Shown here in pieces: positions 1-64,000 of a DNA stretch of 64,000 bases; the stretch's first letter is position 1, and the number at the start of each line of letters is the position of its first letter. The notes under the pieces are model-generated. The model made no database searches, was not told the DNA's origin, and saw only the letters and a list, made by a program, of their open reading frames with translations. A program made the position numbers and the translations under genes. The stretch is from a virus (Duplodnaviria; Caudoviricetes): the IMG/VR virus record IMGVR_UViG_2548876968_000003, positions 1 through 64,000 of that record; one strand, written 5' to 3'.

Positions 1-252
1 AACTATCATTATGGGAAGTTAAGCAAATATTTGATAAGTTATTTTAAAGAAAAAAGAACATACAAATCGTCCCTTTTCGAAACCTCTCCTCCAAAATTAT
101 TCAAAATTATTCAAAAAAATACTTCCAAAATGCAAAATTCAGAAAATTTTGTCCGGGGTCTCGTGCAGAATAACTTATATTAAATTTTCTGTGTTCTTTA
201 GGAAATATTTCTCTATTATCAATAATTTCTAAAGAATAGCGAGATAGGAATC

Positions 253-2424
253 ATGAAAAAGCTAACCGTTGAATTAGAAAATTGTTATGGAATAAAAAAA
301 TTAAATTATGAATTTAATTTTGAAAAAAGAAATACTTACGCGATCTACTCACCAAACGGAGTTATGAAAACTTCGTTCGCCAAAACCTTTATAGACTTAT
401 CAAATAATCAAGATTCAAAAGACATTATATTTCCTGAAGAAATAACAAAAAGAAATATAAAAGATGAAAATGGCCAAAATCTAATGCCCGAAAATATATT
501 TGTCGTCGAGCCGTATAATGAATCTTATAGATCGAATAAAGTTTCTACTCTTTTAGTAAATGCTCAATTGAGAACGCAGTATGAAAACATTAATATTAGC
601 CTTGAACAAAAGAAGACTGAGCTGATTAATTTATTAAAACCTCTTTCGGGACTAAAAAACGGCATTGAAGAATTAATAATTAAAGCCATCACGAAACTTG
701 ATAATGATTTTTTTAGGGCAATAGCAAGAATTAAAGGTGAAGTGTTAGATGGTCGCGAACCTGAATTTGTAAATATAGAATATAAAAAAATATTTTCCGA
801 AAAAACAGATAAATTGCTACAGATACCAGAAATAAAAGATAAATTAAAAGACTATATTCTTAAATACGATGAACTTCTGAGTAAATCAAAATACTTCAAG
901 AGCGGTGTTTTTAATCATACTAACGCATCTACGATCGCTAAGAATTTAAAAGATAATGGCTTCTTTAAGGCAAACCATACTGTAAATTTTATTTCTAAAG
1001 AAGAAAGAAGCGAGATTAAAACTGAAAAACAATTGGAAGAAATTATAGAAAACGAGAAGAAAGAAATTCTAAATAATTCCGACTTATTGAAAATCTTTAA
1101 TGAATTAGATAAGAAAATCGTAGTAAACGAGGAATTAAGAGAATTCCGTGATTATCTTCAATCTCACATTGAAATACTGCCTGAGCTATCAGATCTTGAA
1201 GCGTTTAAAGAAAAATTATGGATATCATATTTTAAATCGCATAAAGATTCCTTTCGCATACTTATTGAAGAGTATGAAACAGGAAAGAGCCAAATCGAAA
1301 CTATTATAGATCAAGCTCGAAGTGAAAGCACGCTATGGTCTGAAGTAATCGATATTTTTAATCTAAGATTTTCAGTTCCTTTTAAGCTATCAGTCGGTAA
1401 CCAGGACCAAGTGATTTTGAAATCTTTTGCGCCTGTTGTGCAATTTGAGTTTGTAGGATCAGCATCAACAAAAGTCGTTAATGAAAACGACTTAATGAAG
1501 GTATTAAGTACGGGCGAAAGGAGAGCTTTGTATTTGCTAAATATTATATTTGAAGTCGAGGCTCGAAAAACCGGAAAGATAAAAACTATATTTGTAATCG
1601 ATGATATTGCAGATTCTTTTGATTACAAGAATAAATATGCAATTATTGAATATTTAAAGGATATTGCAGGATACGACTATTTTTACCAAATTCTGTTATC
1701 TCATAATTATGATTTTTTTAGAACAGTTTCAAGTCGACTAGACATGCTTAGAGAAAATAAGTTGAATACTGATAAGGATGAAGCCGAGATTCGAATTTAT
1801 GTAGAGCATTATCAAAATAACCCCTTTGCGCATTGGAAAACAAAATTAAATACCGATAAAACAATGTTAATTTCTTCAATTCCATTTGTCCGTAATTTGG
1901 CAGAGTTCTCCGGAGACGAACATGTTTTTGGAAAGCTAACCTCTTTATTGCATTTTAAGCCGGATACTGACGCATTTCTAGTGGAAGAACTTGAAAATAC
2001 TTTTAAGAGGGTTCTCAAAGATCAATCTAAATTAACTTTGGATGATCCAACAAAAAAAGTCACTGAACTTATATTTGAAGTAGCGGACGAAATACTTAGA
2101 AATTCAAATGAAAAATTGAATTTGGAGTATAAGGTAGCACTTTCGATTGCTATTAGGTTAAAAGCTGAAATTTACATGGTAACAAAGATAGACGATGATT
2201 CTTTTTGGAAAGGTATAAAAAAGAACCAATCAAATGAGCTATTAGTGAAATTCAAGAATAAGTTTTCAACTAAATACACAATAATACAAATATTAGAACA
2301 AGTGAATCTAATGACTCCAGAAAATATTCATATTAATAGCTTTATGTATGAGCCAATATTAGATATGTCTAACCATCATTTGCAATCTCTATATAAAAAC
2401 GTATCTACATTGAATAATATTTAA
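253..2424 (+). CDS. RloC/PrrC-like ABC (AAA) ATPase with long coiled coil; candidate defence protein
   Basis: Variant Walker A YSPNGVMKTS, signature LSTGE, Walker B/D-loop IFVIDDIADSFD, H-loop LSHNYDFF; very AT-rich. Confidence 0.7.
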   Translation: MKKLTVELENCYGIKKLNYEFNFEKRNTYAIYSPNGVMKTSFAKTFIDLSNNQDSKDIIFPEEITKRNIKDENGQNLMPENIFVVEPYNESYRSNKVSTLLVNAQLRTQYENINISLEQKKTELINLLKPLSGLKNGIEELIIKAITKLDNDFFRAIARIKGEVLDGREPEFVNIEYKKIFSEKTDKLLQIPEIKDKLKDYILKYDELLSKSKYFKSGVFNHTNASTIAKNLKDNGFFKANHTVNFISKEERSEIKTEKQLEEIIENEKKEILNNSDLLKIFNELDKKIVVNEELREFRDYLQSHIEILPELSDLEAFKEKLWISYFKSHKDSFRILIEEYETGKSQIETIIDQARSESTLWSEVIDIFNLRFSVPFKLSVGNQDQVILKSFAPVVQFEFVGSASTKVVNENDLMKVLSTGERRALYLLNIIFEVEARKTGKIKTIFVIDDIADSFDYKNKYAIIEYLKDIAGYDYFYQILLSHNYDFFRTVSSRLDMLRENKLNTDKDEAEIRIYVEHYQNNPFAHWKTKLNTDKTMLISSIPFVRNLAEFSGDEHVFGKLTSLLHFKPDTDAFLVEELENTFKRVLKDQSKLTLDDPTKKVTELIFEVADEILRNSNEKLNLEYKVALSIAIRLKAEIYMVTKIDDDSFWKGIKKNQSNELLVKFKNKFSTKYTIIQILEQVNLMTPENIHINSFMYEPILDMSNHHLQSLYKNVSTLNNI

Positions 2425-2428
2425 CAAT

Positions 2429-2454
2429 AAAAAAAGACCCTTTTTTCAGGGTCT
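2429..2454 (-). terminator. Intrinsic terminator closing the lysis transcript
   Basis: Minus strand AGACCC-TGAAAAAA-GGGTCT followed by a T run. Confidence 0.65.
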
Positions 2455-2501
2455 AAAAAAGTAAATAGTATTGGAAAGGAAAAATTATTCTGTAGGATTT
2501 G

Positions 2502-2921
2502 CTATTGATGTAAATAGGAAAGTATTTTAGAAATACCACCGATCGCTTTGGATCCGATTCCGGAAACATATAAAAAAATTCCAGCGAACAAAGAGACCGC
2601 TCCTCCAATCAAAAAAACCGTTATCCAATTCTTGATCGATCGCCCAAATTCCGCGTCAGATTTCCGATCCTCAGCAACTTTCTTCCAGTAGTCGGAAACT
2701 TCTTTCATCTTTAAATACGCCGTAAGAGCTCTCGCTCGACCGGCTTCGTTGTCGTTGCAGATCTGTTCCATTTCTCCAGGATCCAAAATCTTTTTCCTTT
2801 TGAATTGATTTTCTTTTAGATTTTGAGCTTCAGATTTGTAATCGAAAGTCGGTTCTTGTGGAGGCGAAGAACAGAAAGTCAAGAGTAGGAAACAAAGAGC
2901 AAAAATAAAAGCGAGTTTCAT
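2502..2921 (-). CDS. Lipoprotein with C-terminal TM helix; candidate unimolecular spanin
   Basis: Lipobox LLLTFC, helical periplasmic part, TM WITVFLIGGAVSLFAGIFLYV; last gene of the lysis cassette. Confidence 0.5.
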   Translation of the reverse strand: MKLAFIFALCFLLLTFCSSPPQEPTFDYKSEAQNLKENQFKRKKILDPGEMEQICNDNEAGRARALTAYLKMKEVSDYWKKVAEDRKSDAEFGRSIKNWITVFLIGGAVSLFAGIFLYVSGIGSKAIGGISKILSYLHQ

Positions 2922-3256
2922 GGATTGCCTCCCCTCGCTTTTGAGATAAACTCACCGATGGCTTTCAAAATTTCGCCCGTCTTAAACCAAGACATTAAAA
3001 CGATTCCGGAAGTAAGAAAAAGTCCATGAACACTGACTCCACCAAAACCTTCGGATATTTTTTGATCGGGTGTCGTATAAAGAATGTACAAACCGACGAG
3101 AACAAAGAACAGGCCGAGCCAAAAGGCTTGGTTACTTCTCCTGAAAACACTTTTGTTGACTATGATCGAGTATTTTAGTTTGGATTCTAATTCGCGGGCT
3201 TCCTTCGAATCCGGTTGAATATCTAAAACGTCTTTGGCTTTTAATGGCGGGGTCAT
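2918..3256 (-). CDS. Putative holin (2 TM)
   Basis: Two hydrophobic segments, 112 aa, next to the endolysin candidate. Confidence 0.55.
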   Translation of the reverse strand: MTPPLKAKDVLDIQPDSKEARELESKLKYSIIVNKSVFRRSNQAFWLGLFFVLVGLYILYTTPDQKISEGFGGVSVHGLFLTSGIVLMSWFKTGEILKAIGEFISKARGGNP

Positions 3257-3282
3257 GCCATAATTTTTAACATGATCCCAAA

Positions 3283-3289
3283 TATCGGA
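3283..3289 (-). promoter_or_regulatory. Late-promoter motif TCCGATA (holin)
   Basis: 26 nt upstream of ATG 3256. Confidence 0.7.
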
Positions 3290-3298
3290 AATGATCGC

Positions 3299-3979
3299 TC
3301 ATTCCTTTGCCTCTAATATTTTCTTAGCCGATTCTTGATCGAATAATGCGTAACAAAAACCTGGAAAGTGCGGGTCCCTTTGGCGGGCTTCAAGTTCTGC
3401 TCCTTGGAATACAGAGATAAGAGATAGCCATTCCGGATGACTCCAATGAGCGCGGGTAACAGTGCATCCGAGCGAACTCACGCCTACAGAATCTTTTTCC
3501 ATACCTTGAGCGTGAATATTCATTCCAATGTACCCTTTGAATAAAGGATCCAAATGATTCCAAATATGATCCCCGTTTGCATCCCGACGAAAAGAAAACG
3601 CGGACGCTTGATTGAAAGCAATGTGTTCGTGATGAAGGCCGATCTTTACGAGATATAAGCCCTCTTCTGCTCTTGCTTCTCCTTTGGTGATTCCATATTT
3701 TAAAAGAATTTCTTTTGAAACTTTTCCCGGGTCCATCGTGACGACTCGACTCCCCCACGACTTCCCGCCCGGATAAATGTTAAAAAGTATGTCGTTAAAT
3801 CGATCGAATTGATTGTCGTTTAGAAAGACTTGATTGTCTTCGATCGAAATTCCCCTGACTCCGATCAGAACGTGATTCTTTTCAAAATTTAATTTAGGCC
3901 AGTTCTTTCGTTCTTGAGTAGTTTCGTAGCGAGATTTGGTTTCTTCTATTAAAGCGGGAATGAAATGATTGTATTCCAT
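3299..3979 (-). CDS. Putative endolysin, L,D-transpeptidase (YkuD)-like Cys peptidase
   Basis: GMNIH...SSLGC motif resembling HxxxS[HL]GC; lysis-cassette position. Confidence 0.6.
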   Translation of the reverse strand: MEYNHFIPALIEETKSRYETTQERKNWPKLNFEKNHVLIGVRGISIEDNQVFLNDNQFDRFNDILFNIYPGGKSWGSRVVTMDPGKVSKEILLKYGITKGEARAEEGLYLVKIGLHHEHIAFNQASAFSFRRDANGDHIWNHLDPLFKGYIGMNIHAQGMEKDSVGVSSLGCTVTRAHWSHPEWLSLISVFQGAELEARQRDPHFPGFCYALFDQESAKKILEAKE

Positions 3980-4004
3980 CTTTCAAAGATGAACGAAAAT
4001 AGAA

Positions 4005-4011
4005 TATCGGA
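4005..4011 (-). promoter_or_regulatory. Late-promoter motif TCCGATA (endolysin)
   Basis: 25 nt upstream of ATG 3979. Confidence 0.7.
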
Positions 4012-4055
4012 AGAAGTTTAAGGAGTATGATTTTTCACGTATTCCGTATAATCAT

Positions 4056-4574
4056 TTAAGTAAAGCTCGATTCGTCCAGAGTCGGCCCCGCTCTATGCAG
4101 TTGTAAATCTAAATATAATTTCACCGCATCCGGAGAATCAGTCGGAAACTTTATCACCAAACGAATTCCGTTAAACTCGGAAACGTAATCCGTGAATTTT
4201 AGAAAAGCCGTACCACCGGCGGAACTGATAAATCCGTAATGTGCGAATTCTATTTTGATAGATTCCATTCCGTTTTCTTTAGCTTTTGTATAAAGGGAAA
4301 TGAGATCTTGGTATAAAGATTCCGAAGACTTTGTCGCAACGTTTCGATCTAAAAAAATATCGAGTCTTGTCACTTCTTTGATCGATCTGAAATACGGACT
4401 TGTGACCGGATAAGGTTCGTTAGGTTCTGATACGTTCGCTTTTCGTCTTTCCCGATATTTTTTAAATCCCCATTTAAGAATTTGAGATAAAATCATAGCG
4501 ATCGTTCCGAAAAGTTCTAAATAGTTTTGTATATCTTTGTCTTGTACTTCCGACAACTGATCCACTTCTCCCAT
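4056..4574 (-). CDS. Membrane-anchored protein with STAS-like domain
   Basis: N-terminal hydrophobic helix plus KKYRERRK; IKIEFAHYGFISSAGGTAFL resembles STAS vvlDls.v.fiDSsG. Confidence 0.45.
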   Translation of the reverse strand: MGEVDQLSEVQDKDIQNYLELFGTIAMILSQILKWGFKKYRERRKANVSEPNEPYPVTSPYFRSIKEVTRLDIFLDRNVATKSSESLYQDLISLYTKAKENGMESIKIEFAHYGFISSAGGTAFLKFTDYVSEFNGIRLVIKFPTDSPDAVKLYLDLQLHRAGPTLDESSFT

Positions 4575-4575
4575 G

Positions 4576-5517
4576 CTATCCTAACGCACCAAAACTAATT
4601 CCCGTATATCTGAGTTTTCCTGTTTTCCACCAATCTTTAAGCTCATTACTGAGTTGTTTGATGCGGGCTCCGAAAAATGCGTTCTCAGCGCTCATCGTCG
4701 TCCCTATACTTTCGCTAATAACACCGACTGAGGTTGAGTAATTGGCGACGCCTCCGATGATCCCTTCTCCGTAGGAAGACAAAAGACAGATTGCAAAGTA
4801 CTTGAAAATTTGATCTTTTAATTCTCTCGGAACTCGGGACGCATGATCGTATCCGGTTGTGTAATCTACTTGATACGCTCCCGGTAAGGTGCCAGTTGAA
4901 CCGGTGATCCCGCGCCATGCTTGAATTCCCATAGTCGGTATGGGCATATTACCCCAAGGAGCTCGCGTATAGACTGCACGAAGAATTCCAGTTTTGTATT
5001 GAATCGTTGCTTTGTGAGTTAGATCGATCAATGTGGATCCGTTCCAAGGATAGGTAAGAACCCAACGGTGCAAACGACACAAATTCTTCCTTCTTAATTT
5101 TAAAAAGAAGTTTGTTCCTTTCGTGGAATCATAATCGTAAACATCATCCCATTCTGCATAATCTTCGATACTGCCGCTATTCGGCTCTAAATCGAATCTT
5201 CCATTTTGTCCGGGAAGAGGTCTGCTTCTAAAAAGTCTTGGATAAATATCCCAATCGATTTCGTTTGCAAAAGCGCGAATCGTTTGATCGACCCAATTCT
5301 TTAATTGAAAATCTTCCAATTGAGTTCCGCGCGTTGTCATTAAGGGCTCGTTTCCGAAAAATATGATTCGGCGAAGTTCATCCGGATGGATTAAAGTTCC
5401 CCAATTTGGGAGAGGTTTGCCACTCGCCTGTACTTCGGGATAAATTCGAGCGGACAGGTCGTGATATTCGTAATCTTCGGACTGTTGATTTAAGTCGCCG
5501 TCGTATCCGAAACTCAT
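4576..5517 (-). CDS. Head-tail adaptor/connector-like protein
   Basis: YQVDYTTGYD...VPRELKDQI motif typical of SPP1 gp15/HK97 gp6-type adaptors. Confidence 0.55.
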   Translation of the reverse strand: MSFGYDGDLNQQSEDYEYHDLSARIYPEVQASGKPLPNWGTLIHPDELRRIIFFGNEPLMTTRGTQLEDFQLKNWVDQTIRAFANEIDWDIYPRLFRSRPLPGQNGRFDLEPNSGSIEDYAEWDDVYDYDSTKGTNFFLKLRRKNLCRLHRWVLTYPWNGSTLIDLTHKATIQYKTGILRAVYTRAPWGNMPIPTMGIQAWRGITGSTGTLPGAYQVDYTTGYDHASRVPRELKDQIFKYFAICLLSSYGEGIIGGVANYSTSVGVISESIGTTMSAENAFFGARIKQLSNELKDWWKTGKLRYTGISFGALG

Positions 5518-5600
5518 CGGAACTCTCGATAGTATTTTTCTTGAATGTTAGAATGACGTACTGTTTTGGAATTCACTCCTCCAATATAGGGCCAGTTGAA

Positions 5601-5999
5601 TTAATCGGAGAAGATTTGAGACTTTGCAAATTCAAGATGATCGATCGGAAGAGAATATGTTTTTCCTGAAGTCAGTTCGCAAATTACTGTCTTTCCGTCT
5701 TCTGCGACTTGTTTTACTTTTGCGAGCATCCCTCCGACGTTTGCCCGTCCTTTTGCGTAGACTCTCATAATCATGCCTGGCCTCGGGAGTTTAGGACCGG
5801 CTCCGTATGTTTTTCTTTGTTCTCTTGCTTCGGTTTCAAAGGCTTTGTGACGTTCTGTCATTTCTTGAATGAGTACTTTTTCTTTTTCGTTGTGGAGACT
5901 TGTGTGTTGAATTCGGTTTCTTTGATTTTTTGCAACTTCAACTTTCTTCTCTCTTGGAGTTAAAACGTCGCTTCCGGTTTTCGTATTTCGGTAGGCCAT
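5601..5999 (-). CDS. Hypothetical protein with C-terminal KOW/SH3-like beta domain
   Basis: ATG 5999 has a purine-rich SD-like site; the track start at 6143 overlaps the neighbouring gene. Confidence 0.5.
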   Translation of the reverse strand: MAYRNTKTGSDVLTPREKKVEVAKNQRNRIQHTSLHNEKEKVLIQEMTERHKAFETEAREQRKTYGAGPKLPRPGMIMRVYAKGRANVGGMLAKVKQVAEDGKTVICELTSGKTYSLPIDHLEFAKSQIFSD

Positions 6000-6064
6000 G
6001 TAATCCCCACCTTTTCCATGTACGAGAACCTTTTTCTTTACTAAGTTTGTACTATTGAACATTA

Positions 6065-6370
6065 TCAGTGCGACACTAGAGAGGCATTCACCCAAAATCC
6101 GGATACTTCGATTACTCCGGAGAAAGAGACTTCCGATACGCAAAGAGGAAGAAAAAATTGAAAGTCTCCCGTGCCAGACCGGGAATAATTCGTGAGTTTT
6201 TGATCGGCGTTGTTCCCTTTAACGGAAATTGTCCAGTCACCTAACGCGTGTATATTGGTTATATAATACAATCTTCCGGAATCGTTTAAACTTTCCGTTC
6301 CCAAAACTGTGAATTGATTTTGATACTGAATACGCCCTATGTCTTGCAGGGTGATCGATTTCCTACTCAT
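6065..6370 (-). CDS. Small beta-rich putative virion protein
   Basis: ORF with late motif 27 nt upstream of ATG 6370. Confidence 0.6.
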   Translation of the reverse strand: MSRKSITLQDIGRIQYQNQFTVLGTESLNDSGRLYYITNIHALGDWTISVKGNNADQKLTNYSRSGTGDFQFFLPLCVSEVSFSGVIEVSGFWVNASLVSH

Positions 6371-6397
6371 GAACACAATCTTACTCTAAAAAAAGAA

Positions 6398-6404
6398 TAT
6401 CGGA
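6398..6404 (-). promoter_or_regulatory. Late-promoter motif TCCGATA
   Basis: 27 nt upstream of ATG 6370. Confidence 0.7.
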
Positions 6405-6484
6405 AAAAGATATGTGTACTCTGAGCCGATAGGGATTTGCGACGAAACCTATTTTTCCCAGCGGAAAAAACCGGAAAAAAATAA

Positions 6485-6491
6485 TCCGATA
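6485..6491 (+). promoter_or_regulatory. Late-promoter motif TCCGATA (portal)
   Basis: 26 nt upstream of ATG 6518, on the plus strand like the gene. Confidence 0.7.
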
Positions 6492-6517
6492 AATACTTTT
6501 TTCATATACTCGCGTTC

Positions 6518-8146
6518 ATGGTGAAACAAGGGAAAGGCCGGCCGCGTGGAAATGATTATGAAAAGAATCTTGAAAAGAGAATCAGACTGGAACGTTCCAA
6601 AGAGATCGGACTTAAAAACGAAAAGATCAATCAAAGACTCTTACACCTTGCTAAATCCTGGTTCGGTCAAGTGAACACTCCGGAAGTCGCCGGCCGTAAT
6701 CCCGTATATAACTACGATCAGATGCAACAAATCCGAGATGGGATTCAGTTGCGGCCGACTTGGAGAATCCCTATTCCTCATCTTCGCAGTGCCAGTTACG
6801 GCACTTCTTTGATTTCTGCAATTCATACGGTTCGCGTTGAGGACTTGAGTAAGTTTGCGCGGATCAGTTCCAAATGTGGTTTGTGGTTTCGAATGGAAGA
6901 CGAGGATGAAGAGGTAACGGATGAAATCAGCACTCGTATGAAACGATGCGGTAAATGGTTTGATAAGATGGGTGATTTGACCCCCGGTTGGGCGAATCGC
7001 GATCACTTGGGTTCTGTTTTCGAAATGATGACGAGAGATACTCTCACTATCGATTCAATCGCGTTTTTTCTAATTTTTAATCCCTTCGGCAAGTTAATCG
7101 AAATCAGATATTTGGATCCTGCGACAATTTTTCCCGTGGATCCCGCAAAAGGGTACAGAGGAGATCGTTCCATTGCGTATGTTCAAATCATCGATGACAA
7201 CATAGTCGAGACGTTTGGAGCGAACGAAATTCTTTGGCTTCACAAAAATCATCTTTCGGACGTTTCCATGCGTGGCTTTGGCTTTTCTCCATTAGAGGCC
7301 TGTATGCTCGATCTTGTTGGCGTTATCAATTCTCTAAAATTCAATCGAGACACATTTTCCAGACAACATCCTTACGGTTATCTCTCTTTCCAAGGTGATA
7401 TCAGTCAAGAGGCGTTAGATTCTCTTCAGCTTCAATGGCAAGAAATGATCTCAGGCCTCGATGACTCCCATCGAATTCCGATTTTGGGTACTTCTGCGGG
7501 TGAGGTAAAATGGACACCTCTCAACATTCCAAATGAAATGGTATTTAAAGATCTCATGCAATGGTGTGTAAGCCTTGTGCTCATGGGTCATGGAATGGAT
7601 CAAGCGGAATTAGGCTTGCGTCTTATCGGTTCACAATCTTTATCAGAAGCAAACCAAACCGAAAAAAGCAAGCACTCGATGACTCGTGCTAAACTTAGTC
7701 TTTTAACTTACTTTGAATCTGCGTTTACGAGACTCAAAAATTTTCGGGAAGATGATTTCGGAGGGATTGTTTGCGAATTTAGCGGAAAGGATCCGGAAGA
7801 TGAGAAGGATAAAATTCAAAAACAAAAAGACGAAGTAATGAATTGGAAACTCGTGGATGAAATTCGAATTGCACAGGATGATCCGACAGTGGGCGAAACA
7901 ATCGCCGACTTGTATGGCGTTCCGGTAGAAGATTACAAAATGGCTGGTGCCCTCATATTAAATCCAATTTTTCAACAGAATATGATGCAAATTCAGCAAA
8001 ACGCTGCGGGTACAATGCAAGAACAAGAATATTCGGAAATGGGATATGATGAAAATCCCGAACAAAATGAAAACGGGATAGACGACGAAGAGTCAAATGA
8101 AGAATTCGAAGAGGAATTTGAACCGGACAAGGATTTAGTTTTTTAG
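6518..8146 (+). CDS. Portal protein (SPO1/Twort-like)
   Basis: YLDPATIFP, GFGFSPLEAC, FNRDTFS...PYGYL portal motifs; acidic C-terminal tail. Confidence 0.85.
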   Translation: MVKQGKGRPRGNDYEKNLEKRIRLERSKEIGLKNEKINQRLLHLAKSWFGQVNTPEVAGRNPVYNYDQMQQIRDGIQLRPTWRIPIPHLRSASYGTSLISAIHTVRVEDLSKFARISSKCGLWFRMEDEDEEVTDEISTRMKRCGKWFDKMGDLTPGWANRDHLGSVFEMMTRDTLTIDSIAFFLIFNPFGKLIEIRYLDPATIFPVDPAKGYRGDRSIAYVQIIDDNIVETFGANEILWLHKNHLSDVSMRGFGFSPLEACMLDLVGVINSLKFNRDTFSRQHPYGYLSFQGDISQEALDSLQLQWQEMISGLDDSHRIPILGTSAGEVKWTPLNIPNEMVFKDLMQWCVSLVLMGHGMDQAELGLRLIGSQSLSEANQTEKSKHSMTRAKLSLLTYFESAFTRLKNFREDDFGGIVCEFSGKDPEDEKDKIQKQKDEVMNWKLVDEIRIAQDDPTVGETIADLYGVPVEDYKMAGALILNPIFQQNMMQIQQNAAGTMQEQEYSEMGYDENPEQNENGIDDEESNEEFEEEFEPDKDLVF

Positions 8147-8173
8147 AATATTTTGTTTAAAAAATTCTTCCCG

Positions 8174-9274
8174 TTACGAAAGATTTAATTTTGCGATTCG
8201 AGCGCGGGTTTGTCCTCCGACTGTTGCGAAACCACCCGCTAACCACCAAGTATTATCATTTAACGCATACGATGAATCCACACCTGAATCGACTCCACCC
8301 GCTGGATACCAGGGAAGAGTTCCCGCATTTATCGTACTGACTGCGGCGATTCTATTTCTCGTAGCGCCATTGACTGTTAAAAAAATTCCCGTTATATACA
8401 AAGACGTTCCGTTTATCGCAAGACCAGTGACTTGACCACCGTTTAAATCCGGGTACCAAGAAAGGATTGCTCCCGTAGTTGCATTGATCGCGGCAATTCC
8501 AAATCGTAATGTACTATTTAGAGAAATAAATGTCCCTCCAACATAGACCGTATTTCCACTACGAAGAATATCAAAGACGTAATTATTTCCAGAGCCATTT
8601 GTTGGGTTCCATGCTAGGACACTCCCTGTAGTCGGATCAACAGCGGCTAAAAGCGTTCTAGATTGCCCTCCGACAGAAGTAAATCCCCCGCCTAAATAAA
8701 GGACTCCGTTACTTAAATACAAAACGTTTAAAGAAAAATTGACCCCACCTGGAGGATACCAAGACAAGGTTGCTCCTGTATTTGTATCCACAGCTCCAAT
8801 ATTTGTTCGAGCCGTACCACCAATCGATGAAAAGGCTCCGCCGATATATAATGTAGTTCCGGAAAGAACTAGACACTTTCCTACCATGCTACCCCCAAGT
8901 CCGCCCGCCGGATACCAAGACAAGACAGCACCCGTAGTTGCGTCTAACGCGACAATTCCGTTTCGCGTAACTCCTCCGATCGTAGTAAATGCACCGGCTA
9001 CATAGAGAGTATTTCCATTCAAAGCCATTCCCAATACGTCGGAATTTGCGCCACCTGTCGGATACCAAGAGAGAACGTTTCCGGTTGTTGCATTGATGGC
9101 CGCAATTCGATTCCTTGTTTGTCCACCGATCGATGTGAAATATCCTCCGACAAAAATTGTATTTCCGGATTGAACCATTGCTTTGATATAGTTTCCAACT
9201 CCTCCGCTAGGATATGCTGGATCTAAGATCGGTTTTGGAACTTGATTTTTAAAAAATCCGAAAGGAAGAAACAT
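8174..9274 (-). CDS. Beta-propeller repeat protein; putative receptor-binding protein
   Basis: About 6-7 repeats of ~50 aa: GG.FT.IGG.TR..IAA.DATTG.VLSWYP. Confidence 0.7.
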   Translation of the reverse strand: MFLPFGFFKNQVPKPILDPAYPSGGVGNYIKAMVQSGNTIFVGGYFTSIGGQTRNRIAAINATTGNVLSWYPTGGANSDVLGMALNGNTLYVAGAFTTIGGVTRNGIVALDATTGAVLSWYPAGGLGGSMVGKCLVLSGTTLYIGGAFSSIGGTARTNIGAVDTNTGATLSWYPPGGVNFSLNVLYLSNGVLYLGGGFTSVGGQSRTLLAAVDPTTGSVLAWNPTNGSGNNYVFDILRSGNTVYVGGTFISLNSTLRFGIAAINATTGAILSWYPDLNGGQVTGLAINGTSLYITGIFLTVNGATRNRIAAVSTINAGTLPWYPAGGVDSGVDSSYALNDNTWWLAGGFATVGGQTRARIAKLNLS

Positions 9275-9278
9275 TCAT

Positions 9279-10643
9279 TTAACCCATGCTCAAAACGGCC
9301 GATCCGAAAATTTGACCATTGATTTTGATAAAGGTATAGATGTCTTTTCTGGAAGCCGTAGAGGTTGGGGTCGGAACTGTTGCCCCCGGCCAAAGGAAAG
9401 TTCCACCGGCCCATGTGATTGTATATGCAGAACCCGCGGATTCAAAGACTACGTTTACAACTTCGTTCTCTGTTAAATTTGAAAGTGTGATCGTTGCTGT
9501 TCCTCCTGTGATTCTGAATAGGTTTGCACTGGAACAATCGATCGTCTTACTCCCCGCAGTAAGAAGAGCCGTTACGGGTGAAGATTGTCTCACGTAATCC
9601 GTAACCGTTTTCATTCCGGGTGTATTCAATGCACTTGGAGGAGGAACTGTCTTTAGACCGGATGCGGTTGAAGAGTCATATGCAAGTAACTCGTTGTCTG
9701 CACCGACCGGAAAGGCTACAAAGTTTCCCGATCCGTTGCGTGTAATCAGTTGTCCTTTCGAGGAAATCGTTTTTTCTAAAGTATGTACAAGATCAATATC
9801 CGTGCGAGTTCCCAAGAATAAACTTTGAGATTGTACGACATTCCCATTGATAAGACCGGAGGCTCCGTAATTTGTAACGTTTAAAGATCCTGACGAGTTA
9901 CTCTTGATTAAATTTGTTTCAATATTACAAATCCCCGTAAAAGTGAAGATTCCAAGAAGCCGATTATTTAGAGAAAACAGAGAATTTCCTGGTCCGACGA
10001 TTTGGGAGTTTTGCATGAAAATAGTTAAAGAACCGGTATAAAAATCGATCCCGTTCGAACTGGTTCCATTATACTGGATACTTGCGTCGATCATTGAGAA
10101 CGAATTTGTTCCCGAGTTATCGTTAAAATGGGATGCGAATTTGAGATTCAATCCTCTGATCTCTAAAGGCCATGTACTGAGTAAAAACCCGGATGCAAAA
10201 GAAACATCGGTATACGTTGCCTTTTTGTACCTGGAAAGTAAAATGAATTCAGAAAAATTTACGTTATCTACCGGAACAACAATTCCTTGGAGAGAGTCGT
10301 CGAATTGAATGTATTTTAATCCTTGAATATTGAATGTCGCGGACATCATCGTTGTCCAGTCGTTATATACATTTCCGGATGGAGTCGACTCTCCCGGTCG
10401 AAAGATAAATACGTTTCCTCCACCGACAACCGCAGGCCGTTGACTTAAAGATAAAATCCCATTTGTATCGAGAGTCGCGAGACCGTTCGGCACTCCCCTT
10501 GATGAAACATTCAATTTTGTATTGATCGAAGATTGTAACGAAGCGATCGCATTCACTCTGGCTGATACTTCCGCGGATACAAGATTGTCTGTGTATGCAC
10601 GTAGAGCGTTGTCTTTTAAATAATCGTTTTTAAAAGATTTCAC
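9279..10643 (-). CDS. Tail fibre/spike protein
   Basis: GLATLD.NG.L motif, beta-rich body, C-terminal TITW...WPG..VPT...KDIYTF fibre domain. Confidence 0.65.
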   Translation of the reverse strand: MKSFKNDYLKDNALRAYTDNLVSAEVSARVNAIASLQSSINTKLNVSSRGVPNGLATLDTNGILSLSQRPAVVGGGNVFIFRPGESTPSGNVYNDWTTMMSATFNIQGLKYIQFDDSLQGIVVPVDNVNFSEFILLSRYKKATYTDVSFASGFLLSTWPLEIRGLNLKFASHFNDNSGTNSFSMIDASIQYNGTSSNGIDFYTGSLTIFMQNSQIVGPGNSLFSLNNRLLGIFTFTGICNIETNLIKSNSSGSLNVTNYGASGLINGNVVQSQSLFLGTRTDIDLVHTLEKTISSKGQLITRNGSGNFVAFPVGADNELLAYDSSTASGLKTVPPPSALNTPGMKTVTDYVRQSSPVTALLTAGSKTIDCSSANLFRITGGTATITLSNLTENEVVNVVFESAGSAYTITWAGGTFLWPGATVPTPTSTASRKDIYTFIKINGQIFGSAVLSMG

Positions 10644-12151
10644 TTGTGTTCAACCTTGAATCTTACCGCGCGCATTTGGAAGAGTGGATTCCCACTGAAT
10701 TGAACTGACACATGACCTGAATCGTTATAAAAGAGTGTGTTTGCACCTCCCGATGTTGAAATGGAAAACCATTTCCCGGATCCGTCACTGACGGAAGCGA
10801 TCACAGATAAAATATTATTTCCGAGACCTGTAGAAACCGAACAAAGACCGGACGAGTCGGTTGTTCCTTCAAACCAAGCGTTTTTTACAAGAGTGCCTAA
10901 TGGAGCATTCCCGGATCCTTCTTGCATCGTGCCGACTAACGCAACACTTTGAAGAACCGTTAAATCTTTTGTATCGGCGTATTCTTTAACCGCTCTTGCG
11001 GAAGGAGAAAGAGAGGTTTCGGTAAAAAGGGGAGAATCCGTGATAAAACCACTGGACGGTGAAACGTTGTTATACGCTGGAATAGAAAGAAAATACCAAC
11101 TTCCTCTTTGAGCGGAGTAGGCAAGCTCCCAATACCCACCGTCTAAATCTAATTGCCAGTCTTCAGGCAGATCTTCGATCAGTTGGCCGTTTCTTAAAAC
11201 AGTGATCGTGTGAGTTCCGGCTAAATTCGAAATGTCTAAAATTCCAACGACTACGTTGTCATCGGGACTTAGCGGAAGAGTAATTGAAATACCACCTCCC
11301 GAGACATCGCACAATACTCGCTCGTATTTGGAGGCGGTATAAGAACCGTTTTGAAGAGGAGAGTTCTTTAGAGATCCAAAATTTGTTCTCCACGTTCCGT
11401 CTCCGGATAAAAATCGTTCTCTGTCTGCAATGAGTGGAACGGGTACTAAACCTTTCGCTCCGGCGATTGTATCAGTCGCACCGATGAACGGATCATCTAA
11501 GGCAATCGTTCCGTTCTTATCGGGTAGGAAATAGGATTTTGCGGCCGTCGCAAGAGAGCGAATCACACTCACTATCGAACCATTTGAAACTAGCTGTATT
11601 CCTGGATTTCCAAGATCATTAGAAAGTCCGGGAAATCCATTCATTAAGTTTTTTTCAGAACGTAATTGATATTGTGGATGATCGTCGCTCGATGCTAATC
11701 CCAGAAGTTGGGAATGTTGTTGTACACGAGCTGTAGTTTTTAACCATCTACCAGGGTTCGGTAGTACAATATCATTGGGGACAATACTTCGAGTTACATC
11801 TTGCGGATCCGGTACCGCGGCAGTTGATTCTAAGTCGAATTGATAAAATGCAAGTTCATCCTCTACTTCTCTGATCTGTTTGTCTTTTCGATCAAAAGAA
11901 GAAATTGCTCTGAGATCAGATAAAGATTGAACGGGCGTATTCCAATTGGAAAGAACTTGCCCTTTGATCCAGTCTAGATTGACTGCGTCGTTTCCAAACT
12001 GAGGCGCGGCAACTCTCAGAGTTCCAAAATCGGAATCATCCGGAAGACGAATGTCCAAACCGGAAGAGGATCCTTTGATTTGAGGACCACCCTTTCCGAT
12101 TCGAACTTGGTTTCCAATCCCTTTTAGTAAGAAATCAAAAACTGAATTCAT
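10640..12151 (-). CDS. Tail fibre protein
   Basis: HSQLLGL..DDHPQY and GAKGLVPVP...RFLSGDGTW fibre motifs. Confidence 0.6.
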   Translation of the reverse strand: MNSVFDFLLKGIGNQVRIGKGGPQIKGSSSGLDIRLPDDSDFGTLRVAAPQFGNDAVNLDWIKGQVLSNWNTPVQSLSDLRAISSFDRKDKQIREVEDELAFYQFDLESTAAVPDPQDVTRSIVPNDIVLPNPGRWLKTTARVQQHSQLLGLASSDDHPQYQLRSEKNLMNGFPGLSNDLGNPGIQLVSNGSIVSVIRSLATAAKSYFLPDKNGTIALDDPFIGATDTIAGAKGLVPVPLIADRERFLSGDGTWRTNFGSLKNSPLQNGSYTASKYERVLCDVSGGGISITLPLSPDDNVVVGILDISNLAGTHTITVLRNGQLIEDLPEDWQLDLDGGYWELAYSAQRGSWYFLSIPAYNNVSPSSGFITDSPLFTETSLSPSARAVKEYADTKDLTVLQSVALVGTMQEGSGNAPLGTLVKNAWFEGTTDSSGLCSVSTGLGNNILSVIASVSDGSGKWFSISTSGGANTLFYNDSGHVSVQFSGNPLFQMRAVRFKVEHK

Positions 12152-12541
12152 CTATCCCAAGTAAACTTCTACTAAAACTTGATTCGTATCGTAGGTGGTT
12201 GCGACTCTCAAAGAAGTAAGTCCTCCGGTCCAAGCCATAAACCCTTGCGGTAAAGGATGATCGATTGCCGATCCATTGATTCGAACAATAATTGGTGCGG
12301 GATCGTCTTTTTTTATTCCGATCGCTGTGTCATCGGCTAGGTAAGTTGCAAGAATGAGAACGTATTTAAACTGAATCCCTGCAGGAATCGGAATCGTTAC
12401 AAGATTGTCTGTTTGTTTAAATGCCTTGGTAAGTTTTTGAGGTTGTTGGACCTGGAATTCTTGAGCGAATTCCTCAACCTCTCTTTCGATTGCAACGCCG
12501 GTTCTATTGAAAAGCTGAAAAAGGACACGATGTATTTCCAT
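12152..12541 (-). CDS. Hypothetical virion-associated protein
   Basis: First gene of the fibre operon; late motif upstream. Confidence 0.6.
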   Translation of the reverse strand: MEIHRVLFQLFNRTGVAIEREVEEFAQEFQVQQPQKLTKAFKQTDNLVTIPIPAGIQFKYVLILATYLADDTAIGIKKDDPAPIIVRINGSAIDHPLPQGFMAWTGGLTSLRVATTYDTNQVLVEVYLG

Positions 12542-12566
12542 GCCTCTATTTTGAATTGGAATGAAA

Positions 12567-12573
12567 TATCGGA
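12567..12573 (-). promoter_or_regulatory. Late-promoter motif TCCGATA (fibre operon)
   Basis: 25 nt upstream of ATG 12541. Confidence 0.7.
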
Positions 12574-12582
12574 ATAGTTAGA

Positions 12583-14301
12583 CTATTTAGATCGTACCAA
12601 AAGACCGGCGGGGTTTGCAAGAGTCGCAAGTTTTCCAAGACCTCCCATCATTTCCCCGAGTGCCCCGCCAAAATCACCTTTTGCAAGTTTGTCGATTGTT
12701 CCGACAAGCGATGTGATCTGTCCGGAGATAACTGGAATCACAGACTTTTCAATGTTTGAGACTGTTGTTGCTAAACTTTTCATCGCGCCCTTGTTTTCGT
12801 TGAATAAATCGATCATCGCTTTATTCATATCGTAACCGATTTGTGCGGCCTGCGCTCCAACGTCGGTTGCAAACGTTTCTTTTTTTGCATTATCAAGACT
12901 GAGTCCCTTGTTAAATCCTGCGTCAATTTTAGAGTTATCGAATTTTATGTCGTTGTATCCGAATTTCATTCCTGCAATCTCGGAAAAACTTCCGCCTTGC
13001 ATTTTATTTACGAGTCCGCGAGTCGTTGCATCGAGTCCCCCCATTGCCGAAGACATATATTTTCCGGGATTTAGTTCGGATTCCCTAATTGCTTTTATCA
13101 CGTCTCCTCCATTTGCTTTCAAGGCTTCAGCCATAGAAAGGGATCCAAAGACTCCTCCTCCAAAAGCTCCTTGTCTTCCTTGATCGGAAAGCTGTTCGGA
13201 TAATGCCATACGTCTTGAAGGATCCATATTGATTCTGTCTGTTCTTTGCATACCGGCTGAGAATTTAGCGTAGTCGCTTATATCTCCCGAGTATCCTTTT
13301 CCTCTTAAATTTTCAGAAATGGTTGCTAGTTTTGAGATATATTCGGATTGTCTTAAGCCCTGAAATCCGGAAGCCGAAGCACCTCCTCGAAGAAAACTAA
13401 TGTCCGCATTTTTTGAATCTTTTCGAATTGTTTCTAACTCTTTTACGACTTCAGCAATTCCTTTTCCTTGAGAAGCGGCAAAGAGCATTGTTTTAGAATC
13501 GATTTGATTTCCCTTTCCAAAAATGTTTTCACCGGTTACACGACCGCGAGCAACGTTTGCTTGTGCGAGTTCTGAATTTGAGAAATACCCTCCCCCGCCT
13601 CCAACATATCCGCCGGTCGCGCCAATTGTTCCGGACTGACTTTGCATTGCCGCGTGATACTGTTCCCCGATTGCGGAGATTGTCTTTAGCACTCCTCCCG
13701 CGATTGCAAAAGCGGCTCCGGCGATTGGAATCGCGGCTCCCATCAGTGAAAAATTATTTCCTTTAACTGATCCGCCGTCTGTTCCCGATCCTCCTCCGCC
13801 TACAGATCCCGGAAGTCCTGAGAATCCTCCTTTGTCAAAATTTGCGTGTTGGATTTTAATTTCGGCTTTTTGAAGTTGAAGTTGTTTTGCAGAGGTGAGA
13901 CCAATTCCACTTGGACTCGAATTAGGAGAAGATTCTTCATCTTCGCCGTCTTTCTTCTTTTTCTTTTTTCGCAACAGTTCGCGAGCGGCAGAAATCTTTT
14001 TATCAAGAGTATTAAAAAAACCACCTCTTTGAGTTTCGTCTAAATCCGATCCATCGGCTCCGACTTTCGAAGCCATAGCACTTCCCCCGGCATACCGAGA
14101 TGCCGCTTCGAGTTTCTTTTTTTCGGAACTGCCGCCACCGTTTCCGCTCCCACTGGAAGATCTCTTTTTCTCGGGTACTTTTCCAAGACCGGAAACAGGG
14201 ATTCCTTTTTTCCCCTTTTTTGCAATTCGGTCGTATTCTTTTTCTACTGACTTGAAGTCAGGCGTTGCCTTGACTTTTATATTTAAGGATTCTTCAGCCA
14301 T
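12583..14301 (-). CDS. Tape measure protein (short, 572 aa)
   Basis: Gly/Ala-rich amphipathic helices; directly downstream of the tail chaperone. Confidence 0.65.
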   Translation of the reverse strand: MAEESLNIKVKATPDFKSVEKEYDRIAKKGKKGIPVSGLGKVPEKKRSSSGSGNGGGSSEKKKLEAASRYAGGSAMASKVGADGSDLDETQRGGFFNTLDKKISAARELLRKKKKKKDGEDEESSPNSSPSGIGLTSAKQLQLQKAEIKIQHANFDKGGFSGLPGSVGGGGSGTDGGSVKGNNFSLMGAAIPIAGAAFAIAGGVLKTISAIGEQYHAAMQSQSGTIGATGGYVGGGGGYFSNSELAQANVARGRVTGENIFGKGNQIDSKTMLFAASQGKGIAEVVKELETIRKDSKNADISFLRGGASASGFQGLRQSEYISKLATISENLRGKGYSGDISDYAKFSAGMQRTDRINMDPSRRMALSEQLSDQGRQGAFGGGVFGSLSMAEALKANGGDVIKAIRESELNPGKYMSSAMGGLDATTRGLVNKMQGGSFSEIAGMKFGYNDIKFDNSKIDAGFNKGLSLDNAKKETFATDVGAQAAQIGYDMNKAMIDLFNENKGAMKSLATTVSNIEKSVIPVISGQITSLVGTIDKLAKGDFGGALGEMMGGLGKLATLANPAGLLVRSK

Positions 14302-14662
14302 AGAATTTTAATTCGCTATCGATTCTGTCTAAAAGTTCTTTTCGTTTTAATTCCCCTTCACTCGTGAGCATGTCTTGTGAGTACCCGGCCTCTGCCTCCA
14401 GGATATGAGCCATTGCCGGGCTTATATTCTCTAGGAATTCCATCGGTTTCATCTTCAGAACTTGGCGTTTCTGAGATTGTAGTTTCGCTCTCATGAGAAG
14501 ATTCGGAATGTCGAGTCTGGCCGTCGCCTCGAGGAGAAACCTCTTTTGTTCGAGAAATAGATTTCCCAAATGAGTGATTCCTTTCGGAAGTATTTTCATC
14601 TGGTTCATAAGAAATAGGTCGAGCAGATTCTCTTCGTCGTTCAGTGCGTCGAGCGTCCCTAT
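14294..14662 (-). CDS. Frameshift extension of the tail assembly chaperone (GT-like product)
   Basis: +1/-2 frame opens exactly at the A9 run after an in-frame TAA and runs 122 codons to overlap the TMP start. Confidence 0.6.
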   Translation of the reverse strand: MGTLDALNDEENLLDLFLMNQMKILPKGITHLGNLFLEQKRFLLEATARLDIPNLLMRAKLQSQKRQVLKMKPMEFLENISPAMAHILEAEAGYSQDMLTSEGELKRKELLDRIDSELKFYG

Positions 14663-15005
14663 TTTTTTTTAACTCTGATTGAAACCAGTTTTCCTTTTTC
14701 TCGTATTCTTTAAAGAGTCTGATAACAAACTCTTTGTCCCTTATCTGCTCAAAGGTCTGAATGTCTGGAATTGGAAAATCTTCAGGAATTTGTTTGATGA
14801 CGTGGTTTAACGTAGCGATTGCGTAGATATACCCGTAAGTCGTGTTCGGAATCGATTCAAGCGATGCCCCGTTTAATCGTTTCGCAACCGCGATTTCAAT
14901 GTCGAGTTCCGTACTCGGATCGGCGATATCCGCTTCGAATTTGTAAGAGCCACCTTCGTATTTTACATTTAAGATAACTCTTTTATTTGGTTCTAGAATT
15001 CTCAT
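14358..15005 (-). CDS. Tail assembly chaperone
   Basis: Upstream of TMP; ...QSELKKN followed by a low-complexity tail. Confidence 0.6.
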   Translation of the reverse strand: MRILEPNKRVILNVKYEGGSYKFEADIADPSTELDIEIAVAKRLNGASLESIPNTTYGYIYAIATLNHVIKQIPEDFPIPDIQTFEQIRDKEFVIRLFKEYEKKENWFQSELKKNRDARRTERRRESARPISYEPDENTSERNHSFGKSISRTKEVSPRGDGQTRHSESSHESETTISETPSSEDETDGIPREYKPGNGSYPGGRGRVLTRHAHE

Positions 15006-15030
15006 TCTCCAATCATGTACGCAAGTGCAA

Positions 15031-15037
15031 CATCGGA
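15031..15037 (-). promoter_or_regulatory. Late-promoter motif TCCGATG (chaperone/TMP)
   Basis: 25 nt upstream of ATG 15005. Confidence 0.6.
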
Positions 15038-15074
15038 GAAGATGCCTAATTTGAAAATTATCAAGTTTATTCGA

Positions 15075-15102
15075 TTGACAAAATTGTCGATCATGCTATA
15101 AA
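15075..15102 (+). promoter_or_regulatory. Sigma70-type promoter of the NYN gene
   Basis: TTGACA-N16-TATAAA with TGn extended -10. Confidence 0.75.
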
Positions 15103-15108
15103 AAGGTG

Positions 15109-15172
15109 TATAACCCCTATGGTAATGCGTAGGGCGCGGGGCTACTTCGAAAGAGGTAGCCCTTGCTTTATT
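15109..15172 (+). ncRNA. Candidate structured leader/small RNA upstream of the NYN gene
   Basis: Hairpins CCCTAT/GTAGGG and GGGCTACTTC-GAAA-GAGGTAGCCC followed by a T-rich tract. Confidence 0.35.
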
Positions 15173-15805
15173 ATGACAGTCAAAAGAACTTATGTTTATA
15201 TTGATGCCTTCAACTTTTACTATGGGAAAGTAAAAGGGACCAAATATAAATGGTTAGATTTTAGCAGACTCTGTTCCATTCTTCTTCCATCCAATTTGCA
15301 TCAAATTCTAAAAATTAAATATTATACTGCCGAAGTAAAACCTAGACAAAATGATAATGGACCATTGAATCGTCAGCAAAATTATATTAAAGCATTAAAA
15401 ACAAATCCTAATTTTGAAGTCTATTACGGTCATTTTTTATCCCATACTGTGAAGATGAAATTAGCTGATAGCCCAGGATTTGCTAATGTAATCAAGACTG
15501 AAGAAAAAGGCTCGGATGTTAATCTTGCCACTCATATGCTGTATGATGCTTGCAAAAATGAATATGACGTAGCTGTTCTAATTTCAGGTGACTCCGACCT
15601 TTTAGAACCCGTTAGAATAATAAGAAACGATTTTAAAAAACAAGTTGGATATCTTAATCCCCAAAAAAACCCGAGCCAAGTTTTAAAAAAGAATTGCGAT
15701 TTTATGAAAGATATTCGGAATTCAGCTATCCATAATTCTCAATTTCCAAGTGAAGTATATGATTTATTTGGAAACGTATATCGAAAACCAGATGAGTGGA
15801 TTTAA
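15173..15805 (+). CDS. NYN (LabA/DUF88, PIN-like) ribonuclease
   Basis: YIDAFNFY, EKGSDVNLA, ISGDSDL acidic motifs; start 15173 preferred because it lies after the leader. Confidence 0.9.
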   Translation: MTVKRTYVYIDAFNFYYGKVKGTKYKWLDFSRLCSILLPSNLHQILKIKYYTAEVKPRQNDNGPLNRQQNYIKALKTNPNFEVYYGHFLSHTVKMKLADSPGFANVIKTEEKGSDVNLATHMLYDACKNEYDVAVLISGDSDLLEPVRIIRNDFKKQVGYLNPQKNPSQVLKKNCDFMKDIRNSAIHNSQFPSEVYDLFGNVYRKPDEWI

Positions 15806-15860
15806 ACTTGTACAAAAGGAAAGTTTAATATTTCCTTCGTTTGCTCAGATTTATAAGAAT

Positions 15861-16391
15861 TCATTTGTAGATCAAAAGAAAACAATTGCAGTTGTCGTTT
15901 TTTGGAAAAAATGAAATGAATTTATCACTTTGAATTGTAGTTCGTTTATCTTTACTAGAGATTTCAATTTTAGAAAAATGAGCATCCATAATATTGACAC
16001 TGTCATTTATTGCGAAGTCAAAAAAATATGCGAATTTAGGTTTTAATTCAAAACGAAATTCTCCTTTTTCGGAGTCATACAAGATTTCTTGAATAGGAAT
16101 TTTGATTCCCTTTTCTGTAGAGAATCGATCGGGGCTAAAATATTTGTTTGCAGGAACTCTAAAAAAATTCGAGTTCTCTATATATTCGTTAGAGGAATGT
16201 GAGATTTCGCGATAAAATTCTTTTGTTGTTAACTTTTTTTGAAAGGTCACGGAAAGTGTAACAACTTCATCGGTATTGTTTAAAATTCCAATAGCATTAA
16301 CCCAACTACATCGATTGAATAAAAATAGAGAAATTAAAAACAAAAGTGAAGAGGAGCAAATTCTACTTAAAGTGTGCGACATTTTTACCAT
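15861..16391 (-). CDS. Putative lipoprotein (moron)
   Basis: Hydrophobic N-terminus ending LFLFNRC; AT-rich. Confidence 0.6.
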   Translation of the reverse strand: MVKMSHTLSRICSSSLLFLISLFLFNRCSWVNAIGILNNTDEVVTLSVTFQKKLTTKEFYREISHSSNEYIENSNFFRVPANKYFSPDRFSTEKGIKIPIQEILYDSEKGEFRFELKPKFAYFFDFAINDSVNIMDAHFSKIEISSKDKRTTIQSDKFISFFPKNDNCNCFLLIYK

Positions 16392-16416
16392 TTCTATTTT
16401 CTTTCAAAATAAGAAA

Positions 16417-16602
16417 TTAAAAGGAGGGAACCTCTATAAAAAGTGAATTTTGTTGATTTTTTTCTGAGAGAGCGGCATACATTTTTCTTTGTTGCTCAGA
16501 AATAGATAGAGCCGGGCGTTCCGAAGAGTCTGCTCTTTCAATAAAACGTTTTGCTTTTTCGCCTGTAAGCGTTGGAATTTTTTGAATTGGAGTCGCTGCC
16601 AT
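16417..16602 (-). CDS. Small antitoxin-like protein
   Basis: MAATPIQKIPTLTGEKAKRFIERA, 61 aa. Confidence 0.4.
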   Translation of the reverse strand: MAATPIQKIPTLTGEKAKRFIERADSSERPALSISEQQRKMYAALSEKNQQNSLFIEVPSF

Positions 16603-16911
16603 TTTTTGCTCTTTATTATTAGAGTCGGACCAAGCTGGTAAAAGCAAAAGGAACCTAAAAGTTTTTAGGAATTTGCCTTAGATCCAGCGCGTAACTACTA
16701 AAAACCTTTGCTTCATAGTTACTGTCTACATCTAAAGATCAACCTGTTCTTCTTTTTTGCCAATTAATAAATTGCCTACTACTTGGTCCCTTTAAAACAA
16801 CCCAATCCATCGGTAAATCTATTGAATATGTTTAAAATTCAGAAATTTTCGATAGATTCTAAATTCGATATTCTTAAAGAATTCAAGCTATTGGGACCAT
16901 TTCAAATTCGA

Positions 16912-17343
16912 TTAGTTAAAAGCCTCCATAGGTTCCCAATCAATTAACTCAAATTCGACTTCTCTTCCGGAGAACTCATTATTGTTTAACCCAAAACCGT
17001 CTGTGTTTACGGCACCCGTAAGTAATCCGACGCGTTTTCCGGAAGTTTTGTCTATGACTAAAATATCGTAAAGATCGTCCGCGTGCTCATCACTATGCGT
17101 ATCAATTACGACAACTCCTTCAACGGGAGTTCTGAGTATATGGAACTCACCCGAAGCGGTTCCTTGCCACGCGAGAGATTTCAATCCTCTCGGTTTTCTA
17201 TATCCGAGTGCTTGAATTCTTTCAACGTTATTATTGACGTTTACTCGTAACGATTTCATAAATCCAACGGCTTGTCCGTTGATTTTAACGATTGCGTCAT
17301 TACCGGTGAGTACAGCCGGATTAGGTCGTACGCTCTTAGCCAT
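16912..17343 (-). CDS. Tail tube protein
   Basis: LTGNDAIVKINGQAVG...IQALG motif like Twort/K tube; follows the sheath. Confidence 0.8.
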   Translation of the reverse strand: MAKSVRPNPAVLTGNDAIVKINGQAVGFMKSLRVNVNNNVERIQALGYRKPRGLKSLAWQGTASGEFHILRTPVEGVVVIDTHSDEHADDLYDILVIDKTSGKRVGLLTGAVNTDGFGLNNNEFSGREVEFELIDWEPMEAFN

Positions 17344-17345
17344 TC

Positions 17346-19154
17346 TTAACCTCCGTTATTCGCTCCGCGAACAACGTCCAAATTAACTAGAAAAAACATG
17401 TAGTTGATCGGGCTTACGATCTTGCCGTCAGGGAAGATGAAATACAAAGCGTCACCGTCACGACGAATGTCGAACTTCTCGTCGAATGCGGGTTCACCTG
17501 TATAGATATTTCTTGTAAGCCAGCCGTATTGTGTAATATATACATTACGAAAGCGTTGTGTAACTGCGGTTCGAATGTCGGCGTCCGTTAGGTTAGTTCC
17601 GAGCGCATCCGGATCTGTTGGGACTTCGCCGATGAACGTAACGTCGAGCCATTCCCTGAAATCTTTTACGAGAGCGAGTGCGGTACAAACTGTGGACGCT
17701 TGATTTTTAATCAGGTTTTGGGCTTGATATGAGGTCAGACCCATTTCGATTTTAAAAGCCCCGTTATTTGGCTTTCGTGTAACGATGAGCCCACCCGCTC
17801 TTAGAACTTTTTTGATTTGGTTCTTAGAAAGTTTTTCGGGTGCGTCTACGATATTCAGATCTTTGTAAGTTGCCGTTTCTCTTACGTTTGTGGAAGCTTT
17901 GATTGCGTTATGTAAAACCGCGAGCATCCAACCCGGATAAGTTTTTAAAGTGATCTTATCAGCCGCGTAACGAGTGATTGGAGAAAGACCCAAGACCATG
18001 TATTCGGAATTGGTTGCTTTGATGTCTTCGATTCTCGCATCGACTGACTTCGTTAAATCTAAGCCAGCACCGCCAAATCGTTCATCCGAACCGTCCGGTG
18101 AATTTCCATAGGTCAGTTTATCCGCAAGATAGAGAACTACCGATTGGATAGAGGTACAAACGTTGACGTAAAATCCTTTGGAAACTTCCGTATCGAAAAC
18201 GTAATCAATCGCATCGATATAGTCCTGCGCGGTCGCAATACCCGTAGAGCCCCCATTTAGATAAGTAAAAGACGCCATATCAGCAAGCGGCTTTCTTTCT
18301 TGAGTTGATACAACTTGGGCGAGACCGTTCCCTAAAAAGAAACTTTCTTGCTGAAAAAGAAGAGATTTCATCGTGACCGGAGCCGATTTCACATCTACGG
18401 CGTCGGTAAGAGAAAGATGGTCTAAGGTAGAAATTTTCCGATCGGGCTGTGAAAGAAGAGTGATTTGATATCCGACTCTACTGGAAACATAACCGACGAG
18501 TTCTCCAAGCGTCGGATAGTCTTTGATAGGAACATTTAAGTTAACGGATCCGTCGGTCGGCGCAGTTCCGGAAAGTGTAACTCTCAGTGAAATCCCATCG
18601 AAAGTGAGAATTGCGTTTTGTCCGTTACCTACATATTGAATTTGTAATTCGTTTGATTCTAAAGGTGAAGAAGTTCCAATTCCATCACTGTCCCCGATTT
18701 GAATGATCGTTCCGCCGCTCGTTACGCGAAACCGGATTTGATTTCCTCTCGGTCCTGGAATGATCGCTTTTACCGTATTCGAAATTGTCGCAACGATAGA
18801 AACAACCGGCGCGCTTGCATAAGCGTTCGGATTTATGTTCAGAGCTTTGATGAGTTGCGGACCCGCCGCAAATCGAGAATCTTTGGAAGGAGAGAACGCA
18901 TTAGAAACGGCGTCCGCTAAATCACCGGAGAAAAAGACGGACCTTGCTTCATCTGCACCGCTAAATTCTAAAACTCGTTTCGATGTTTCGAGACTTGTGT
19001 CTCCTGCGTCATACCCGTTGTCTGCGGGTCCGATTAGAATTAGAGTATTTAGATCCGGAGAGATTCCGGTGCTTTGAGCTTTAACTCTAAAGGCTCCACG
19101 CGCACCCGGTTGGATGTATCCGCGCCCTAGAAATTCAACTTCTCTAGAGCCCAT
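17346..19154 (-). CDS. Contractile tail sheath protein
   Basis: QPGA...LILIGPADNG...FFSGDLADA N-terminus like phage K/A511 sheath; 602 aa. Confidence 0.9.
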   Translation of the reverse strand: MGSREVEFLGRGYIQPGARGAFRVKAQSTGISPDLNTLILIGPADNGYDAGDTSLETSKRVLEFSGADEARSVFFSGDLADAVSNAFSPSKDSRFAAGPQLIKALNINPNAYASAPVVSIVATISNTVKAIIPGPRGNQIRFRVTSGGTIIQIGDSDGIGTSSPLESNELQIQYVGNGQNAILTFDGISLRVTLSGTAPTDGSVNLNVPIKDYPTLGELVGYVSSRVGYQITLLSQPDRKISTLDHLSLTDAVDVKSAPVTMKSLLFQQESFFLGNGLAQVVSTQERKPLADMASFTYLNGGSTGIATAQDYIDAIDYVFDTEVSKGFYVNVCTSIQSVVLYLADKLTYGNSPDGSDERFGGAGLDLTKSVDARIEDIKATNSEYMVLGLSPITRYAADKITLKTYPGWMLAVLHNAIKASTNVRETATYKDLNIVDAPEKLSKNQIKKVLRAGGLIVTRKPNNGAFKIEMGLTSYQAQNLIKNQASTVCTALALVKDFREWLDVTFIGEVPTDPDALGTNLTDADIRTAVTQRFRNVYITQYGWLTRNIYTGEPAFDEKFDIRRDGDALYFIFPDGKIVSPINYMFFLVNLDVVRGANNGG

Positions 19155-19353
19155 GATTGATAATTCTCCAAGCGTCTTCGATACTGTTTCCTTTCGTTTT
19201 TAACTCCCGGTAAAAGAAGTTTCGAAAGCGGGGAGAAATCGTTCTTCCAAGTTCTCTTTCTTTACAGAGTAGAAACTCTTCGGGTGTTTGATTCGTTTTA
19301 GGTTTGGTTAAAACTTTTGTTCCCTTTTGCAAATTTGCGTCTTCGTCTATCAA
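19144..19353 (-). CDS. Small hypothetical phage protein
   Basis: Overlaps both neighbours in the tail operon. Confidence 0.5.
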   Translation of the reverse strand: MIDEDANLQKGTKVLTKPKTNQTPEEFLLCKERELGRTISPRFRNFFYRELKTKGNSIEDAWRIINHGL

Positions 19354-20126
19354 GGCTTATCCTCTAACCCGAAGCTGCCTTCCAGTCGGGTTTTACTTCG
19401 GGTTAAAAATACATCGAAGGAGCGAGTATCGGGAAAAAGGAATGCGGGTTTGGTTCGAAAAATGGATTTGGATTGTACAAGTCGTACGCGGATTTCAAAT
19501 CCCCAGAATGGTTCTGAAAAATCGGCTGTGCTTAAATTGGGTTCTGTATCTTCGGGAAGAAAAACTGTAAGCCCGGGATATAGAACCGGAAGGTCATTTG
19601 CCATGAGCAGGGTCACGGCGAGGGCGGCGTCATAGATCCATTTGTTTGTGTTTCTACCGGCGTTACCGGTTGCGAAACCGCAAATGACGACCTCTGACTC
19701 TACGGTGTATTGAAGTTGTTGGAAGTGTTTCTTTCGACTGAATTCATCGAGGAACGATTTTGTGGAAAGACGTTGACTTTCCGGAAGTTCTGAAATTTCA
19801 GTTAAAAATTTTATAAAAGATTCAGAATTCTTAAAATGGTGTTCGTTTAATCCTAAAAATTGAGTATTTCTATCCGTTGTGCATTCGATTCCTACTTTTG
19901 GAAATTTTGAATTTGGTCCGGTTGTTGAAATTCCTTCTTGGTAAAGCGGATGTCCGTGAACTATGGGAACGTCTATGTTTCGTAAAGAAAGACCGGTGAG
20001 TGGTAAGGAGTTACGAAAATATTCTACAACCGTATCTTCCGGAGGGGCCGGATACGTGATTAGAATTGCTCCTTTATCCCGTCCGTCTTGTTGTCTTGCT
20101 TCTTCTTCCCGAAGACTTGTATCCAT
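19350..20126 (-). CDS. Putative tail terminator/neck protein
   Basis: Synteny just upstream of the sheath. Confidence 0.5.
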   Translation of the reverse strand: MDTSLREEEARQQDGRDKGAILITYPAPPEDTVVEYFRNSLPLTGLSLRNIDVPIVHGHPLYQEGISTTGPNSKFPKVGIECTTDRNTQFLGLNEHHFKNSESFIKFLTEISELPESQRLSTKSFLDEFSRKKHFQQLQYTVESEVVICGFATGNAGRNTNKWIYDAALAVTLLMANDLPVLYPGLTVFLPEDTEPNLSTADFSEPFWGFEIRVRLVQSKSIFRTKPAFLFPDTRSFDVFLTRSKTRLEGSFGLEDKP

Positions 20127-20152
20127 TAGCTCGGATCATAGAGCGAAACGGA

Positions 20153-20896
20153 TTATCGGTTCTTTTTTTTGGCTAAAAGATCTAAAATCAAATCTTTGGT
20201 ATCGGATGCGACTGCTTGTTTCAAAGTTTTAGATTTTAAAGCCGATTTTACATCCTCTTTGATTCCGGCTAAAATTTTCTGAGCGGGAATAGCAGGTTGA
20301 AAGAAGTTACGGCTTTTTTCTGTGACTACGACGAATTTTACAAAGGATCTTTGAATTTTTCCATTTTTGTACTTTTGTTCTCTTGCAAAAACGTTTCCTT
20401 GACCGGTCATTCCGGGATCTTGTCTGTATTTGTACCGATTTCGAGTGACCATTTGTCCATGAGCGTTTTCTTCTTTGAAACTTCCGGTTTTGATAATCAC
20501 AGAATTGATTGAATTGTTTTTTGGACTTACGGGAGTTCCGTTTTCATTTTTAGTGATTGGGACAATTACATAAGGACCGTTTGCACCCATCCTTGCGCGG
20601 CTTCCACCCAAGAGAGAAGGTCGCATATCGTAACGTCCCCTACCTCGCTCAATGACTGCCATATAGTTATACTTTCCCTTATTCGGGTGATATACTTGAA
20701 AACCTCCCGGAATTTTCCGAATTAAAATTCCTCCCCCTCCTCCCGGACGGTTGGACATTGCCATTTTTCCCCACCAGCTAGGTTTTGCGGCGAGTGTATT
20801 GTTCGTCCAGGCTTCTTGTGTCGCTTTTGCGATTCGATTTAGAACGAGCTTGGTTCTTGGAAATTTTCCTTGTTCATAGAGTTGTTCGTAGTTCAT
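20153..20896 (-). CDS. Putative neck/head-completion protein (basic)
   Basis: Position after the capsid gene; ERG.GRYDM.P motif. Confidence 0.45.
   Translation of the reverse strand: MNYEQLYEQGKFPRTKLVLNRIAKATQEAWTNNTLAAKPSWWGKMAMSNRPGGGGGILIRKIPGGFQVYHPNKGKYNYMAVIERGRGRYDMRPSLLGGSRARMGANGPYVIVPITKNENGTPVSPKNNSINSVIIKTGSFKEENAHGQMVTRNRYKYRQDPGMTGQGNVFAREQKYKNGKIQRSFVKFVVVTEKSRNFFQPAIPAQKILAGIKEDVKSALKSKTLKQAVASDTKDLILDLLAKKKNR
20154..20160 (-). promoter_or_regulatory. Late-promoter motif variant ACCGATA (neck/sheath/tube operon)
   Basis: 27 nt upstream of ATG 20126. Confidence 0.55.
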
Positions 20897-20923
20897 AAAA
20901 AAGGGGTAGAAGATTCTACCCCT
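20897..20923 (-). terminator. Intrinsic terminator after the major capsid gene
   Basis: AGGGGTAGA-ATCT-TCTACCCCT followed by a T run on the minus strand. Confidence 0.75.
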
Positions 20924-20960
20924 CCTGAAATTTCTCTAAACGTTGTGTGTGCTTGAAACT

Positions 20961-22412
20961 TTAGAGTCTGACTGGAACGTTCGTAAACACTCGGAACTTG
21001 TCTTCCGCAAGGATTTGAAGAACGCTATAGTTTTCAACGATCCCAAGACGAGAACGTAAAGCTCCTCCCGCTCCGTAGGGAAAGAGCGTCTTCGTATATC
21101 CCAGAAGTTCGGTTAATACTAGAGTTCTTGTGTCGTCGCTTGCCGATTTAGAATTAAAATCTCCCAGTACCATAATCGTGGTTCCGGGAAGATCTTCGTT
21201 TAAATCTTGGAGAATAGTTGTAGGACCCGCAGTGTTTTTCTTTACCTCTCTCATGTAACGAATGATGGAAGAATTCGGGCCTGTTTCACGAAAGATCACA
21301 AATCTTGTCTCGGGTACTCCACCCGTTCCAGGAGTAATTGTAAGTTCTGCCGCTCCACCGTTTGGAATTGCTATACTTTGTTCGTTACAAGCTTTCGACC
21401 AATGTCTCAAGTCACCCGCAGAGATTCTGTATTTGTAGGTTCCTACATACGATCCTGTGAAAAGAGATCCGGGAACCGAAGCCAAAGATGCAATGGTGAA
21501 GGAAGGAGTTGCGGGAGCTTCCGTATCACTTGTAGCTCCTTCAACCCAAGCCCCAACTTGGTCACGTCTCATGGGGACGCTCCATTCATGACGATCAAGC
21601 CAGATATCATCATCAAAAAGGATCATGTTATCTTTAGCGTTTGAATCCGCTACACCGTGAACGATATTACTAAGAGAAGTGTTCCCCGGAGATTGGTTGT
21701 TATTCTGGATTACAACGGCTCCCCCTACTCTGTCATAATTTTGATCATAGAGAGCTTTTGTCGCGGGGTGCATTTTAGCATAGTTCACCTGACCGAATTG
21801 TTTTGTTCTGACTTGAGAGCTATAGTATTTCATTTCATCGACGGCGGGTAACGCACCTCGACAATCGGTGTAGAAATTCTTACCTAAAGACTTTACTTGT
21901 GTTTCGAATCCGTCTTGTTCCAGCTTATTTAAGTCTCTCTTTCCAAACCAAATTTTTCTCATTTGGTTTTCCATACCGCGCCTAAGTGCGGCGTTCGATT
22001 GAGTAAGTTCCGGATCTTGTGAGTTGTTTACGGTATCGACTACTTTGTTGAAAGAATATCCTTCCGCAATATAATTGATTTCGTTATACAATCGATCGAG
22101 TTGTGGATCTCTGAAGGAAGGTTCATCGGACTGTCCGATATAGGAAGAATTGTACCAACCACCGCCATGAGAACGATTCCGGTTGTATTCCGCGATAACC
22201 TGATTTGTGGTTCTTCTCGGAACTTCTTTTAAAAACTTAAAATCTTTGTCCGTTGAAACGGTAGCCACGAAGACTTTGTCAAGCGACTGCATGGATAAAA
22301 CTGCACCCGAAGAGTTGATGTCTACGAAAGGAGTCGCGCCGTTTAAGGCAGTGTTCGCTTCGAACGCTTTTTTAATCTCGATTAGTTGATCGAGTGTGTG
22401 AGGGCCGGTCAT
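20961..22412 (-). CDS. Major capsid protein (SPO1/Twort/A511-like)
   Basis: Aligns by eye with phage K capsid along its length (IKKAF vs VVKSF; GA.L..Q.LD; D.NE.LP; L.ELL). Confidence 0.9.
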   Translation of the reverse strand: MTGPHTLDQLIEIKKAFEANTALNGATPFVDINSSGAVLSMQSLDKVFVATVSTDKDFKFLKEVPRRTTNQVIAEYNRNRSHGGGWYNSSYIGQSDEPSFRDPQLDRLYNEINYIAEGYSFNKVVDTVNNSQDPELTQSNAALRRGMENQMRKIWFGKRDLNKLEQDGFETQVKSLGKNFYTDCRGALPAVDEMKYYSSQVRTKQFGQVNYAKMHPATKALYDQNYDRVGGAVVIQNNNQSPGNTSLSNIVHGVADSNAKDNMILFDDDIWLDRHEWSVPMRRDQVGAWVEGATSDTEAPATPSFTIASLASVPGSLFTGSYVGTYKYRISAGDLRHWSKACNEQSIAIPNGGAAELTITPGTGGVPETRFVIFRETGPNSSIIRYMREVKKNTAGPTTILQDLNEDLPGTTIMVLGDFNSKSASDDTRTLVLTELLGYTKTLFPYGAGGALRSRLGIVENYSVLQILAEDKFRVFTNVPVRL

Positions 22413-22413
22413 A

Positions 22414-23226
22414 TTATTTTTGAACCTCTTTATAATCGTTTATGAATGCTTGTGCTCGGTCGGAAAGTTTCCAGGTGGACTCGAAATACGCGATATCTTC
22501 CATTTGGCAGCGACCGGCTTCGATTCCCTTGATGATTAGGTTTCCGGTTTGATCTCGGTCCTTTCCTGTAATGGGTCCTCCCCCCTTTGTGGGATCGTTG
22601 GACTTTTGTATTTTGGAAGTGACTGGCGCTTTCTCGGTGGCTGGACGATTTGTGAGCGCTCCAATTTCGGATTTGAGAGTTTGAACTTCTTTTGATAGCT
22701 GGGAATTATCTTCCGCAGTATCCATTAGATGCTCAATCGCAGCCGCGAGAGTTTCTTGACCGGCTTTTAGAATTTCTAGTGTGCTTTGAATTTCTGAGAT
22801 AAATTCAAGACGAGCTTTTTCGATCTCCTTCTCTTTCTCAGATTCTTCTTCGTCTTTTTTCTTCTTCTTGTTTTTTTCCTCTTTCTTATCATACTTTTCG
22901 GATCCGGTTCCCTCCTCTTCATCATCTTTGTTTTCTTTACTCTTCTTTTCGGATTTTGCAATTTCGTTTCCGTCGTTGTCGTCGAAATACGCATCAATTA
23001 CATCATCTGCAAAGGATTCAGCTTCTCCTTCCGAAATTCCTTGAGCAATCGCCCACTCCTTCACCTTATCTGTTTCCGGAATTACACTTCCAGAATCTAG
23101 TAACGTTGTTACTTGCGAAGCTAAGGCTTGTAAGTCAGGTGCATCTTCGCTAGTAGGATCGTCTGATTTTTTTACGTGTTTTGATTTTACACGCTCCTTC
23201 AGACGATTGATCGCGTCTTGTATCAT
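22414..23226 (-). CDS. Putative scaffolding protein
   Basis: Charged coiled coil between protease and capsid genes. Confidence 0.6.
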   Translation of the reverse strand: MIQDAINRLKERVKSKHVKKSDDPTSEDAPDLQALASQVTTLLDSGSVIPETDKVKEWAIAQGISEGEAESFADDVIDAYFDDNDGNEIAKSEKKSKENKDDEEEGTGSEKYDKKEEKNKKKKKDEEESEKEKEIEKARLEFISEIQSTLEILKAGQETLAAAIEHLMDTAEDNSQLSKEVQTLKSEIGALTNRPATEKAPVTSKIQKSNDPTKGGGPITGKDRDQTGNLIIKGIEAGRCQMEDIAYFESTWKLSDRAQAFINDYKEVQK

Positions 23227-23229
23227 CGG

Positions 23230-24153
23230 TTATTCTCCGCTCAGTTTTAGAAATATGGCATCGGTGAGATTTTCTAAATCTTCGCCTTCGAGGCTGTATT
23301 CTGTTTGGAGAACCGAGCGAATCAGGGCGGACCGAAGTTCCATTCCCTGATTTCTAACACGATCCGAAATATCGGAGATGATGAGTTCGACAAAGCGGTC
23401 TTGCGCTTCTGGATCGGATTGAAATAGTTTTGTTAAAAAGTCGAGTTTACGTTCAATGCGTCTAAGTCGTTCTAGTTCGAAGGATTCTAAGTTCGTTGAA
23501 AGATCAGTAGGATCTGATACTCCTTCTAAAATACTCTTCTCAATATCTCGAAGAAATATTGCTCCCTTTATCAATTGAACCGAAGTATCGGGATTGATGA
23601 CCTCCTGAAGTGGAGCGATCGCGCATTTACGAAGAAGAATTTTGCGAATCGTTTTTCCTTGGTAGTCTTGAGGTCTCGCAAATCCCGAAACAGAAGCTCC
23701 CCAACCTTGAAACCCGGCTTGTAATCCTTTTCGAATTTCTTCTGCGAATTTGTTTCCGGGAAAAAGCCTTCCGAGAATATAAAGTCCGTCGTCTTTGATT
23801 CCATAGTGCGCCGGAAAATCTTCTTTCAACCCGATTTGTTCGGGCGCGCCGATAATTGCTTCTGCTTTGGATTTTTGTAAATCGACAAGAACGGATCCGG
23901 TTAACTTACCTTCTTTTTTTAAGTCCCGAATTTCTTTATCAATATGGTCCGTTAAATGGTTAAAATCGAAGTATCCTTGAGAAGTGAATTCGGACCGCAT
24001 CGACGGATCCGCATATGCGGATTTAAGGATAACTTCTCCTTGTCGATCTTCTCGTTCCGAAGACGCTTTGACTAGGATTTTGATTGCGCCAGTCCGATCC
24101 TCCGGAGTGGCTTTCATGATATGGAACGGGTGAAGAAATTGGGTCTCTGACAT
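23230..24153 (-). CDS. Prohead protease
   Basis: ASSEREDRQGE, YFDFNH, GLYILGRL, GASVSG motifs of HK97/Twort-type maturation proteases. Confidence 0.75.
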   Translation of the reverse strand: MSETQFLHPFHIMKATPEDRTGAIKILVKASSEREDRQGEVILKSAYADPSMRSEFTSQGYFDFNHLTDHIDKEIRDLKKEGKLTGSVLVDLQKSKAEAIIGAPEQIGLKEDFPAHYGIKDDGLYILGRLFPGNKFAEEIRKGLQAGFQGWGASVSGFARPQDYQGKTIRKILLRKCAIAPLQEVINPDTSVQLIKGAIFLRDIEKSILEGVSDPTDLSTNLESFELERLRRIERKLDFLTKLFQSDPEAQDRFVELIISDISDRVRNQGMELRSALIRSVLQTEYSLEGEDLENLTDAIFLKLSGE

Positions 24154-24179
24154 AGAGACCCTTGTATTAGCGAAAGAAA

Positions 24180-24186
24180 AATCGGA
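24180..24186 (-). promoter_or_regulatory. Late-promoter motif TCCGATT (protease-scaffold-capsid)
   Basis: 26 nt upstream of ATG 24153. Confidence 0.65.
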
Positions 24187-24508
24187 AGGGAAAGATATGG
24201 ATACGTGTCCCTATTTTTGAAATTCTTTAGATAGGGTGTTGCCGGAATTCGAAATTACAATATTGAATGCTAGATGAAAGATTTCTGTTTATGCCTTTCA
24301 AAAAAAATTATAAATAATAAAAAATATGATAAAGTTATTACTGATCCCTATATACCGTTAATTTGGACACAAACCCCGCGTTTAGACGCAAAATTTTGGA
24401 CACTCTACTATGTAGAGATTGAGTAATATGAAAACCGATTTGTTACTTGAAAAAAGTTAAATTTTAGTTTAGAAAATCGCTTGTGAAATTAGTCTATTTA
24501 ATATAGCC

Positions 24509-24564
24509 TTCCAGAAGCGTCTGGAATGAGTCGCCTAGCGTCTCAACGAGGGGCTTTCAGCCCC
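24509..24564 (+). ncRNA. Candidate structured RNA upstream of the DUF3800 gene
   Basis: Hairpins TTCCAGA/TCTGGAA, a weaker TGAG/CTCA stem, and GGGGCT/AGCCCC; GC-rich island in AT-rich DNA. Confidence 0.35.
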
Positions 24565-24592
24565 ATCGCCAGTCGCCGTCCTCATAAAATTT

Positions 24593-25492
24593 ATGTATCT
24601 TTGCTACCTGGATGAATCTGGGACTCCAAACATTCCTGGAAATACAAGCCACTACGTTTTAGCTGGTCTTTCTATTCCTGTGAAATTCTGGAATATAAGC
24701 GAAAAGCAAATTGATACTATAAAAAGAAAATTTAATCTTGAAGGTGCCGAAATTCATACAGGTTGGATTTTAAGACCGTATTACGAACAACAGAATATTC
24801 CAAATTTTGAATCATTAGACCACATACGAAGAAAACAAGAAGTCGAAAGATTTCGGATATCTGAAATTCACAAACTTCAAAGACAAAAGAATTCAAAAAG
24901 ATTAAAACAAACAAAAAAGAATTTCAGAGAAACCGCCTCATATATTCACCTCACTTATACAGAACGTCTTAATTTTATTACAGAGTTAGCGCAAACAATT
25001 GCAAATTGGAGCTATGCCCGATTATTCGCTGAATGTATTGATAAACTTCATTTCAACCCGACTATTTCTGCAAGACCTTTAGATGAGCATGCTCTTGAGC
25101 AAATTGTAAATCGATTTCATAAATATTTAGAAATAATGGATAGATCCGGACAAGTGCCTGAAAGTTACGGATTATTAATTCATGATAATAACGATACGGT
25201 AGAGAAAAGGCATACGGATTTGATGCGTCATTTTCATAACCACGGAACATTTTGGGGGAATATTACTAAGATTATCGAAACTCCTCTATTCGTTGATTCA
25301 AAACTTACTAGTATGATTCAAATTGCCGATTTATGTTCTTATTCTTTAAGAAGATATCTAGAAAATTCGGAAGACTCTTTATTTAATTTGATTTTTCAAA
25401 GAGCGGATAGAATTAACAACTCTGTCGTTGGAGTTAGGCATTTCACTTCTCAAATGTGCAATTGTAGAATATGCTCATCTAGACATCCTTAA
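24593..25492 (+). CDS. DUF3800 family protein (RNase H-like, predicted nuclease)
   Basis: YLDESG, EIH, IIHD and QIADL motifs. Confidence 0.85.
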   Translation: MYLCYLDESGTPNIPGNTSHYVLAGLSIPVKFWNISEKQIDTIKRKFNLEGAEIHTGWILRPYYEQQNIPNFESLDHIRRKQEVERFRISEIHKLQRQKNSKRLKQTKKNFRETASYIHLTYTERLNFITELAQTIANWSYARLFAECIDKLHFNPTISARPLDEHALEQIVNRFHKYLEIMDRSGQVPESYGLLIHDNNDTVEKRHTDLMRHFHNHGTFWGNITKIIETPLFVDSKLTSMIQIADLCSYSLRRYLENSEDSLFNLIFQRADRINNSVVGVRHFTSQMCNCRICSSRHP

Positions 25493-25769
25493 ATAAAAAA
25501 ATACGGAATATTAATTACTCATTATCATCTATTACTTTCAAAATAGAAAGATAAAATAAGTCTATAAAGATTACCAGTAAATACTCGAATTTGTTGTCCA
25601 TAAATACGAGTTGGGAATAAAATGGGGATGTAATTAAAAATACTAATTGTCCAGTCACCTTATTTCAAACCATCCACTCGTTGAATGTGAAGACAATTCT
25701 TGTTTTCCTAATATTGTCAAGCGCGTACTTTTTTGGATTTTACCGATCAGATTCACGATTTATAAAAAC

Positions 25770-26159
25770 TTACGGATCGGAAACTAAAAGATACACACGC
25801 AACTTTCCAGCGCTACACCCGTTTGGACTCCAATATACACGGGCTTGAGTAAGGGAAGTAAGAATTTCGAACGCAAATCCTAAAAAAATACCGGATAAAG
25901 AAAGGTCTGTTCCATTAGCGCCTAACCATTTGTCTGCGGTTATCGTGTCTCCTACCGTGAGAGAAGGAGATCCGTTAAATGGAGTAAGGACTCTAACAAA
26001 GACTTGAACTACCACAGAATTCACCTGAAGAATATCCCCTAAATTTAAGGTGCCGGCCGCATTTGAAAAATCGATTTCGGCTTCAGCAACGTTTAGTTTT
26101 TTCAAACGATTGTCCTCCGGAAAGTCCTCATTGGTAAACGGACCGAGAAAGCTAGGCAT
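25770..26159 (-). CDS. Putative head decoration/spike-base protein
   Basis: VLTPFNG.PSLTVGD jelly-roll-like motif; late motif 38 nt upstream (26198-26204). Confidence 0.5.
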   Translation of the reverse strand: MPSFLGPFTNEDFPEDNRLKKLNVAEAEIDFSNAAGTLNLGDILQVNSVVVQVFVRVLTPFNGSPSLTVGDTITADKWLGANGTDLSLSGIFLGFAFEILTSLTQARVYWSPNGCSAGKLRVYLLVSDP

Positions 26160-26214
26160 TTAAAGTTTCCCTCGAATAAAAATAGCAAAGCGAAATATAT
26201 CGGAATTTTTTAGA

Positions 26215-29200
26215 TTATAATAAAGTTTCTTGGTCTTCTACCGCAGATTTTCTTTTTTTCTTTTGTTTTACAATATCACCAACCGTATCTAGGTTTTCTT
26301 CTACCAAAGAAATTCGTTGAGTGTTTGAATCGAATGGTTTCACCCAGTTTTTTTGAAGCTTCATTTCTCTAAAAAAAACCTCAAACGCGTTATAAATTCG
26401 AATCCTTTCTTCTCTTTGTGGATAAGCAAGTTCCCTAAGTTCGCCATCCGTCAATGAATCAGGATCGCCGACTGTATTTGGGGCAACCAGATAATTGTTT
26501 TTCATTCCTTTCGCTTTCATTTTGTCTTCAACGTAAGATTCAAAAGCCCTTGCGAATAATTCCCTTGGTTTTGACCAATATTTTGATCCGATTTTCTGCG
26601 CTGAAATAAAGTAGTTTGTATTTTTTCCTGAAGGTGATTTTCGAATAGCATTCATCAAAACTCGAGCAGAATCGCCAAATGACCCTTGAAAATCTTCGCT
26701 AACGTAATGACTTCCACCTCGGTTGGCTTCTTTTCCTGTAGCCAAGTGATCTAAAAAATGCCCGAATTCGTGAGCAAAAGTTCCATCCCCTTTTTTCTTT
26801 GTTAGATTTATGATTCTGTATCCTGGTTCATAATGAGCCATTGCCTTTCCAATTCCACGAGCTCCAAAAGACATGCTTAAATTTCCTTCATGGATCACTT
26901 TAGACAGATCCATTTCTAAAGCGTCTTCTAAATCTTTTAAAGCACATACGAAACGAGTAATATGTTCTCGGGAAGTTCGATCATCCATATAATTTCCAAA
27001 TTGTACGGATTTAAAACCCCAATCTTGAGTCAATCGATCGGATGCAATTTCATTGGGTTTAACGATACGTCCATTGGCACGTATGAGCTTTGGAAGTGGT
27101 GAACCGCCATGAATTTCATAGCCGGATCCCTTTGTCCCGATTGAACGTTTTTTATCCAACCAATCCCAATTGTTTTCCCTCACTTGATTTTTTGGATCTT
27201 TTGCCCATTCTTCGCGGGAATGAGGTTTTTTAAAATTAATTGCATAAGCATATTTTTTTTCAGCAAACTCTCTTCTACCTATAGCATTTTGAAAACGTTT
27301 ACGAAAATAATCTTCAAACGTTGGATATTTCTTTTTCACACGCTCGATATACTCTTTATCTTCGCGTAGAAAATTATTGCAATACTTTTCATACTGTGCC
27401 TTTGCTTCTTGCTCACCAAGTGGTTCAAAAAGCTTTGCATTATTCCAAATATTTTTTCCGGAATCGGTTCTCCTCCGGAGAAGGTTAATCAGTTTGTCTC
27501 CAAATACAGTAGAATGTACAATCAAATTTGGATCGTTATCGAAACGATAGGAAGGTTTCTTTAAAAAGACCATGATTTCTTTACGAAAATCATAAGAGTT
27601 AATCACTTTTCCATTAAGAATTCTATCAACTAATACCTCGGAGCCAGGGATAATTTCAGCAAAGAGTTTTTGATATTCTTCCTTTAGAATGTTTTTTTCG
27701 TTCTCAGTAATTCCATTTAATTTTGATTTAAGAGAGTTCATAACCTCTCCAAATTTATTGCTTAAATCGTAAGGACTAATCTCAACAAAATTCAAAGAAT
27801 AACTTTGTATTTCATTGATGGTTTTGGCGTTAAAAATAGGCGCCATAATCTTTTCTAAATTTTTAACGTATTGTTCCCGTGCAAAAGGAGAATCGGCAGG
27901 TTTAGACGCTATTGCTTCATAAATTTTTGCTTTTAAATAGGTAAGCCCTGCACTTTCCCCTTTTTCTTTACGTTCTCTAGCGTTGAATGGAGTTATCACT
28001 CGATCTTTCTTTACGACTCGTTCGGCTGTTACGAAATCCATATTTGAAATATCCGCATAGGAAAGTAATTTTGAGAGTGCGGCTCTTTCTTTCTTCGAAC
28101 CTTCTACGCGAGTATTTGCATCTTTGAATTCCTTGTTTTTTTCCCTATCATCTAATATTTCAGAAACGGAATTAAAGGACTTTTGTTTTACGGACTTTAC
28201 CGTTTCTTTTATAAGTGTAGTGTTTGATTGCGGTGGGATAGCATTTCTTTCATCCAAAATTCCTTGAATTCCCACTTCAACGATATGTTCACCGACTGCA
28301 TTCTGATTTCCTTTCATCGCTTCAGAACGAACATTTGGATCCGCCGGTTTTACGATTTTTCCATATTCTTCCGGCTCTGAAAAATATTTCTGAATAAGGC
28401 GTTTTGATCTTATACCTTGATCGATCGCTTCGGTTTTTGTTTTAAATCGAACTGGCCAGTCTTCTAATTTATCTCCATCAGTTGGTAATTTTAAAGTCCA
28501 ATCATTCGAATTACTCGCAACTCCCCGATTCGAAACATTCAATTCCGGTTGGTAGTTATCAACGAAGGTGCGTGAGATTCCTCCAGACATATTTTTATGA
28601 TACAAAATATCATCTGTATGCTTGGTAAGAGTTACTAAGCGAGTAGAGACTCCGGTTTGTCTGAAAGAATCTTTTCCAGTAAAAGAACCTTCCGGTAACT
28701 TTTCAGACGATCCTCTTTTTTCAGTTAACCACTTTCGAAATTCCTGTGACTTAATATCCGCCCGAAAAAACGGACCTTCAGACATGATTGCAACGAGTTT
28801 TCCGCCCGGTTTGAGTAGAGAATAGGCGTGTAATACATGACGAATATCTAATCCTTTCTCGAACGGAGGATTCATTAGAATACGATCATACCTTCTATCC
28901 ACAAAATCTAAAAAATCGTCCGCAACAATCGTATATCCTTTTGCTTGCAGAATGTTCTTTAAGGAAAATATAGGTTCAATCGTATCAGGATGAATTCCTG
29001 TCTCTTCCGAAATTACTTCCGCTAAGTCTCCTTTCCCGGCAGAGGGTTCGAGAACATCCATTCCAGGCTGAATATCTGCCTCAATGATAAGTCTTTGTGC
29101 TAAGGGTTTTGGCGTTGGAAAGAATCCTGGAATTTTATTTCCAATCAGCTCCCTTTCCATATTCCGAATTTCAATTTTCTTCGGATCGGATCCGCCGCCT

Positions 29201-30969
29201 TTGTTCTTTGCTATGAGGGTGCGAAGATACTGACCGGCTTCATGGACTTGTTCAAAAGTATTTAGTCCTAACCGAAGGACAGCTAACGACCTTTCGGCAT
29301 AGTTCGAGTAAGGATTTCCTTTAAAATATAACTCATAGGGTTTATCTTTTATAATTACGGGGTTTTTTGTATTTGGCTTTGCGGGACGGGCATAAAGACA
29401 CTGTTCAATTTTATTAAACTTATCCATGAGTCTTTTCAAGGACTCAACTTCTTCCAAATTAGAGGATTCGATAAATTCGGCTTCATAGGAACCGATTGTT
29501 TTTTGAACCTTCTTTGCTTGTTCTAGTTCTGACTTTGAAATCAGCCCGTTTTTGTATGCCCAGGTCAGATTATGACTGTATATTTTATTATTACCAGAAA
29601 CAGTTATGTGATTCGTTTCTGTTTCTGAAATAAATCGCGGTTCTATTTTTCGAAACCATACTGATAATCTCTCGGTGAGGGGCTTCTGAGTTTGTGTATC
29701 TCGATTATTCCTGTGATTGTCTAGTGAATGAGAAACATTGAGAATTTGTTCAATGTCCTTCTTGCTTTTTATCTTTTTGAGATTCTCAGGAAACGTCCCT
29801 AAATCTATCTCATCCGCTATTCCCCGTAACGCAGATTGAATGTCCCGCATTTGTTTGGTGTCTTCATACATAGCATCTGCAATTCTCGCTCTGCGAAAAG
29901 TTACATTTTGCCTTGAAATGGGTGGGCTTTCTTTGTTACGAATCGATTCTTCCATCGAATCGGCTAAGTTTCTAAACTTTGTGGATAGAACTGCGCGTTT
30001 TACTAGCGAGGTATCATCAATTGGTTTTGGTTTGATTTTCGCGTTATAATTGAGAAGAGATTCAGTTACATAGTTTCGAATAATCTTTAAAACGATCGAA
30101 GGTTCTTTTTCTATAAGTTTCGAAAGAGCGTCGTTTATCTTTGCCGATATAGCGAGAGGAATGAGTTTTTTTTCTACGGATTCTTTGAGTCTTTCAACGT
30201 ATAAACTGTCATCCGGATTTAATTCAGAGTCCTGTAATTGAACGACAATTCCGGAGAGCGAATCCGACGTGAGTTTTGAGGTTTTGGGTTCCTTTACGTC
30301 ATGTTCACCGGCCGCATTCTCATTTCCAAGCATGGCCTCTGAAAGTGATCTTTTTGTTTCTTGAACTTTTGAAGAAATTAAGAAACGAATGATCTTATTT
30401 ACGCTTTCAGAGGAGATACTTACAAATTTGTAAGAAATGTTTAAAAGACTATTTAGATTGTTTTCTCCCTTGTAAGCGAGATCAACGAACTCACTGGCTC
30501 GTTTGTCAAGTCCCGCGTCTAAAAGCGTATTTTTTACCTGTGTGATAAAATCTCCTAAGTCACGAATCGAGTCAGGGAAGTAGTTGGGTTTGTAATTTTG
30601 GTTTAAGTATTTTCTTTCTGTCTTCGGTGCTATATTTAAAAGATTCGGTTCAGAAGAGAGGGTTTGTTTTTTTGGTTTTTGTACTTTTTCTGAAATGAGG
30701 GTGAACGGTTTTTCTTCGATTGAAGGCGGTTCGCTATTTTTGTTTGTTTCTTTAGGAGAATGTTCGATCTTCTTTACCGTATCCGCAATGATCTTGGAAG
30801 CTCGTGCTTGCGAAGGCGATTTAATCATCGCCCAGGCCCCCTTTTCTCCGGAAGGTTTTACCTTTCGCCAAACGGAACCGTCGGCATGAGTCGAAGGCCA
30901 GCCTACCGGCTTTTCCTTCGATTTTAAGACTTGCAATGTGGATTTAACAACTTCACGGATAGACGACAT
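26215..30969 (-). CDS. Large polyvalent protein: adenine MTase plus LPD1-like HExxH domain
   Basis: VLEPSAGKG and MNPPF; GFKSVQFGN, FAHEFGHFLDH, ELFARAFESYV. Confidence 0.85.
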   Translation of the reverse strand: MSSIREVVKSTLQVLKSKEKPVGWPSTHADGSVWRKVKPSGEKGAWAMIKSPSQARASKIIADTVKKIEHSPKETNKNSEPPSIEEKPFTLISEKVQKPKKQTLSSEPNLLNIAPKTERKYLNQNYKPNYFPDSIRDLGDFITQVKNTLLDAGLDKRASEFVDLAYKGENNLNSLLNISYKFVSISSESVNKIIRFLISSKVQETKRSLSEAMLGNENAAGEHDVKEPKTSKLTSDSLSGIVVQLQDSELNPDDSLYVERLKESVEKKLIPLAISAKINDALSKLIEKEPSIVLKIIRNYVTESLLNYNAKIKPKPIDDTSLVKRAVLSTKFRNLADSMEESIRNKESPPISRQNVTFRRARIADAMYEDTKQMRDIQSALRGIADEIDLGTFPENLKKIKSKKDIEQILNVSHSLDNHRNNRDTQTQKPLTERLSVWFRKIEPRFISETETNHITVSGNNKIYSHNLTWAYKNGLISKSELEQAKKVQKTIGSYEAEFIESSNLEEVESLKRLMDKFNKIEQCLYARPAKPNTKNPVIIKDKPYELYFKGNPYSNYAERSLAVLRLGLNTFEQVHEAGQYLRTLIAKNKGGGSDPKKIEIRNMERELIGNKIPGFFPTPKPLAQRLIIEADIQPGMDVLEPSAGKGDLAEVISEETGIHPDTIEPIFSLKNILQAKGYTIVADDFLDFVDRRYDRILMNPPFEKGLDIRHVLHAYSLLKPGGKLVAIMSEGPFFRADIKSQEFRKWLTEKRGSSEKLPEGSFTGKDSFRQTGVSTRLVTLTKHTDDILYHKNMSGGISRTFVDNYQPELNVSNRGVASNSNDWTLKLPTDGDKLEDWPVRFKTKTEAIDQGIRSKRLIQKYFSEPEEYGKIVKPADPNVRSEAMKGNQNAVGEHIVEVGIQGILDERNAIPPQSNTTLIKETVKSVKQKSFNSVSEILDDREKNKEFKDANTRVEGSKKERAALSKLLSYADISNMDFVTAERVVKKDRVITPFNARERKEKGESAGLTYLKAKIYEAIASKPADSPFAREQYVKNLEKIMAPIFNAKTINEIQSYSLNFVEISPYDLSNKFGEVMNSLKSKLNGITENEKNILKEEYQKLFAEIIPGSEVLVDRILNGKVINSYDFRKEIMVFLKKPSYRFDNDPNLIVHSTVFGDKLINLLRRRTDSGKNIWNNAKLFEPLGEQEAKAQYEKYCNNFLREDKEYIERVKKKYPTFEDYFRKRFQNAIGRREFAEKKYAYAINFKKPHSREEWAKDPKNQVRENNWDWLDKKRSIGTKGSGYEIHGGSPLPKLIRANGRIVKPNEIASDRLTQDWGFKSVQFGNYMDDRTSREHITRFVCALKDLEDALEMDLSKVIHEGNLSMSFGARGIGKAMAHYEPGYRIINLTKKKGDGTFAHEFGHFLDHLATGKEANRGGSHYVSEDFQGSFGDSARVLMNAIRKSPSGKNTNYFISAQKIGSKYWSKPRELFARAFESYVEDKMKAKGMKNNYLVAPNTVGDPDSLTDGELRELAYPQREERIRIYNAFEVFFREMKLQKNWVKPFDSNTQRISLVEENLDTVGDIVKQKKKRKSAVEDQETLL

Positions 30970-30998
30970 TCTGCCCGAAAGTATGAAAGAATAGAGTC

Positions 30999-31005
30999 TA
31001 TCGGA
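30999..31005 (-). promoter_or_regulatory. Late-promoter motif TCCGATA (polyvalent protein)
   Basis: 29 nt upstream of ATG 30969. Confidence 0.65.
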
Positions 31006-31048
31006 GTTTGATTTTCAAGTCAGTGAAATCAAAAAGGATTCCTTTTTT

Positions 31049-32617
31049 TCACTCAGTATACGCCGAAGTGGACGTAGGACTCCATTTGAACGATACGTTC
31101 GTATTTGCTTTCCCTTGACCCGGAGAGAATTCATCGATCACGTCTGTGATATATCCAAACTCACTGATCTCGTCTTCCGGTATCGGATATTTTTTAGAAG
31201 CGTCCATTACGATACGAAAGGGCATTCCCGGACGTAATGGAATAAAAGGAAGATCAAAAGAACCACTGGCGATTTTTAACTCTTCGATATCGCAGAAAAT
31301 ATTAAAGAGCATATCGCGAATTTTAGCGAGCTCACCTTTGTAGTTTTCTTTGATTGTCTCGTTTAGATTTTCCTCTTTAAAAACGAGTCCGGCCATCTTT
31401 ACATGAAGCAGTTTTGGACCGAAAATTGAACGAAGTCTGTCTTCGTATTTCGGCTCGGAAAGAACAGTTCCAAATTGTTGAAATGTATTCTGAATTACGT
31501 GAACACCCGCGATAATCGAATCTTCCGAATCTTCGATTCGATAATTCTTGAGATCATCAAAGGCTAAATAATAACAAGCGTCGATATTCGATGTTTTTAA
31601 ATCCCGGTATTTCCCGTTCTTCCCAAACATGTAAAAAGGGGTTGGCCTGAAAACTACCTGGGCCTCCTTTCTTCCTACTTCGTATTCTTCGATCTTATTC
31701 GATCCTATCTCACCTAAAGAAACCCCCTTCCCATACATTCCGTCGATTTGAAAGGTTTGGAGTGGATCCACGAACAATTCGTAGAGAGGTTCGGAAACAT
31801 ACGATCTTAGTATTTCCCAAAAGTTGACGTACGAGCCGATTGAAAAACTCGATAGCACTTGAGATTCGTATGTGAAATATTCCGTGTATGCTTTTTTTGG
31901 AAGAAGGATCGTTAAAATAGAATCGGGATCGTTTTCTGTAGTCGGTGAAAGTACTGGATGATCTGCATACCTTGAAATGTTCATCAATGTACAAAAAAAC
32001 TCATCCCAAAAGTTTTTGATTAAATCGGACAACTGTCCCTGTAAAAATACTTTCGTCGCTTTTGTGATCACTCCTGCATACGATTCTTGGGTCCGAGTGG
32101 GTGGCTCTCCTTCTGTTCTTTGATAGTCGATAAAAAAGTCGGTATCGGAAAGAAGAGTCTCAATCGGTGAAATAGTGACACTGACAAAACTTTTTCCATC
32201 GGCCGAATATTCTCTAGACGCAGATTTTACCTTGCCAACGTTTAACTTGTTAAACCTACTTTCCTCTGAATTGCCTGATCCATTATCGTAATAAATAAAA
32301 ACAATACTCCTAACCGGGAATATATCTCTGAATCTTAAAAATTCTCCCTCTTTAATTTGAGATAAAGGCAGAGGAGTATCTGCATTGCGTTGAACGAAGT
32401 ATCCTTCTTGGTACGGAATTGTAAGCGCGATTCCTCCCCTTTGCGCGGAAATGGAACGATGAGATTTGATAGTCGTAACGTGTTCTACGGGAAAGAAAAT
32501 ACTACTGGATGATCCAGGTAAATGGACCTCGATCGCAAACGATTTTGGCGGAAAACCAATACCCCTTCGCTCTGTTATCTTTTCTACTTTGTCCGGATCG
32601 AAAGCTTGAGTCGACAC
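31049..32617 (-). CDS. Baseplate hub protein
   Basis: WEILRSY..EPLYELFVD and VFRPTPF motifs; follows the spike gene. Confidence 0.65.
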   Translation of the reverse strand: MSTQAFDPDKVEKITERRGIGFPPKSFAIEVHLPGSSSSIFFPVEHVTTIKSHRSISAQRGGIALTIPYQEGYFVQRNADTPLPLSQIKEGEFLRFRDIFPVRSIVFIYYDNGSGNSEESRFNKLNVGKVKSASREYSADGKSFVSVTISPIETLLSDTDFFIDYQRTEGEPPTRTQESYAGVITKATKVFLQGQLSDLIKNFWDEFFCTLMNISRYADHPVLSPTTENDPDSILTILLPKKAYTEYFTYESQVLSSFSIGSYVNFWEILRSYVSEPLYELFVDPLQTFQIDGMYGKGVSLGEIGSNKIEEYEVGRKEAQVVFRPTPFYMFGKNGKYRDLKTSNIDACYYLAFDDLKNYRIEDSEDSIIAGVHVIQNTFQQFGTVLSEPKYEDRLRSIFGPKLLHVKMAGLVFKEENLNETIKENYKGELAKIRDMLFNIFCDIEELKIASGSFDLPFIPLRPGMPFRIVMDASKKYPIPEDEISEFGYITDVIDEFSPGQGKANTNVSFKWSPTSTSAYTE

Positions 32618-32640
32618 AGAGAAAATCGTAACGGATTAGG

Positions 32641-33360
32641 TCATATCGGAGGACTAGTCTTTGTAGGAGGCAATGGACCTGGGTTATAAAGATGGTTGTG
32701 TTCTTTTAAAGAGGTTCCCGCCGCGATCACATCTGCATCAGAAACGATTTTTTCAGTTGCTTCAATTTTACCGGTTATATCTAAATCGCCTTCAAAGGTA
32801 GTTTTTCCCACAATTTTTGTATCCCCGTTGATTTGAACTTTAGAATTTATCTCCACGTTTTCAAATGTGAGAGTCGCTTTTTTGGATGTAAAATCAAACT
32901 CTAATACGACTTCTTGTGAATCGTTATAGACCTCTATCTTATTCGTAGTTTGACGAACCGCGTAGCCAGACTCGTGAAAATCAATTATGTCTGTCTCCGG
33001 GTTGATAAAAGAAAATTTATTCCAGAAGTCCTGAATATTCGATAAGTCGGAATCCTTGGTAGAAAAAGGGAAAACTTGAGTGATGATAGGAGCGCGAAAA
33101 GAACCTCCAATAAACTCAAGCAATACGAGCTGATTTTTTTTAAGACCAAAGGCTCTTCCATTTGCATTTCCTCCTTGTTTCAATGCAGGTCCAAAGTATC
33201 GAACTTTTTGAAATGGTTCTCCAAATGTAGTCAAAACATTTGCACGAAATCGAGGAAAGACGTCGGTTACGGTTGCAAGCATCGGAGGAGTCATTCTCGC
33301 GTCCGGAGACTGTGGTTTTTCCTGCCAATCGAAAGGATCGTTAGTAAAAGATCCTCTCAT
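32641..33360 (-). CDS. Baseplate central spike (gpV/gp45-like)
   Basis: N-terminal OB-like region, beta-strand repeats, C-terminal SLKEHNH (HxH). Confidence 0.75.
   Translation of the reverse strand: MRGSFTNDPFDWQEKPQSPDARMTPPMLATVTDVFPRFRANVLTTFGEPFQKVRYFGPALKQGGNANGRAFGLKKNQLVLLEFIGGSFRAPIITQVFPFSTKDSDLSNIQDFWNKFSFINPETDIIDFHESGYAVRQTTNKIEVYNDSQEVVLEFDFTSKKATLTFENVEINSKVQINGDTKIVGKTTFEGDLDITGKIEATEKIVSDADVIAAGTSLKEHNHLYNPGPLPPTKTSPPI
32644..32650 (-). promoter_or_regulatory. Late-promoter motif TCCGATA (hub), inside the end of the spike gene
   Basis: 26 nt upstream of GTG 32617. Confidence 0.6.
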
Positions 33361-35306
33361 CTCGAAATGATACTACTCCCGCCTGAAATCGATTCCAAAT
33401 AAAAGCGAAATAAAATCTTGTCCCCGTCTTGTAATACTCCCAAAAAACGAGCGTCATTCACTCTTGGATCCGACTTAAACTGTCGTATTAACTGTTGGAT
33501 ATATCCCTTACTGAATATCTCATCCGTGGTTTCTCCCCAAACGATCGGATTCCCTATCTCCGGACTTCCCGGAATCGATCCGATTACAATATCAATGTGA
33601 TCCAGTTTTTCATTCACGAGAGCTTCATCGCCTTCAATGATTGCCAAATCACCCGTCGGCGAAACATCAATCCCTCGATTCTCTGTAAGTTTTATATCGC
33701 ATCCAAGAAGTGCGATTTCTAAATCTCTTGGCGTCGGATTGTCCGGTAAGACCGTAAACACATTTGTCTTTGTCCCAAAGGGGATTTTAATCGCGCGGCT
33801 TGCAAGAATGGTCGTTTCATGTTGTCCGTTATAAAGCGCGAGTGCTTGACCTAAAGTCGCGTCCCCTAATTTTTTCGCTGCGACCTTTTCCCAGGTATCA
33901 CCCGATGAAACGTAATGTATGGAAAATTCATTGTCAACAGCCGCCTGATTGATTGCGCTCTGTGTTTCTAAAAGAATCTGATTTACCGTCAATGCAAACT
34001 GGTAAACATCGTTATCAATCCAAGCACTCAAATCCGCGTTCGGTTGTAGGGACATCGATTCATACGATCCTCCCGTTTGAACCGGAATCGTAAATTGAGC
34101 AATAAGAGAAATTAAGGCACTACAATCCGAAGAGGCCTTCTCTAAACTTTGTCTAAAATCCGCTTCGTTCGATCTTGATTTTTTGTATGCGTCGTCAATT
34201 CTTTGTGAGATTTCTTCAGCGTTAAATCCCCGTTTTTTTGATTTTATCCCAAGGTCGGCTTTGGCACTCTCGAAGGTTTTTCGTGCTAACTTTCCTTGCG
34301 CGTTAAACTGATTTTTCATCCGATCCCAAGAAGAGAAAAGTCTTTTGGAAGAGTTAGCAAAAACTTGAACACCTCGCGCGACTCCAAGAAGCGCACCCGA
34401 CAACTGCAAAGGGAGATTTACGATATTTTCTAACTCGTTCATGAGTCCCGAAATGGTTCTAAACGGATTGAAATTACTTCGGATGAGCTGACTCGTAATT
34501 GAAGAATCAAGTTCACGTACAACAACCAGATTCAACGAATATTTGTACGTATTTGTATCGGAGACGGAACGAGTAATCGTAAATCCACTAGACGGAACAA
34601 CGACCTCAACGGTTCGGTTTCGGTCATAGTCGCGAAAAATCATCGCGTGACTCTTCCAAGTCAGCCTTCTTTCTCTAAAAAGTTTTGCAATCTTTGAACC
34701 TTGAGGATCGTTTGACGTATATTGTACCGGGTCAAGATTTCTGGAATAGTGCAGGATGAACATAAAATCCTGGAATTCTTGAAGTCCCGATCGAAAGTCC
34801 CCTCCTCCGAGGCTTAGATAACTGCTTCTGATTTTATCATAATAATTACTTACAGTATTCGAAACGATACTTTTGGCGGCTGAAAATGCGGATTGAATAA
34901 AACCCGCACCCGCATCTCCCGGAATCGCAGACCTGGGTTTTGCAGGAAGTCCCAGGTGATAAATGTGGAATTCGCCTTCTAATTTAATCTCGTGGTTGTC
35001 CGGTCCATAGTCAACGACCACGACTCCCCCAAATGTTTTTTCAATCCCTACTCGGTATTTGAAATTCTCCGTATATTGAAGCGGACCATTTACAAAAAAA
35101 TATTCATTCGAAACGACATTCCCGTCCGTGAGATTATAGGAACCGTTATTTTGTTTTTCATAAAAGGAGAGAGAAAATACATTCTGCGGTTGGTAAGTCG
35201 GTGCTAAACTTCCGGAAAACGCTCCACCCGTAACAGAATTAAAAGCGGATTTCGCACCATCTGCTACACCTCCGCCGAATCCAGAAACCGAATCGAGAAC
35301 TCCCAT
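33357..35306 (-). CDS. Baseplate protein: tube-initiator-like plus LysM plus gp25-like domains
   Basis: HYVSSGDTWEKVA...ALYN (LysM); GDLAIIEG.EAL...G.P.IG (gp25-like). Confidence 0.65.
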   Translation of the reverse strand: MGVLDSVSGFGGGVADGAKSAFNSVTGGAFSGSLAPTYQPQNVFSLSFYEKQNNGSYNLTDGNVVSNEYFFVNGPLQYTENFKYRVGIEKTFGGVVVVDYGPDNHEIKLEGEFHIYHLGLPAKPRSAIPGDAGAGFIQSAFSAAKSIVSNTVSNYYDKIRSSYLSLGGGDFRSGLQEFQDFMFILHYSRNLDPVQYTSNDPQGSKIAKLFRERRLTWKSHAMIFRDYDRNRTVEVVVPSSGFTITRSVSDTNTYKYSLNLVVVRELDSSITSQLIRSNFNPFRTISGLMNELENIVNLPLQLSGALLGVARGVQVFANSSKRLFSSWDRMKNQFNAQGKLARKTFESAKADLGIKSKKRGFNAEEISQRIDDAYKKSRSNEADFRQSLEKASSDCSALISLIAQFTIPVQTGGSYESMSLQPNADLSAWIDNDVYQFALTVNQILLETQSAINQAAVDNEFSIHYVSSGDTWEKVAAKKLGDATLGQALALYNGQHETTILASRAIKIPFGTKTNVFTVLPDNPTPRDLEIALLGCDIKLTENRGIDVSPTGDLAIIEGDEALVNEKLDHIDIVIGSIPGSPEIGNPIVWGETTDEIFSKGYIQQLIRQFKSDPRVNDARFLGVLQDGDKILFRFYLESISGGSSIISR

Positions 35307-35333
35307 CGCTTGGAAGAATAAATTCTTTCACTC

Positions 35334-35349
35334 TATCGGATGTCCGATT
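35334..35349. promoter_or_regulatory. Back-to-back divergent late-promoter motifs
   Basis: TATCGGA-TG-TCCGATT: 27 nt from ATG 35306 (-) and 26 nt from ATG 35376 (+). Confidence 0.75.
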
Positions 35350-35375
35350 TTTGAAATATAGTTACGTTTTCATGT

Positions 35376-36572
35376 ATGGGAACTCCCGTACCTTATATTC
35401 CTAAAACGGAACTCGAGTACAAGACAGCTCAACAAAATAGCTTACTCGCCAGTGGTTCCCGGTTATCAAATTTCAATCCGGGATCCAGAATCTCAACTTG
35501 GATTGCGACAATTGCCTCAGTTCTTGCGGAAGGTGATGTAAGGACTCTGAACGGATTCGATTATTCGATCAGGGAGGGAGTATATAACGCATTCGGATTT
35601 ACGAGATTGCCCGGTTTAAAGGCGATCGGAATTCTTAGAATCGATCATTCAGGCCATACGAGTCCTGTAAATATTGGGGTTTTCACACTTGATCTTTTCG
35701 GTCTCGTTTATGAATCCATTGCGCCCGTTACAATCCCCGTTGGAGAATCTTCCGTTGAAATCGAAATCAGAGCCAAGAACCCAGGGAAAGATTATAACAT
35801 TACTCGGCTTTCGATTGATACACAAGAAGGACTTGGTTCTGTAAATGTACAAGTTCCGCCAAATACAAGGATCTGGAATCCGAGTGATTTCGCGGGCGGA
35901 ACTAATATTGAAAGCGAAGAAAATAGACTCCGTCGTTTTCGCAATTTTATCGTTTCTCTTGGTCGCTCTACTCCGCTCGGAATCTATACAGCAGCGACCT
36001 CGATTCCCGGAGTGGCTGGAATTCAACTTACGACAAACGTGAATCCGTTTTCAGGTGCGTTTGAAATCGGTTGGATCAATCTTTATATTTCGGACGGAAC
36101 TTCTAATCCTCCTCAAAGTCTTCTTGATCTTGTTCAGAAAACGATTGAAGGGGATCTAACGGATCCAGAAAATTTTCCGGGCTTTGCGGCCGCCGGAACA
36201 TTTGTCGCAGTTTTTAGAATTCCGGTTCTTGGAATTACAGTTAAGTATGATTTGCAAATTCAAAACGAATCTCAACTTTCAAACGAACAAGCCTTAGATA
36301 TCGCACAAAATCGGCTTACTCTATATCTCAATACTTTACCAGTTGGCTTCGATGTTTTGTTAAAACAAATCGAAGGAACAATTTTAAAAGCTCATCCTGA
36401 TTTTTACAAAGTAAACATTACCGAGTTTTATGGAAAACTCGCATCCGATCCGGTTCCTTTCCCTCTTCCACCTCCGAGTGATATTTCTGTTCCAACTGTG
36501 GATCTTCCAAGAACCGGCGGAACTTCCGGAGGAATCATTTCAGGATCCGTAACTCGTGTGGAGCCGTCTTAA
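35376..36572 (+). CDS. Baseplate J-like wedge protein
   Basis: FNPGS, GGTNIESEE.RLRRF motifs. Confidence 0.85.
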   Translation: MGTPVPYIPKTELEYKTAQQNSLLASGSRLSNFNPGSRISTWIATIASVLAEGDVRTLNGFDYSIREGVYNAFGFTRLPGLKAIGILRIDHSGHTSPVNIGVFTLDLFGLVYESIAPVTIPVGESSVEIEIRAKNPGKDYNITRLSIDTQEGLGSVNVQVPPNTRIWNPSDFAGGTNIESEENRLRRFRNFIVSLGRSTPLGIYTAATSIPGVAGIQLTTNVNPFSGAFEIGWINLYISDGTSNPPQSLLDLVQKTIEGDLTDPENFPGFAAAGTFVAVFRIPVLGITVKYDLQIQNESQLSNEQALDIAQNRLTLYLNTLPVGFDVLLKQIEGTILKAHPDFYKVNITEFYGKLASDPVPFPLPPPSDISVPTVDLPRTGGTSGGIISGSVTRVEPS

Positions 36573-37173
36573 TATGCCACATGAAAACAAATTACTGGCT
36601 GGACTTCCTCAGTTCAATGAAACCGACCCAATTTTCAAAGAACTGTTCGGTGATCCTTCTCGTCCTGAACTAACTCCTGTCTCGAATATAAACGATATCA
36701 ATGTCGGTGCGATTTACAACTCCGTAGAGTGGCATCTTAGATATCAGGATCTTGCGGTCAAGAGCGCGGTTTTATCGGGTGCCGAACAACACTTCTTAGA
36801 AAAATGGTCCGAGTTACTCGGAATACAACGACCTTCCGGAATGTCCGATTCGGAATTTGTCGGTTATATCATTGGTTACGTTCTTTCGAACGAACCTACG
36901 ATTCCAAAAATTGGAGAGATCTTTCCAAGGCCAGATTTCGCAATTCTACGGTGCGACGAGTTAGGTTTTGCAACCGAAGTATCCGCAAGCGATCTCGGCC
37001 TCATCCTTCCCGGACCCGATACCAAAGCAGTTTCGGCAATCGTCACGCCGGACAGAGGCGCGACTTACGTTCTCACAAACGACTTAGACAAGTTATCCGA
37101 CTTACAACTCACCGAACTCAATCGAATTCTTGCGGCCGGCGTCGCCGCATTTGCAGGGGAAATAGATGGCTAA
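36556..37173 (+). CDS. Baseplate wedge protein (gpI/gp48-like)
   Basis: LEKWSELLGIQRP.G.SD.EF motif; follows J. Confidence 0.6.
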   Translation: MWSRLNMPHENKLLAGLPQFNETDPIFKELFGDPSRPELTPVSNINDINVGAIYNSVEWHLRYQDLAVKSAVLSGAEQHFLEKWSELLGIQRPSGMSDSEFVGYIIGYVLSNEPTIPKIGEIFPRPDFAILRCDELGFATEVSASDLGLILPGPDTKAVSAIVTPDRGATYVLTNDLDKLSDLQLTELNRILAAGVAAFAGEIDG

Positions 37174-37951
37174 TGAATTAAAGATTCCTTTAACAAATAA
37201 CGAAGTAAAAGTATATTATCAAAGTTTACTTCAAAAAGTTACAGCGAACGATTTCAATCGATTGTCGGGAGCAGAATCCGAACATTCTGCAATTCCCGCA
37301 GTCCTAACCGCAATACTTGCGACTATCGGAAGAAACACGGATACTGCAATTGGTTTTTCCGTTTCTACACTTGATAACCAAACAATTAAAGTAAGTGCCG
37401 GTCTTTATATTCGACCGCACGCAGTTTATATCTTTCCACCTGTAACGCTTTCTCCTCACTCCGGTTCTTTAGAAGGAATCTATGAAATCGAACTCGAAGA
37501 AACTCTTACCGATTCTTCGGCGGTTTCTCTTTGGAATACAACCACTCAAAGATTTCAACCCCAAGTAAGACCGACTCGTAAAACATACAGGACGAGTCTT
37601 TTTGAACAATGGGTAAACTCTCCAGGTCTTCCAACACCGACGACAGGTAGAATCGGTCTTCTATCTTTTAAGAAAAATGTGATCGGTGGACCCATTACAA
37701 ACCTCATCCGAATTTTACCTGTATATGATCCGGGTTTAATTGGAGTGGAAGTGCAGTTAGATCCAGGAATCGGTGACCGAACGTCAATTGCCGATGCGAT
37801 CAACTGGCTTTTTGGGCATGTGGAATCTAAAAATTTTATTAGGACTTCCGTTTCACCCGGTTACGACAACGCAAAATTTCAAGTACGGACGCAAGGGAAC
37901 TTTGCCTATTGGAGTAAGGATAATGGAGGTACTTGGTTCCCTTTCGCATAA
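37166..37951 (+). CDS. Putative baseplate-attached fibre protein
   Basis: Synteny after the wedge genes; ends at a slippery heptamer. Confidence 0.55.
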   Translation: MANELKIPLTNNEVKVYYQSLLQKVTANDFNRLSGAESEHSAIPAVLTAILATIGRNTDTAIGFSVSTLDNQTIKVSAGLYIRPHAVYIFPPVTLSPHSGSLEGIYEIELEETLTDSSAVSLWNTTTQRFQPQVRPTRKTYRTSLFEQWVNSPGLPTPTTGRIGLLSFKKNVIGGPITNLIRILPVYDPGLIGVEVQLDPGIGDRTSIADAINWLFGHVESKNFIRTSVSPGYDNAKFQVRTQGNFAYWSKDNGGTWFPFA

Positions 37952-38391
37952 CCCCACCGAGTGGACCATCTTCTCCAGTATCGGGAGCCGGTGGCCATTG
38001 GGTGGGGAATTTAGGACCTGATCGTTACGATGTATTTCCCAAAGGTTCTTATTCTATCGGAGACCTTTGGCACGTAGTAGACGCACATATCGATCAGGGT
38101 GGAAACGTTACCGATTGCGGTCAGTGTGGGGGAAACACTAGCTGTCATAACCTTGGACCTTGGTTTGATTGCCCTGACTGTCCGGCGGGGTATTCTCAGA
38201 GCAACGCAATTGGTCTTTGCTGGACCGGCGGAACGGTTTTTATACCGTGTTGCACGAGTACGTGCTGTATCAACACATGCAATACTTGTCACGTTTCCAA
38301 TTGGTTTACTCGCTACAAAGTTTATAAGTACGAATTTTTCCATTGGACTTTAGTATCTCAATATACCGTTCACGGAAGACTCTGGAGTTAG
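37933..38391 (+). CDS. Cys-rich domain, probably a -1 frameshift extension of the upstream gene
   Basis: Many Cys; C_CCT_TTC at 37939-37945 with a downstream stem; the TTG start has only 3-nt SD spacing. Confidence 0.6.
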   Translation: MVPFRITPPSGPSSPVSGAGGHWVGNLGPDRYDVFPKGSYSIGDLWHVVDAHIDQGGNVTDCGQCGGNTSCHNLGPWFDCPDCPAGYSQSNAIGLCWTGGTVFIPCCTSTCCINTCNTCHVSNWFTRYKVYKYEFFHWTLVSQYTVHGRLWS

Positions 38392-38397
38392 TCAATC

Positions 38398-38565
38398 ATG
38401 GATGAAAAGAAAAATTATGATTTTTCAGAAAAAAGAATGGGAACATGTCTTACGTGTCCCTTATTATTAAAGGGATTTTTTGGAGAACAGTGTTCCGTTT
38501 GCCACTGCTTTGTAAGGCTGAAAACGAAATTAAAACGAGAATCATGCCCTATAGGCAAGTGGTAA
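38398..38565 (+). CDS. 55-aa Cys-rich metal-binding protein (DUF6171-like), missed by the ORF track
   Basis: MDEKK...R.GTCLTC...CSVCHCFVRLK...CPIGKW. Confidence 0.7.
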   Translation: MDEKKNYDFSEKRMGTCLTCPLLLKGFFGEQCSVCHCFVRLKTKLKRESCPIGKW

Positions 38566-38572
38566 CGAATTT

Positions 38573-38911
38573 ATGTCTGGATGTTGCGGAGGAAGCAGTA
38601 TGAACCAACAATTAATTTTTCAACAATTGAGCCAACTCACAGGCCTAGGTCTTAACAAAGGAAAAGATGCAAGCGAAGCGGCAAACGACGCAAATATTTT
38701 GATTGAAGCTTTGCTTGTGAAAGCGAAGGAAATGGAAAAGTCCTATCCTGGAAATAGTGAGGATTTGATCTTTCACCAACTCACTCAGTACGCGTATGGA
38801 AAGTTCAGCGTTGAATCGGATATTTCTAAAGTTGTAGAAAGCGTGTCGGCAATCGTGTCCGATCTGTTATCAAAAGCGAAGGCTTTGGAAAGTCGACGTT
38901 CCGGTTTATAG
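38573..38911 (+). CDS. Hypothetical protein with two internal ~48-aa repeats
   Basis: MSGCCGG start; LIFQQLSQ...LLVKAKEME and LIFHQLTQ...LLSKAKALE. Confidence 0.6.
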   Translation: MSGCCGGSSMNQQLIFQQLSQLTGLGLNKGKDASEAANDANILIEALLVKAKEMEKSYPGNSEDLIFHQLTQYAYGKFSVESDISKVVESVSAIVSDLLSKAKALESRRSGL

Positions 38912-38915
38912 TCGT

Positions 38916-39206
38916 ATGTTTTCAAGAATTTGGACTCGAACCAGTCTCTTTCTTTGGAGAATCAGGGCTTCTCGATTTTCATCTAAGACACTGATTGATA
39001 AAGAAAGATGGCAACTTGCAATTCGTAACCATTGGTCGCATTGGTTTAACGGATTTCCTCTCTTCACTCTTTCTTTTGAAAAAGGAATCAGAGAAGGACA
39101 GTCTTTGACTCTAAACGCCGGTCTTTTTGGCTTAGTTTTCGTGTTATTCATTTACTCAAAAACTTCAATTGATTCCCCCGGAAGAAAAGAATGGAAACAA
39201 ATCTGA
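38916..39206 (+). CDS. Hypothetical protein
   Basis: ORF closely coupled to its neighbours; no motif. Confidence 0.35.
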   Translation: MFSRIWTRTSLFLWRIRASRFSSKTLIDKERWQLAIRNHWSHWFNGFPLFTLSFEKGIREGQSLTLNAGLFGLVFVLFIYSKTSIDSPGRKEWKQI

Positions 39207-39322
39207 TTCTATTGATCCTGATGTATACGGTCATCTGGACCGTTGCAGTTTGGGTAGGTTGTGCGATTTTAGCTTTTGTCATTTACTTATGCGTCTTTGG
39301 ATTCAAGAAAAATGGCAGATAG
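39191..39322 (+). CDS. 43-aa single-TM peptide
   Basis: METNLILLILMYTVIWTVAVWVGCAILAFVIYLCVFGFKKNGR. Confidence 0.35.
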   Translation: METNLILLILMYTVIWTVAVWVGCAILAFVIYLCVFGFKKNGR

Positions 39323-39525
39323 GCTAAAACTCACGTCTGAAAACGTAAGTAATCTTTTTCTAAAATGTCTTTTCTTAGAAGGTGAAGACACGACGGACTT
39401 TGTTTGGGATTGCTTCGAGTCTCATAGAATACAATCTATCGAGAGAAGTTTGGATTACTTTACCTTCTGGAGTTCCTTACTTTTTCATAAAATGAAATTA
39501 AAATATCAAGTTACTCTTCTCACTT

Positions 39526-39762
39526 TTAATCCAATTCTCCGTATTGTAGTTCTCTTTCAAAATCTCCAATCATTTCTCTTTTTTGCAAGAATCGCAATAG
39601 TCTATCCCGATCGACATACGCTTTGTCAATTGCAGTCATAATCTCATCAAAGGCGCGCTGAGATAAAGCGTGAAAAAACAGTCCCTCAGTAAGCAAAGCT
39701 CGAAACTGGAGAACTTCCGGATGGTGTCTAAATGATTCTTGATTTTTCAAAGTTTCCTCCAA
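39526..39762 (-). CDS. Hypothetical protein
   Basis: Starts 4 nt after the 910-aa gene. Confidence 0.45.
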   Translation of the reverse strand: MEETLKNQESFRHHPEVLQFRALLTEGLFFHALSQRAFDEIMTAIDKAYVDRDRLLRFLQKREMIGDFERELQYGELD

Positions 39763-39766
39763 TGTT

Positions 39767-42499
39767 TCATTTCAAAACTACCAAAGAATAGTCTTCCTTA
39801 ACTTGGTTTGCTTTAAAAATCGTCTCATCAATATCCAAAAGAAAGGATTTTGCGAACATCATCGGCATACTCGAATCGTCTTCGATCTCTTTGAGTTTCA
39901 TTTGTAGAGAATCTTTGATAATGGATAAATCTTGAATAATTACGTTAAGCCTCCCAATGACAGACGATGATCCGACTCCTTTGTCAGCAGATACGGCGAT
40001 AGAAGCCGCGAGTTCCTTGATTGTTTGAGGGGACAAAGACGTTACATTGTCACCAAGTACGCGCTGATAGGTTTTGGATAATGAATCCATCATGACTTCG
40101 AGCATCTTACGGTTTGTAGCCGCCGTTTCCATAGACACCGTCCTGAGTGCCTCCCGTTGAACATTCGTTGCGACGGAATCGAAATCAAAATGATCAAACT
40201 GGCCAGACTGTAATTCTTTCAAATAGTTTTGAATGACAGACGGCCCACGACCTGGGTATTTCGATCTGTTCGCAACATACCATTTGTATGCCCGGATCTG
40301 CATCGTTGCATTCGGCTTGTCGTTTACGTCTTTTGCAAAAAGTCCGATGACTTCCGCAACTCCCAACGGAAGCGATTTGTCTTTTTTGTGAACGAGTGTA
40401 AAAAGATCCGGAGTTAGGTCATTCAACGCTAACCGCTTATTCACTTCTCCGATCGTAATCCCTAATTTTTCAGAAATTTTCTTCGCATCCCAGCCGTTTT
40501 CTATCATCTTCCCGTATGCTTTCGCCTCATCGGTCGGTAACACATTTCTCCGGTGGTTTTCTGAAAGCTGAGAAGCTAGTCGGTCGTTACTGGAAGCGAA
40601 TTCTTTTGGAACAATTGGTATTTCGAAATTGGAAGGAAAGTGACCTTCTGCGATCAATTCCTTAACCGCCTCGTATCTGTGGTGACCGGCAACGACCGTC
40701 CATTTTCCTTCTTGTTTATCTACTATAATTGGAAATCCGGGATCGTAACCACCGTCTTTGATTTTTAATTTTAAGGAATTGATTTGATTTCGATCGAAAT
40801 CTTTTTTTGCAGTATATTGTTCAATCGTTCGGATTTGATTGAAAGGAAGTTTTGTCGGAAGTGAACCGCTCTTCGTAGTTCTACTTTCTTTAGAAGGCTT
40901 TATAACCCTTAAACGTCTTTTTTTAGCTGTAGGCTTCTCTTCTTTTACCTGCCTTTCTTTTTTGACAGGCTTCCAACCGTCGGCAGTTTTTATTCGTGTC
41001 GATCCATCCTTCCAATCTTTCTTCGTTCCTATAGGAGCGGGAGGACGGCCACGTTTCCCTTTCAAAATCAAATTTAACTTTTCAAGTGGCTCGTACACTG
41101 CCAGTAACATGGCTTTAAACAAGTCGCTTTCATCTTCGGATAATCCGGATTCTTTTAATTCTCCTCGAAGATCTACATAATCGGAAACAATGTCTAAAAT
41201 ATCTTGGCGCGTATCGGAAATATACGCAAGATCCACAAATTCTTTTGCCCTTGAATCCAAACCTTGACTTAGAAGTGTTTTCTTTATATGATCGATTAAT
41301 TTTCCATGATCTTTGTCTTCCGGAGAAAGCTTGTAAACCGGGCGATCTGAATATTTCTTAGGACGGATTCTTACCGCCGATTCTTGTTTAAGACTGAAGT
41401 GGTTTCCCGATTGTCCTTCCGGTTTTACAAGCCTTGTCGAAACATAGTTTCCGTGTTTTCCATCAACTACGATTTGTTTAGGTATGAGAGCGGCCGTATT
41501 CCCTGATTTTTGGACAGAATGTAGATACTCCTCTTCCGGAACAGATCCGCCAACTAAAACAGACCTCAACCGATTTGCTTTTTCGGAAAGCCTCGAAAGA
41601 TCAATATTCGAGTTTCGAAATTCATAAAGTTTCGATTTTAAAAACTCAAGTTTCGGACTCTTTAATTCCGTTTTGGTATTCTTTGAAAAAAGCCACTCCT
41701 TAAATTGAGAAATGGTCAAAAGAACAATCGAACCAAGACCAGTCCAACCCTTCTTGTAGTTTACAAGATATCCTTGTTTTGCGGATTTCTCGTCGTGAAA
41801 TCCGAACATTACTTTATGCTCGTCGAAAGATCCATCCTTCTTTTTTTGATTCACGACAAAAACAATTTGTGAATCGGGATCCGGACCTACAAATACATCA
41901 ACGTGATCCCCATCGGCTCCTTGTGTCCTTTTTATATACCCGTAATCAAACTTGATTTGATTTCTCCAGGGTTTACCGCTTTCATCAACTCCAGACCGAT
42001 ATGAACCCTTCCGATTCTCGATTGAAATATCAATCCCTTGAATTCGTACGTGATTTTTTTTGTAGTTGCCTGCTTTCTTTTGAGACGGAGTAGGTTCTGC
42101 TTTTAGAACGTTAGAGGATTGTATTTCGAGAATTGATTTTTGAGTCTCATCCTCTTGCTCGGAATCGGAAGGATCTGAAACTTCGACTATTTCGGCTCGG
42201 TTTTTTAAATATTGTGAAAGAAACGAAGCGCCAAGAGATTTAAACTCTTTGGAAAGAGCGATCATTCCATCTTGAGAAAGTTCTTTTTCGGAAGACCTGA
42301 GAACGGTTATTAAGCCTTTGCGAGACAGGGAATTGATCTCCCCTTCATACCAAGGTTCTTCTTCTCCCATCACCCACTCTTGCCAAAGAGGATTTGTTTT
42401 TGTCATAGACAAATGAATCTTGTCCAAAATCGTCTCTGCAATTTCAGAAGTGATATCCTCCTTTGTAAGAATCTCCATTTCTAAAATACCTCGTCTCAA
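39767..42499 (-). CDS. Polyvalent protein: inorganic-pyrophosphatase-like (InPase) plus ParB/Srx domains
   Basis: PTPSQKKAGNYKK.H, DYGYI..T.GADGDHVDVFVG, FDEHKVMFG; VVAGHHRYEA. Confidence 0.85.
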   Translation of the reverse strand: MRRGILEMEILTKEDITSEIAETILDKIHLSMTKTNPLWQEWVMGEEEPWYEGEINSLSRKGLITVLRSSEKELSQDGMIALSKEFKSLGASFLSQYLKNRAEIVEVSDPSDSEQEDETQKSILEIQSSNVLKAEPTPSQKKAGNYKKNHVRIQGIDISIENRKGSYRSGVDESGKPWRNQIKFDYGYIKRTQGADGDHVDVFVGPDPDSQIVFVVNQKKKDGSFDEHKVMFGFHDEKSAKQGYLVNYKKGWTGLGSIVLLTISQFKEWLFSKNTKTELKSPKLEFLKSKLYEFRNSNIDLSRLSEKANRLRSVLVGGSVPEEEYLHSVQKSGNTAALIPKQIVVDGKHGNYVSTRLVKPEGQSGNHFSLKQESAVRIRPKKYSDRPVYKLSPEDKDHGKLIDHIKKTLLSQGLDSRAKEFVDLAYISDTRQDILDIVSDYVDLRGELKESGLSEDESDLFKAMLLAVYEPLEKLNLILKGKRGRPPAPIGTKKDWKDGSTRIKTADGWKPVKKERQVKEEKPTAKKRRLRVIKPSKESRTTKSGSLPTKLPFNQIRTIEQYTAKKDFDRNQINSLKLKIKDGGYDPGFPIIVDKQEGKWTVVAGHHRYEAVKELIAEGHFPSNFEIPIVPKEFASSNDRLASQLSENHRRNVLPTDEAKAYGKMIENGWDAKKISEKLGITIGEVNKRLALNDLTPDLFTLVHKKDKSLPLGVAEVIGLFAKDVNDKPNATMQIRAYKWYVANRSKYPGRGPSVIQNYLKELQSGQFDHFDFDSVATNVQREALRTVSMETAATNRKMLEVMMDSLSKTYQRVLGDNVTSLSPQTIKELAASIAVSADKGVGSSSVIGRLNVIIQDLSIIKDSLQMKLKEIEDDSSMPMMFAKSFLLDIDETIFKANQVKEDYSLVVLK

Positions 42500-42508
42500 C
42501 CCACTTTC

Positions 42509-43024
42509 TTAAATGATTGAATTTTCTCGGTATTTATAGAGTGCTTCTTGGTTTTCTCTTCTTTGGTCCCGGTCGAGTGATTTTACAAATCCGTTCCAAC
42601 TCCCGGCTTGAATCGTTGCGCCAAAGGGTAAAATCAGAATGACGGGAATATATCCATGCAATGTTTTAAATGGGATTGCGACTTTTCTTTCTAGATTGGA
42701 TACAAAGTCTTCCGGCTTGTGAGTATCTGCATTGTAGTGTAATACAATAATTTGTCCGACTGGCTCAGTTCTAAACTTAACTTTATTCCACCAGGTAAAC
42801 CAAGCGAGGGAAAGCATACCAGATAAATATTTCACAAGGATAAGGTGAAGTCTTAGGGTTTGAAGTAGAACAGACGCGCGGTAAGAAAGTATTTTGAAAA
42901 GGTCCGTTCTTTCTAAATAGAAAAGAAACTCGCTTAATTTCTTAGTTAAAAAATTTGTTTTAAATGAAAAGAAAAGCCAACCAAAGAAACGATTTTTAAA
43001 TTCCATATTTATCCCTTGTTTCAT
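42509..43024 (-). CDS. Hypothetical protein
   Basis: ORF in operon; hydrophobic N-terminal half. Confidence 0.5.
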   Translation of the reverse strand: MKQGINMEFKNRFFGWLFFSFKTNFLTKKLSEFLFYLERTDLFKILSYRASVLLQTLRLHLILVKYLSGMLSLAWFTWWNKVKFRTEPVGQIIVLHYNADTHKPEDFVSNLERKVAIPFKTLHGYIPVILILPFGATIQAGSWNGFVKSLDRDQRRENQEALYKYRENSII

Positions 43025-43036
43025 CCTAAAATCCGA

Positions 43037-44155
43037 TTACTGCCTTCCGTTGAAATTTGCGAGTGGTTTCATTTTGAAAAGTTTAGGTTTGTCCCGATCC
43101 TCTCCACTTCCGCCTTCGATAAATCCCGTGACTCGAAACGTTGGATGATAGTCGTAAATAATAGTGTAGCCCGTTTTCGGTTTATCGGACAACCACTGGA
43201 TTCTCGAATCTCCAAAGATTAAAAAATCCGTTCCTTCCTTGTGGGTTACGAAACCGTTTATTTCTTTAGAAATAATTCGATCGATTGAGGCAATGGGAGA
43301 ATAGGAAACGACGTCAAAGGCTTTGTTTTGATAGGCGATAAACTCGGAATGTCTAAGAGTGGAAACAAGAAGTGTGATAATATCACCTTCTCCCATTTTG
43401 TAACCCCCTCCCAGAACTCCCATCAGCTCCCCGTCTTGGAACGTGATTTGGCTTCGATCAAAAATTTTTCTCGAATCCGGATCCACTCGATACGTTTTGT
43501 ACCCTATCTTTACCGGGTTGTAGAAAAGAACTTTAAGTCTGTGTTTACCATTGACTCTTTTCGGAAAAATAACTGAGTTTAAAGTATACCCACTGTATTC
43601 TACAGAAACGGGTTTTTCGGTTTCAGAATCAGGGACTTTGAAAACCTCAACGACACCGATGATTGCACCAAATGGAATTTTAGGAAATAAAACGTATTCG
43701 TTTTTTCCTTCCGCTTCCACATACATTTCTTCAACGAGTGAAACTTTATATTTGAGAAGTATTGAATTCCAATACTTCAGAGACTCTTCGACTTCGAAGT
43801 ATTCTTCATGGATACGTTTAATTGTGAGTTCTTTTTGAGTTTCCCGCGAAATTAAAACCGCGCTTTCAATTTTTGTAATCGGTGCGTAGCGTGTGAAAAC
43901 CTTATTCCCGACTATTTTCCAAGCGGTTTCTTCCTGAATGAGTAAGTCCTCTTGGAATGTTCGAATGAGTCCTTCAAAGCAAAACTTACAATCCGGTAGC
44001 CTTTCCTCCGCCGGACAAGGGCAAGAAGAAAGTCTATACCAAAGAGCAGACTCCCCTCTTCTCTCTAAGAGGTCTTCATTCGTTAGGGGAGTAAGAATAT
44101 TTGGTTTGGTTGTGATTGAAAAAGGTGTAACTCCACCTTGTCCTGATTTCCTCAT
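43037..44155 (-). CDS. Putative head-closure/neck protein
   Basis: ERRGE..LWY....CPC...CKFC..G pattern seen in Twort-like head completion proteins. Confidence 0.55.
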   Translation of the reverse strand: MRKSGQGGVTPFSITTKPNILTPLTNEDLLERRGESALWYRLSSCPCPAEERLPDCKFCFEGLIRTFQEDLLIQEETAWKIVGNKVFTRYAPITKIESAVLISRETQKELTIKRIHEEYFEVEESLKYWNSILLKYKVSLVEEMYVEAEGKNEYVLFPKIPFGAIIGVVEVFKVPDSETEKPVSVEYSGYTLNSVIFPKRVNGKHRLKVLFYNPVKIGYKTYRVDPDSRKIFDRSQITFQDGELMGVLGGGYKMGEGDIITLLVSTLRHSEFIAYQNKAFDVVSYSPIASIDRIISKEINGFVTHKEGTDFLIFGDSRIQWLSDKPKTGYTIIYDYHPTFRVTGFIEGGSGEDRDKPKLFKMKPLANFNGRQ

Positions 44156-44403
44156 GCCTTTGAAACTTTGGTCGCTTGCAGGACGAATTCTTCGCGCTTT
44201 TTATCGAAACCTTTGCGAAGTGAGAATACTACTTCTATTCCTTCTTTGATTTCAGATTCACTCAAGAAAGAATACTTTGCGTTAAAGAAATATTCTATTC
44301 CGTCATTTCCTGTGATAAAGCCGTAACCTCCGCGATTTGAGTCACGATTCCAAGGGATATATTTTCTTATTTTTCCGGTTAAAGTGTGTTTGTAAGTTTC
44401 CAA
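44152..44403 (-). CDS. Cold-shock-domain (OB-fold) protein
   Basis: G.I......GYGFITG.DGIEYFF RNP1/RNP2-like motifs. Confidence 0.7.
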   Translation of the reverse strand: METYKHTLTGKIRKYIPWNRDSNRGGYGFITGNDGIEYFFNAKYSFLSESEIKEGIEVVFSLRKGFDKKREEFVLQATKVSKA

Positions 44404-44933
44404 TCGATATATTCAGTGAGCCACAAATCCGATTCAGGTTCGTGACAACACGTCGGTTCCTCCCAGACCCCGATTGAATATAGATCACTTTTTCGTATCG
44501 GACCAAAATTTCTTTCAAGTCTGATTCTTTCTTCATTGGCCTCTACGTTTTCTTCGTATCTGTCGTCGGTTCGAATCCGTTCTTTTGCGTCTCTGATTTT
44601 CCCTTGTCTGAATATTTCGTCGATTTCACTCAAGTCTATATCATCGATTTCGTCTACACTCACCGCTACATATTCATGCGAGCAATTCGGGTGCATAGGA
44701 CAGCAAAACTGATAATCTTCCAAGTGAAGTAAGGCGTTACTTTTTCCAGGCCAGACAGCGATTGAAGTAACTGGATCGCCGGAAAACTGATCCCCACCCA
44801 AATATACGAGTCCTAAAGACTTCATATATTTTTCGTCTTGGAGGCTGTCTAAAGACGGAAATACTCTCGCAATTTGTCCCAGAAACTCCTTACACTTTGA
44901 ACAAACAATTGGGTTCGAATCCAAGTCAGACAC
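44379..44933 (-). CDS. C-terminal part of a minor head protein (SPP1 gp7/Mu F-like)
   Basis: CSKC and CCPMHPNC motifs. Confidence 0.55.
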   Translation of the reverse strand: MSDLDSNPIVCSKCKEFLGQIARVFPSLDSLQDEKYMKSLGLVYLGGDQFSGDPVTSIAVWPGKSNALLHLEDYQFCCPMHPNCSHEYVAVSVDEIDDIDLSEIDEIFRQGKIRDAKERIRTDDRYEENVEANEERIRLERNFGPIRKSDLYSIGVWEEPTCCHEPESDLWLTEYIDWKLTNTL

Positions 44934-45910
44934 TAGTACTCGCCACCTCCAAATTGAACGTACTGAGCGCCTTTTTTTTCATTTGCGAGCATGAGAAGTT
45001 TACCGTTATTAAAATTGATCGAGGCCTCTGTATATGCAAAACGAGTCATGTCCCGATTTAGGTGATTCGTGACTAACTTTTCATACACTCTTTCCCGACG
45101 AGATCGTACTGTATCCGAAATCCCATCTTCGAATAAACCCAGAGCTTCTTGAATCTCCGAGTCATCGGGCGAGATCATGAGTGTTCGAATTTCTTCCTCA
45201 GTAGCGTTTCGGGCGAGTGCTTCCGCGATTTGACGCCTATACATTTTTGTGATTAATTCATACGCTCGACCGGACCTTTTACCGTTCTTGTCATAGATTG
45301 CAAGCCATTCGGCTCCTTTAGCTTGTCCATAAATTAGGGAGTAGGTTTGCTCTCTCGTTAATCCTGTTTCTTCCATGAGAACATCAATATCTCCAAGTTC
45401 GGGAAAATTGTAGTCCTTCGCGCGCTCTGAAAATTCTGGAATTGTCATCTCCATAAGTTCATCCGGATCTTCTCCCTCTCCGATCATGTATTGAGCGATG
45501 TATCCGAGAATTGTGGACTTATTTCTTTCTTCTTTATAGATTCTGTTCCAGTCTTGGGCTAAAAAATCAAAAATTCCTTGATCGGCTTCTTCTAACTCAT
45601 CCCGAGAAATGACTCCTTCCGGAAAAACGATCCTACCCGTTTGTTTTAGAAGTTTTGAATAATCCTCTAAAGGGTTAGGAGTGACGTTAATCGTTCTCGG
45701 AAAAAAAGTCGGACGAACAAGGAGTTCACCGAAAAACTTCTTTCGCAAGACTCCCATTGCATCGGACCAGAGTGATTTTTGAATATCAAAATGGATTCCC
45801 TTCTTTGGATCCCCAAGTAAGGCGTACTGTAGGGAAATAAAATAATAGAGCCAAGCGTATGTAAGTTCCCGCAAGACTCTATATTCTGAAAGAGGCGATT
45901 CTCTATTCAT
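44933..45910 (-). CDS. N-terminal part of a minor head protein (SPP1 gp7/Mu F-like)
   Basis: RFAYTEASINFNNG resembles R.IARTE..A.N.G. Confidence 0.55.
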   Translation of the reverse strand: MNRESPLSEYRVLRELTYAWLYYFISLQYALLGDPKKGIHFDIQKSLWSDAMGVLRKKFFGELLVRPTFFPRTINVTPNPLEDYSKLLKQTGRIVFPEGVISRDELEEADQGIFDFLAQDWNRIYKEERNKSTILGYIAQYMIGEGEDPDELMEMTIPEFSERAKDYNFPELGDIDVLMEETGLTREQTYSLIYGQAKGAEWLAIYDKNGKRSGRAYELITKMYRRQIAEALARNATEEEIRTLMISPDDSEIQEALGLFEDGISDTVRSRRERVYEKLVTNHLNRDMTRFAYTEASINFNNGKLLMLANEKKGAQYVQFGGGEY

Positions 45911-45947
45911 AAAGTAAACCCTCTAAAATTAAGAGAGGATTAAATTT

Positions 45948-46481
45948 TTATTCGATACCCGCTTCTCTGATTAATTTACACGCTTTCCAAAACAGAACGT
46001 GAAGCACCGTATCCTTACTTCTTTGATTGTCGAGGGACGAACAGACGCTATCATATAAAACCTGTTTATCTTGGGAGGACAACTTTCCGATCTTTTCGGC
46101 AAAATCAGTATCTGAGTCTTCAGTACCGGAAACAAGACCCGCGATTCTAAGTAATCTAAATCCCTTCCAGAATAAAATATGAAGAACAGTGTCTCGGGAT
46201 TGATTGTTTACCACCGAGGAATTGAGACTATCGAATAGATTTTGCCGATCTTCGGGACCAAGTTCCAGAACTAGGTTTGCTAAAATCACATCTTCGTCCT
46301 CTACGGACTCCATTTCTTTTAAATCGTTTCGTTCTATATCTTCAGACGCGGGAGGTAAGGGATGCGGAGCTTGTAGAGAGGTCTCCTCGATAATAGATGA
46401 GGTGTTTTCGAATTGATCTTCGACCGCTACCAATTTGGGATCATTGGATACGGATTCATTTTGAGTTGTTTCGTTAGACAC
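45948..46481 (-). CDS. Hypothetical protein with a tandem ~50-aa domain
   Basis: DRQNLFDS...DTVLHILFWKG and DKQVLYDS...DTVLHVLFWKA. Confidence 0.6.
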   Translation of the reverse strand: MSNETTQNESVSNDPKLVAVEDQFENTSSIIEETSLQAPHPLPPASEDIERNDLKEMESVEDEDVILANLVLELGPEDRQNLFDSLNSSVVNNQSRDTVLHILFWKGFRLLRIAGLVSGTEDSDTDFAEKIGKLSSQDKQVLYDSVCSSLDNQRSKDTVLHVLFWKACKLIREAGIE

Positions 46482-46738
46482 TGGATTGATTCCTTTTTTT
46501 AGTTTTCCCGATTGTAAAACGTGTCCAGTTTTATCGGGAAGGGAATCCTATTTGGGGGGTTCAAGTTTAATTAAGAAGTTGTGATTAATTCAGTGGCGTG
46601 ACCGAAAGAAAATCTGGATTGTATTTTATCCGTTAAAAACAATACGCAATGCAAAGGAAAACACGTTGGTTTGTAGACGGGACTTTGAGTCAAAAAGATC
46701 TTAAAACCGTTTGTTTCAATCGATAGGAGAAAGTCTTT

Positions 46739-47199
46739 TTAACCGGTCATTTTCAGAATTCCCTTGAGAATCTTTCTACGAAAAAACTCTAAGGCTGTTA
46801 TCCGATCCGCGATTTCAAATCGTCTTAAATCTACGGAACATTCTAAAGGTGTTCCGGTATTTGATAAAACGAGAATGATTCCTGAATCGGTTTCAACAAG
46901 CATTCTGCCAAATTGGCCTATAGAATAATTCTTTTTTGGCTTACGATAGATCTCCTGGATGATTCCATATTCGTCTTTTTTTGGATATTCATATTCCCCT
47001 CGCAAAGACTCGATAAGTTTTACTTTATCTCCGACTTTAAAAACAACTTTCCTATTTAATAGCTCGGAAATATCTTCTATTAAGTCCCTTTCTTTTTGCT
47101 GGATAGGGTCGCAAATTTCGCTTTCCGATCTTCTATATCTTTGATCAATCCAGCTATAATCCGCGCTCGTTTACTGAAGTCATAGTCGTCAAAAATCAT
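46739..47199 (-). pseudogene. Frameshifted hypothetical gene
   Basis: ATG 47199 frame stops at ~47082; the -1 frame is open from ~47170 to 46739 with no start until TTG 47005. Confidence 0.45.
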
Positions 47200-47208
47200 A
47201 TCCTTTTT

Positions 47209-48663
47209 TTATCTTTTTGAAAATTTATTTGGGTCTATCCCAAACAGTCCCAATCTCTTGTTTCGTATATCCGACGCTGTTTTGGGTTTACTTTCTACCT
47301 CATTTTTTACAGTAGCATATGATCTTGTTATTATATCTTTTTTTCTTCCGATAACTTTTAAAGCCCAATAGCGCAAGGCATCCATCGCGTGATCGTGATT
47401 TTTGATAGGCACCTCTTTCGCGTTTCTCCCGTCCTTTTGAGGTTCCCAAGAATAAATTGAAAATTCTTCGATCGTATGAACACAAGTTCGAAATATCTTT
47501 AATTTTACACCCTGGTCTGACTCTAATAATTTTATGAGAGCCTGGATCCCGGTTGAAACGTCTTTATCAGCCGCAAAAGTTACATATCCACATTCCGCCA
47601 TCGTCGCGCGGTCTTCCGCGTCGTGATCGGCAACGATCCAAAAATTCGGCTTTCTTCTATCTCCTATTAGTTCACAGTGCTTACGAACTGTTTGTTCTGT
47701 GAGATAATGTTCATCCGCCAAATACCAGGTTTCGTTTGCTTTATCGAAAAATAACCAAAGGAAAACAAACGGATTTGTATATCCGAAATCCACAGCACCT
47801 GCACAGTCCCATGTATCCGGAATTTTGAATGGCTCGACAATTGCCGACTCAAACATCGGATAGACCAGACCTTCAACGTCTATCCAAAGTCCCAGATACA
47901 ACCGGTCTCTTTCGACTCCTGTTAGTTCCGAGAGCATTTGTTTGTACTCGTCTGTGATAAAAGGATTATCTAGTGGCGTCCAATGACGACGCGCCATTCT
48001 GCTAAGTCTTCGGGAGGAAAGAACTTCTCCCGTTTCAGGATCTTGTTTTAATACAAAATACTTGTAAATCCAATGAAACCGATTTCTCGGATTACAATCG
48101 ACGATCAGTTTGTTTGTGAGTTCTTCCCTTACATAAGAAAGTCTGGTTTTTATTTTTTGAAATGTGGGATAAGAAATTTGTGTAGCTTCGTTTAAAAATA
48201 TGGTATTGAATTCCGTTCCCATAATCTTCTCAACGCGATCTGAATCATCAAGGCCCGCTCCATAGATTTCAGCTCCGTTTGTGAATGTGATAACATGGTC
48301 GCTCTCATTGGTTGTATAATCCCGATCCTTTAAAAATCCCATCTCCTTCAAACACGGAAGAAGGGTCTGTCTCCAAACACTCATCCTTAGATGATTGAGT
48401 CTGTATCTGGCTATTAAGTGCCTTGAACCGGCGGAGATCCAAGCGCGAGAAATAATCGCCTTGATTATAAGGTAGGTTTTCCCGCTACGAGCTCCACCGT
48501 CGTAGCAAAGTTCTTGGATGGAATGATTTGCCCAATCTTCGTCTAGGGCAAGAGACTGTTTTTCTGAAAAATACTTATCCCTGTGGATCGTCTCCGTCTT
48601 GGCTTTTGCTGGATCTATCTTTAGAAGCTTCTTTCTTGCCGACACTAATCGTTTTCCCGCCAA
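47209..48663 (-). CDS. terL: Terminase large subunit
   Basis: GGARSGKT, IFLNEATQ, VDFGYTNP, DHAMDALRY. Confidence 0.95.
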   Translation of the reverse strand: MAGKRLVSARKKLLKIDPAKAKTETIHRDKYFSEKQSLALDEDWANHSIQELCYDGGARSGKTYLIIKAIISRAWISAGSRHLIARYRLNHLRMSVWRQTLLPCLKEMGFLKDRDYTTNESDHVITFTNGAEIYGAGLDDSDRVEKIMGTEFNTIFLNEATQISYPTFQKIKTRLSYVREELTNKLIVDCNPRNRFHWIYKYFVLKQDPETGEVLSSRRLSRMARRHWTPLDNPFITDEYKQMLSELTGVERDRLYLGLWIDVEGLVYPMFESAIVEPFKIPDTWDCAGAVDFGYTNPFVFLWLFFDKANETWYLADEHYLTEQTVRKHCELIGDRRKPNFWIVADHDAEDRATMAECGYVTFAADKDVSTGIQALIKLLESDQGVKLKIFRTCVHTIEEFSIYSWEPQKDGRNAKEVPIKNHDHAMDALRYWALKVIGRKKDIITRSYATVKNEVESKPKTASDIRNKRLGLFGIDPNKFSKR

Positions 48664-49210
48664 TCACCTTCTCGATCGATCCAGGAAGCTCGCCAACTCC
48701 GGCGATAATCTGAATGTTGAATTGGCTTTTCTCATCCGGAGATCCGGACTCGTTTCGGATAGTATCAGGTAAACCCAATGATCGGAGTAGTTCCCGGAGG
48801 AGCGTATTTCGAGATTTAATCAGATGGGCAAGATCCTCGTTGGAAATTTCAGGATCATAGATTCGTTTTTGGATAAGATCTAAGAGTTCAGTAGATTCGG
48901 TATTCATCCGCGCAAGAGCCGTAGAAGCGCTGGAAATCAGGGAAAACTCCATTTTTTCCCTCACTTTTCCTACAATTTCCTCACGATCTGCGTTCCAACC
49001 GTTTCTTTGGATTAAGTTGTCGAGCTTCTTGTAATCGATATTATATTTGCGGCAGAGTTCTTCTCTCGAAGTAGCACCTTGAATGTATGCTATCCTAATT
49101 TTTTCTTTTATCTTCGCCGGGAGCTTTTCAGATTCAGACGTGCGTTTTGATAACGCATTGTCTTTGCTACCCTTCGTCTTTCGGGCAGGAACTTTCTTTT
49201 TAGCTACCAT
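48575..49210 (-). CDS. terS: Terminase small subunit
   Basis: N-terminal HTH, helical oligomerisation region, immediately upstream of terL. Confidence 0.65.
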   Translation of the reverse strand: MVAKKKVPARKTKGSKDNALSKRTSESEKLPAKIKEKIRIAYIQGATSREELCRKYNIDYKKLDNLIQRNGWNADREEIVGKVREKMEFSLISSASTALARMNTESTELLDLIQKRIYDPEISNEDLAHLIKSRNTLLRELLRSLGLPDTIRNESGSPDEKSQFNIQIIAGVGELPGSIEKVIGGKTISVGKKEASKDRSSKSQDGDDPQG

Positions 49211-49274
49211 TCAGGGAAAAACTATAACAGAATTCGTTTTATCATAATCACGGTTTCAAGGATAAAATTTAGGT

Positions 49275-50249
49275 TCATATTGAATGGGAAGAATATTCTA
49301 ATTTCTTTGAAATACGATACAATCGATCATCGGCCTCCGAACAACTTCTCTCATCCAGATCGATTCCAATAAATTTTCTTCCATTCTTTAACGAAACTTC
49401 TCCCACGGCGCCCTCTCCCATAAACGGATCGAGAACTGTACCACCTTCCGGACACCCGGCCAATACACAGATTTCGAATAGACGTTTAGGACCGACGGCA
49501 GTATGCCTACCTTTCGAATTCGGGGTAGCTATCTGCCAAACTGACCTCCGTCTTGCAGTGAAATCCTTTGATCGAGCTTTGTTTTGTAAGATTCGTTTTT
49601 TGATTTCGGAAGGGCTTTCCGCTTTGTGATCCGAATAGTTTTTTAAACTCATCCCCTCATACTCTCCGTGTTCGTTGGCACCCATTAATTTCAAAATAGC
49701 GGGTAGCGCCGTTTCCCCGTGATGAATTCCTCCGAGTGGAACCGCGACTGAGCGAGTATCCATATAATATTTCTCGAGATCCAAAACAAAAAGGAGAGCG
49801 TATTCATGAGATTGAGTAAATCTCCTTTTTACGGATTCAGGTTTACACGAACCTATGTTCCCCTCATCTGTTGAAATCGATTTTGCCCATACGATTTCCT
49901 GGACAAAGGTATATCCCTCTTCTTCCATCATGTCCACAAATCCGGACGGAATTCGAAGTGCACGGCCATGCTGAAACGAGTCGCCAATATTGACGAAGAT
50001 GGTCGCTGAGTTTTTAAGTCTTTTCTTTGCCTCTCGAAAAACCAGTCCAAGGCGGAAAAAATATTCCCAAGGTGCGGCCTCTCTTCCAATTTCTAAATCA
50101 GTTAAAGAATGTCCTTCGGGCAAATATTTTCGTTTCTGAAAGTAAGGCGGGGACGTTACGATACAGTCGATGCTGTTCTCGTGATCAACTTTCGAAAAAG
50201 TCCTTTGTAAAATCCGATCCGATGCTCCGCACGAAATTTTGTAATTCAT
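49275..50249 (-). CDS. Beta-class N4/N6 DNA methyltransferase
   Basis: IVTSPPYF and VLDPFMGEG. Confidence 0.9.
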   Translation of the reverse strand: MNYKISCGASDRILQRTFSKVDHENSIDCIVTSPPYFQKRKYLPEGHSLTDLEIGREAAPWEYFFRLGLVFREAKKRLKNSATIFVNIGDSFQHGRALRIPSGFVDMMEEEGYTFVQEIVWAKSISTDEGNIGSCKPESVKRRFTQSHEYALLFVLDLEKYYMDTRSVAVPLGGIHHGETALPAILKLMGANEHGEYEGMSLKNYSDHKAESPSEIKKRILQNKARSKDFTARRRSVWQIATPNSKGRHTAVGPKRLFEICVLAGCPEGGTVLDPFMGEGAVGEVSLKNGRKFIGIDLDERSCSEADDRLYRISKKLEYSSHSI

Positions 50250-51157
50250 TTCATTCTATCCTCACAGAGTATTGCAATGTCTTCAAACAAGGCCGTGGAA
50301 CATTCCCACTTTCCGCCTTCTAGTTCAGCGATATAGGATTGAGAGTATCCGAGAGCTTGCGCGAGTTCAAACTGAGTCATCCGAGCATCTTTTCGTAACT
50401 CCCGGATCCTCGAGGCCGTTTCTGAATTCTCAAATTTAAAATTCTTATTAAATGACTTTGACCTGGCCGCGTCCGCCGAATCCCGAATTACGTCCTTAAA
50501 TTTTCCTTTCCATTCATAATTTAGGTTTTTACCGTTCACTTGGAGAAGGAAGTTGCCGTCTGACAAGTCGGATATACTAACCCGAAGTCCTCGAATTTTT
50601 TTCTTTTCCCAAAGTCCTCGTAATTCTTCAAGTGTGACTTCTTTACTGCTACCCGACCGAATTTTCTTTAAATCGGATTTTATAGTGGCAATTGGAATTC
50701 CGGTATCGTTTGAGATTATATCTAAACGATTGTTTTTGATTTTGTTCCCTGTGAAAAATTCAGGACAATACACTTGATAGATTCGAACTCTTCCTTGATG
50801 TCCGAAATGTCTCCTTTTCGTATTCCGAGAAATGATATATCCGATTTCATTTTTGGGTGAAACGATATAACCGGAAATGAACGTCCATCCAAGAAGCTTG
50901 ACTGCGTTGACCCGGTTTTCACCGGAGAGACAAATATAGGTATTATTTTCCTCGATATACCTGACGGAAATCGGCTCTTGCAAACCGAACATATCGATGT
51001 CGATCGATAAATTTCGAATAAAGGCCTCGGATTTTCGTTCAAAGAGTTCTGAGTTCTTTGGATGAAACTGAATCCGGTCCAGTGGAATTTGTGCGATTGG
51101 AGGATTTGCCTCCGATTGCATCGTAAGAATTAAACGGGGTTTGATTTGATCTTGCAC
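50246..51157 (-). CDS. ParB/Srx N-terminal domain plus XRE HTH protein
   Basis: GLQEPISV...LSGENR; IRELRK...MTQFELAQALGYSQSYIAELE. Confidence 0.8.
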   Translation of the reverse strand: MQDQIKPRLILTMQSEANPPIAQIPLDRIQFHPKNSELFERKSEAFIRNLSIDIDMFGLQEPISVRYIEENNTYICLSGENRVNAVKLLGWTFISGYIVSPKNEIGYIISRNTKRRHFGHQGRVRIYQVYCPEFFTGNKIKNNRLDIISNDTGIPIATIKSDLKKIRSGSSKEVTLEELRGLWEKKKIRGLRVSISDLSDGNFLLQVNGKNLNYEWKGKFKDVIRDSADAARSKSFNKNFKFENSETASRIRELRKDARMTQFELAQALGYSQSYIAELEGGKWECSTALFEDIAILCEDRMK

Positions 51158-51232
51158 ACCCCATGCGTATCTTTATAGCCCCGAAAGGGTCCATTCTGGA
51201 TCCTGGAAGAACAAAAAAATTTTAAGGACTGT

Positions 51233-51979
51233 CTATTTTTTTGTTTTTAGTTTCTTCTTCTTTTTTTGATTCTCCAAGTCCAGTTCCATTGCGTGTTTTA
51301 ATCCGCCGTATGGACGGAGTTGTTTTGCTAATTTAGCTTTTTCGATTTGCAGTTTTTTTGTTTGCGAATCAATACTTTGAACCTGTTTCACAATTTTGTG
51401 TATGGTCGAAAGTTTCTTTTTATCAAGATCTTTGAGTTGAATCGGAGTCGGTTCATTTCCCGAAAGGATCGCTTTTGCCGCTTTTAGGTAACGCTGGTTA
51501 GTCCTCTGAGATCTTCCGAAAGTTTTTGTCAAAACTTCAGACAAAGGAGGCCCTAACTTCTTTCTTTCCTCCGGTGAAATATTCCCACGAAACTCTTTGA
51601 GTATTCTTTCCTTTCCAAATTCTTTGATGATTGCTTTTACCGTATCTTCATCGCTCATCGCAAGACCGGAATTATTGACCGAATACATTACATACCGGCG
51701 AACATCATCCGTAAGGTCCGAAAGAACCATTTTTGCTAAAATCGTCGGATGATTTGCCTTTTTGTTGCCCTTTGATCGACGGTCTCCGTTTAAGAGCCAA
51801 TATTTCCCGTTTTTTGTTGGGTGTTTTACGACAATTATGGCTTCTGTAACCCCGTTATTTTTGATATTCTCGTTGAATGCGTCTTCTTCCTCTTTGGGAA
51901 CTTCTCGGGATATCAAATTTGGATGTTTTATAAGATCAGATTGTTTAATTTGAAAGGAGTCTGAGTAGTCTATTTTCAT
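51233..51979 (-). CDS. ParB/Srx-like protein
   Basis: IKNNGVTEAIIV...LLNGDRR. Confidence 0.75.
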   Translation of the reverse strand: MKIDYSDSFQIKQSDLIKHPNLISREVPKEEEDAFNENIKNNGVTEAIIVVKHPTKNGKYWLLNGDRRSKGNKKANHPTILAKMVLSDLTDDVRRYVMYSVNNSGLAMSDEDTVKAIIKEFGKERILKEFRGNISPEERKKLGPPLSEVLTKTFGRSQRTNQRYLKAAKAILSGNEPTPIQLKDLDKKKLSTIHKIVKQVQSIDSQTKKLQIEKAKLAKQLRPYGGLKHAMELDLENQKKKKKLKTKK

Positions 51980-52053
51980 ACGGACTAAATTTCTGGTTCC
52001 GGATAAAATTTAGTAAAGTCATTTTTCTTTCCAAAACCTCAGAGTTACAAGAC

Positions 52054-53085
52054 TTAGAAAAGCCTCGGACCGATTCTTTTTTCCGCCTCATCCGCAAATT
52101 TTGGGACGATTTCTATCCCTGTAAATTCGCAACCTAAATCCAAAGCCACGATTCCCGTAGTTCCCGATCCAAAAAATGGATCACAAACACGCGGCGGTAC
52201 GGGGTCGTATGAATGTTCACAAGATGAGACAGACTTTTCTTTGTATTGGCTCCCACAAATTTTGCAAACACCGATTCTACTCGTTCCAGCTTTGATACAA
52301 CTTGAGATTAATTCCCGAGGAAAAGTCGCGGTATGTGAGGTTTTGGATGGTGCGGTCGTAACGGTCCAAACCGATCTTTTATTCCGGCGCGCCCGATAAA
52401 CGCGAGCGGACGTCCCCCTTTTGCTGTGAAACACAGTTCTACCTTGATTTGCAATTTCTAAAGCATTGGAGCGAAAACTTTTGTGACCCGGTATCAAACT
52501 TACTGCCGGTTCTGAAATTGCATCCGCATCGAAATAATAACTGGATTCTTTAGTCAGAAGAAATATGTATTCATGTGCTGTTGTACATCTGTCTTTCACA
52601 GGTGAAGGCATTGGATTTGGTTTATTCCAAATAATATCCTGCCTGAGATACCAACCGTCTTCTTGTAAGGCAAATGCGACTCGCCAAGGTATCCCTATCA
52701 AATCTTTTTTCTTAAGTCCCGCAACCCTTGTCGCCAAATTAAATGACGACTGGTTCATCGAACCTTTTTTACTCTGGGTGATAGAAGAACTTATTTGATT
52801 CGGTCCATTTTCCTTCTTGCTTCCAGAATTATAAGAATCCCCAAGGTTTACCCAGGCCGTACCTTCCGGATGCAAAACTCGTCTGATTTCTCGAAAGACT
52901 TCGACCAGTCGATTCAGATATTCTCCGGGAGCATCTTCCAGTCCGATCTGTCCCGGATGGCCATAGTCACGTAAGCGAAAGTAAGGAGGCGAGCAAACGA
53001 CGACATGAAAATAATTCGATGGGAATGTGCGAAGATGTTCTAAAGCATCTCCAATGAAAATTTGGTTTCTTAAATTTTGTTCCAT
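52054..53085 (-). CDS. Beta-class N4/N6 DNA methyltransferase
   Basis: VCSPPYF and CDPFFGSGTTG; CxxC insertion. Confidence 0.9.
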   Translation of the reverse strand: MEQNLRNQIFIGDALEHLRTFPSNYFHVVVCSPPYFRLRDYGHPGQIGLEDAPGEYLNRLVEVFREIRRVLHPEGTAWVNLGDSYNSGSKKENGPNQISSSITQSKKGSMNQSSFNLATRVAGLKKKDLIGIPWRVAFALQEDGWYLRQDIIWNKPNPMPSPVKDRCTTAHEYIFLLTKESSYYFDADAISEPAVSLIPGHKSFRSNALEIANQGRTVFHSKRGTSARVYRARRNKRSVWTVTTAPSKTSHTATFPRELISSCIKAGTSRIGVCKICGSQYKEKSVSSCEHSYDPVPPRVCDPFFGSGTTGIVALDLGCEFTGIEIVPKFADEAEKRIGPRLF

Positions 53086-53160
53086 CCTGACTGGACCTTC
53101 TTTGGCAAATCAGAATGTAAATTACACTACTTTATCGGAGAAGACTCCCTTAAGGATCAA

Positions 53161-53504
53161 TTACAAGCAAAGGAAGCACAAGTCTCCGATTCGAGCAAAA
53201 TCGTTCTTCATCAAGGAAATATGAAATTTGATGATATTGTAACCACAAAGGGGAAGATCGGAAATAAAATCCTTAATCCTGTCTTTGATATCCGAAAGCT
53301 TTGGAGCGTTTGCACTCTTTCATCCGTAATCCCGTGAATCTTTGTTGCCTACTGTGAAATCGGCGTTTCAGGGTTTATGAGAGAACTAAAAAGATTTGAA
53401 ATCCAAAATTGTAGGCCCCCAAATCAAATGGATCAATCCGGTTTCGATAGATTTTAACCCATGGGCCCAAGATCCAGAAAGATTATACGAAATTCTTCTC
53501 TCAT
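53161..53504 (-). pseudogene. Decayed DEDDh 3'-5' exonuclease (DnaQ-like)
   Basis: RIIFLDL...FSSLINPETPISQ*ATKIHGITDERV then, after a frameshift, NAPKLSDI...FISDLPLCGYNIIKF; at least 4 stops. Confidence 0.8.
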
Positions 53505-53521
53505 TTTGGAAAAATATTTTC

Positions 53522-53785
53522 TTACGCATCGATTAAAATTCCGTTTCGCCAGATTTTTGTTTTACTCGGTCGATTTTTCCGGTGGATTCCGTATTCGTAT
53601 CGCTGGACCGAATACTCAACTCCTTCGGGTGCGATTCCTTGAAGTTCAGTAGCCGTCGAGATCGCTTTCTCCATTCCTTCTGGTCCTTCAAAACACTGCC
53701 CTATCGCTCCCCATAGCCGGGGAGTATTGGTAGTTGGCGGCAAGTGTTGGTAAATATGAAACTCTTCCTTTAAAATCCGGTTCAT
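53522..53785 (-). CDS. Hypothetical early protein
   Basis: Coupled to the initiator gene. Confidence 0.55.
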   Translation of the reverse strand: MNRILKEEFHIYQHLPPTTNTPRLWGAIGQCFEGPEGMEKAISTATELQGIAPEGVEYSVQRYEYGIHRKNRPSKTKIWRNGILIDA

Positions 53786-55185
53786 TACTTCACCAAAGCC
53801 AATCTGGCGCCCGTCGGGTATTCATGGCCGCCTCCTGGCCCCCTCTCATCCGATTTTGAAAATTCCTCATTTGAAGGCGGAGCAAGTAAGGGTAAAACGA
53901 CACGTGTCGTTTTACTTTCGATTCCGGTTCCAGATTTTTCTAAACAATCCGATTCATCCTCTTTTGCAGCTCCCCGAGTTAATTCTTTCCTTATTTCGAA
54001 TTCTGAATTTCGAAACTTGGGTGGAGCGCATTCCCTAAAGTATTTTTCATAGATAATCTTCTTTCCGTCCACATACGTCGCTGGATCCCTATTTTGTTTG
54101 TAGAAGTTGATCAATGAATTATGAAGATTTCTCTCTGCCCACTGCAAAAAACATTCATGCCTAGTTTTAGGCTCCGGTTTATCCGGATCGATAAAACACT
54201 CGGAAGGCCTTCGTAGCGGGATGTCTTTTTTATTTGGCGCAGTTTCATTTTTTCTTTTTGGATATCTTTCTTTTGAAACTTGTCTTCTTTGATCCTGAGG
54301 AAATAACCGCGCCCAAAATTTAGAAAGGGTCTCCGGACTCACTGCCTGCTTTGCCCAAAAATTCCCGTCTTCGCTTCTAAGTTGTATTAGGATTTGAATT
54401 TTGAAATGAACCTGGCTCCAATCTCCGTTTGTAGTCTTGTATATCCATTGCAAACTCTTGAGTTCGGAAATCGGCTCCCCCATAGACATTCCATGTTCCT
54501 GGCTGTACACCCTTTGGAAGGATTCAAGCCAAAGAGCCGGGAAGTTCCAGGGTGTGTGTTTTTCATTTGGACTGTTTACGTTTTTATGAAGACGTTCTGC
54601 CAAGTCCTTCTCTCTAGAAGTATTTGAGTTTTGGTTTTTTAGGATTTGGTCCATTAGTACTTTGTTTTTAGTACTTAGTAAGGGCTGTTTTACCGAAGCC
54701 GGGCTTTCCACTTCTGGGAAAACCGGTGCCGGATCCACCGGGACTGGAAAAACCGTTCCTGGTGATTTCGGTTCCGGCTCTTCCGGTCTGTCAAATAATC
54801 CAGGCCCTAAGTCGGCCTTCGATTTAACCTTTTTGTTACTTTCCTTAGCCGTCAAAACGTACGGTTTCTTGGAAGTCTCAAAAAAATACCAGGCTTGTGT
54901 GATTCTTCCGGTTTGTGGATCCCTTTCACGGCTTAGCTCAGCGTAACCAAAATGCTCAAGCTCCCGGAGTCCGGCGATCGTACTTTCTCTTTTGTCCGAA
55001 GCATGAGTTTGCAACTCCTCGCTATTTACAGACCAGTCGGGAGGAAGTTGTAAAATAAAGATTAAAAGGCCACGGGCCTTCCAGCTTAGGCGATGATCTC
55101 GAATCCATATATTCGAAGAAATTGTAAAGTCCTGTTTGATTTCTTTAGTATGAAATATCCTTTGTTTTTTTGAAAAGAGAATCAT
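53785..55185 (-). CDS. Phage replication initiator (N-terminal wHTH)
   Basis: DHRLSWKARGLL..I..LP.DW...EL....LRELEHFGY; internal iteron-coded linker. Confidence 0.75.
   Translation of the reverse strand: MILFSKKQRIFHTKEIKQDFTISSNIWIRDHRLSWKARGLLIFILQLPPDWSVNSEELQTHASDKRESTIAGLRELEHFGYAELSRERDPQTGRITQAWYFFETSKKPYVLTAKESNKKVKSKADLGPGLFDRPEEPEPKSPGTVFPVPVDPAPVFPEVESPASVKQPLLSTKNKVLMDQILKNQNSNTSREKDLAERLHKNVNSPNEKHTPWNFPALWLESFQRVYSQEHGMSMGEPISELKSLQWIYKTTNGDWSQVHFKIQILIQLRSEDGNFWAKQAVSPETLSKFWARLFPQDQRRQVSKERYPKRKNETAPNKKDIPLRRPSECFIDPDKPEPKTRHECFLQWAERNLHNSLINFYKQNRDPATYVDGKKIIYEKYFRECAPPKFRNSEFEIRKELTRGAAKEDESDCLEKSGTGIESKTTRVVLPLLAPPSNEEFSKSDERGPGGGHEYPTGARLALVK
54690..54764. repeat. Five tandem 15-bp iteron-like repeats
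   Basis: WCCR-N3-CYGG units starting at 54692, 54707, 54722, 54737 and 54752. Confidence 0.65.
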
Positions 55186-55541
55186 ACACTTGCGCTTTTC
55201 TCGTTTCGAAATAAATCGGATACCACTTCAAAACACGAAAACGGAGCTTGGATTCCCAAATCTGTTCTCAAATCCCAGGCAACCGAGAGAGCCGCCAATA
55301 TCTCACGGAACCGCTCCATTGAATCCGTGAAGTAGAAAAGAAATCCTCTATCCCTAAAGATTGCCACCTCCCCTATTTCAACCGTAAGTCCCGTAATCCG
55401 AGAACTCTTATACGTAGAAGATTCCAGTGGACTTTTCAGGAAACGATACTCAGTGAGGAGTTTTTCAATAGGGGAAGAATCCGGCAGGGAGATTGCACTC
55501 GAAACGGAAAGAGAAGAATTCGGAGAAAGCAAATTTTCCAA
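55182..55541 (-). CDS. Hypothetical early protein
   Basis: ATGA overlap with the initiator gene. Confidence 0.5.
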   Translation of the reverse strand: MENLLSPNSSLSVSSAISLPDSSPIEKLLTEYRFLKSPLESSTYKSSRITGLTVEIGEVAIFRDRGFLFYFTDSMERFREILAALSVAWDLRTDLGIQAPFSCFEVVSDLFRNEKSASV

Positions 55542-55602
55542 GAGTTGATTCCTTTATTGAATTTTTCAGCAATTCTATTGAATTTTAAAAGAAAATACTC
55601 AA

Positions 55603-55887
55603 TCAATGACGATTTTGTTTTCTTTTGTGATGCACGTCAAATAAAATATCACAAAAGCATCGATTTTTCAACACCCGGAAAAAGACTTTCGTTATGCGAT
55701 TCAAAATATCCCGGTTAACGTGAGTTCGATGTAAGAATATTTGATTCATTTTTCTGAAAAAAGCCGAACTTGGACTTTGTAAATCTATTCTTAAAATGCG
55801 GGAACTACCGTAAGTCACGATTTTGCGAACAAATTCTAAAATTGTTAGGAATTTCTCTCCTTTAGAATTTAGAAAATTCTTTCTCAT
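55603..55887 (-). CDS. Hypothetical basic protein
   Basis: ORF only. Confidence 0.3.
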   Translation of the reverse strand: MRKNFLNSKGEKFLTILEFVRKIVTYGSSRILRIDLQSPSSAFFRKMNQIFLHRTHVNRDILNRITKVFFRVLKNRCFCDILFDVHHKRKQNRH

Positions 55888-55907
55888 TCTTAACCGCCGA
55901 ACTCACG

Positions 55908-56015
55908 TTATTTAAGCTTTTCAGGATATTCTGATCGGTTCGTTTTTTGGAAGGATGAACACCCTACCCCGCCAACCAAGAAAATCCCGCAAAAAACAAT
56001 CAGTGTAGCTTCCAT
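55908..56015 (-). CDS. 35-aa putative lipopeptide
   Basis: MEATLIVFCGIFLVGGVGC; SD-like GGAAAGGA. Confidence 0.3.
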   Translation of the reverse strand: MEATLIVFCGIFLVGGVGCSSFQKTNRSEYPEKLK

Positions 56016-56428
56016 TTCCTTTCCGGGCTACGACCCTCTCTTAAATAACGATCTGCCGGAATTCAAGTGGGAGTCCCCGCAAAAGCTACCCTTTACCGGT
56101 AAATCCAAACGTTTTTTTTAAAGGATTTTTCTTTGTATGAGTGTACCATTTTTAGATTTTGAGACCGGCTCTTAGTATTATGTCCCTTAAAAAATATTCA
56201 GTTAGTACCTTTTCGATCCCTTGACTCCTGCTAAGCATCCTTTTTGAAAGGAAATACTTTATAACGCCTTCTTAAATATCAGTTCAAAACCAGTTCCGTA
56301 ATATTTTGATTCAATTGAAATATATTTAGCTTATAGTTTTTTTGTTTAATTTTAGTTATTTTATTAACTGTTCAAAAGCTTAAATATTTAGATTTAGCCA
56401 CCTATTGAAAACTTAATCTTTCATCATA

Positions 56429-56458
56429 TTCAAATGGGAATGCGCATTCCCATTTGAA
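56429..56458. repeat. 30-bp perfect palindrome upstream of parA (parS/operator candidate)
   Basis: TTCAAATGGGAATGCGCATTCCCATTTGAA. Confidence 0.85.
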
Positions 56459-56536
56459 ATGGAAAAATATTCCTAAAATTTTCCAGTTTTTTATTTTTGC
56501 GCTTTCTCAAATTTCTTCGTTTTTTACTCTTTCTAA

Positions 56537-57292
56537 TTGATGAAAATTATACCAATTTGTTCGGGGAAAGGTGGTGTGGGCAAAACCACAAATACTATAT
56601 ACTTAGGGCAAACCCTATCTCATCTAGGAAACAAAGTTCTGGCCATTGACTTTGATTTCAATCGAAGTCTCAGCAAATTCATGTTCTCTCATTTCAAAAT
56701 AGACGAGCGGGAGGCCATTTACAAAAACTCCTTCAATATGCTTATGGATGCTGAAAGTTACGAAAATTACATTTTCAAAACTGGACATGGAATCGACTTT
56801 ATTCCTGCCGTCGAAAGACTTAAAAAAGTTGATTTAGAATTTTATGACGACCCAAGACTTAAATTCAGATTTGAAAAATTGCTAAGGAAATTAGACTACG
56901 ATTTTATCCTATTAGATCTCCATAACGTCGTAAACGTAGTTCTATTAGCTGCCCTTCATAGCGCAGATCACGTAATTTCTCCCATCGAATATGGAGCATG
57001 GAGTTTTGACGGCACAGATGACATGCTAAAAATTTTCAAAGAAACAGAAGCAGCTTTAAAGAAAAAAATCAACTTCACCGTGGTTCCCTCAAGAATCCCT
57101 AAAAATAAAATAGAGGAGCTAATTGAAGTTTGCGAATATAACGGATTAAACGTTAGTAAATTTGCGAATATTAATGACAACACCGTCCATACAGCGTCAA
57201 ATTTAGGTGAATTTTTAAACCCGAAAAAACACTCTGCATTTAATCGTTTTTTAATTTTAGCTAACGAGGTTTCCAATGGCAGAAAAAAATAA
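56537..57292 (+). CDS. parA: ParA family partition ATPase
   Basis: KGGVGKTT, LAIDFD, YDFILLD. Confidence 0.95.
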   Translation: MMKIIPICSGKGGVGKTTNTIYLGQTLSHLGNKVLAIDFDFNRSLSKFMFSHFKIDEREAIYKNSFNMLMDAESYENYIFKTGHGIDFIPAVERLKKVDLEFYDDPRLKFRFEKLLRKLDYDFILLDLHNVVNVVLLAALHSADHVISPIEYGAWSFDGTDDMLKIFKETEAALKKKINFTVVPSRIPKNKIEELIEVCEYNGLNVSKFANINDNTVHTASNLGEFLNPKKHSAFNRFLILANEVSNGRKK

Positions 57293-57914
57293 ACTAAGCA
57301 GAAGAGAACTAGTTAAAGCATCCTTAAAAAAGAATAAGGATGTAGAACAGTTAACGAACCCTTTAACAAATAATGATGTTAAGTCAATTGACCCGCAGCT
57401 TGAAAAACTTAGAGATTTTTTTAAATCATTGCTTAACGCTCACAGAAGGACCATTTCCGCATCAATTGAATTTGGCGAACAATTATATAACACTAAAATT
57501 TCCATTGGTCACGGAGGTTTCATTGATTATATCGAAAAAAATAAGGCCTACTTAGGTTTCGATAGACGTGCCGCAAGTAATTATTTAAGAATTTATCAAT
57601 TTCAGCAATTTATCAGCAAAGATGCTAAGACTATTCAGGAAGCGATTAATGATATCAGGATAGCCACAAAAGGATTACCGGACCCAGATGTAGAAAAGCG
57701 ACTTGAAAAAGAAGTAAATCCACTTGAATATAATTATACGAAAGCAAAGAAGCTATATCATTTATTCAAAAAGAAAAGCAAAGGAAAAAAAGGCCTGAAG
57801 AAGCCTGTTGCAGACTACATTAGAAGATTTATTGAAGAGGAAATTGAAAAAGAAAATAATAAACATACTAAAATCATTTCTAATCTTCAAAATGATTTAA
57901 AACTTTTTCTGTAA
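57276..57914 (+). CDS. ParA partner, DUF3102-like HTH protein
   Basis: EFGEQL...K..IGHGGFIDYI...RRAASNYLRIY; no ParB GxRR box. Confidence 0.7.
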   Translation: MAEKNKLSRRELVKASLKKNKDVEQLTNPLTNNDVKSIDPQLEKLRDFFKSLLNAHRRTISASIEFGEQLYNTKISIGHGGFIDYIEKNKAYLGFDRRAASNYLRIYQFQQFISKDAKTIQEAINDIRIATKGLPDPDVEKRLEKEVNPLEYNYTKAKKLYHLFKKKSKGKKGLKKPVADYIRRFIEEEIEKENNKHTKIISNLQNDLKLFL

Positions 57915-57944
57915 TTCAAATGGGAACGCATATTCCCATTTGAA
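57915..57944. repeat. Second copy of the palindrome, directly after the partner gene's stop codon
   Basis: TTCAAATGGGAA-CGCATA-TTCCCATTTGAA. Confidence 0.85.
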
Positions 57945-58070
57945 TCGCAACATTTCAGATCATCCTCCAGTTAAAATTATTTTTAATATTTTTCCAAAAA
58001 AGAGTACCAAAAAAAAGTACATGGTTTATAGTCGTACGTAATCTCCTTACGAGATTCGTTTTCAGAAAGA

Positions 58071-58100
58071 GCCTGCGAAGTGGTGAGATACTTCGCAGGC
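58071..58100. promoter_or_regulatory. 11-bp stem-loop upstream of rep
   Basis: GCCTGCGAAGT-N8-ACTTCGCAGGC. Confidence 0.5.
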
Positions 58101-58351
58101 ATTCCTACCTTTTTTTACTTAAAGTGACATAATTTTACTTGACTATCGTTTAGTACCATATTCTAGTCCGAATTTGAAATAGCTTTAGGAGACATAACTA
58201 AAGCGCGGCTGATCTCACATTTTGCCGTCTGAAAACGAATCGAGGACCATCCAAAAGGCTCTACGCCTAACTATGCTCCCCGTTTCTGAATAGAGTAGGG
58301 TAATTTAAACTTTTACCATGCTGCGCCCGAATTATGTCCGCATAGGTAAAA

Positions 58352-59479
58352 TTGAGCGTGAATATGGAAACATATCAAAGACCAACTCAGGGAAAATACC
58401 GCCCTGGGCCTATTGATGTATTGAAAATGGCAAGAAGTAAAAAGGATCTTCTTTCGAAGATTGCAGAATTGGATATAAATGGAAGAAGTCAGTACGGCGG
58501 CTGTATAACGAAAAATAAAAAACTAGGTATGTATGTAGATCTGGCTGAAACGACCGTATCCAAATATATTCGAGAGTTTCGAAAAGAAAAGCTCGTTCAC
58601 CAAACTTCTTTTCATGGAAGCTATCGAACTTTACGTATATCAGATGAATTGTATTTCGCAATTATTGAAGAGAGAACACGGAATATAGAACTTGCGAAAT
58701 CAAGAAAAGAAGTGTACAGAAATCCTAGTCTCGATCAAAAGCCTAGCGCAGACGGTCACTTAACCCAAAGACAAAGGTACGGGGCAGACCCGTACAATAA
58801 TCCGCCTCCTAGTCGTACTTCCCTAGAGACTTCTGTACCAACTTATGTACCTGCTATTTTTGATGAAACTGGAATTGAATGGGGAAAGTTCTTAAACTAT
58901 GCAGACGAGGTTCTTTCTAAAAGTAGTAGGGGAGTTTTGCACAAGTTAAAAGTAAAATCAGACGGCAAAACTTTGAACTTATTGGATGAAGTATCTGATT
59001 CACTCTTACGTGTGATTTCAAAGTATTTCCAAGAGCAATTAAAATTGCCACTTATTGTTCAAATCCAGAAAATCAAATTTAAAGAAGAAAAATCGGAGAA
59101 TTCAAGTTCCGAAACAAATCAGACAAACGTTGAATTAGTTTGTGAGCAAACGCAGTTAGAAGGAGAAATCGTTAAAAATACGGTCGGCACAAAACCAAAA
59201 TTTAATCCAGAAATTCAATATGAGTATTTTCACAATATTAGATTTAGAGACGAGTCAATTCGGGGATTCTTGGACTACTCTTCCTTAAAACTAAATCGCC
59301 CGGATTTGGAAATACTTAGAAACGTAAGAATCCATTATAATTTTGAGAAGATAACATTTTTTGATCCGATTCCCGAAAAACTTAAAAACCATATAAGAGA
59401 ATACTTTTACCATAAAACAAAATCAGTGATAGCGCCCGTGTTTATGGAGAATCGAATACATTTTCACTCGGCGGCTTGA
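58352..59479 (+). CDS. Plasmid-type Rep protein (wHTH plus two C-terminal repeat domains)
   Basis: GGCITKNKKL...ETTVSKYIREFRKEKLV; follows the par cassette as in Leptospira plasmids. Confidence 0.7.
   Translation: MSVNMETYQRPTQGKYRPGPIDVLKMARSKKDLLSKIAELDINGRSQYGGCITKNKKLGMYVDLAETTVSKYIREFRKEKLVHQTSFHGSYRTLRISDELYFAIIEERTRNIELAKSRKEVYRNPSLDQKPSADGHLTQRQRYGADPYNNPPPSRTSLETSVPTYVPAIFDETGIEWGKFLNYADEVLSKSSRGVLHKLKVKSDGKTLNLLDEVSDSLLRVISKYFQEQLKLPLIVQIQKIKFKEEKSENSSSETNQTNVELVCEQTQLEGEIVKNTVGTKPKFNPEIQYEYFHNIRFRDESIRGFLDYSSLKLNRPDLEILRNVRIHYNFEKITFFDPIPEKLKNHIREYFYHKTKSVIAPVFMENRIHFHSAA
58714..58850. other. Putative plasmid origin: 6 GTAC plus 4 CTAG in 137 bp within the rep linker
   Basis: Counted directly; includes the IR GTACGGG-N5-CCCGTAC. 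Confidence 0.5.
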
Positions 59480-59740
59480 CCTATTCTTCGTCTTTTGTTC
59501 GAAGTTGATGCCTCCTCGAACAAGAAGTCTAATAAGTAAATGAGAATAACAATGTTTACGAATATTTTCGGATAGGATAAGGAAATATGTGGTTTTGAAA
59601 AGTATTGTTACCAAAAGGGAAGGGGATGCCAATGGTTTCGGTTTCGAATACAGTGGAGTTGGATTTTATCCGACTAAAAAACGGCCCGTCGGATATATAG
59701 TTTAGCGCTATGCGGATGTATTTTTGAAAATTTCTCCAAT

Positions 59741-60343
59741 TCATTTCTTTCTCCAAATCAAAAAATTCATGATTAGATTTAAAAGAGAAATGCCCCCGAT
59801 AAACATGAATGCAAATTGATAGATTCGGTCTTTTGAAGAATCATTTTCTACGTTATTTGTCTTTATTTGCGAAAGAATCGAATTGAGTTCTTCCCTAATA
59901 TTTTGTACCGACCGATAGATTTCAGAATCTAATAGAATCACGGTATTAGGAGGGCCTAAAGATTTTCCGAAAGAAGTTTGCCCAAAACGAGTTTTATTCG
60001 GCATTTTTCGCAAATTTTCCATTTCTGCTTTCAATTCCTGGTTTAGAGGCCATTTTAGATACGCTTTTTGAAAAAACTGTTTCGCTCGGTCGTAATTCCC
60101 GCGTTTCCTTTCTTCTCTGGCAATTCCAATCCAGGCTCTTGTCAGAATAAACTCCGCTTTAGGGTCCGAAGGATTATTTGTGAGAAGTGAGATTGCAAGA
60201 TTCTCGGCTTTGGTATATTGACTTTCTTCAAGAAGCCTTTCGCCATCTTCATGACTTCCCGCCATAACGTTTTCTTCTGAAAGTAAGCCAAAAGAAAGAA
60301 TGAATAAAAATAGGGATAGCTTTTGTAAAGAAATCATATTCAT
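59741..60343 (-). CDS. Secreted TPR protein with C-terminal TM anchor
   Basis: Signal peptide, TPR pair, C-terminal hydrophobic helix. Confidence 0.75.
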   Translation of the reverse strand: MNMISLQKLSLFLFILSFGLLSEENVMAGSHEDGERLLEESQYTKAENLAISLLTNNPSDPKAEFILTRAWIGIAREERKRGNYDRAKQFFQKAYLKWPLNQELKAEMENLRKMPNKTRFGQTSFGKSLGPPNTVILLDSEIYRSVQNIREELNSILSQIKTNNVENDSSKDRIYQFAFMFIGGISLLNLIMNFLIWRKK

Positions 60344-60457
60344 TTACCTGTCGATTCGAATTGCCTTGTGACCGTAACGAGCTCTCGGCATCTTTTGAGA
60401 ATCAAGAGTCCAAATACTTGCAATCGGATTTTGAAGACCGATGGAATTTATTCCGGA
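60344..60457 (-). pseudogene. C-terminal remnant of a Kelch-repeat gene
   Basis: ...IGLQNPIASIWTLDSQKMPRARYGHKAIRIDR* parallels ...MDLGNPTTTPWRTETITLPVARYGHKAVILSR* of the 453-aa protein. Confidence 0.75.
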
Positions 60458-60695
60458 TCAGTAGAGTGGGGCATGTCATTGGAAATCCGATGAGCCTGAT
60501 AAACTTTCGAACGAAAAGCCTAAACTATTAAAAGCTATTACTTTATTTCTTATGGAAGAGTTTCAGTATCCAACTGAACAAATTACAAATGAATTTGGTT
60601 TGTATTCGAAAGAAGCCCCGCTAATTTATTTAGGAAAGGCTTTATTGAAGTCAATTAAGAATAGTTGAAATTTTACATGGCTATCTGTGCATAAA

Positions 60696-61286
60696 TCAAC
60701 GACGAAAACCTAACTTTAAAAGAATGAAGCACTGTAAAAGAATAGAAACTGAGATCAAAGTTAACGTTAGGTAGAATGAGTTTGATTTCTCTTGCGAAAG
60801 ATGAATTTCATATCGGATTTGTTTTAGTGTTTCATTCATTTCTTGAAATGGAATGTTTAAGCTACCATTTTCACTCGACGAAGAGCCGAGCCCGGAATGT
60901 CGAGTTTTAAAAATCGATAAGGATGCAACATGGTCCACAAGTTTCTTATCTTTTAGTTCCATATATCTGGCGCGAAGAGAGGGGTTATTCGGCCAATTGG
61001 AGAAGGCCTTCTCGTAATAAGAAAACGCAGTTTTGAATTTACGATCCTTGTATTTTTGATCAGCGACTTTAATCCAAACTTCGGTTTGATAAAGTTGAAG
61101 AGTCACATCATTTGGATTGATTTTTATCCATTCATCAAGAAGCGACTGAGCCTCCACAACACGATTTGAATCGATAAAGTCTTTGATCTGCCGGTAAGAA
61201 TTATTCTCATCCGCATTTTGCGAATAGATAGAAGCAGCGAATAGGAGTGAAAGTAAAATTGAACCTGCGATTTTTCTCATCTTCAT
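60696..61286 (-). CDS. Secreted TPR protein with C-terminal TM anchor (paralog of 59741-60343)
   Basis: Same architecture; AFSNWPNNPSLR vs AYLKWPLNQELK. Confidence 0.75.
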   Translation of the reverse strand: MKMRKIAGSILLSLLFAASIYSQNADENNSYRQIKDFIDSNRVVEAQSLLDEWIKINPNDVTLQLYQTEVWIKVADQKYKDRKFKTAFSYYEKAFSNWPNNPSLRARYMELKDKKLVDHVASLSIFKTRHSGLGSSSSENGSLNIPFQEMNETLKQIRYEIHLSQEKSNSFYLTLTLISVSILLQCFILLKLGFRR

Positions 61287-62644
61287 CTACTCAAAATCAC
61301 TGCTTTGTGACCGTATCGAGCTACGGGTAAAGTAATTGTTTCCGTTCTCCACGGAGTCGTTGTAGGGTTTCCTAAATCCATTGAGTAAACCTTATCCTGC
61401 GGAACGTTAGTGAGATTGGCTCCACCGAAGAGAAACGCTCTTCTGAGTTCGTAGGACACTTCCATTGCAGGATAATAAAGAGCAGTTGGTAAAATTCCGC
61501 CTGCTGTATAATTGGAAGTAGTCGCTAAACTGTAATCAAACGTATTAGAAGACGTAACTGAAGTAGGGGGTTGGAACACATCGGCGGTTGTCGATCCGCC
61601 TGCAATTAAGATGGCGGCTGGGTCAGCAGGGTAGGTGTCCTTTGAATTTGGGCGATAACAAGCCATTGCAGCTCCATACTTCGCCTGGCTGATAGTCGCT
61701 TCGACAAGGGAGGTAGTCGTATTTCCACTTGGAATATAAGCATCTGAAGTGTTAAACGGAAGACCGTCTGTGTTTCGTCTTCCGCCGGAAAAAAACAAGG
61801 TATCGTGAATCGCACAACCAGGCATATCCACTCTTTGAAAAATCGCACTGTTTGAAACATACTTCAACCAAGTTCCATTGGTTCCTAAAGAAGGAGTAAA
61901 CTTGTAAACCGTATTTGCGAGGGTGCCAGTTGTCATATCTGCTGAAGTTGTTCCGGATATAATATAGATATCGTTTCCAGATGAAAAAGCGATTCCGCCC
62001 TGATGAGTGTCTGGCATTGGAGAAAGGATCTTCCAGACGTTATTGAAGGGATCGTATTCGTTGACGGTATTGACCGCCGTGAAAGCTATGCCTGATTTTA
62101 CCAAGCCGCCCATAACGTAGATCTTATTCTGATGAGAAACAATATTGGAATACGCTCTTGGAGTAGGGACACTTGTAATCGCTGTTAACCATTGGTTTGT
62201 TACGGGATCATACAAATCTACTTGTGCGATCGGAGAAATTCCAGCTCCAAGTCCGCCGATAATCCAAATACCTCGGGTCTTTTGTGGCTGATCACTTACA
62301 AGAGTCTGAAAGGTGAGAAGTAATGGATTTGGAGGGGATTGTAAATCTCCACAAAAAGCTGAATAGAAGTAATTCGTCTGAGTTTCAAGGTTATTGATTA
62401 CTACAATGTGGTCCTTCGAGTTCGTAATACTTGGCATAATTCCTTCGATACTTCCTTTGCCGTAAGCAACTGCGGCAGAGGATTTAGCCTTACATTTAAA
62501 GATGAACGTTGCACTTGTTGCTCCAGGGATAACGAGAGGAAAGCCGTCGAGTTTATGAGTATCCAAATTGGAACCGTCGATAAGGGGAGAATTCCCACAG
62601 TTAACAAAAGTTAGAAAGATGAGAAGGGAAAAAATAGATTTCAT
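61283..62644 (-). CDS. Kelch-repeat lipoprotein with N-terminal FN3-like domain
   Basis: Lipobox FLTFVNC; IYVMGG...YDP...W..MP repeats. Confidence 0.85.
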   Translation of the reverse strand: MKSIFSLLIFLTFVNCGNSPLIDGSNLDTHKLDGFPLVIPGATSATFIFKCKAKSSAAVAYGKGSIEGIMPSITNSKDHIVVINNLETQTNYFYSAFCGDLQSPPNPLLLTFQTLVSDQPQKTRGIWIIGGLGAGISPIAQVDLYDPVTNQWLTAITSVPTPRAYSNIVSHQNKIYVMGGLVKSGIAFTAVNTVNEYDPFNNVWKILSPMPDTHQGGIAFSSGNDIYIISGTTSADMTTGTLANTVYKFTPSLGTNGTWLKYVSNSAIFQRVDMPGCAIHDTLFFSGGRRNTDGLPFNTSDAYIPSGNTTTSLVEATISQAKYGAAMACYRPNSKDTYPADPAAILIAGGSTTADVFQPPTSVTSSNTFDYSLATTSNYTAGGILPTALYYPAMEVSYELRRAFLFGGANLTNVPQDKVYSMDLGNPTTTPWRTETITLPVARYGHKAVILSR

Positions 62645-62673
62645 TCAATAGTTCCAGATTTGATATGTGTATA

Positions 62674-63999
62674 TTAATATTTTATTATGAATAGGTTGTA
62701 ATCAAGGCCGGGTTTCCCCGTAAAAGTCTCATTATTTAACGAACTCTCGGTAAATCCAGTTAGGTATGGATGTCCTTGTTGATCAATCGTGATTGAAGAC
62801 GCTTCGCAATTGAAACCTTTAAGGCCCGTAATCGATGTCCAAATTTTATTTCCATTTAAGTCATATTTTGAAATAAACACATTGTGCCTCGAATTGCTTG
62901 GATCGGAATGGGTTTGTTTATCTAGATTTCCAGTAGTGTAACCCGTAATATAGAGGCTTTGATTCTTATCAAAAACAATTCCTGTTCCTACTGCATTTTT
63001 GCTTGAAAATTCAAAAATCGATCCTGTAAATCCTAACTGTCTGGTCCAAATGCGATTTCCATTGCTATCAAATTTAATTACGAGTAGATCTCTTGTGTTG
63101 TTTCCTGATTGCATTTGGTCGTCAATATTTCCATTTGTGGATCCGGTAATATAAATGTTTCCTTGACCGTCTAACGTTACTCCGTTGGATTTGGTATCTT
63201 TCCCGGAGGTTCCGGTCAATTTCGTCCATATCCGATTTCCGCTACTATCAAATTGAATGAGAAAAGAATCGTTAGCTCCGGAAACGGGAATGCCATCCAT
63301 AGTAGTCATATTAAAAGTGGTGCCGACTAAATAGATCTTTCCATTAGAGTTATCGTATGTAATTCCAGAAGGAGATGGGCCGGCGTATAATTTAGTCCAC
63401 TGTTTTGCTCCAGCAGAATTATACTTTACTATAAAATAGCCGGTTCCTCCTCCGCCAAAGGTTTGTCCATCAAGGCCGCTTGCAGAGTTTCCGGTAACAA
63501 AAATATTGCCAGTAGAGTCGGTTGCAACGCTTGTAGCACCAGTATTGCCACCTGCCGCAATACCCAATAATCTGGTCCATTGCTTATTGCCATTCGAATC
63601 ATATTTTACTATAAACAGATCTGAATCAATAAAGTCGGGAGTTCCGTCAAACGCCTCTCCGTCCAAAGCTCCGTTTGTGGTTCCAACGGAATAAATATTT
63701 CCAGATAAATCAGATGCAATAGCGTAGGCGGTCGTTTGGTCGCCGGCAACACCCATTAATCGAGTCCATTGTTTCGAACCGGATGAATTGTATTTTGTTA
63801 CGAAAAGGTCGTAAAATCCAGTGAGGGCCTGGCCGTCGAAATTGCCGGAAGCTTGTCCTGTCGCATAAACATTATTATTTTGATCGGATGCAATTGAATT
63901 TGTCTTTAGAAGTCCTGAATTTTGTCCAAGTAATCGAGTCCATTCTGCTTTTGGTCCGGGTGTCGTTATGTCGGAGAACAATTGAAGTAAGGAGAGGAT
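62674..63999 (-). CDS. SBBP beta-propeller repeat protein; 5' end runs off the window
   Basis: Repeats D..GNIYVTG.T.G.LD....G..D.F..KYDSNG.KQWT; frame open to the window edge. Confidence 0.85.
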   Translation of the reverse strand: MLSLLQLFSDITTPGPKAEWTRLLGQNSGLLKTNSIASDQNNNVYATGQASGNFDGQALTGFYDLFVTKYNSSGSKQWTRLMGVAGDQTTAYAIASDLSGNIYSVGTTNGALDGEAFDGTPDFIDSDLFIVKYDSNGNKQWTRLLGIAAGGNTGATSVATDSTGNIFVTGNSASGLDGQTFGGGGTGYFIVKYNSAGAKQWTKLYAGPSPSGITYDNSNGKIYLVGTTFNMTTMDGIPVSGANDSFLIQFDSSGNRIWTKLTGTSGKDTKSNGVTLDGQGNIYITGSTNGNIDDQMQSGNNTRDLLVIKFDSNGNRIWTRQLGFTGSIFEFSSKNAVGTGIVFDKNQSLYITGYTTGNLDKQTHSDPSNSRHNVFISKYDLNGNKIWTSITGLKGFNCEASSITIDQQGHPYLTGFTESSLNNETFTGKPGLDYNLFIIKY

Positions 64000-64000
64000 T

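Follow-up and report, generated by a model that had tools for sequence, protein, structure and literature searches.

The CCGAT box before late genes of Leptospira plasmid-prophages is most likely the upstream half of a two-part promoter

The virion genes of a Leptospira plasmid-prophage and of its relatives are preceded by a short box with the consensus (T/A)CCGAT(A/T), and the question raised by this locus is what such a box does at a nearly constant distance from so many start codons. We found no previous description of this motif in the literature. The box is most likely the 5′ half of a two-part promoter of LE1-like plasmid-prophages from pathogenic and intermediate Leptospira. An earlier note on the 64,000-nucleotide stretch analyzed here (the window, which belongs to a 75.8-kb record) had listed 12 copies and viewed them as single-box promoters consisting of a -10 element only. 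All 12 copies (3283, 4005, 6398, 6485(+), 12567, 15031, 20154, 24180, 30999, 32644, 35334, and 35343(+)) are found on the strands given for them, and their spacing is as described, with the first C of the box located 31-35 nt 5′ of the start codon, which leaves a gap of 25-29 nt between box and start. A further copy at 26198, with a gap of 38 nt, and a weak one, ACCGAGA at 42525, are present as well, but the latter lacks a conserved counterpart in relatives and, judged by this comparison, probably does not belong to the set. The list was incomplete, in that a 14th full copy at 5603-5609(-), serving a mini-ORF in front of the tail-fibre gene, had been overlooked.

The signal is positional and not one of overall abundance, as WCCGATD is only mildly enriched in the window (100 occurrences versus 70 +/- 8 expected). 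When all 5-mers were scanned de novo in all 5-nt position bins 5′ of 67-75 ORF starts, CCGAT at -35 to -31 ranked first among position-locked 5-mers in the 75.8-kb record, occurring before 12 genes versus 0.64 expected (Poisson P = 5.8e-12). In 300 rotations, which destroy position while keeping the k-mers, the largest value reached was 9. The promoter units of the window are as follows, the box being given first, then a downstream hexamer and the start codon.

3254..3289, minus strand: unit with box TCCGATA 3283-3289, hexamer TAAAAA 3264-3269, and ATG 3254-3256 of gene 2918-3256
3977..4011, minus strand: unit with box TCCGATA 4005-4011, hexamer CATCTT 3986-3991, and ATG 3977-3979 of gene 3299-3979
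5514..5609, minus strand: unit of the tail-fibre mini-ORF with box TCCGATT 5603-5609, hexamer TATATT 5583-5588, and GTG 5574-5576
6368..6404, minus strand: unit with box TCCGATA 6398-6404, hexamer TAAGAT 6378-6383 (spacer 14), and ATG 6368-6370 of gene 6065-6370; divergent partner of the portal promoter
6485..6520, plus strand: unit of the portal gene with box TCCGATA 6485-6491, hexamer TATACT 6505-6510, and ATG 6518-6520
12539..12573, minus strand: unit with box TCCGATA 12567-12573, hexamer CAAAAT 12548-12553, and ATG 12539-12541 of gene 12152-12541, with tail genes 3′
15003..15037, minus strand: unit with box TCCGATG 15031-15037, hexamer CATGAT 15012-15017, and ATG 15003-15005 of gene 14358-15005
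20124..20160, minus strand: unit with box ACCGATA 20154-20160, hexamer TATGAT 20135-20140, and ATG 20124-20126 of gene 19350-20126, followed by sheath and tube genes
24151..24186, minus strand: unit with box TCCGATT 24180-24186, imperfect hexamer TACAAG 24161-24166, and ATG 24151-24153 of gene 23230-24153, followed by the major head gene
26157..26204, minus strand: unit with a leader, box TCCGATA 26198-26204, hexamer TATTTT 26179-26184, 19 nt including GAGGGA, and ATG 26157-26159
30967..31005, minus strand: unit of a 1584-aa methyltransferase-containing protein with box TCCGATA 30999-31005, hexamer CATACT 30980-30985, and ATG 30967-30969
32615..32650, minus strand: unit with box TCCGATA 32644-32650, hexamer TACGAT 32625-32630, and GTG 32615-32617 of gene 31049-32617
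35304..35340, minus strand: unit of baseplate gene 33357-35306 with box TCCGATA 35334-35340, hexamer TATTCT 35315-35320, and ATG 35304-35306
35343..35378, plus strand: unit of the baseplate J gene with box TCCGATT 35343-35349, hexamer TACGTT 35363-35368, and ATG 35376-35378

The box thus heads about 14 short virion-gene operons. It behaves as a strand-specific, promoter-level element that follows gene orientation and stands back-to-back at both strand switches, as had been noticed before; the divergent baseplate boxes lie 2 bp apart and the two units fill the 69-bp gap (35307-35375) between the start codons. The designation of the genes served as virion genes is borne out by family matches to portal, major head, sheath, tube, baseplate, and fibre proteins, and as to the lysis genes that the earlier note also named, the region 2502-3979 has no Pfam match. 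The claim that the motif is absent before rep genes holds for the full unit, but a TCCGATT box at 55214 occupies position -34 of the replication-initiator gene 53785-55185, where it is devoid of a -10-like hexamer.

Pooling of sites reveals the second element. A -10-like hexamer, (T/C)AnnnT, lies 13-15 nt 3′ of the box in 30 of 39 sites and again in 30 of 39 sites from six further loci, and the description as a single box with nothing but a -10 is, from these alignments, probably wrong. In box-anchored columns of the window sites, +21 is A in 12/13 and +25 is T in 10/13. Among the 39 pooled sites, yAnnnT starts at offset 20 in 16, at offset 21 in 6, and at offset 22 in 8 cases, versus 0-6 sites, mostly 0-3, at other offsets (offset 5 excepted, where the box itself matches). 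The spacer between box and hexamer measures 13 nt in 16 sites, 14 in 6, 15 in 7, and 12 in 2, and the distance from the hexamer end to the start codon is 6 nt in 13, 7 nt in 8, and 8 nt in 3 of 31 sites. The layout is therefore (T/A)CCGAT(A/T), 13-15 nt, (T/C)AnnnT, 6-8 nt, start codon. The box core CCGAT(A/T) is invariant in the 39 sites, with T (24), A (9), C (4), or G (2) as first base, and, in agreement with the earlier observation that no -35 is shared, nothing is conserved 5′ of the box. A hexamer ending 5-9 nt 5′ of the start is found at 30/39 box genes versus 64/355 other genes (Fisher P = 1.4e-13), whereas a Shine-Dalgarno-like sequence accompanies 3/39 box genes versus 94/355 others (P = 0.01). 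Among the units of the window, only the one at 26198 has a Shine-Dalgarno sequence (GAGGGA); there the start codon is farther off and the hexamer still lies 13 nt 3′ of the box. The late region shows no excess of canonical sigma70 two-hexamer matches (37 versus 35.2 expected). In a host genome, chromosomal sequences that fit the whole pattern lie away from gene starts, which argues for a phage-specific promoter class.

This arrangement is conserved where little else is. CCGAT again comes out first among position-locked 5-mers, independently, in each of three diverged LE1-like prophages, which makes four genomes in all, and the box is kept at 9-11 orthologous virion-gene starts with flanks that are unalignable or unrelated. 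Conservation in other LE1-like phages, suggested earlier as a check, is thus found in these three prophages, but the CCGAT box was not found in LE1 itself. The box before gene 3299-3979 is kept at the orthologue in all three relatives, and the one before gene 2918-3256 occurs in the window only, orthologues in relatives being without it. The tail-fibre gene 4576-5517, which matches phrog_772, is preceded by a 20-codon mini-ORF, 5514-5576(-), opened by GTG 5574-5576, whose TGA overlaps the ATG of the fibre gene. The same geometry exists in six genomes (the window, Lal, L. interrogans p4, an L. weilii plasmid, L012, and L013), where mini-ORFs of 10-20 codons start exactly 6 nt after the hexamer and end overlapping the fibre start codon, and the peptide sequences are unrelated between lineages.

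We favor, with a probability of about 0.6, a reading in which the box, centered near -30, is read by some factor, the hexamer serves as the -10, and leaderless mRNAs are made from the late genes. The hexamer would be a sigma70-type -10 element, the conserved bases being A in its second and T in its sixth position, and transcription would therefore be expected to start at the start codon or within a base or two. The late mRNAs would then be leaderless, and the box would span about -32 to -26 and stand in for the absent -35 hexamer. Predicted leaderless mRNAs best explain the fixed distance between box and start, because 6-7 nt separate the hexamer from the start, there is no Shine-Dalgarno sequence, and the mini-ORF keeps the geometry; a -10 ending 6-8 nt before the start and the lack of a Shine-Dalgarno sequence are what leaderless genes should display. 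At the tail fibre, a leaderless mini-ORF might start at the obligatory position and pass ribosomes on via the stop/start overlap. The asymmetry of the 7-bp box suggests a monomeric reader, which might be an activator encoded by the phage that cooperates with host RpoD-RNA polymerase in a geometry like that of T4 MotA, or an unrecognized alternative sigma whose region 4 would contact the box. The promoters would be silent in a lysogen without the box-reading factor; in the sole RNA run containing the stretch, weak evidence that covers contigs only, moron regions are deep and virion genes shallow. Many mRNAs of L. interrogans have been reported to be leaderless, and tal, a strong host promoter, has the -10 CATGAT, the same hexamer as in the 15031 unit (PMC5243855). 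The different late-gene unit of LE1, described below, likewise implies leaderless late mRNAs.

Several observations count against this reading. No recognizable hexamer exists at 9/39 sites, and 7/39 genes use GTG or TTG as start codon, which work poorly on leaderless messages in E. coli. In the 26198 unit, transcription would be predicted to begin directly on the Shine-Dalgarno sequence, and a crude scan of 777 kb of host chromosome makes a -10 hexamer beside start codons only weakly visible. The search for an activator or sigma gene, detailed below, gave no match. Finally, a genuine -10 class of Leptospira has the very same core, CCGAT(A), a resemblance that is coincidental or unexplained under this reading.

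This last point speaks for the model put forward in the earlier note, namely that the box is a -10 of the sigma28 (FliA/WhiG) type, recognized by host FliA-RNA polymerase or by a phage sigma of that family, with transcription starting about 8 nt 3′ and leaders of 17-21 nt; a phage activator would probably have to be added, since there is no -35. The resemblance that it invoked is real, as many starts mapped by dRNA-seq in L. interrogans carry a position-locked (G/A/T)CCGA(T/A)A at -15 to -8 (PMC5243855, Suppl. Table 7), with TCCGATAA, ACCGATAA, and TCCGATAC as examples of host starts with the locked box (PMC5243855), and the Treponema denticola flaB2 promoter has CCGATAA as -10 (PMC9481697). 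A canonical TAAA-N16-GCCGATA, together with a short Shine-Dalgarno leader, precedes a probable flgM in a related host genome. In the host, the distance from CCGA(T/A)A boxes to start codons is 13-48 nt, a range that includes the 32 nt of the phage, and the phage record without a sigma gene would fit the use of a host factor. We nevertheless regard this model, the main rival, as unlikely. It would place the conserved yAnnnT at +6 to +11 of the transcript, where it has no known role, and would leave box genes without the Shine-Dalgarno sequence that internal genes have, at a box-start distance so fixed that even the mini-ORF keeps it; a leader of 17-21 nt with no Shine-Dalgarno sequence is not demanded by any known mechanism. 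The predicted start, which the earlier note expected 6-8 nt after the box, falls into a pyrimidine run where purines are at their minimum, and 12/39 sites have no purine within +/-1 nt. A TAAA -35 (N14-16) is present in 4/39 sites only, with no information content 5′ of the box. In the host -10 class, CCGAT and CCGAA are about equally frequent and CCGATT was not seen at the locked position, whereas phage sites have CCGAT and CCGAA in a ratio of 39:2 and CCGATT in 12/39. Moreover, whiG (FliA) is expressed and host promoters of the class are active in culture, so that the box alone would leave virion genes on in lysogens.

Each of the two elements matches a genuine host -10 class and their mutual spacing is fixed, and both might act as -10s or related signals. 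Either transcription from a CCGATA-type promoter would begin about 18 nt 5′ of the start codon and a sigma70-type -10 giving a leaderless transcript would follow, or a -10-like sequence would pause sigma70 just after initiation at the CCGATA-type promoter, as at lambdoid PR′, where the pause element is similarly far from the start. Such a double role seems quite improbable, as two sigma specificities would be needed at each of about 14 promoters, Q-type antitermination has one late promoter and not one per operon, and the missing Shine-Dalgarno sequence and the 6-7-nt distance between hexamer and start would be left unexplained. A role of the box in RNA, as a processing site or translation signal within a longer transcript and not as a promoter part, would suit the copies in very short gaps within same-strand gene strings, e.g., 12567, 3283, and 32644. 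However, between the divergent baseplate starts a promoter for the box RNA would have to lie inside the opposite gene, promoters are required at both strand switches, where nothing but the boxes is shared, and a -10-like hexamer goes with the box, which is orientation-specific; such a role is most improbable.

Returning to the two-part, leaderless promoter, one of its closest counterparts is the middle promoter of T4, in which a MotA box is combined with a sigma70 -10 and no -35 hexamer, and MotA/AsiA act by sigma appropriation. Both types lack a -35, have an asymmetric box near -30, about 12-13 bp 5′ of a TAnnnT -10, and occur in many scattered copies; the phage sites have the TAnnnT -10 without -35 and the box 11-15 bp 5′ of it that define the T4 type. 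In contrast to T4, where the box is TTTGCTTTA-like, it is TCCGATA here, late virion genes and not middle genes are served, and transcripts are predicted to be leaderless. The phage promoter resembles the T4 middle type in its working and is not a member of it. The record (75.8 kb, 86% complete) contains no match at E <= 1 to the MotA and AsiA families (PF09114, PF09010), and neither Sigma70_r2 nor the activator families of Mu Mor/C and P2 Ogr/Delta (PF08765, PF04606) are matched in it, which agrees with the earlier statement that no sigma gene was seen, none being detectable in the whole record.

Promoters of sigma28/FliA/WhiG/SigD have the form TAAA-N15-GCCGATAA. The box core resembles GCCGATAA, CCGATA being identical, and the host genus uses nCCGA(T/A)A as -10, but the phage sites have no TAAA -35 (4/39), the fifth core base is always T and the sixth A or T, the box lies 32 nt and not about 15 nt before starts without a Shine-Dalgarno sequence, and a second hexamer follows. 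P1, also a plasmid prophage, expresses its many late operons from promoters that combine a sigma70-type -10 with an Lpa-dependent element replacing the -35; this phage-specific 5′ element is shared in principle, although that of P1 is a 9-bp inverted repeat near -22 and the present box an asymmetric 7-mer near -30. T4 late promoters, the analogy drawn earlier, consist of a -10 only (TATAAATA), recognized by gp55, and likewise are a phage-specific late motif without -35; here, however, there are two elements, with the sigma70-like one 3′, and no gp55-like or other sigma was detected in the record.

We tentatively raise, while considering it rather doubtful, the further-reaching idea of a new late-transcription system, in which a phage protein would read a 7-bp -30 box whose core copies the host sigma28-type -10, every late operon would open with a leaderless mRNA, with mini-ORF coupling where needed, and LE1 would have evolved a mirror-image motif at the same positions. 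Possible readers are a monomeric activator of the sigma-appropriation type, a sigma that has diverged strongly, and the conserved ParB_N-HTH protein (50246-51157), which would then act on RNA polymerase. If the mirror-image interpretation of LE1 is true, a promoter and the factor reading it would have changed in concert within a single phage family.

In LE1, eight copies of a unit TTGnnn-N17-CCTTGT-CnCTTCC-ATG are found at orthologous late-gene starts. They occupy the same positions (portal, giant methyltransferase, divergent baseplate pair, and ParB polyvalent protein), abut the start codon in a fixed manner, and have no Shine-Dalgarno sequence, but their arrangement is inverted, the -35 being sigma70-like and the -10 region special. 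This sigma70-like -35 of LE1 lies 31 nt 5′ of the ATG, which implies leaderless late mRNAs in LE1 as well.

The window covers positions 1 to 64,000 of a virus record 75,781 bp long. It comes from an LE1-like plasmid-prophage, a group found in pathogenic and intermediate Leptospira, and shares 97.9% identity with the Leptospira weilii plasmid pLiSL18. Portal identity is 73% to vB_LalZ_80412-LE1, 67% to vB_LnoZ_CZ214-LE1, 56% to vB_LbrZ_5399-LE1 (the L. alstonii, L. noguchii, and L. broomii prophages, respectively), and 33% to LE1. Family matches place the virion module at 2.5-39.6 kb, and the large terminase, DNA methylases, ParB-like proteins, and replication genes at 39.8-59 kb.

Genes of the virion module
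4576-5517, tail fibre
6518-8146, portal
16912-17343, tail tube
17346-19154, tail sheath
20961-22412, major head protein
33357-36572, baseplate

The box (T/A)CCGAT(A/T), which an earlier note had described as a single-box late promoter before virion and lysis genes, is present at every site reported there, on the reported strand, and its spacing of 25-29 nt to the start codon holds as well. Over the whole window the broader motif WCCGATD is mildly enriched (100 copies vs. 70 ± 8 expected). When every 5-mer is scored in every 5-nt bin ahead of the ORF starts, CCGAT at -35..-31 comes out on top, preceding 12 genes where 0.64 are expected (P 5.8e-12), and this lock to position withstood a positional shuffle, in which rotation of the upstream sequences, keeping k-mers and losing position, gave a maximum of 9 in 300 trials. 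The same 5-mer at the same position is rank 1 by Poisson P in the prophages of L. alstonii (9 genes, 6e-7) and L. broomii (8 genes, 3e-7), and in that of L. noguchii CCGAT and the overlapping CGATA come first among non-homopolymer 5-mers (9 genes each, 6e-9 and 1e-9). The same scan found no position-locked CCGAT box in LE1, and conservation among LE1-like phages, as looked for after the earlier note, thus holds for three relatives and fails for LE1 itself. Orthologues of 9-11 window genes are preceded by the box in three to four of the four box-bearing genomes, amid surrounding bases that cannot be aligned, which on sequence comparison marks it as a phylogenetic footprint. A description of the motif was not found in papers on LE1, LE3/LE4, LE1-like prophages, and Leptospira sigma factors.

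In an alignment anchored on the box and numbered from its first T (column 0), there is no conservation upstream, in agreement with the earlier view that there is no shared -35. The idea of a single-box promoter is probably wrong, as it missed a hexamer, (T/C)AnnnT, downstream of the box. Of the 13 window sites, 12 have A in column 21 and 10 have T in column 25, and column 20 holds a pyrimidine (T or C). Pooling the four genomes (39 sites), the hexamer starts at offsets 20, 21, and 22 in 16, 6, and 8 sites, respectively, and at each remaining offset in 0-6 sites, mostly 0-3, leaving aside offset 5, at which the box is itself a match. The hexamer recurs in 30 of 39 sites at six further loci, which come from L. 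interrogans, L. weilii, L. ainlahdjerensis, L. adleri, and L. inadai. The distance from hexamer end to start codon is 6 nt in 13 sites and 7 nt in 8 sites. A hexamer 5-9 nt before the start is found in 30/39 box genes vs. 64/355 other genes (Fisher P 1.4e-13), and a Shine-Dalgarno-like sequence in 3/39 vs. 94/355 (P 0.01). The unit consisting of box, hexamer, and adjoining start codon is real and conserved.

A TAnnnT element with invariant A and T, located 6-7 nt before a start codon without Shine-Dalgarno sequence, has the standard look of a sigma70-type -10 for a leaderless mRNA. Our preferred reading, to which we give a probability of about 0.6, is that box and hexamer form a two-part promoter from which leaderless late mRNAs would be made. 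L. interrogans is reported to make leaderless mRNAs commonly (PMC5243855), and the strong host tal promoter has CATGAT as its -10 (PMC5243855), identical to the hexamer at 15012-15017 of the window. At the 26198 site, where the start codon is 12 nt farther away than usual, the hexamer still follows the box by 13 nt and a GAGGGA Shine-Dalgarno sequence appears. The correlation between spacer and gap carries no information here, since site selection itself imposes one. In the L. alstonii prophage, only 9 nt separate the box from the annotated ATG of baseplate J (L004:27901-28080). A GTG in the same frame, 18 nt beyond that ATG, is probably the true start, giving the geometry box, 14 nt, TAGTTT, 7 nt, GTG. 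The replication-initiator gene (53785-55185) has a TCCGATT 34 nt ahead of it, at 55214-55220 (minus strand). No -10-like hexamer stands at the locked offset from this copy, which probably arose by chance or is a site of another kind.

The tail fibre bears on the spacing. A 14th box (5603-5609), situated 86 nt from the fibre ATG, is followed by 14 nt, TATATT, 6 nt, and a GTG opening a 20-codon mini-ORF (5514-5576, minus strand), which ends in a TGA that overlaps the fibre ATG (sequence ATGA). Hexamer, 6 nt, start codon, mini-ORF of 10-20 codons, and a stop overlapping the fibre start are found in this order in six genomes including the window, and the mini-ORF peptides are unrelated between lineages. 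Because the geometry is kept and the peptides are unrelated, the start codon must occupy a fixed place relative to the promoter, and the fixed promoter-to-start-codon distance is, on this comparative evidence, functional. A fibre gene unable to sit at the required position would be reached through the bridging mini-ORF, an arrangement that would be the expected product of 5'-end initiation followed by translational coupling.

The first analogy, by which the box itself is a sigma28-type -10 followed by a leader of 17-21 nt, is better founded than first thought, and we nevertheless regard it as unlikely. The one genome-wide study of Leptospira start sites reports no consensus beyond sigma54 (PMC5243855), and reviews list FliA (WhiG, the sigma28 factor) and eleven ECF sigma factors, with targets almost untested (PMC12655853). 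Supplementary Table 7 of PMC5243855 scans the 80 nt ahead of each mapped start with a matrix of the type TAAA-N13-15-GCCGATAA; its good CCGA(T/A)A matches in L. interrogans pile up at position 65-67, i.e., at -15..-8 from the start, and two host genes with this class are leaderless, the box standing 15 nt before the ATG. Since the box is position-locked at -15..-8 of mapped L. interrogans starts, CCGATA is a genuine Leptospira -10 class, present at genes far beyond the flagellar set. The text of PMC5243855 does not point out the nCCGA(T/A)A class, which sits in Supplementary Table 7, where a sheet labelled 'RpoD-30' appears to hold sigma28 matrix output (spacer 13-15, GCCGATAA-like -10). It is mainly because it does not account for the core identity with this class that the two-part promoter is not given a higher probability.

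As a -10, however, the box would leave the downstream hexamer, its 6-7-nt distance to the start, the missing Shine-Dalgarno sequences, and the mini-ORF without a role. The transcription start that it predicts falls on the most pyrimidine-rich column, which is a purine in 12/39 sites; 12/39 sites have none within ±1 nt, and TAAA occupies the -35 position in only four of the 39. Phage sites have CCGAT and CCGAA in a ratio of 39 to 2, with CCGATT in 12/39, whereas the host class at the locked position, in the part of Supplementary Table 7 that was counted, has about 10 CCGAT to 7 CCGAA and no CCGATT. Moreover, whiG and host promoters of the CCGA(T/A)A class are active in culture, whereas the virion genes of a lysogen must be silent. 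Genes for portal, terminase, capsid, or baseplate are missing from the L. interrogans dRNA-seq supplement, which hence gives no starts of an LE1-like prophage. Five flaB-type loci of a related host genome, considered as a source of the host FliA consensus, were rejected; their leaders are long and carry AAGGAGG, and CCGATA does not occur within 200 nt. TAAA-N14-16-GCCGATA has 12 matches in that same genome vs. 6 in the reversed control, and a few, including that of a flgM-like gene, look real. In a 777-kb host chromosome sample, the distances of CCGA(T/A)A from crudely called ORF starts form no sharp peak. In two host genomes, the chromosomal matches to the complete composite pattern lie away from gene starts, so the unit is not a host regulon.

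LE1 possesses a unit of its own, TTGnnn-N17-(C/A)(C/T)TTGT-CnCTTCC(C/T), in eight copies with an ATG within 0-2 nt.

Copies of the LE1 unit (L002, LE1 locus)
L002:5243-5258
L002:8192-8206
L002:13124-13138
L002:28596-28610
L002:32741-32755
LE1 record 43527, plus strand
LE1 record 48036, plus strand
LE1 record 47965, minus strand

They precede the portal, the giant methyltransferase, the ParB polyvalent protein, the pre-sheath gene, both divergent baseplate genes, and others, several of them orthologues of box-bearing window genes. The sigma70-like -35 lies 31 nt before the ATG, which places the transcription start at the start codon. Because this unit stands at the same positions without the CCGAT box, the LE1-like family keeps its late-promoter positions at start codons and has replaced the specific motif, a natural experiment on the joint change of promoter and factor. 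The unit also implies a predicted start of LE1 baseplate J (gp44) at 48051, not at the annotated 47958.

The earlier failure to see a sigma gene is borne out, as no Sigma70_r2 match was found in the record and region-4-like helix-turn-helix matches are sub-threshold and inside ParB-like proteins. No MotA, AsiA, Mor, or Ogr/Delta homologues were found in the record, and protein-atlas look-ups for the factor returned nothing. In Pfam and PHROGs searches of about 40 proteins, the sole recognisable DNA-binding protein conserved in all four box-bearing phages combines ParB_N with an XRE-type helix-turn-helix (50246-51157); tblastn and BLASTP did not find it in LE1, and it has no detectable similarity to LE1 gp72. 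We rate it low as a candidate reader of the box, because a dimeric helix-turn-helix protein would be an odd reader for an asymmetric 7-mer. As the record is 86% complete, the reader gene may lie outside it. A weak helix-turn-helix protein at 48575-49210 is probably the small terminase.

In its working, the unit is nearest to T4 middle promoters, with a box near -30 and a sigma70 -10, and is not a member of that family because MotA/AsiA were not found in the record; it is also near P1 late promoters, without being classed among them. Leptospira promoters are poorly defined, and plasmid-prophages are common in pathogenic Leptospira. If the unit works as proposed, it would be a compact, conserved, and switchable promoter of about 35 bp with its own translation start, useful as a genetic tool for a pathogen genus that is hard to manipulate. 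It would also supply, in each phage, about 14 natural templates with which to look for the virion-gene activation factor, and would let leaderless translation and mini-ORF coupling be tested cleanly in spirochaetes.

The single RNA run with window DNA comprises contigs only, contains a quarter of the sampled words, and provides no start sites. Its moron contigs (15119-17028 and 24526-27206, with the NYN-type gene, the DUF3800 gene, and neighbours) have depths of 39-64, a hint that morons are expressed in the lysogen; virion-gene contigs have depths of 1-9, a weak sign that these genes are shallow in the run. No gene start in the large-terminase and head-assembly string at 39767-48663 (minus strand) has a full box-plus-hexamer unit, and the string comes directly after the replication, ParB, and methylase genes, on their strand; its transcription may thus be read-through from an earlier promoter, in which case the string would lie outside the late class. 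A G+C-rich hairpin with a T run after it (20897-20960, minus strand) separates the major head gene from the next one and looks like a partial terminator, which would raise head-protein mRNA over that of downstream genes.
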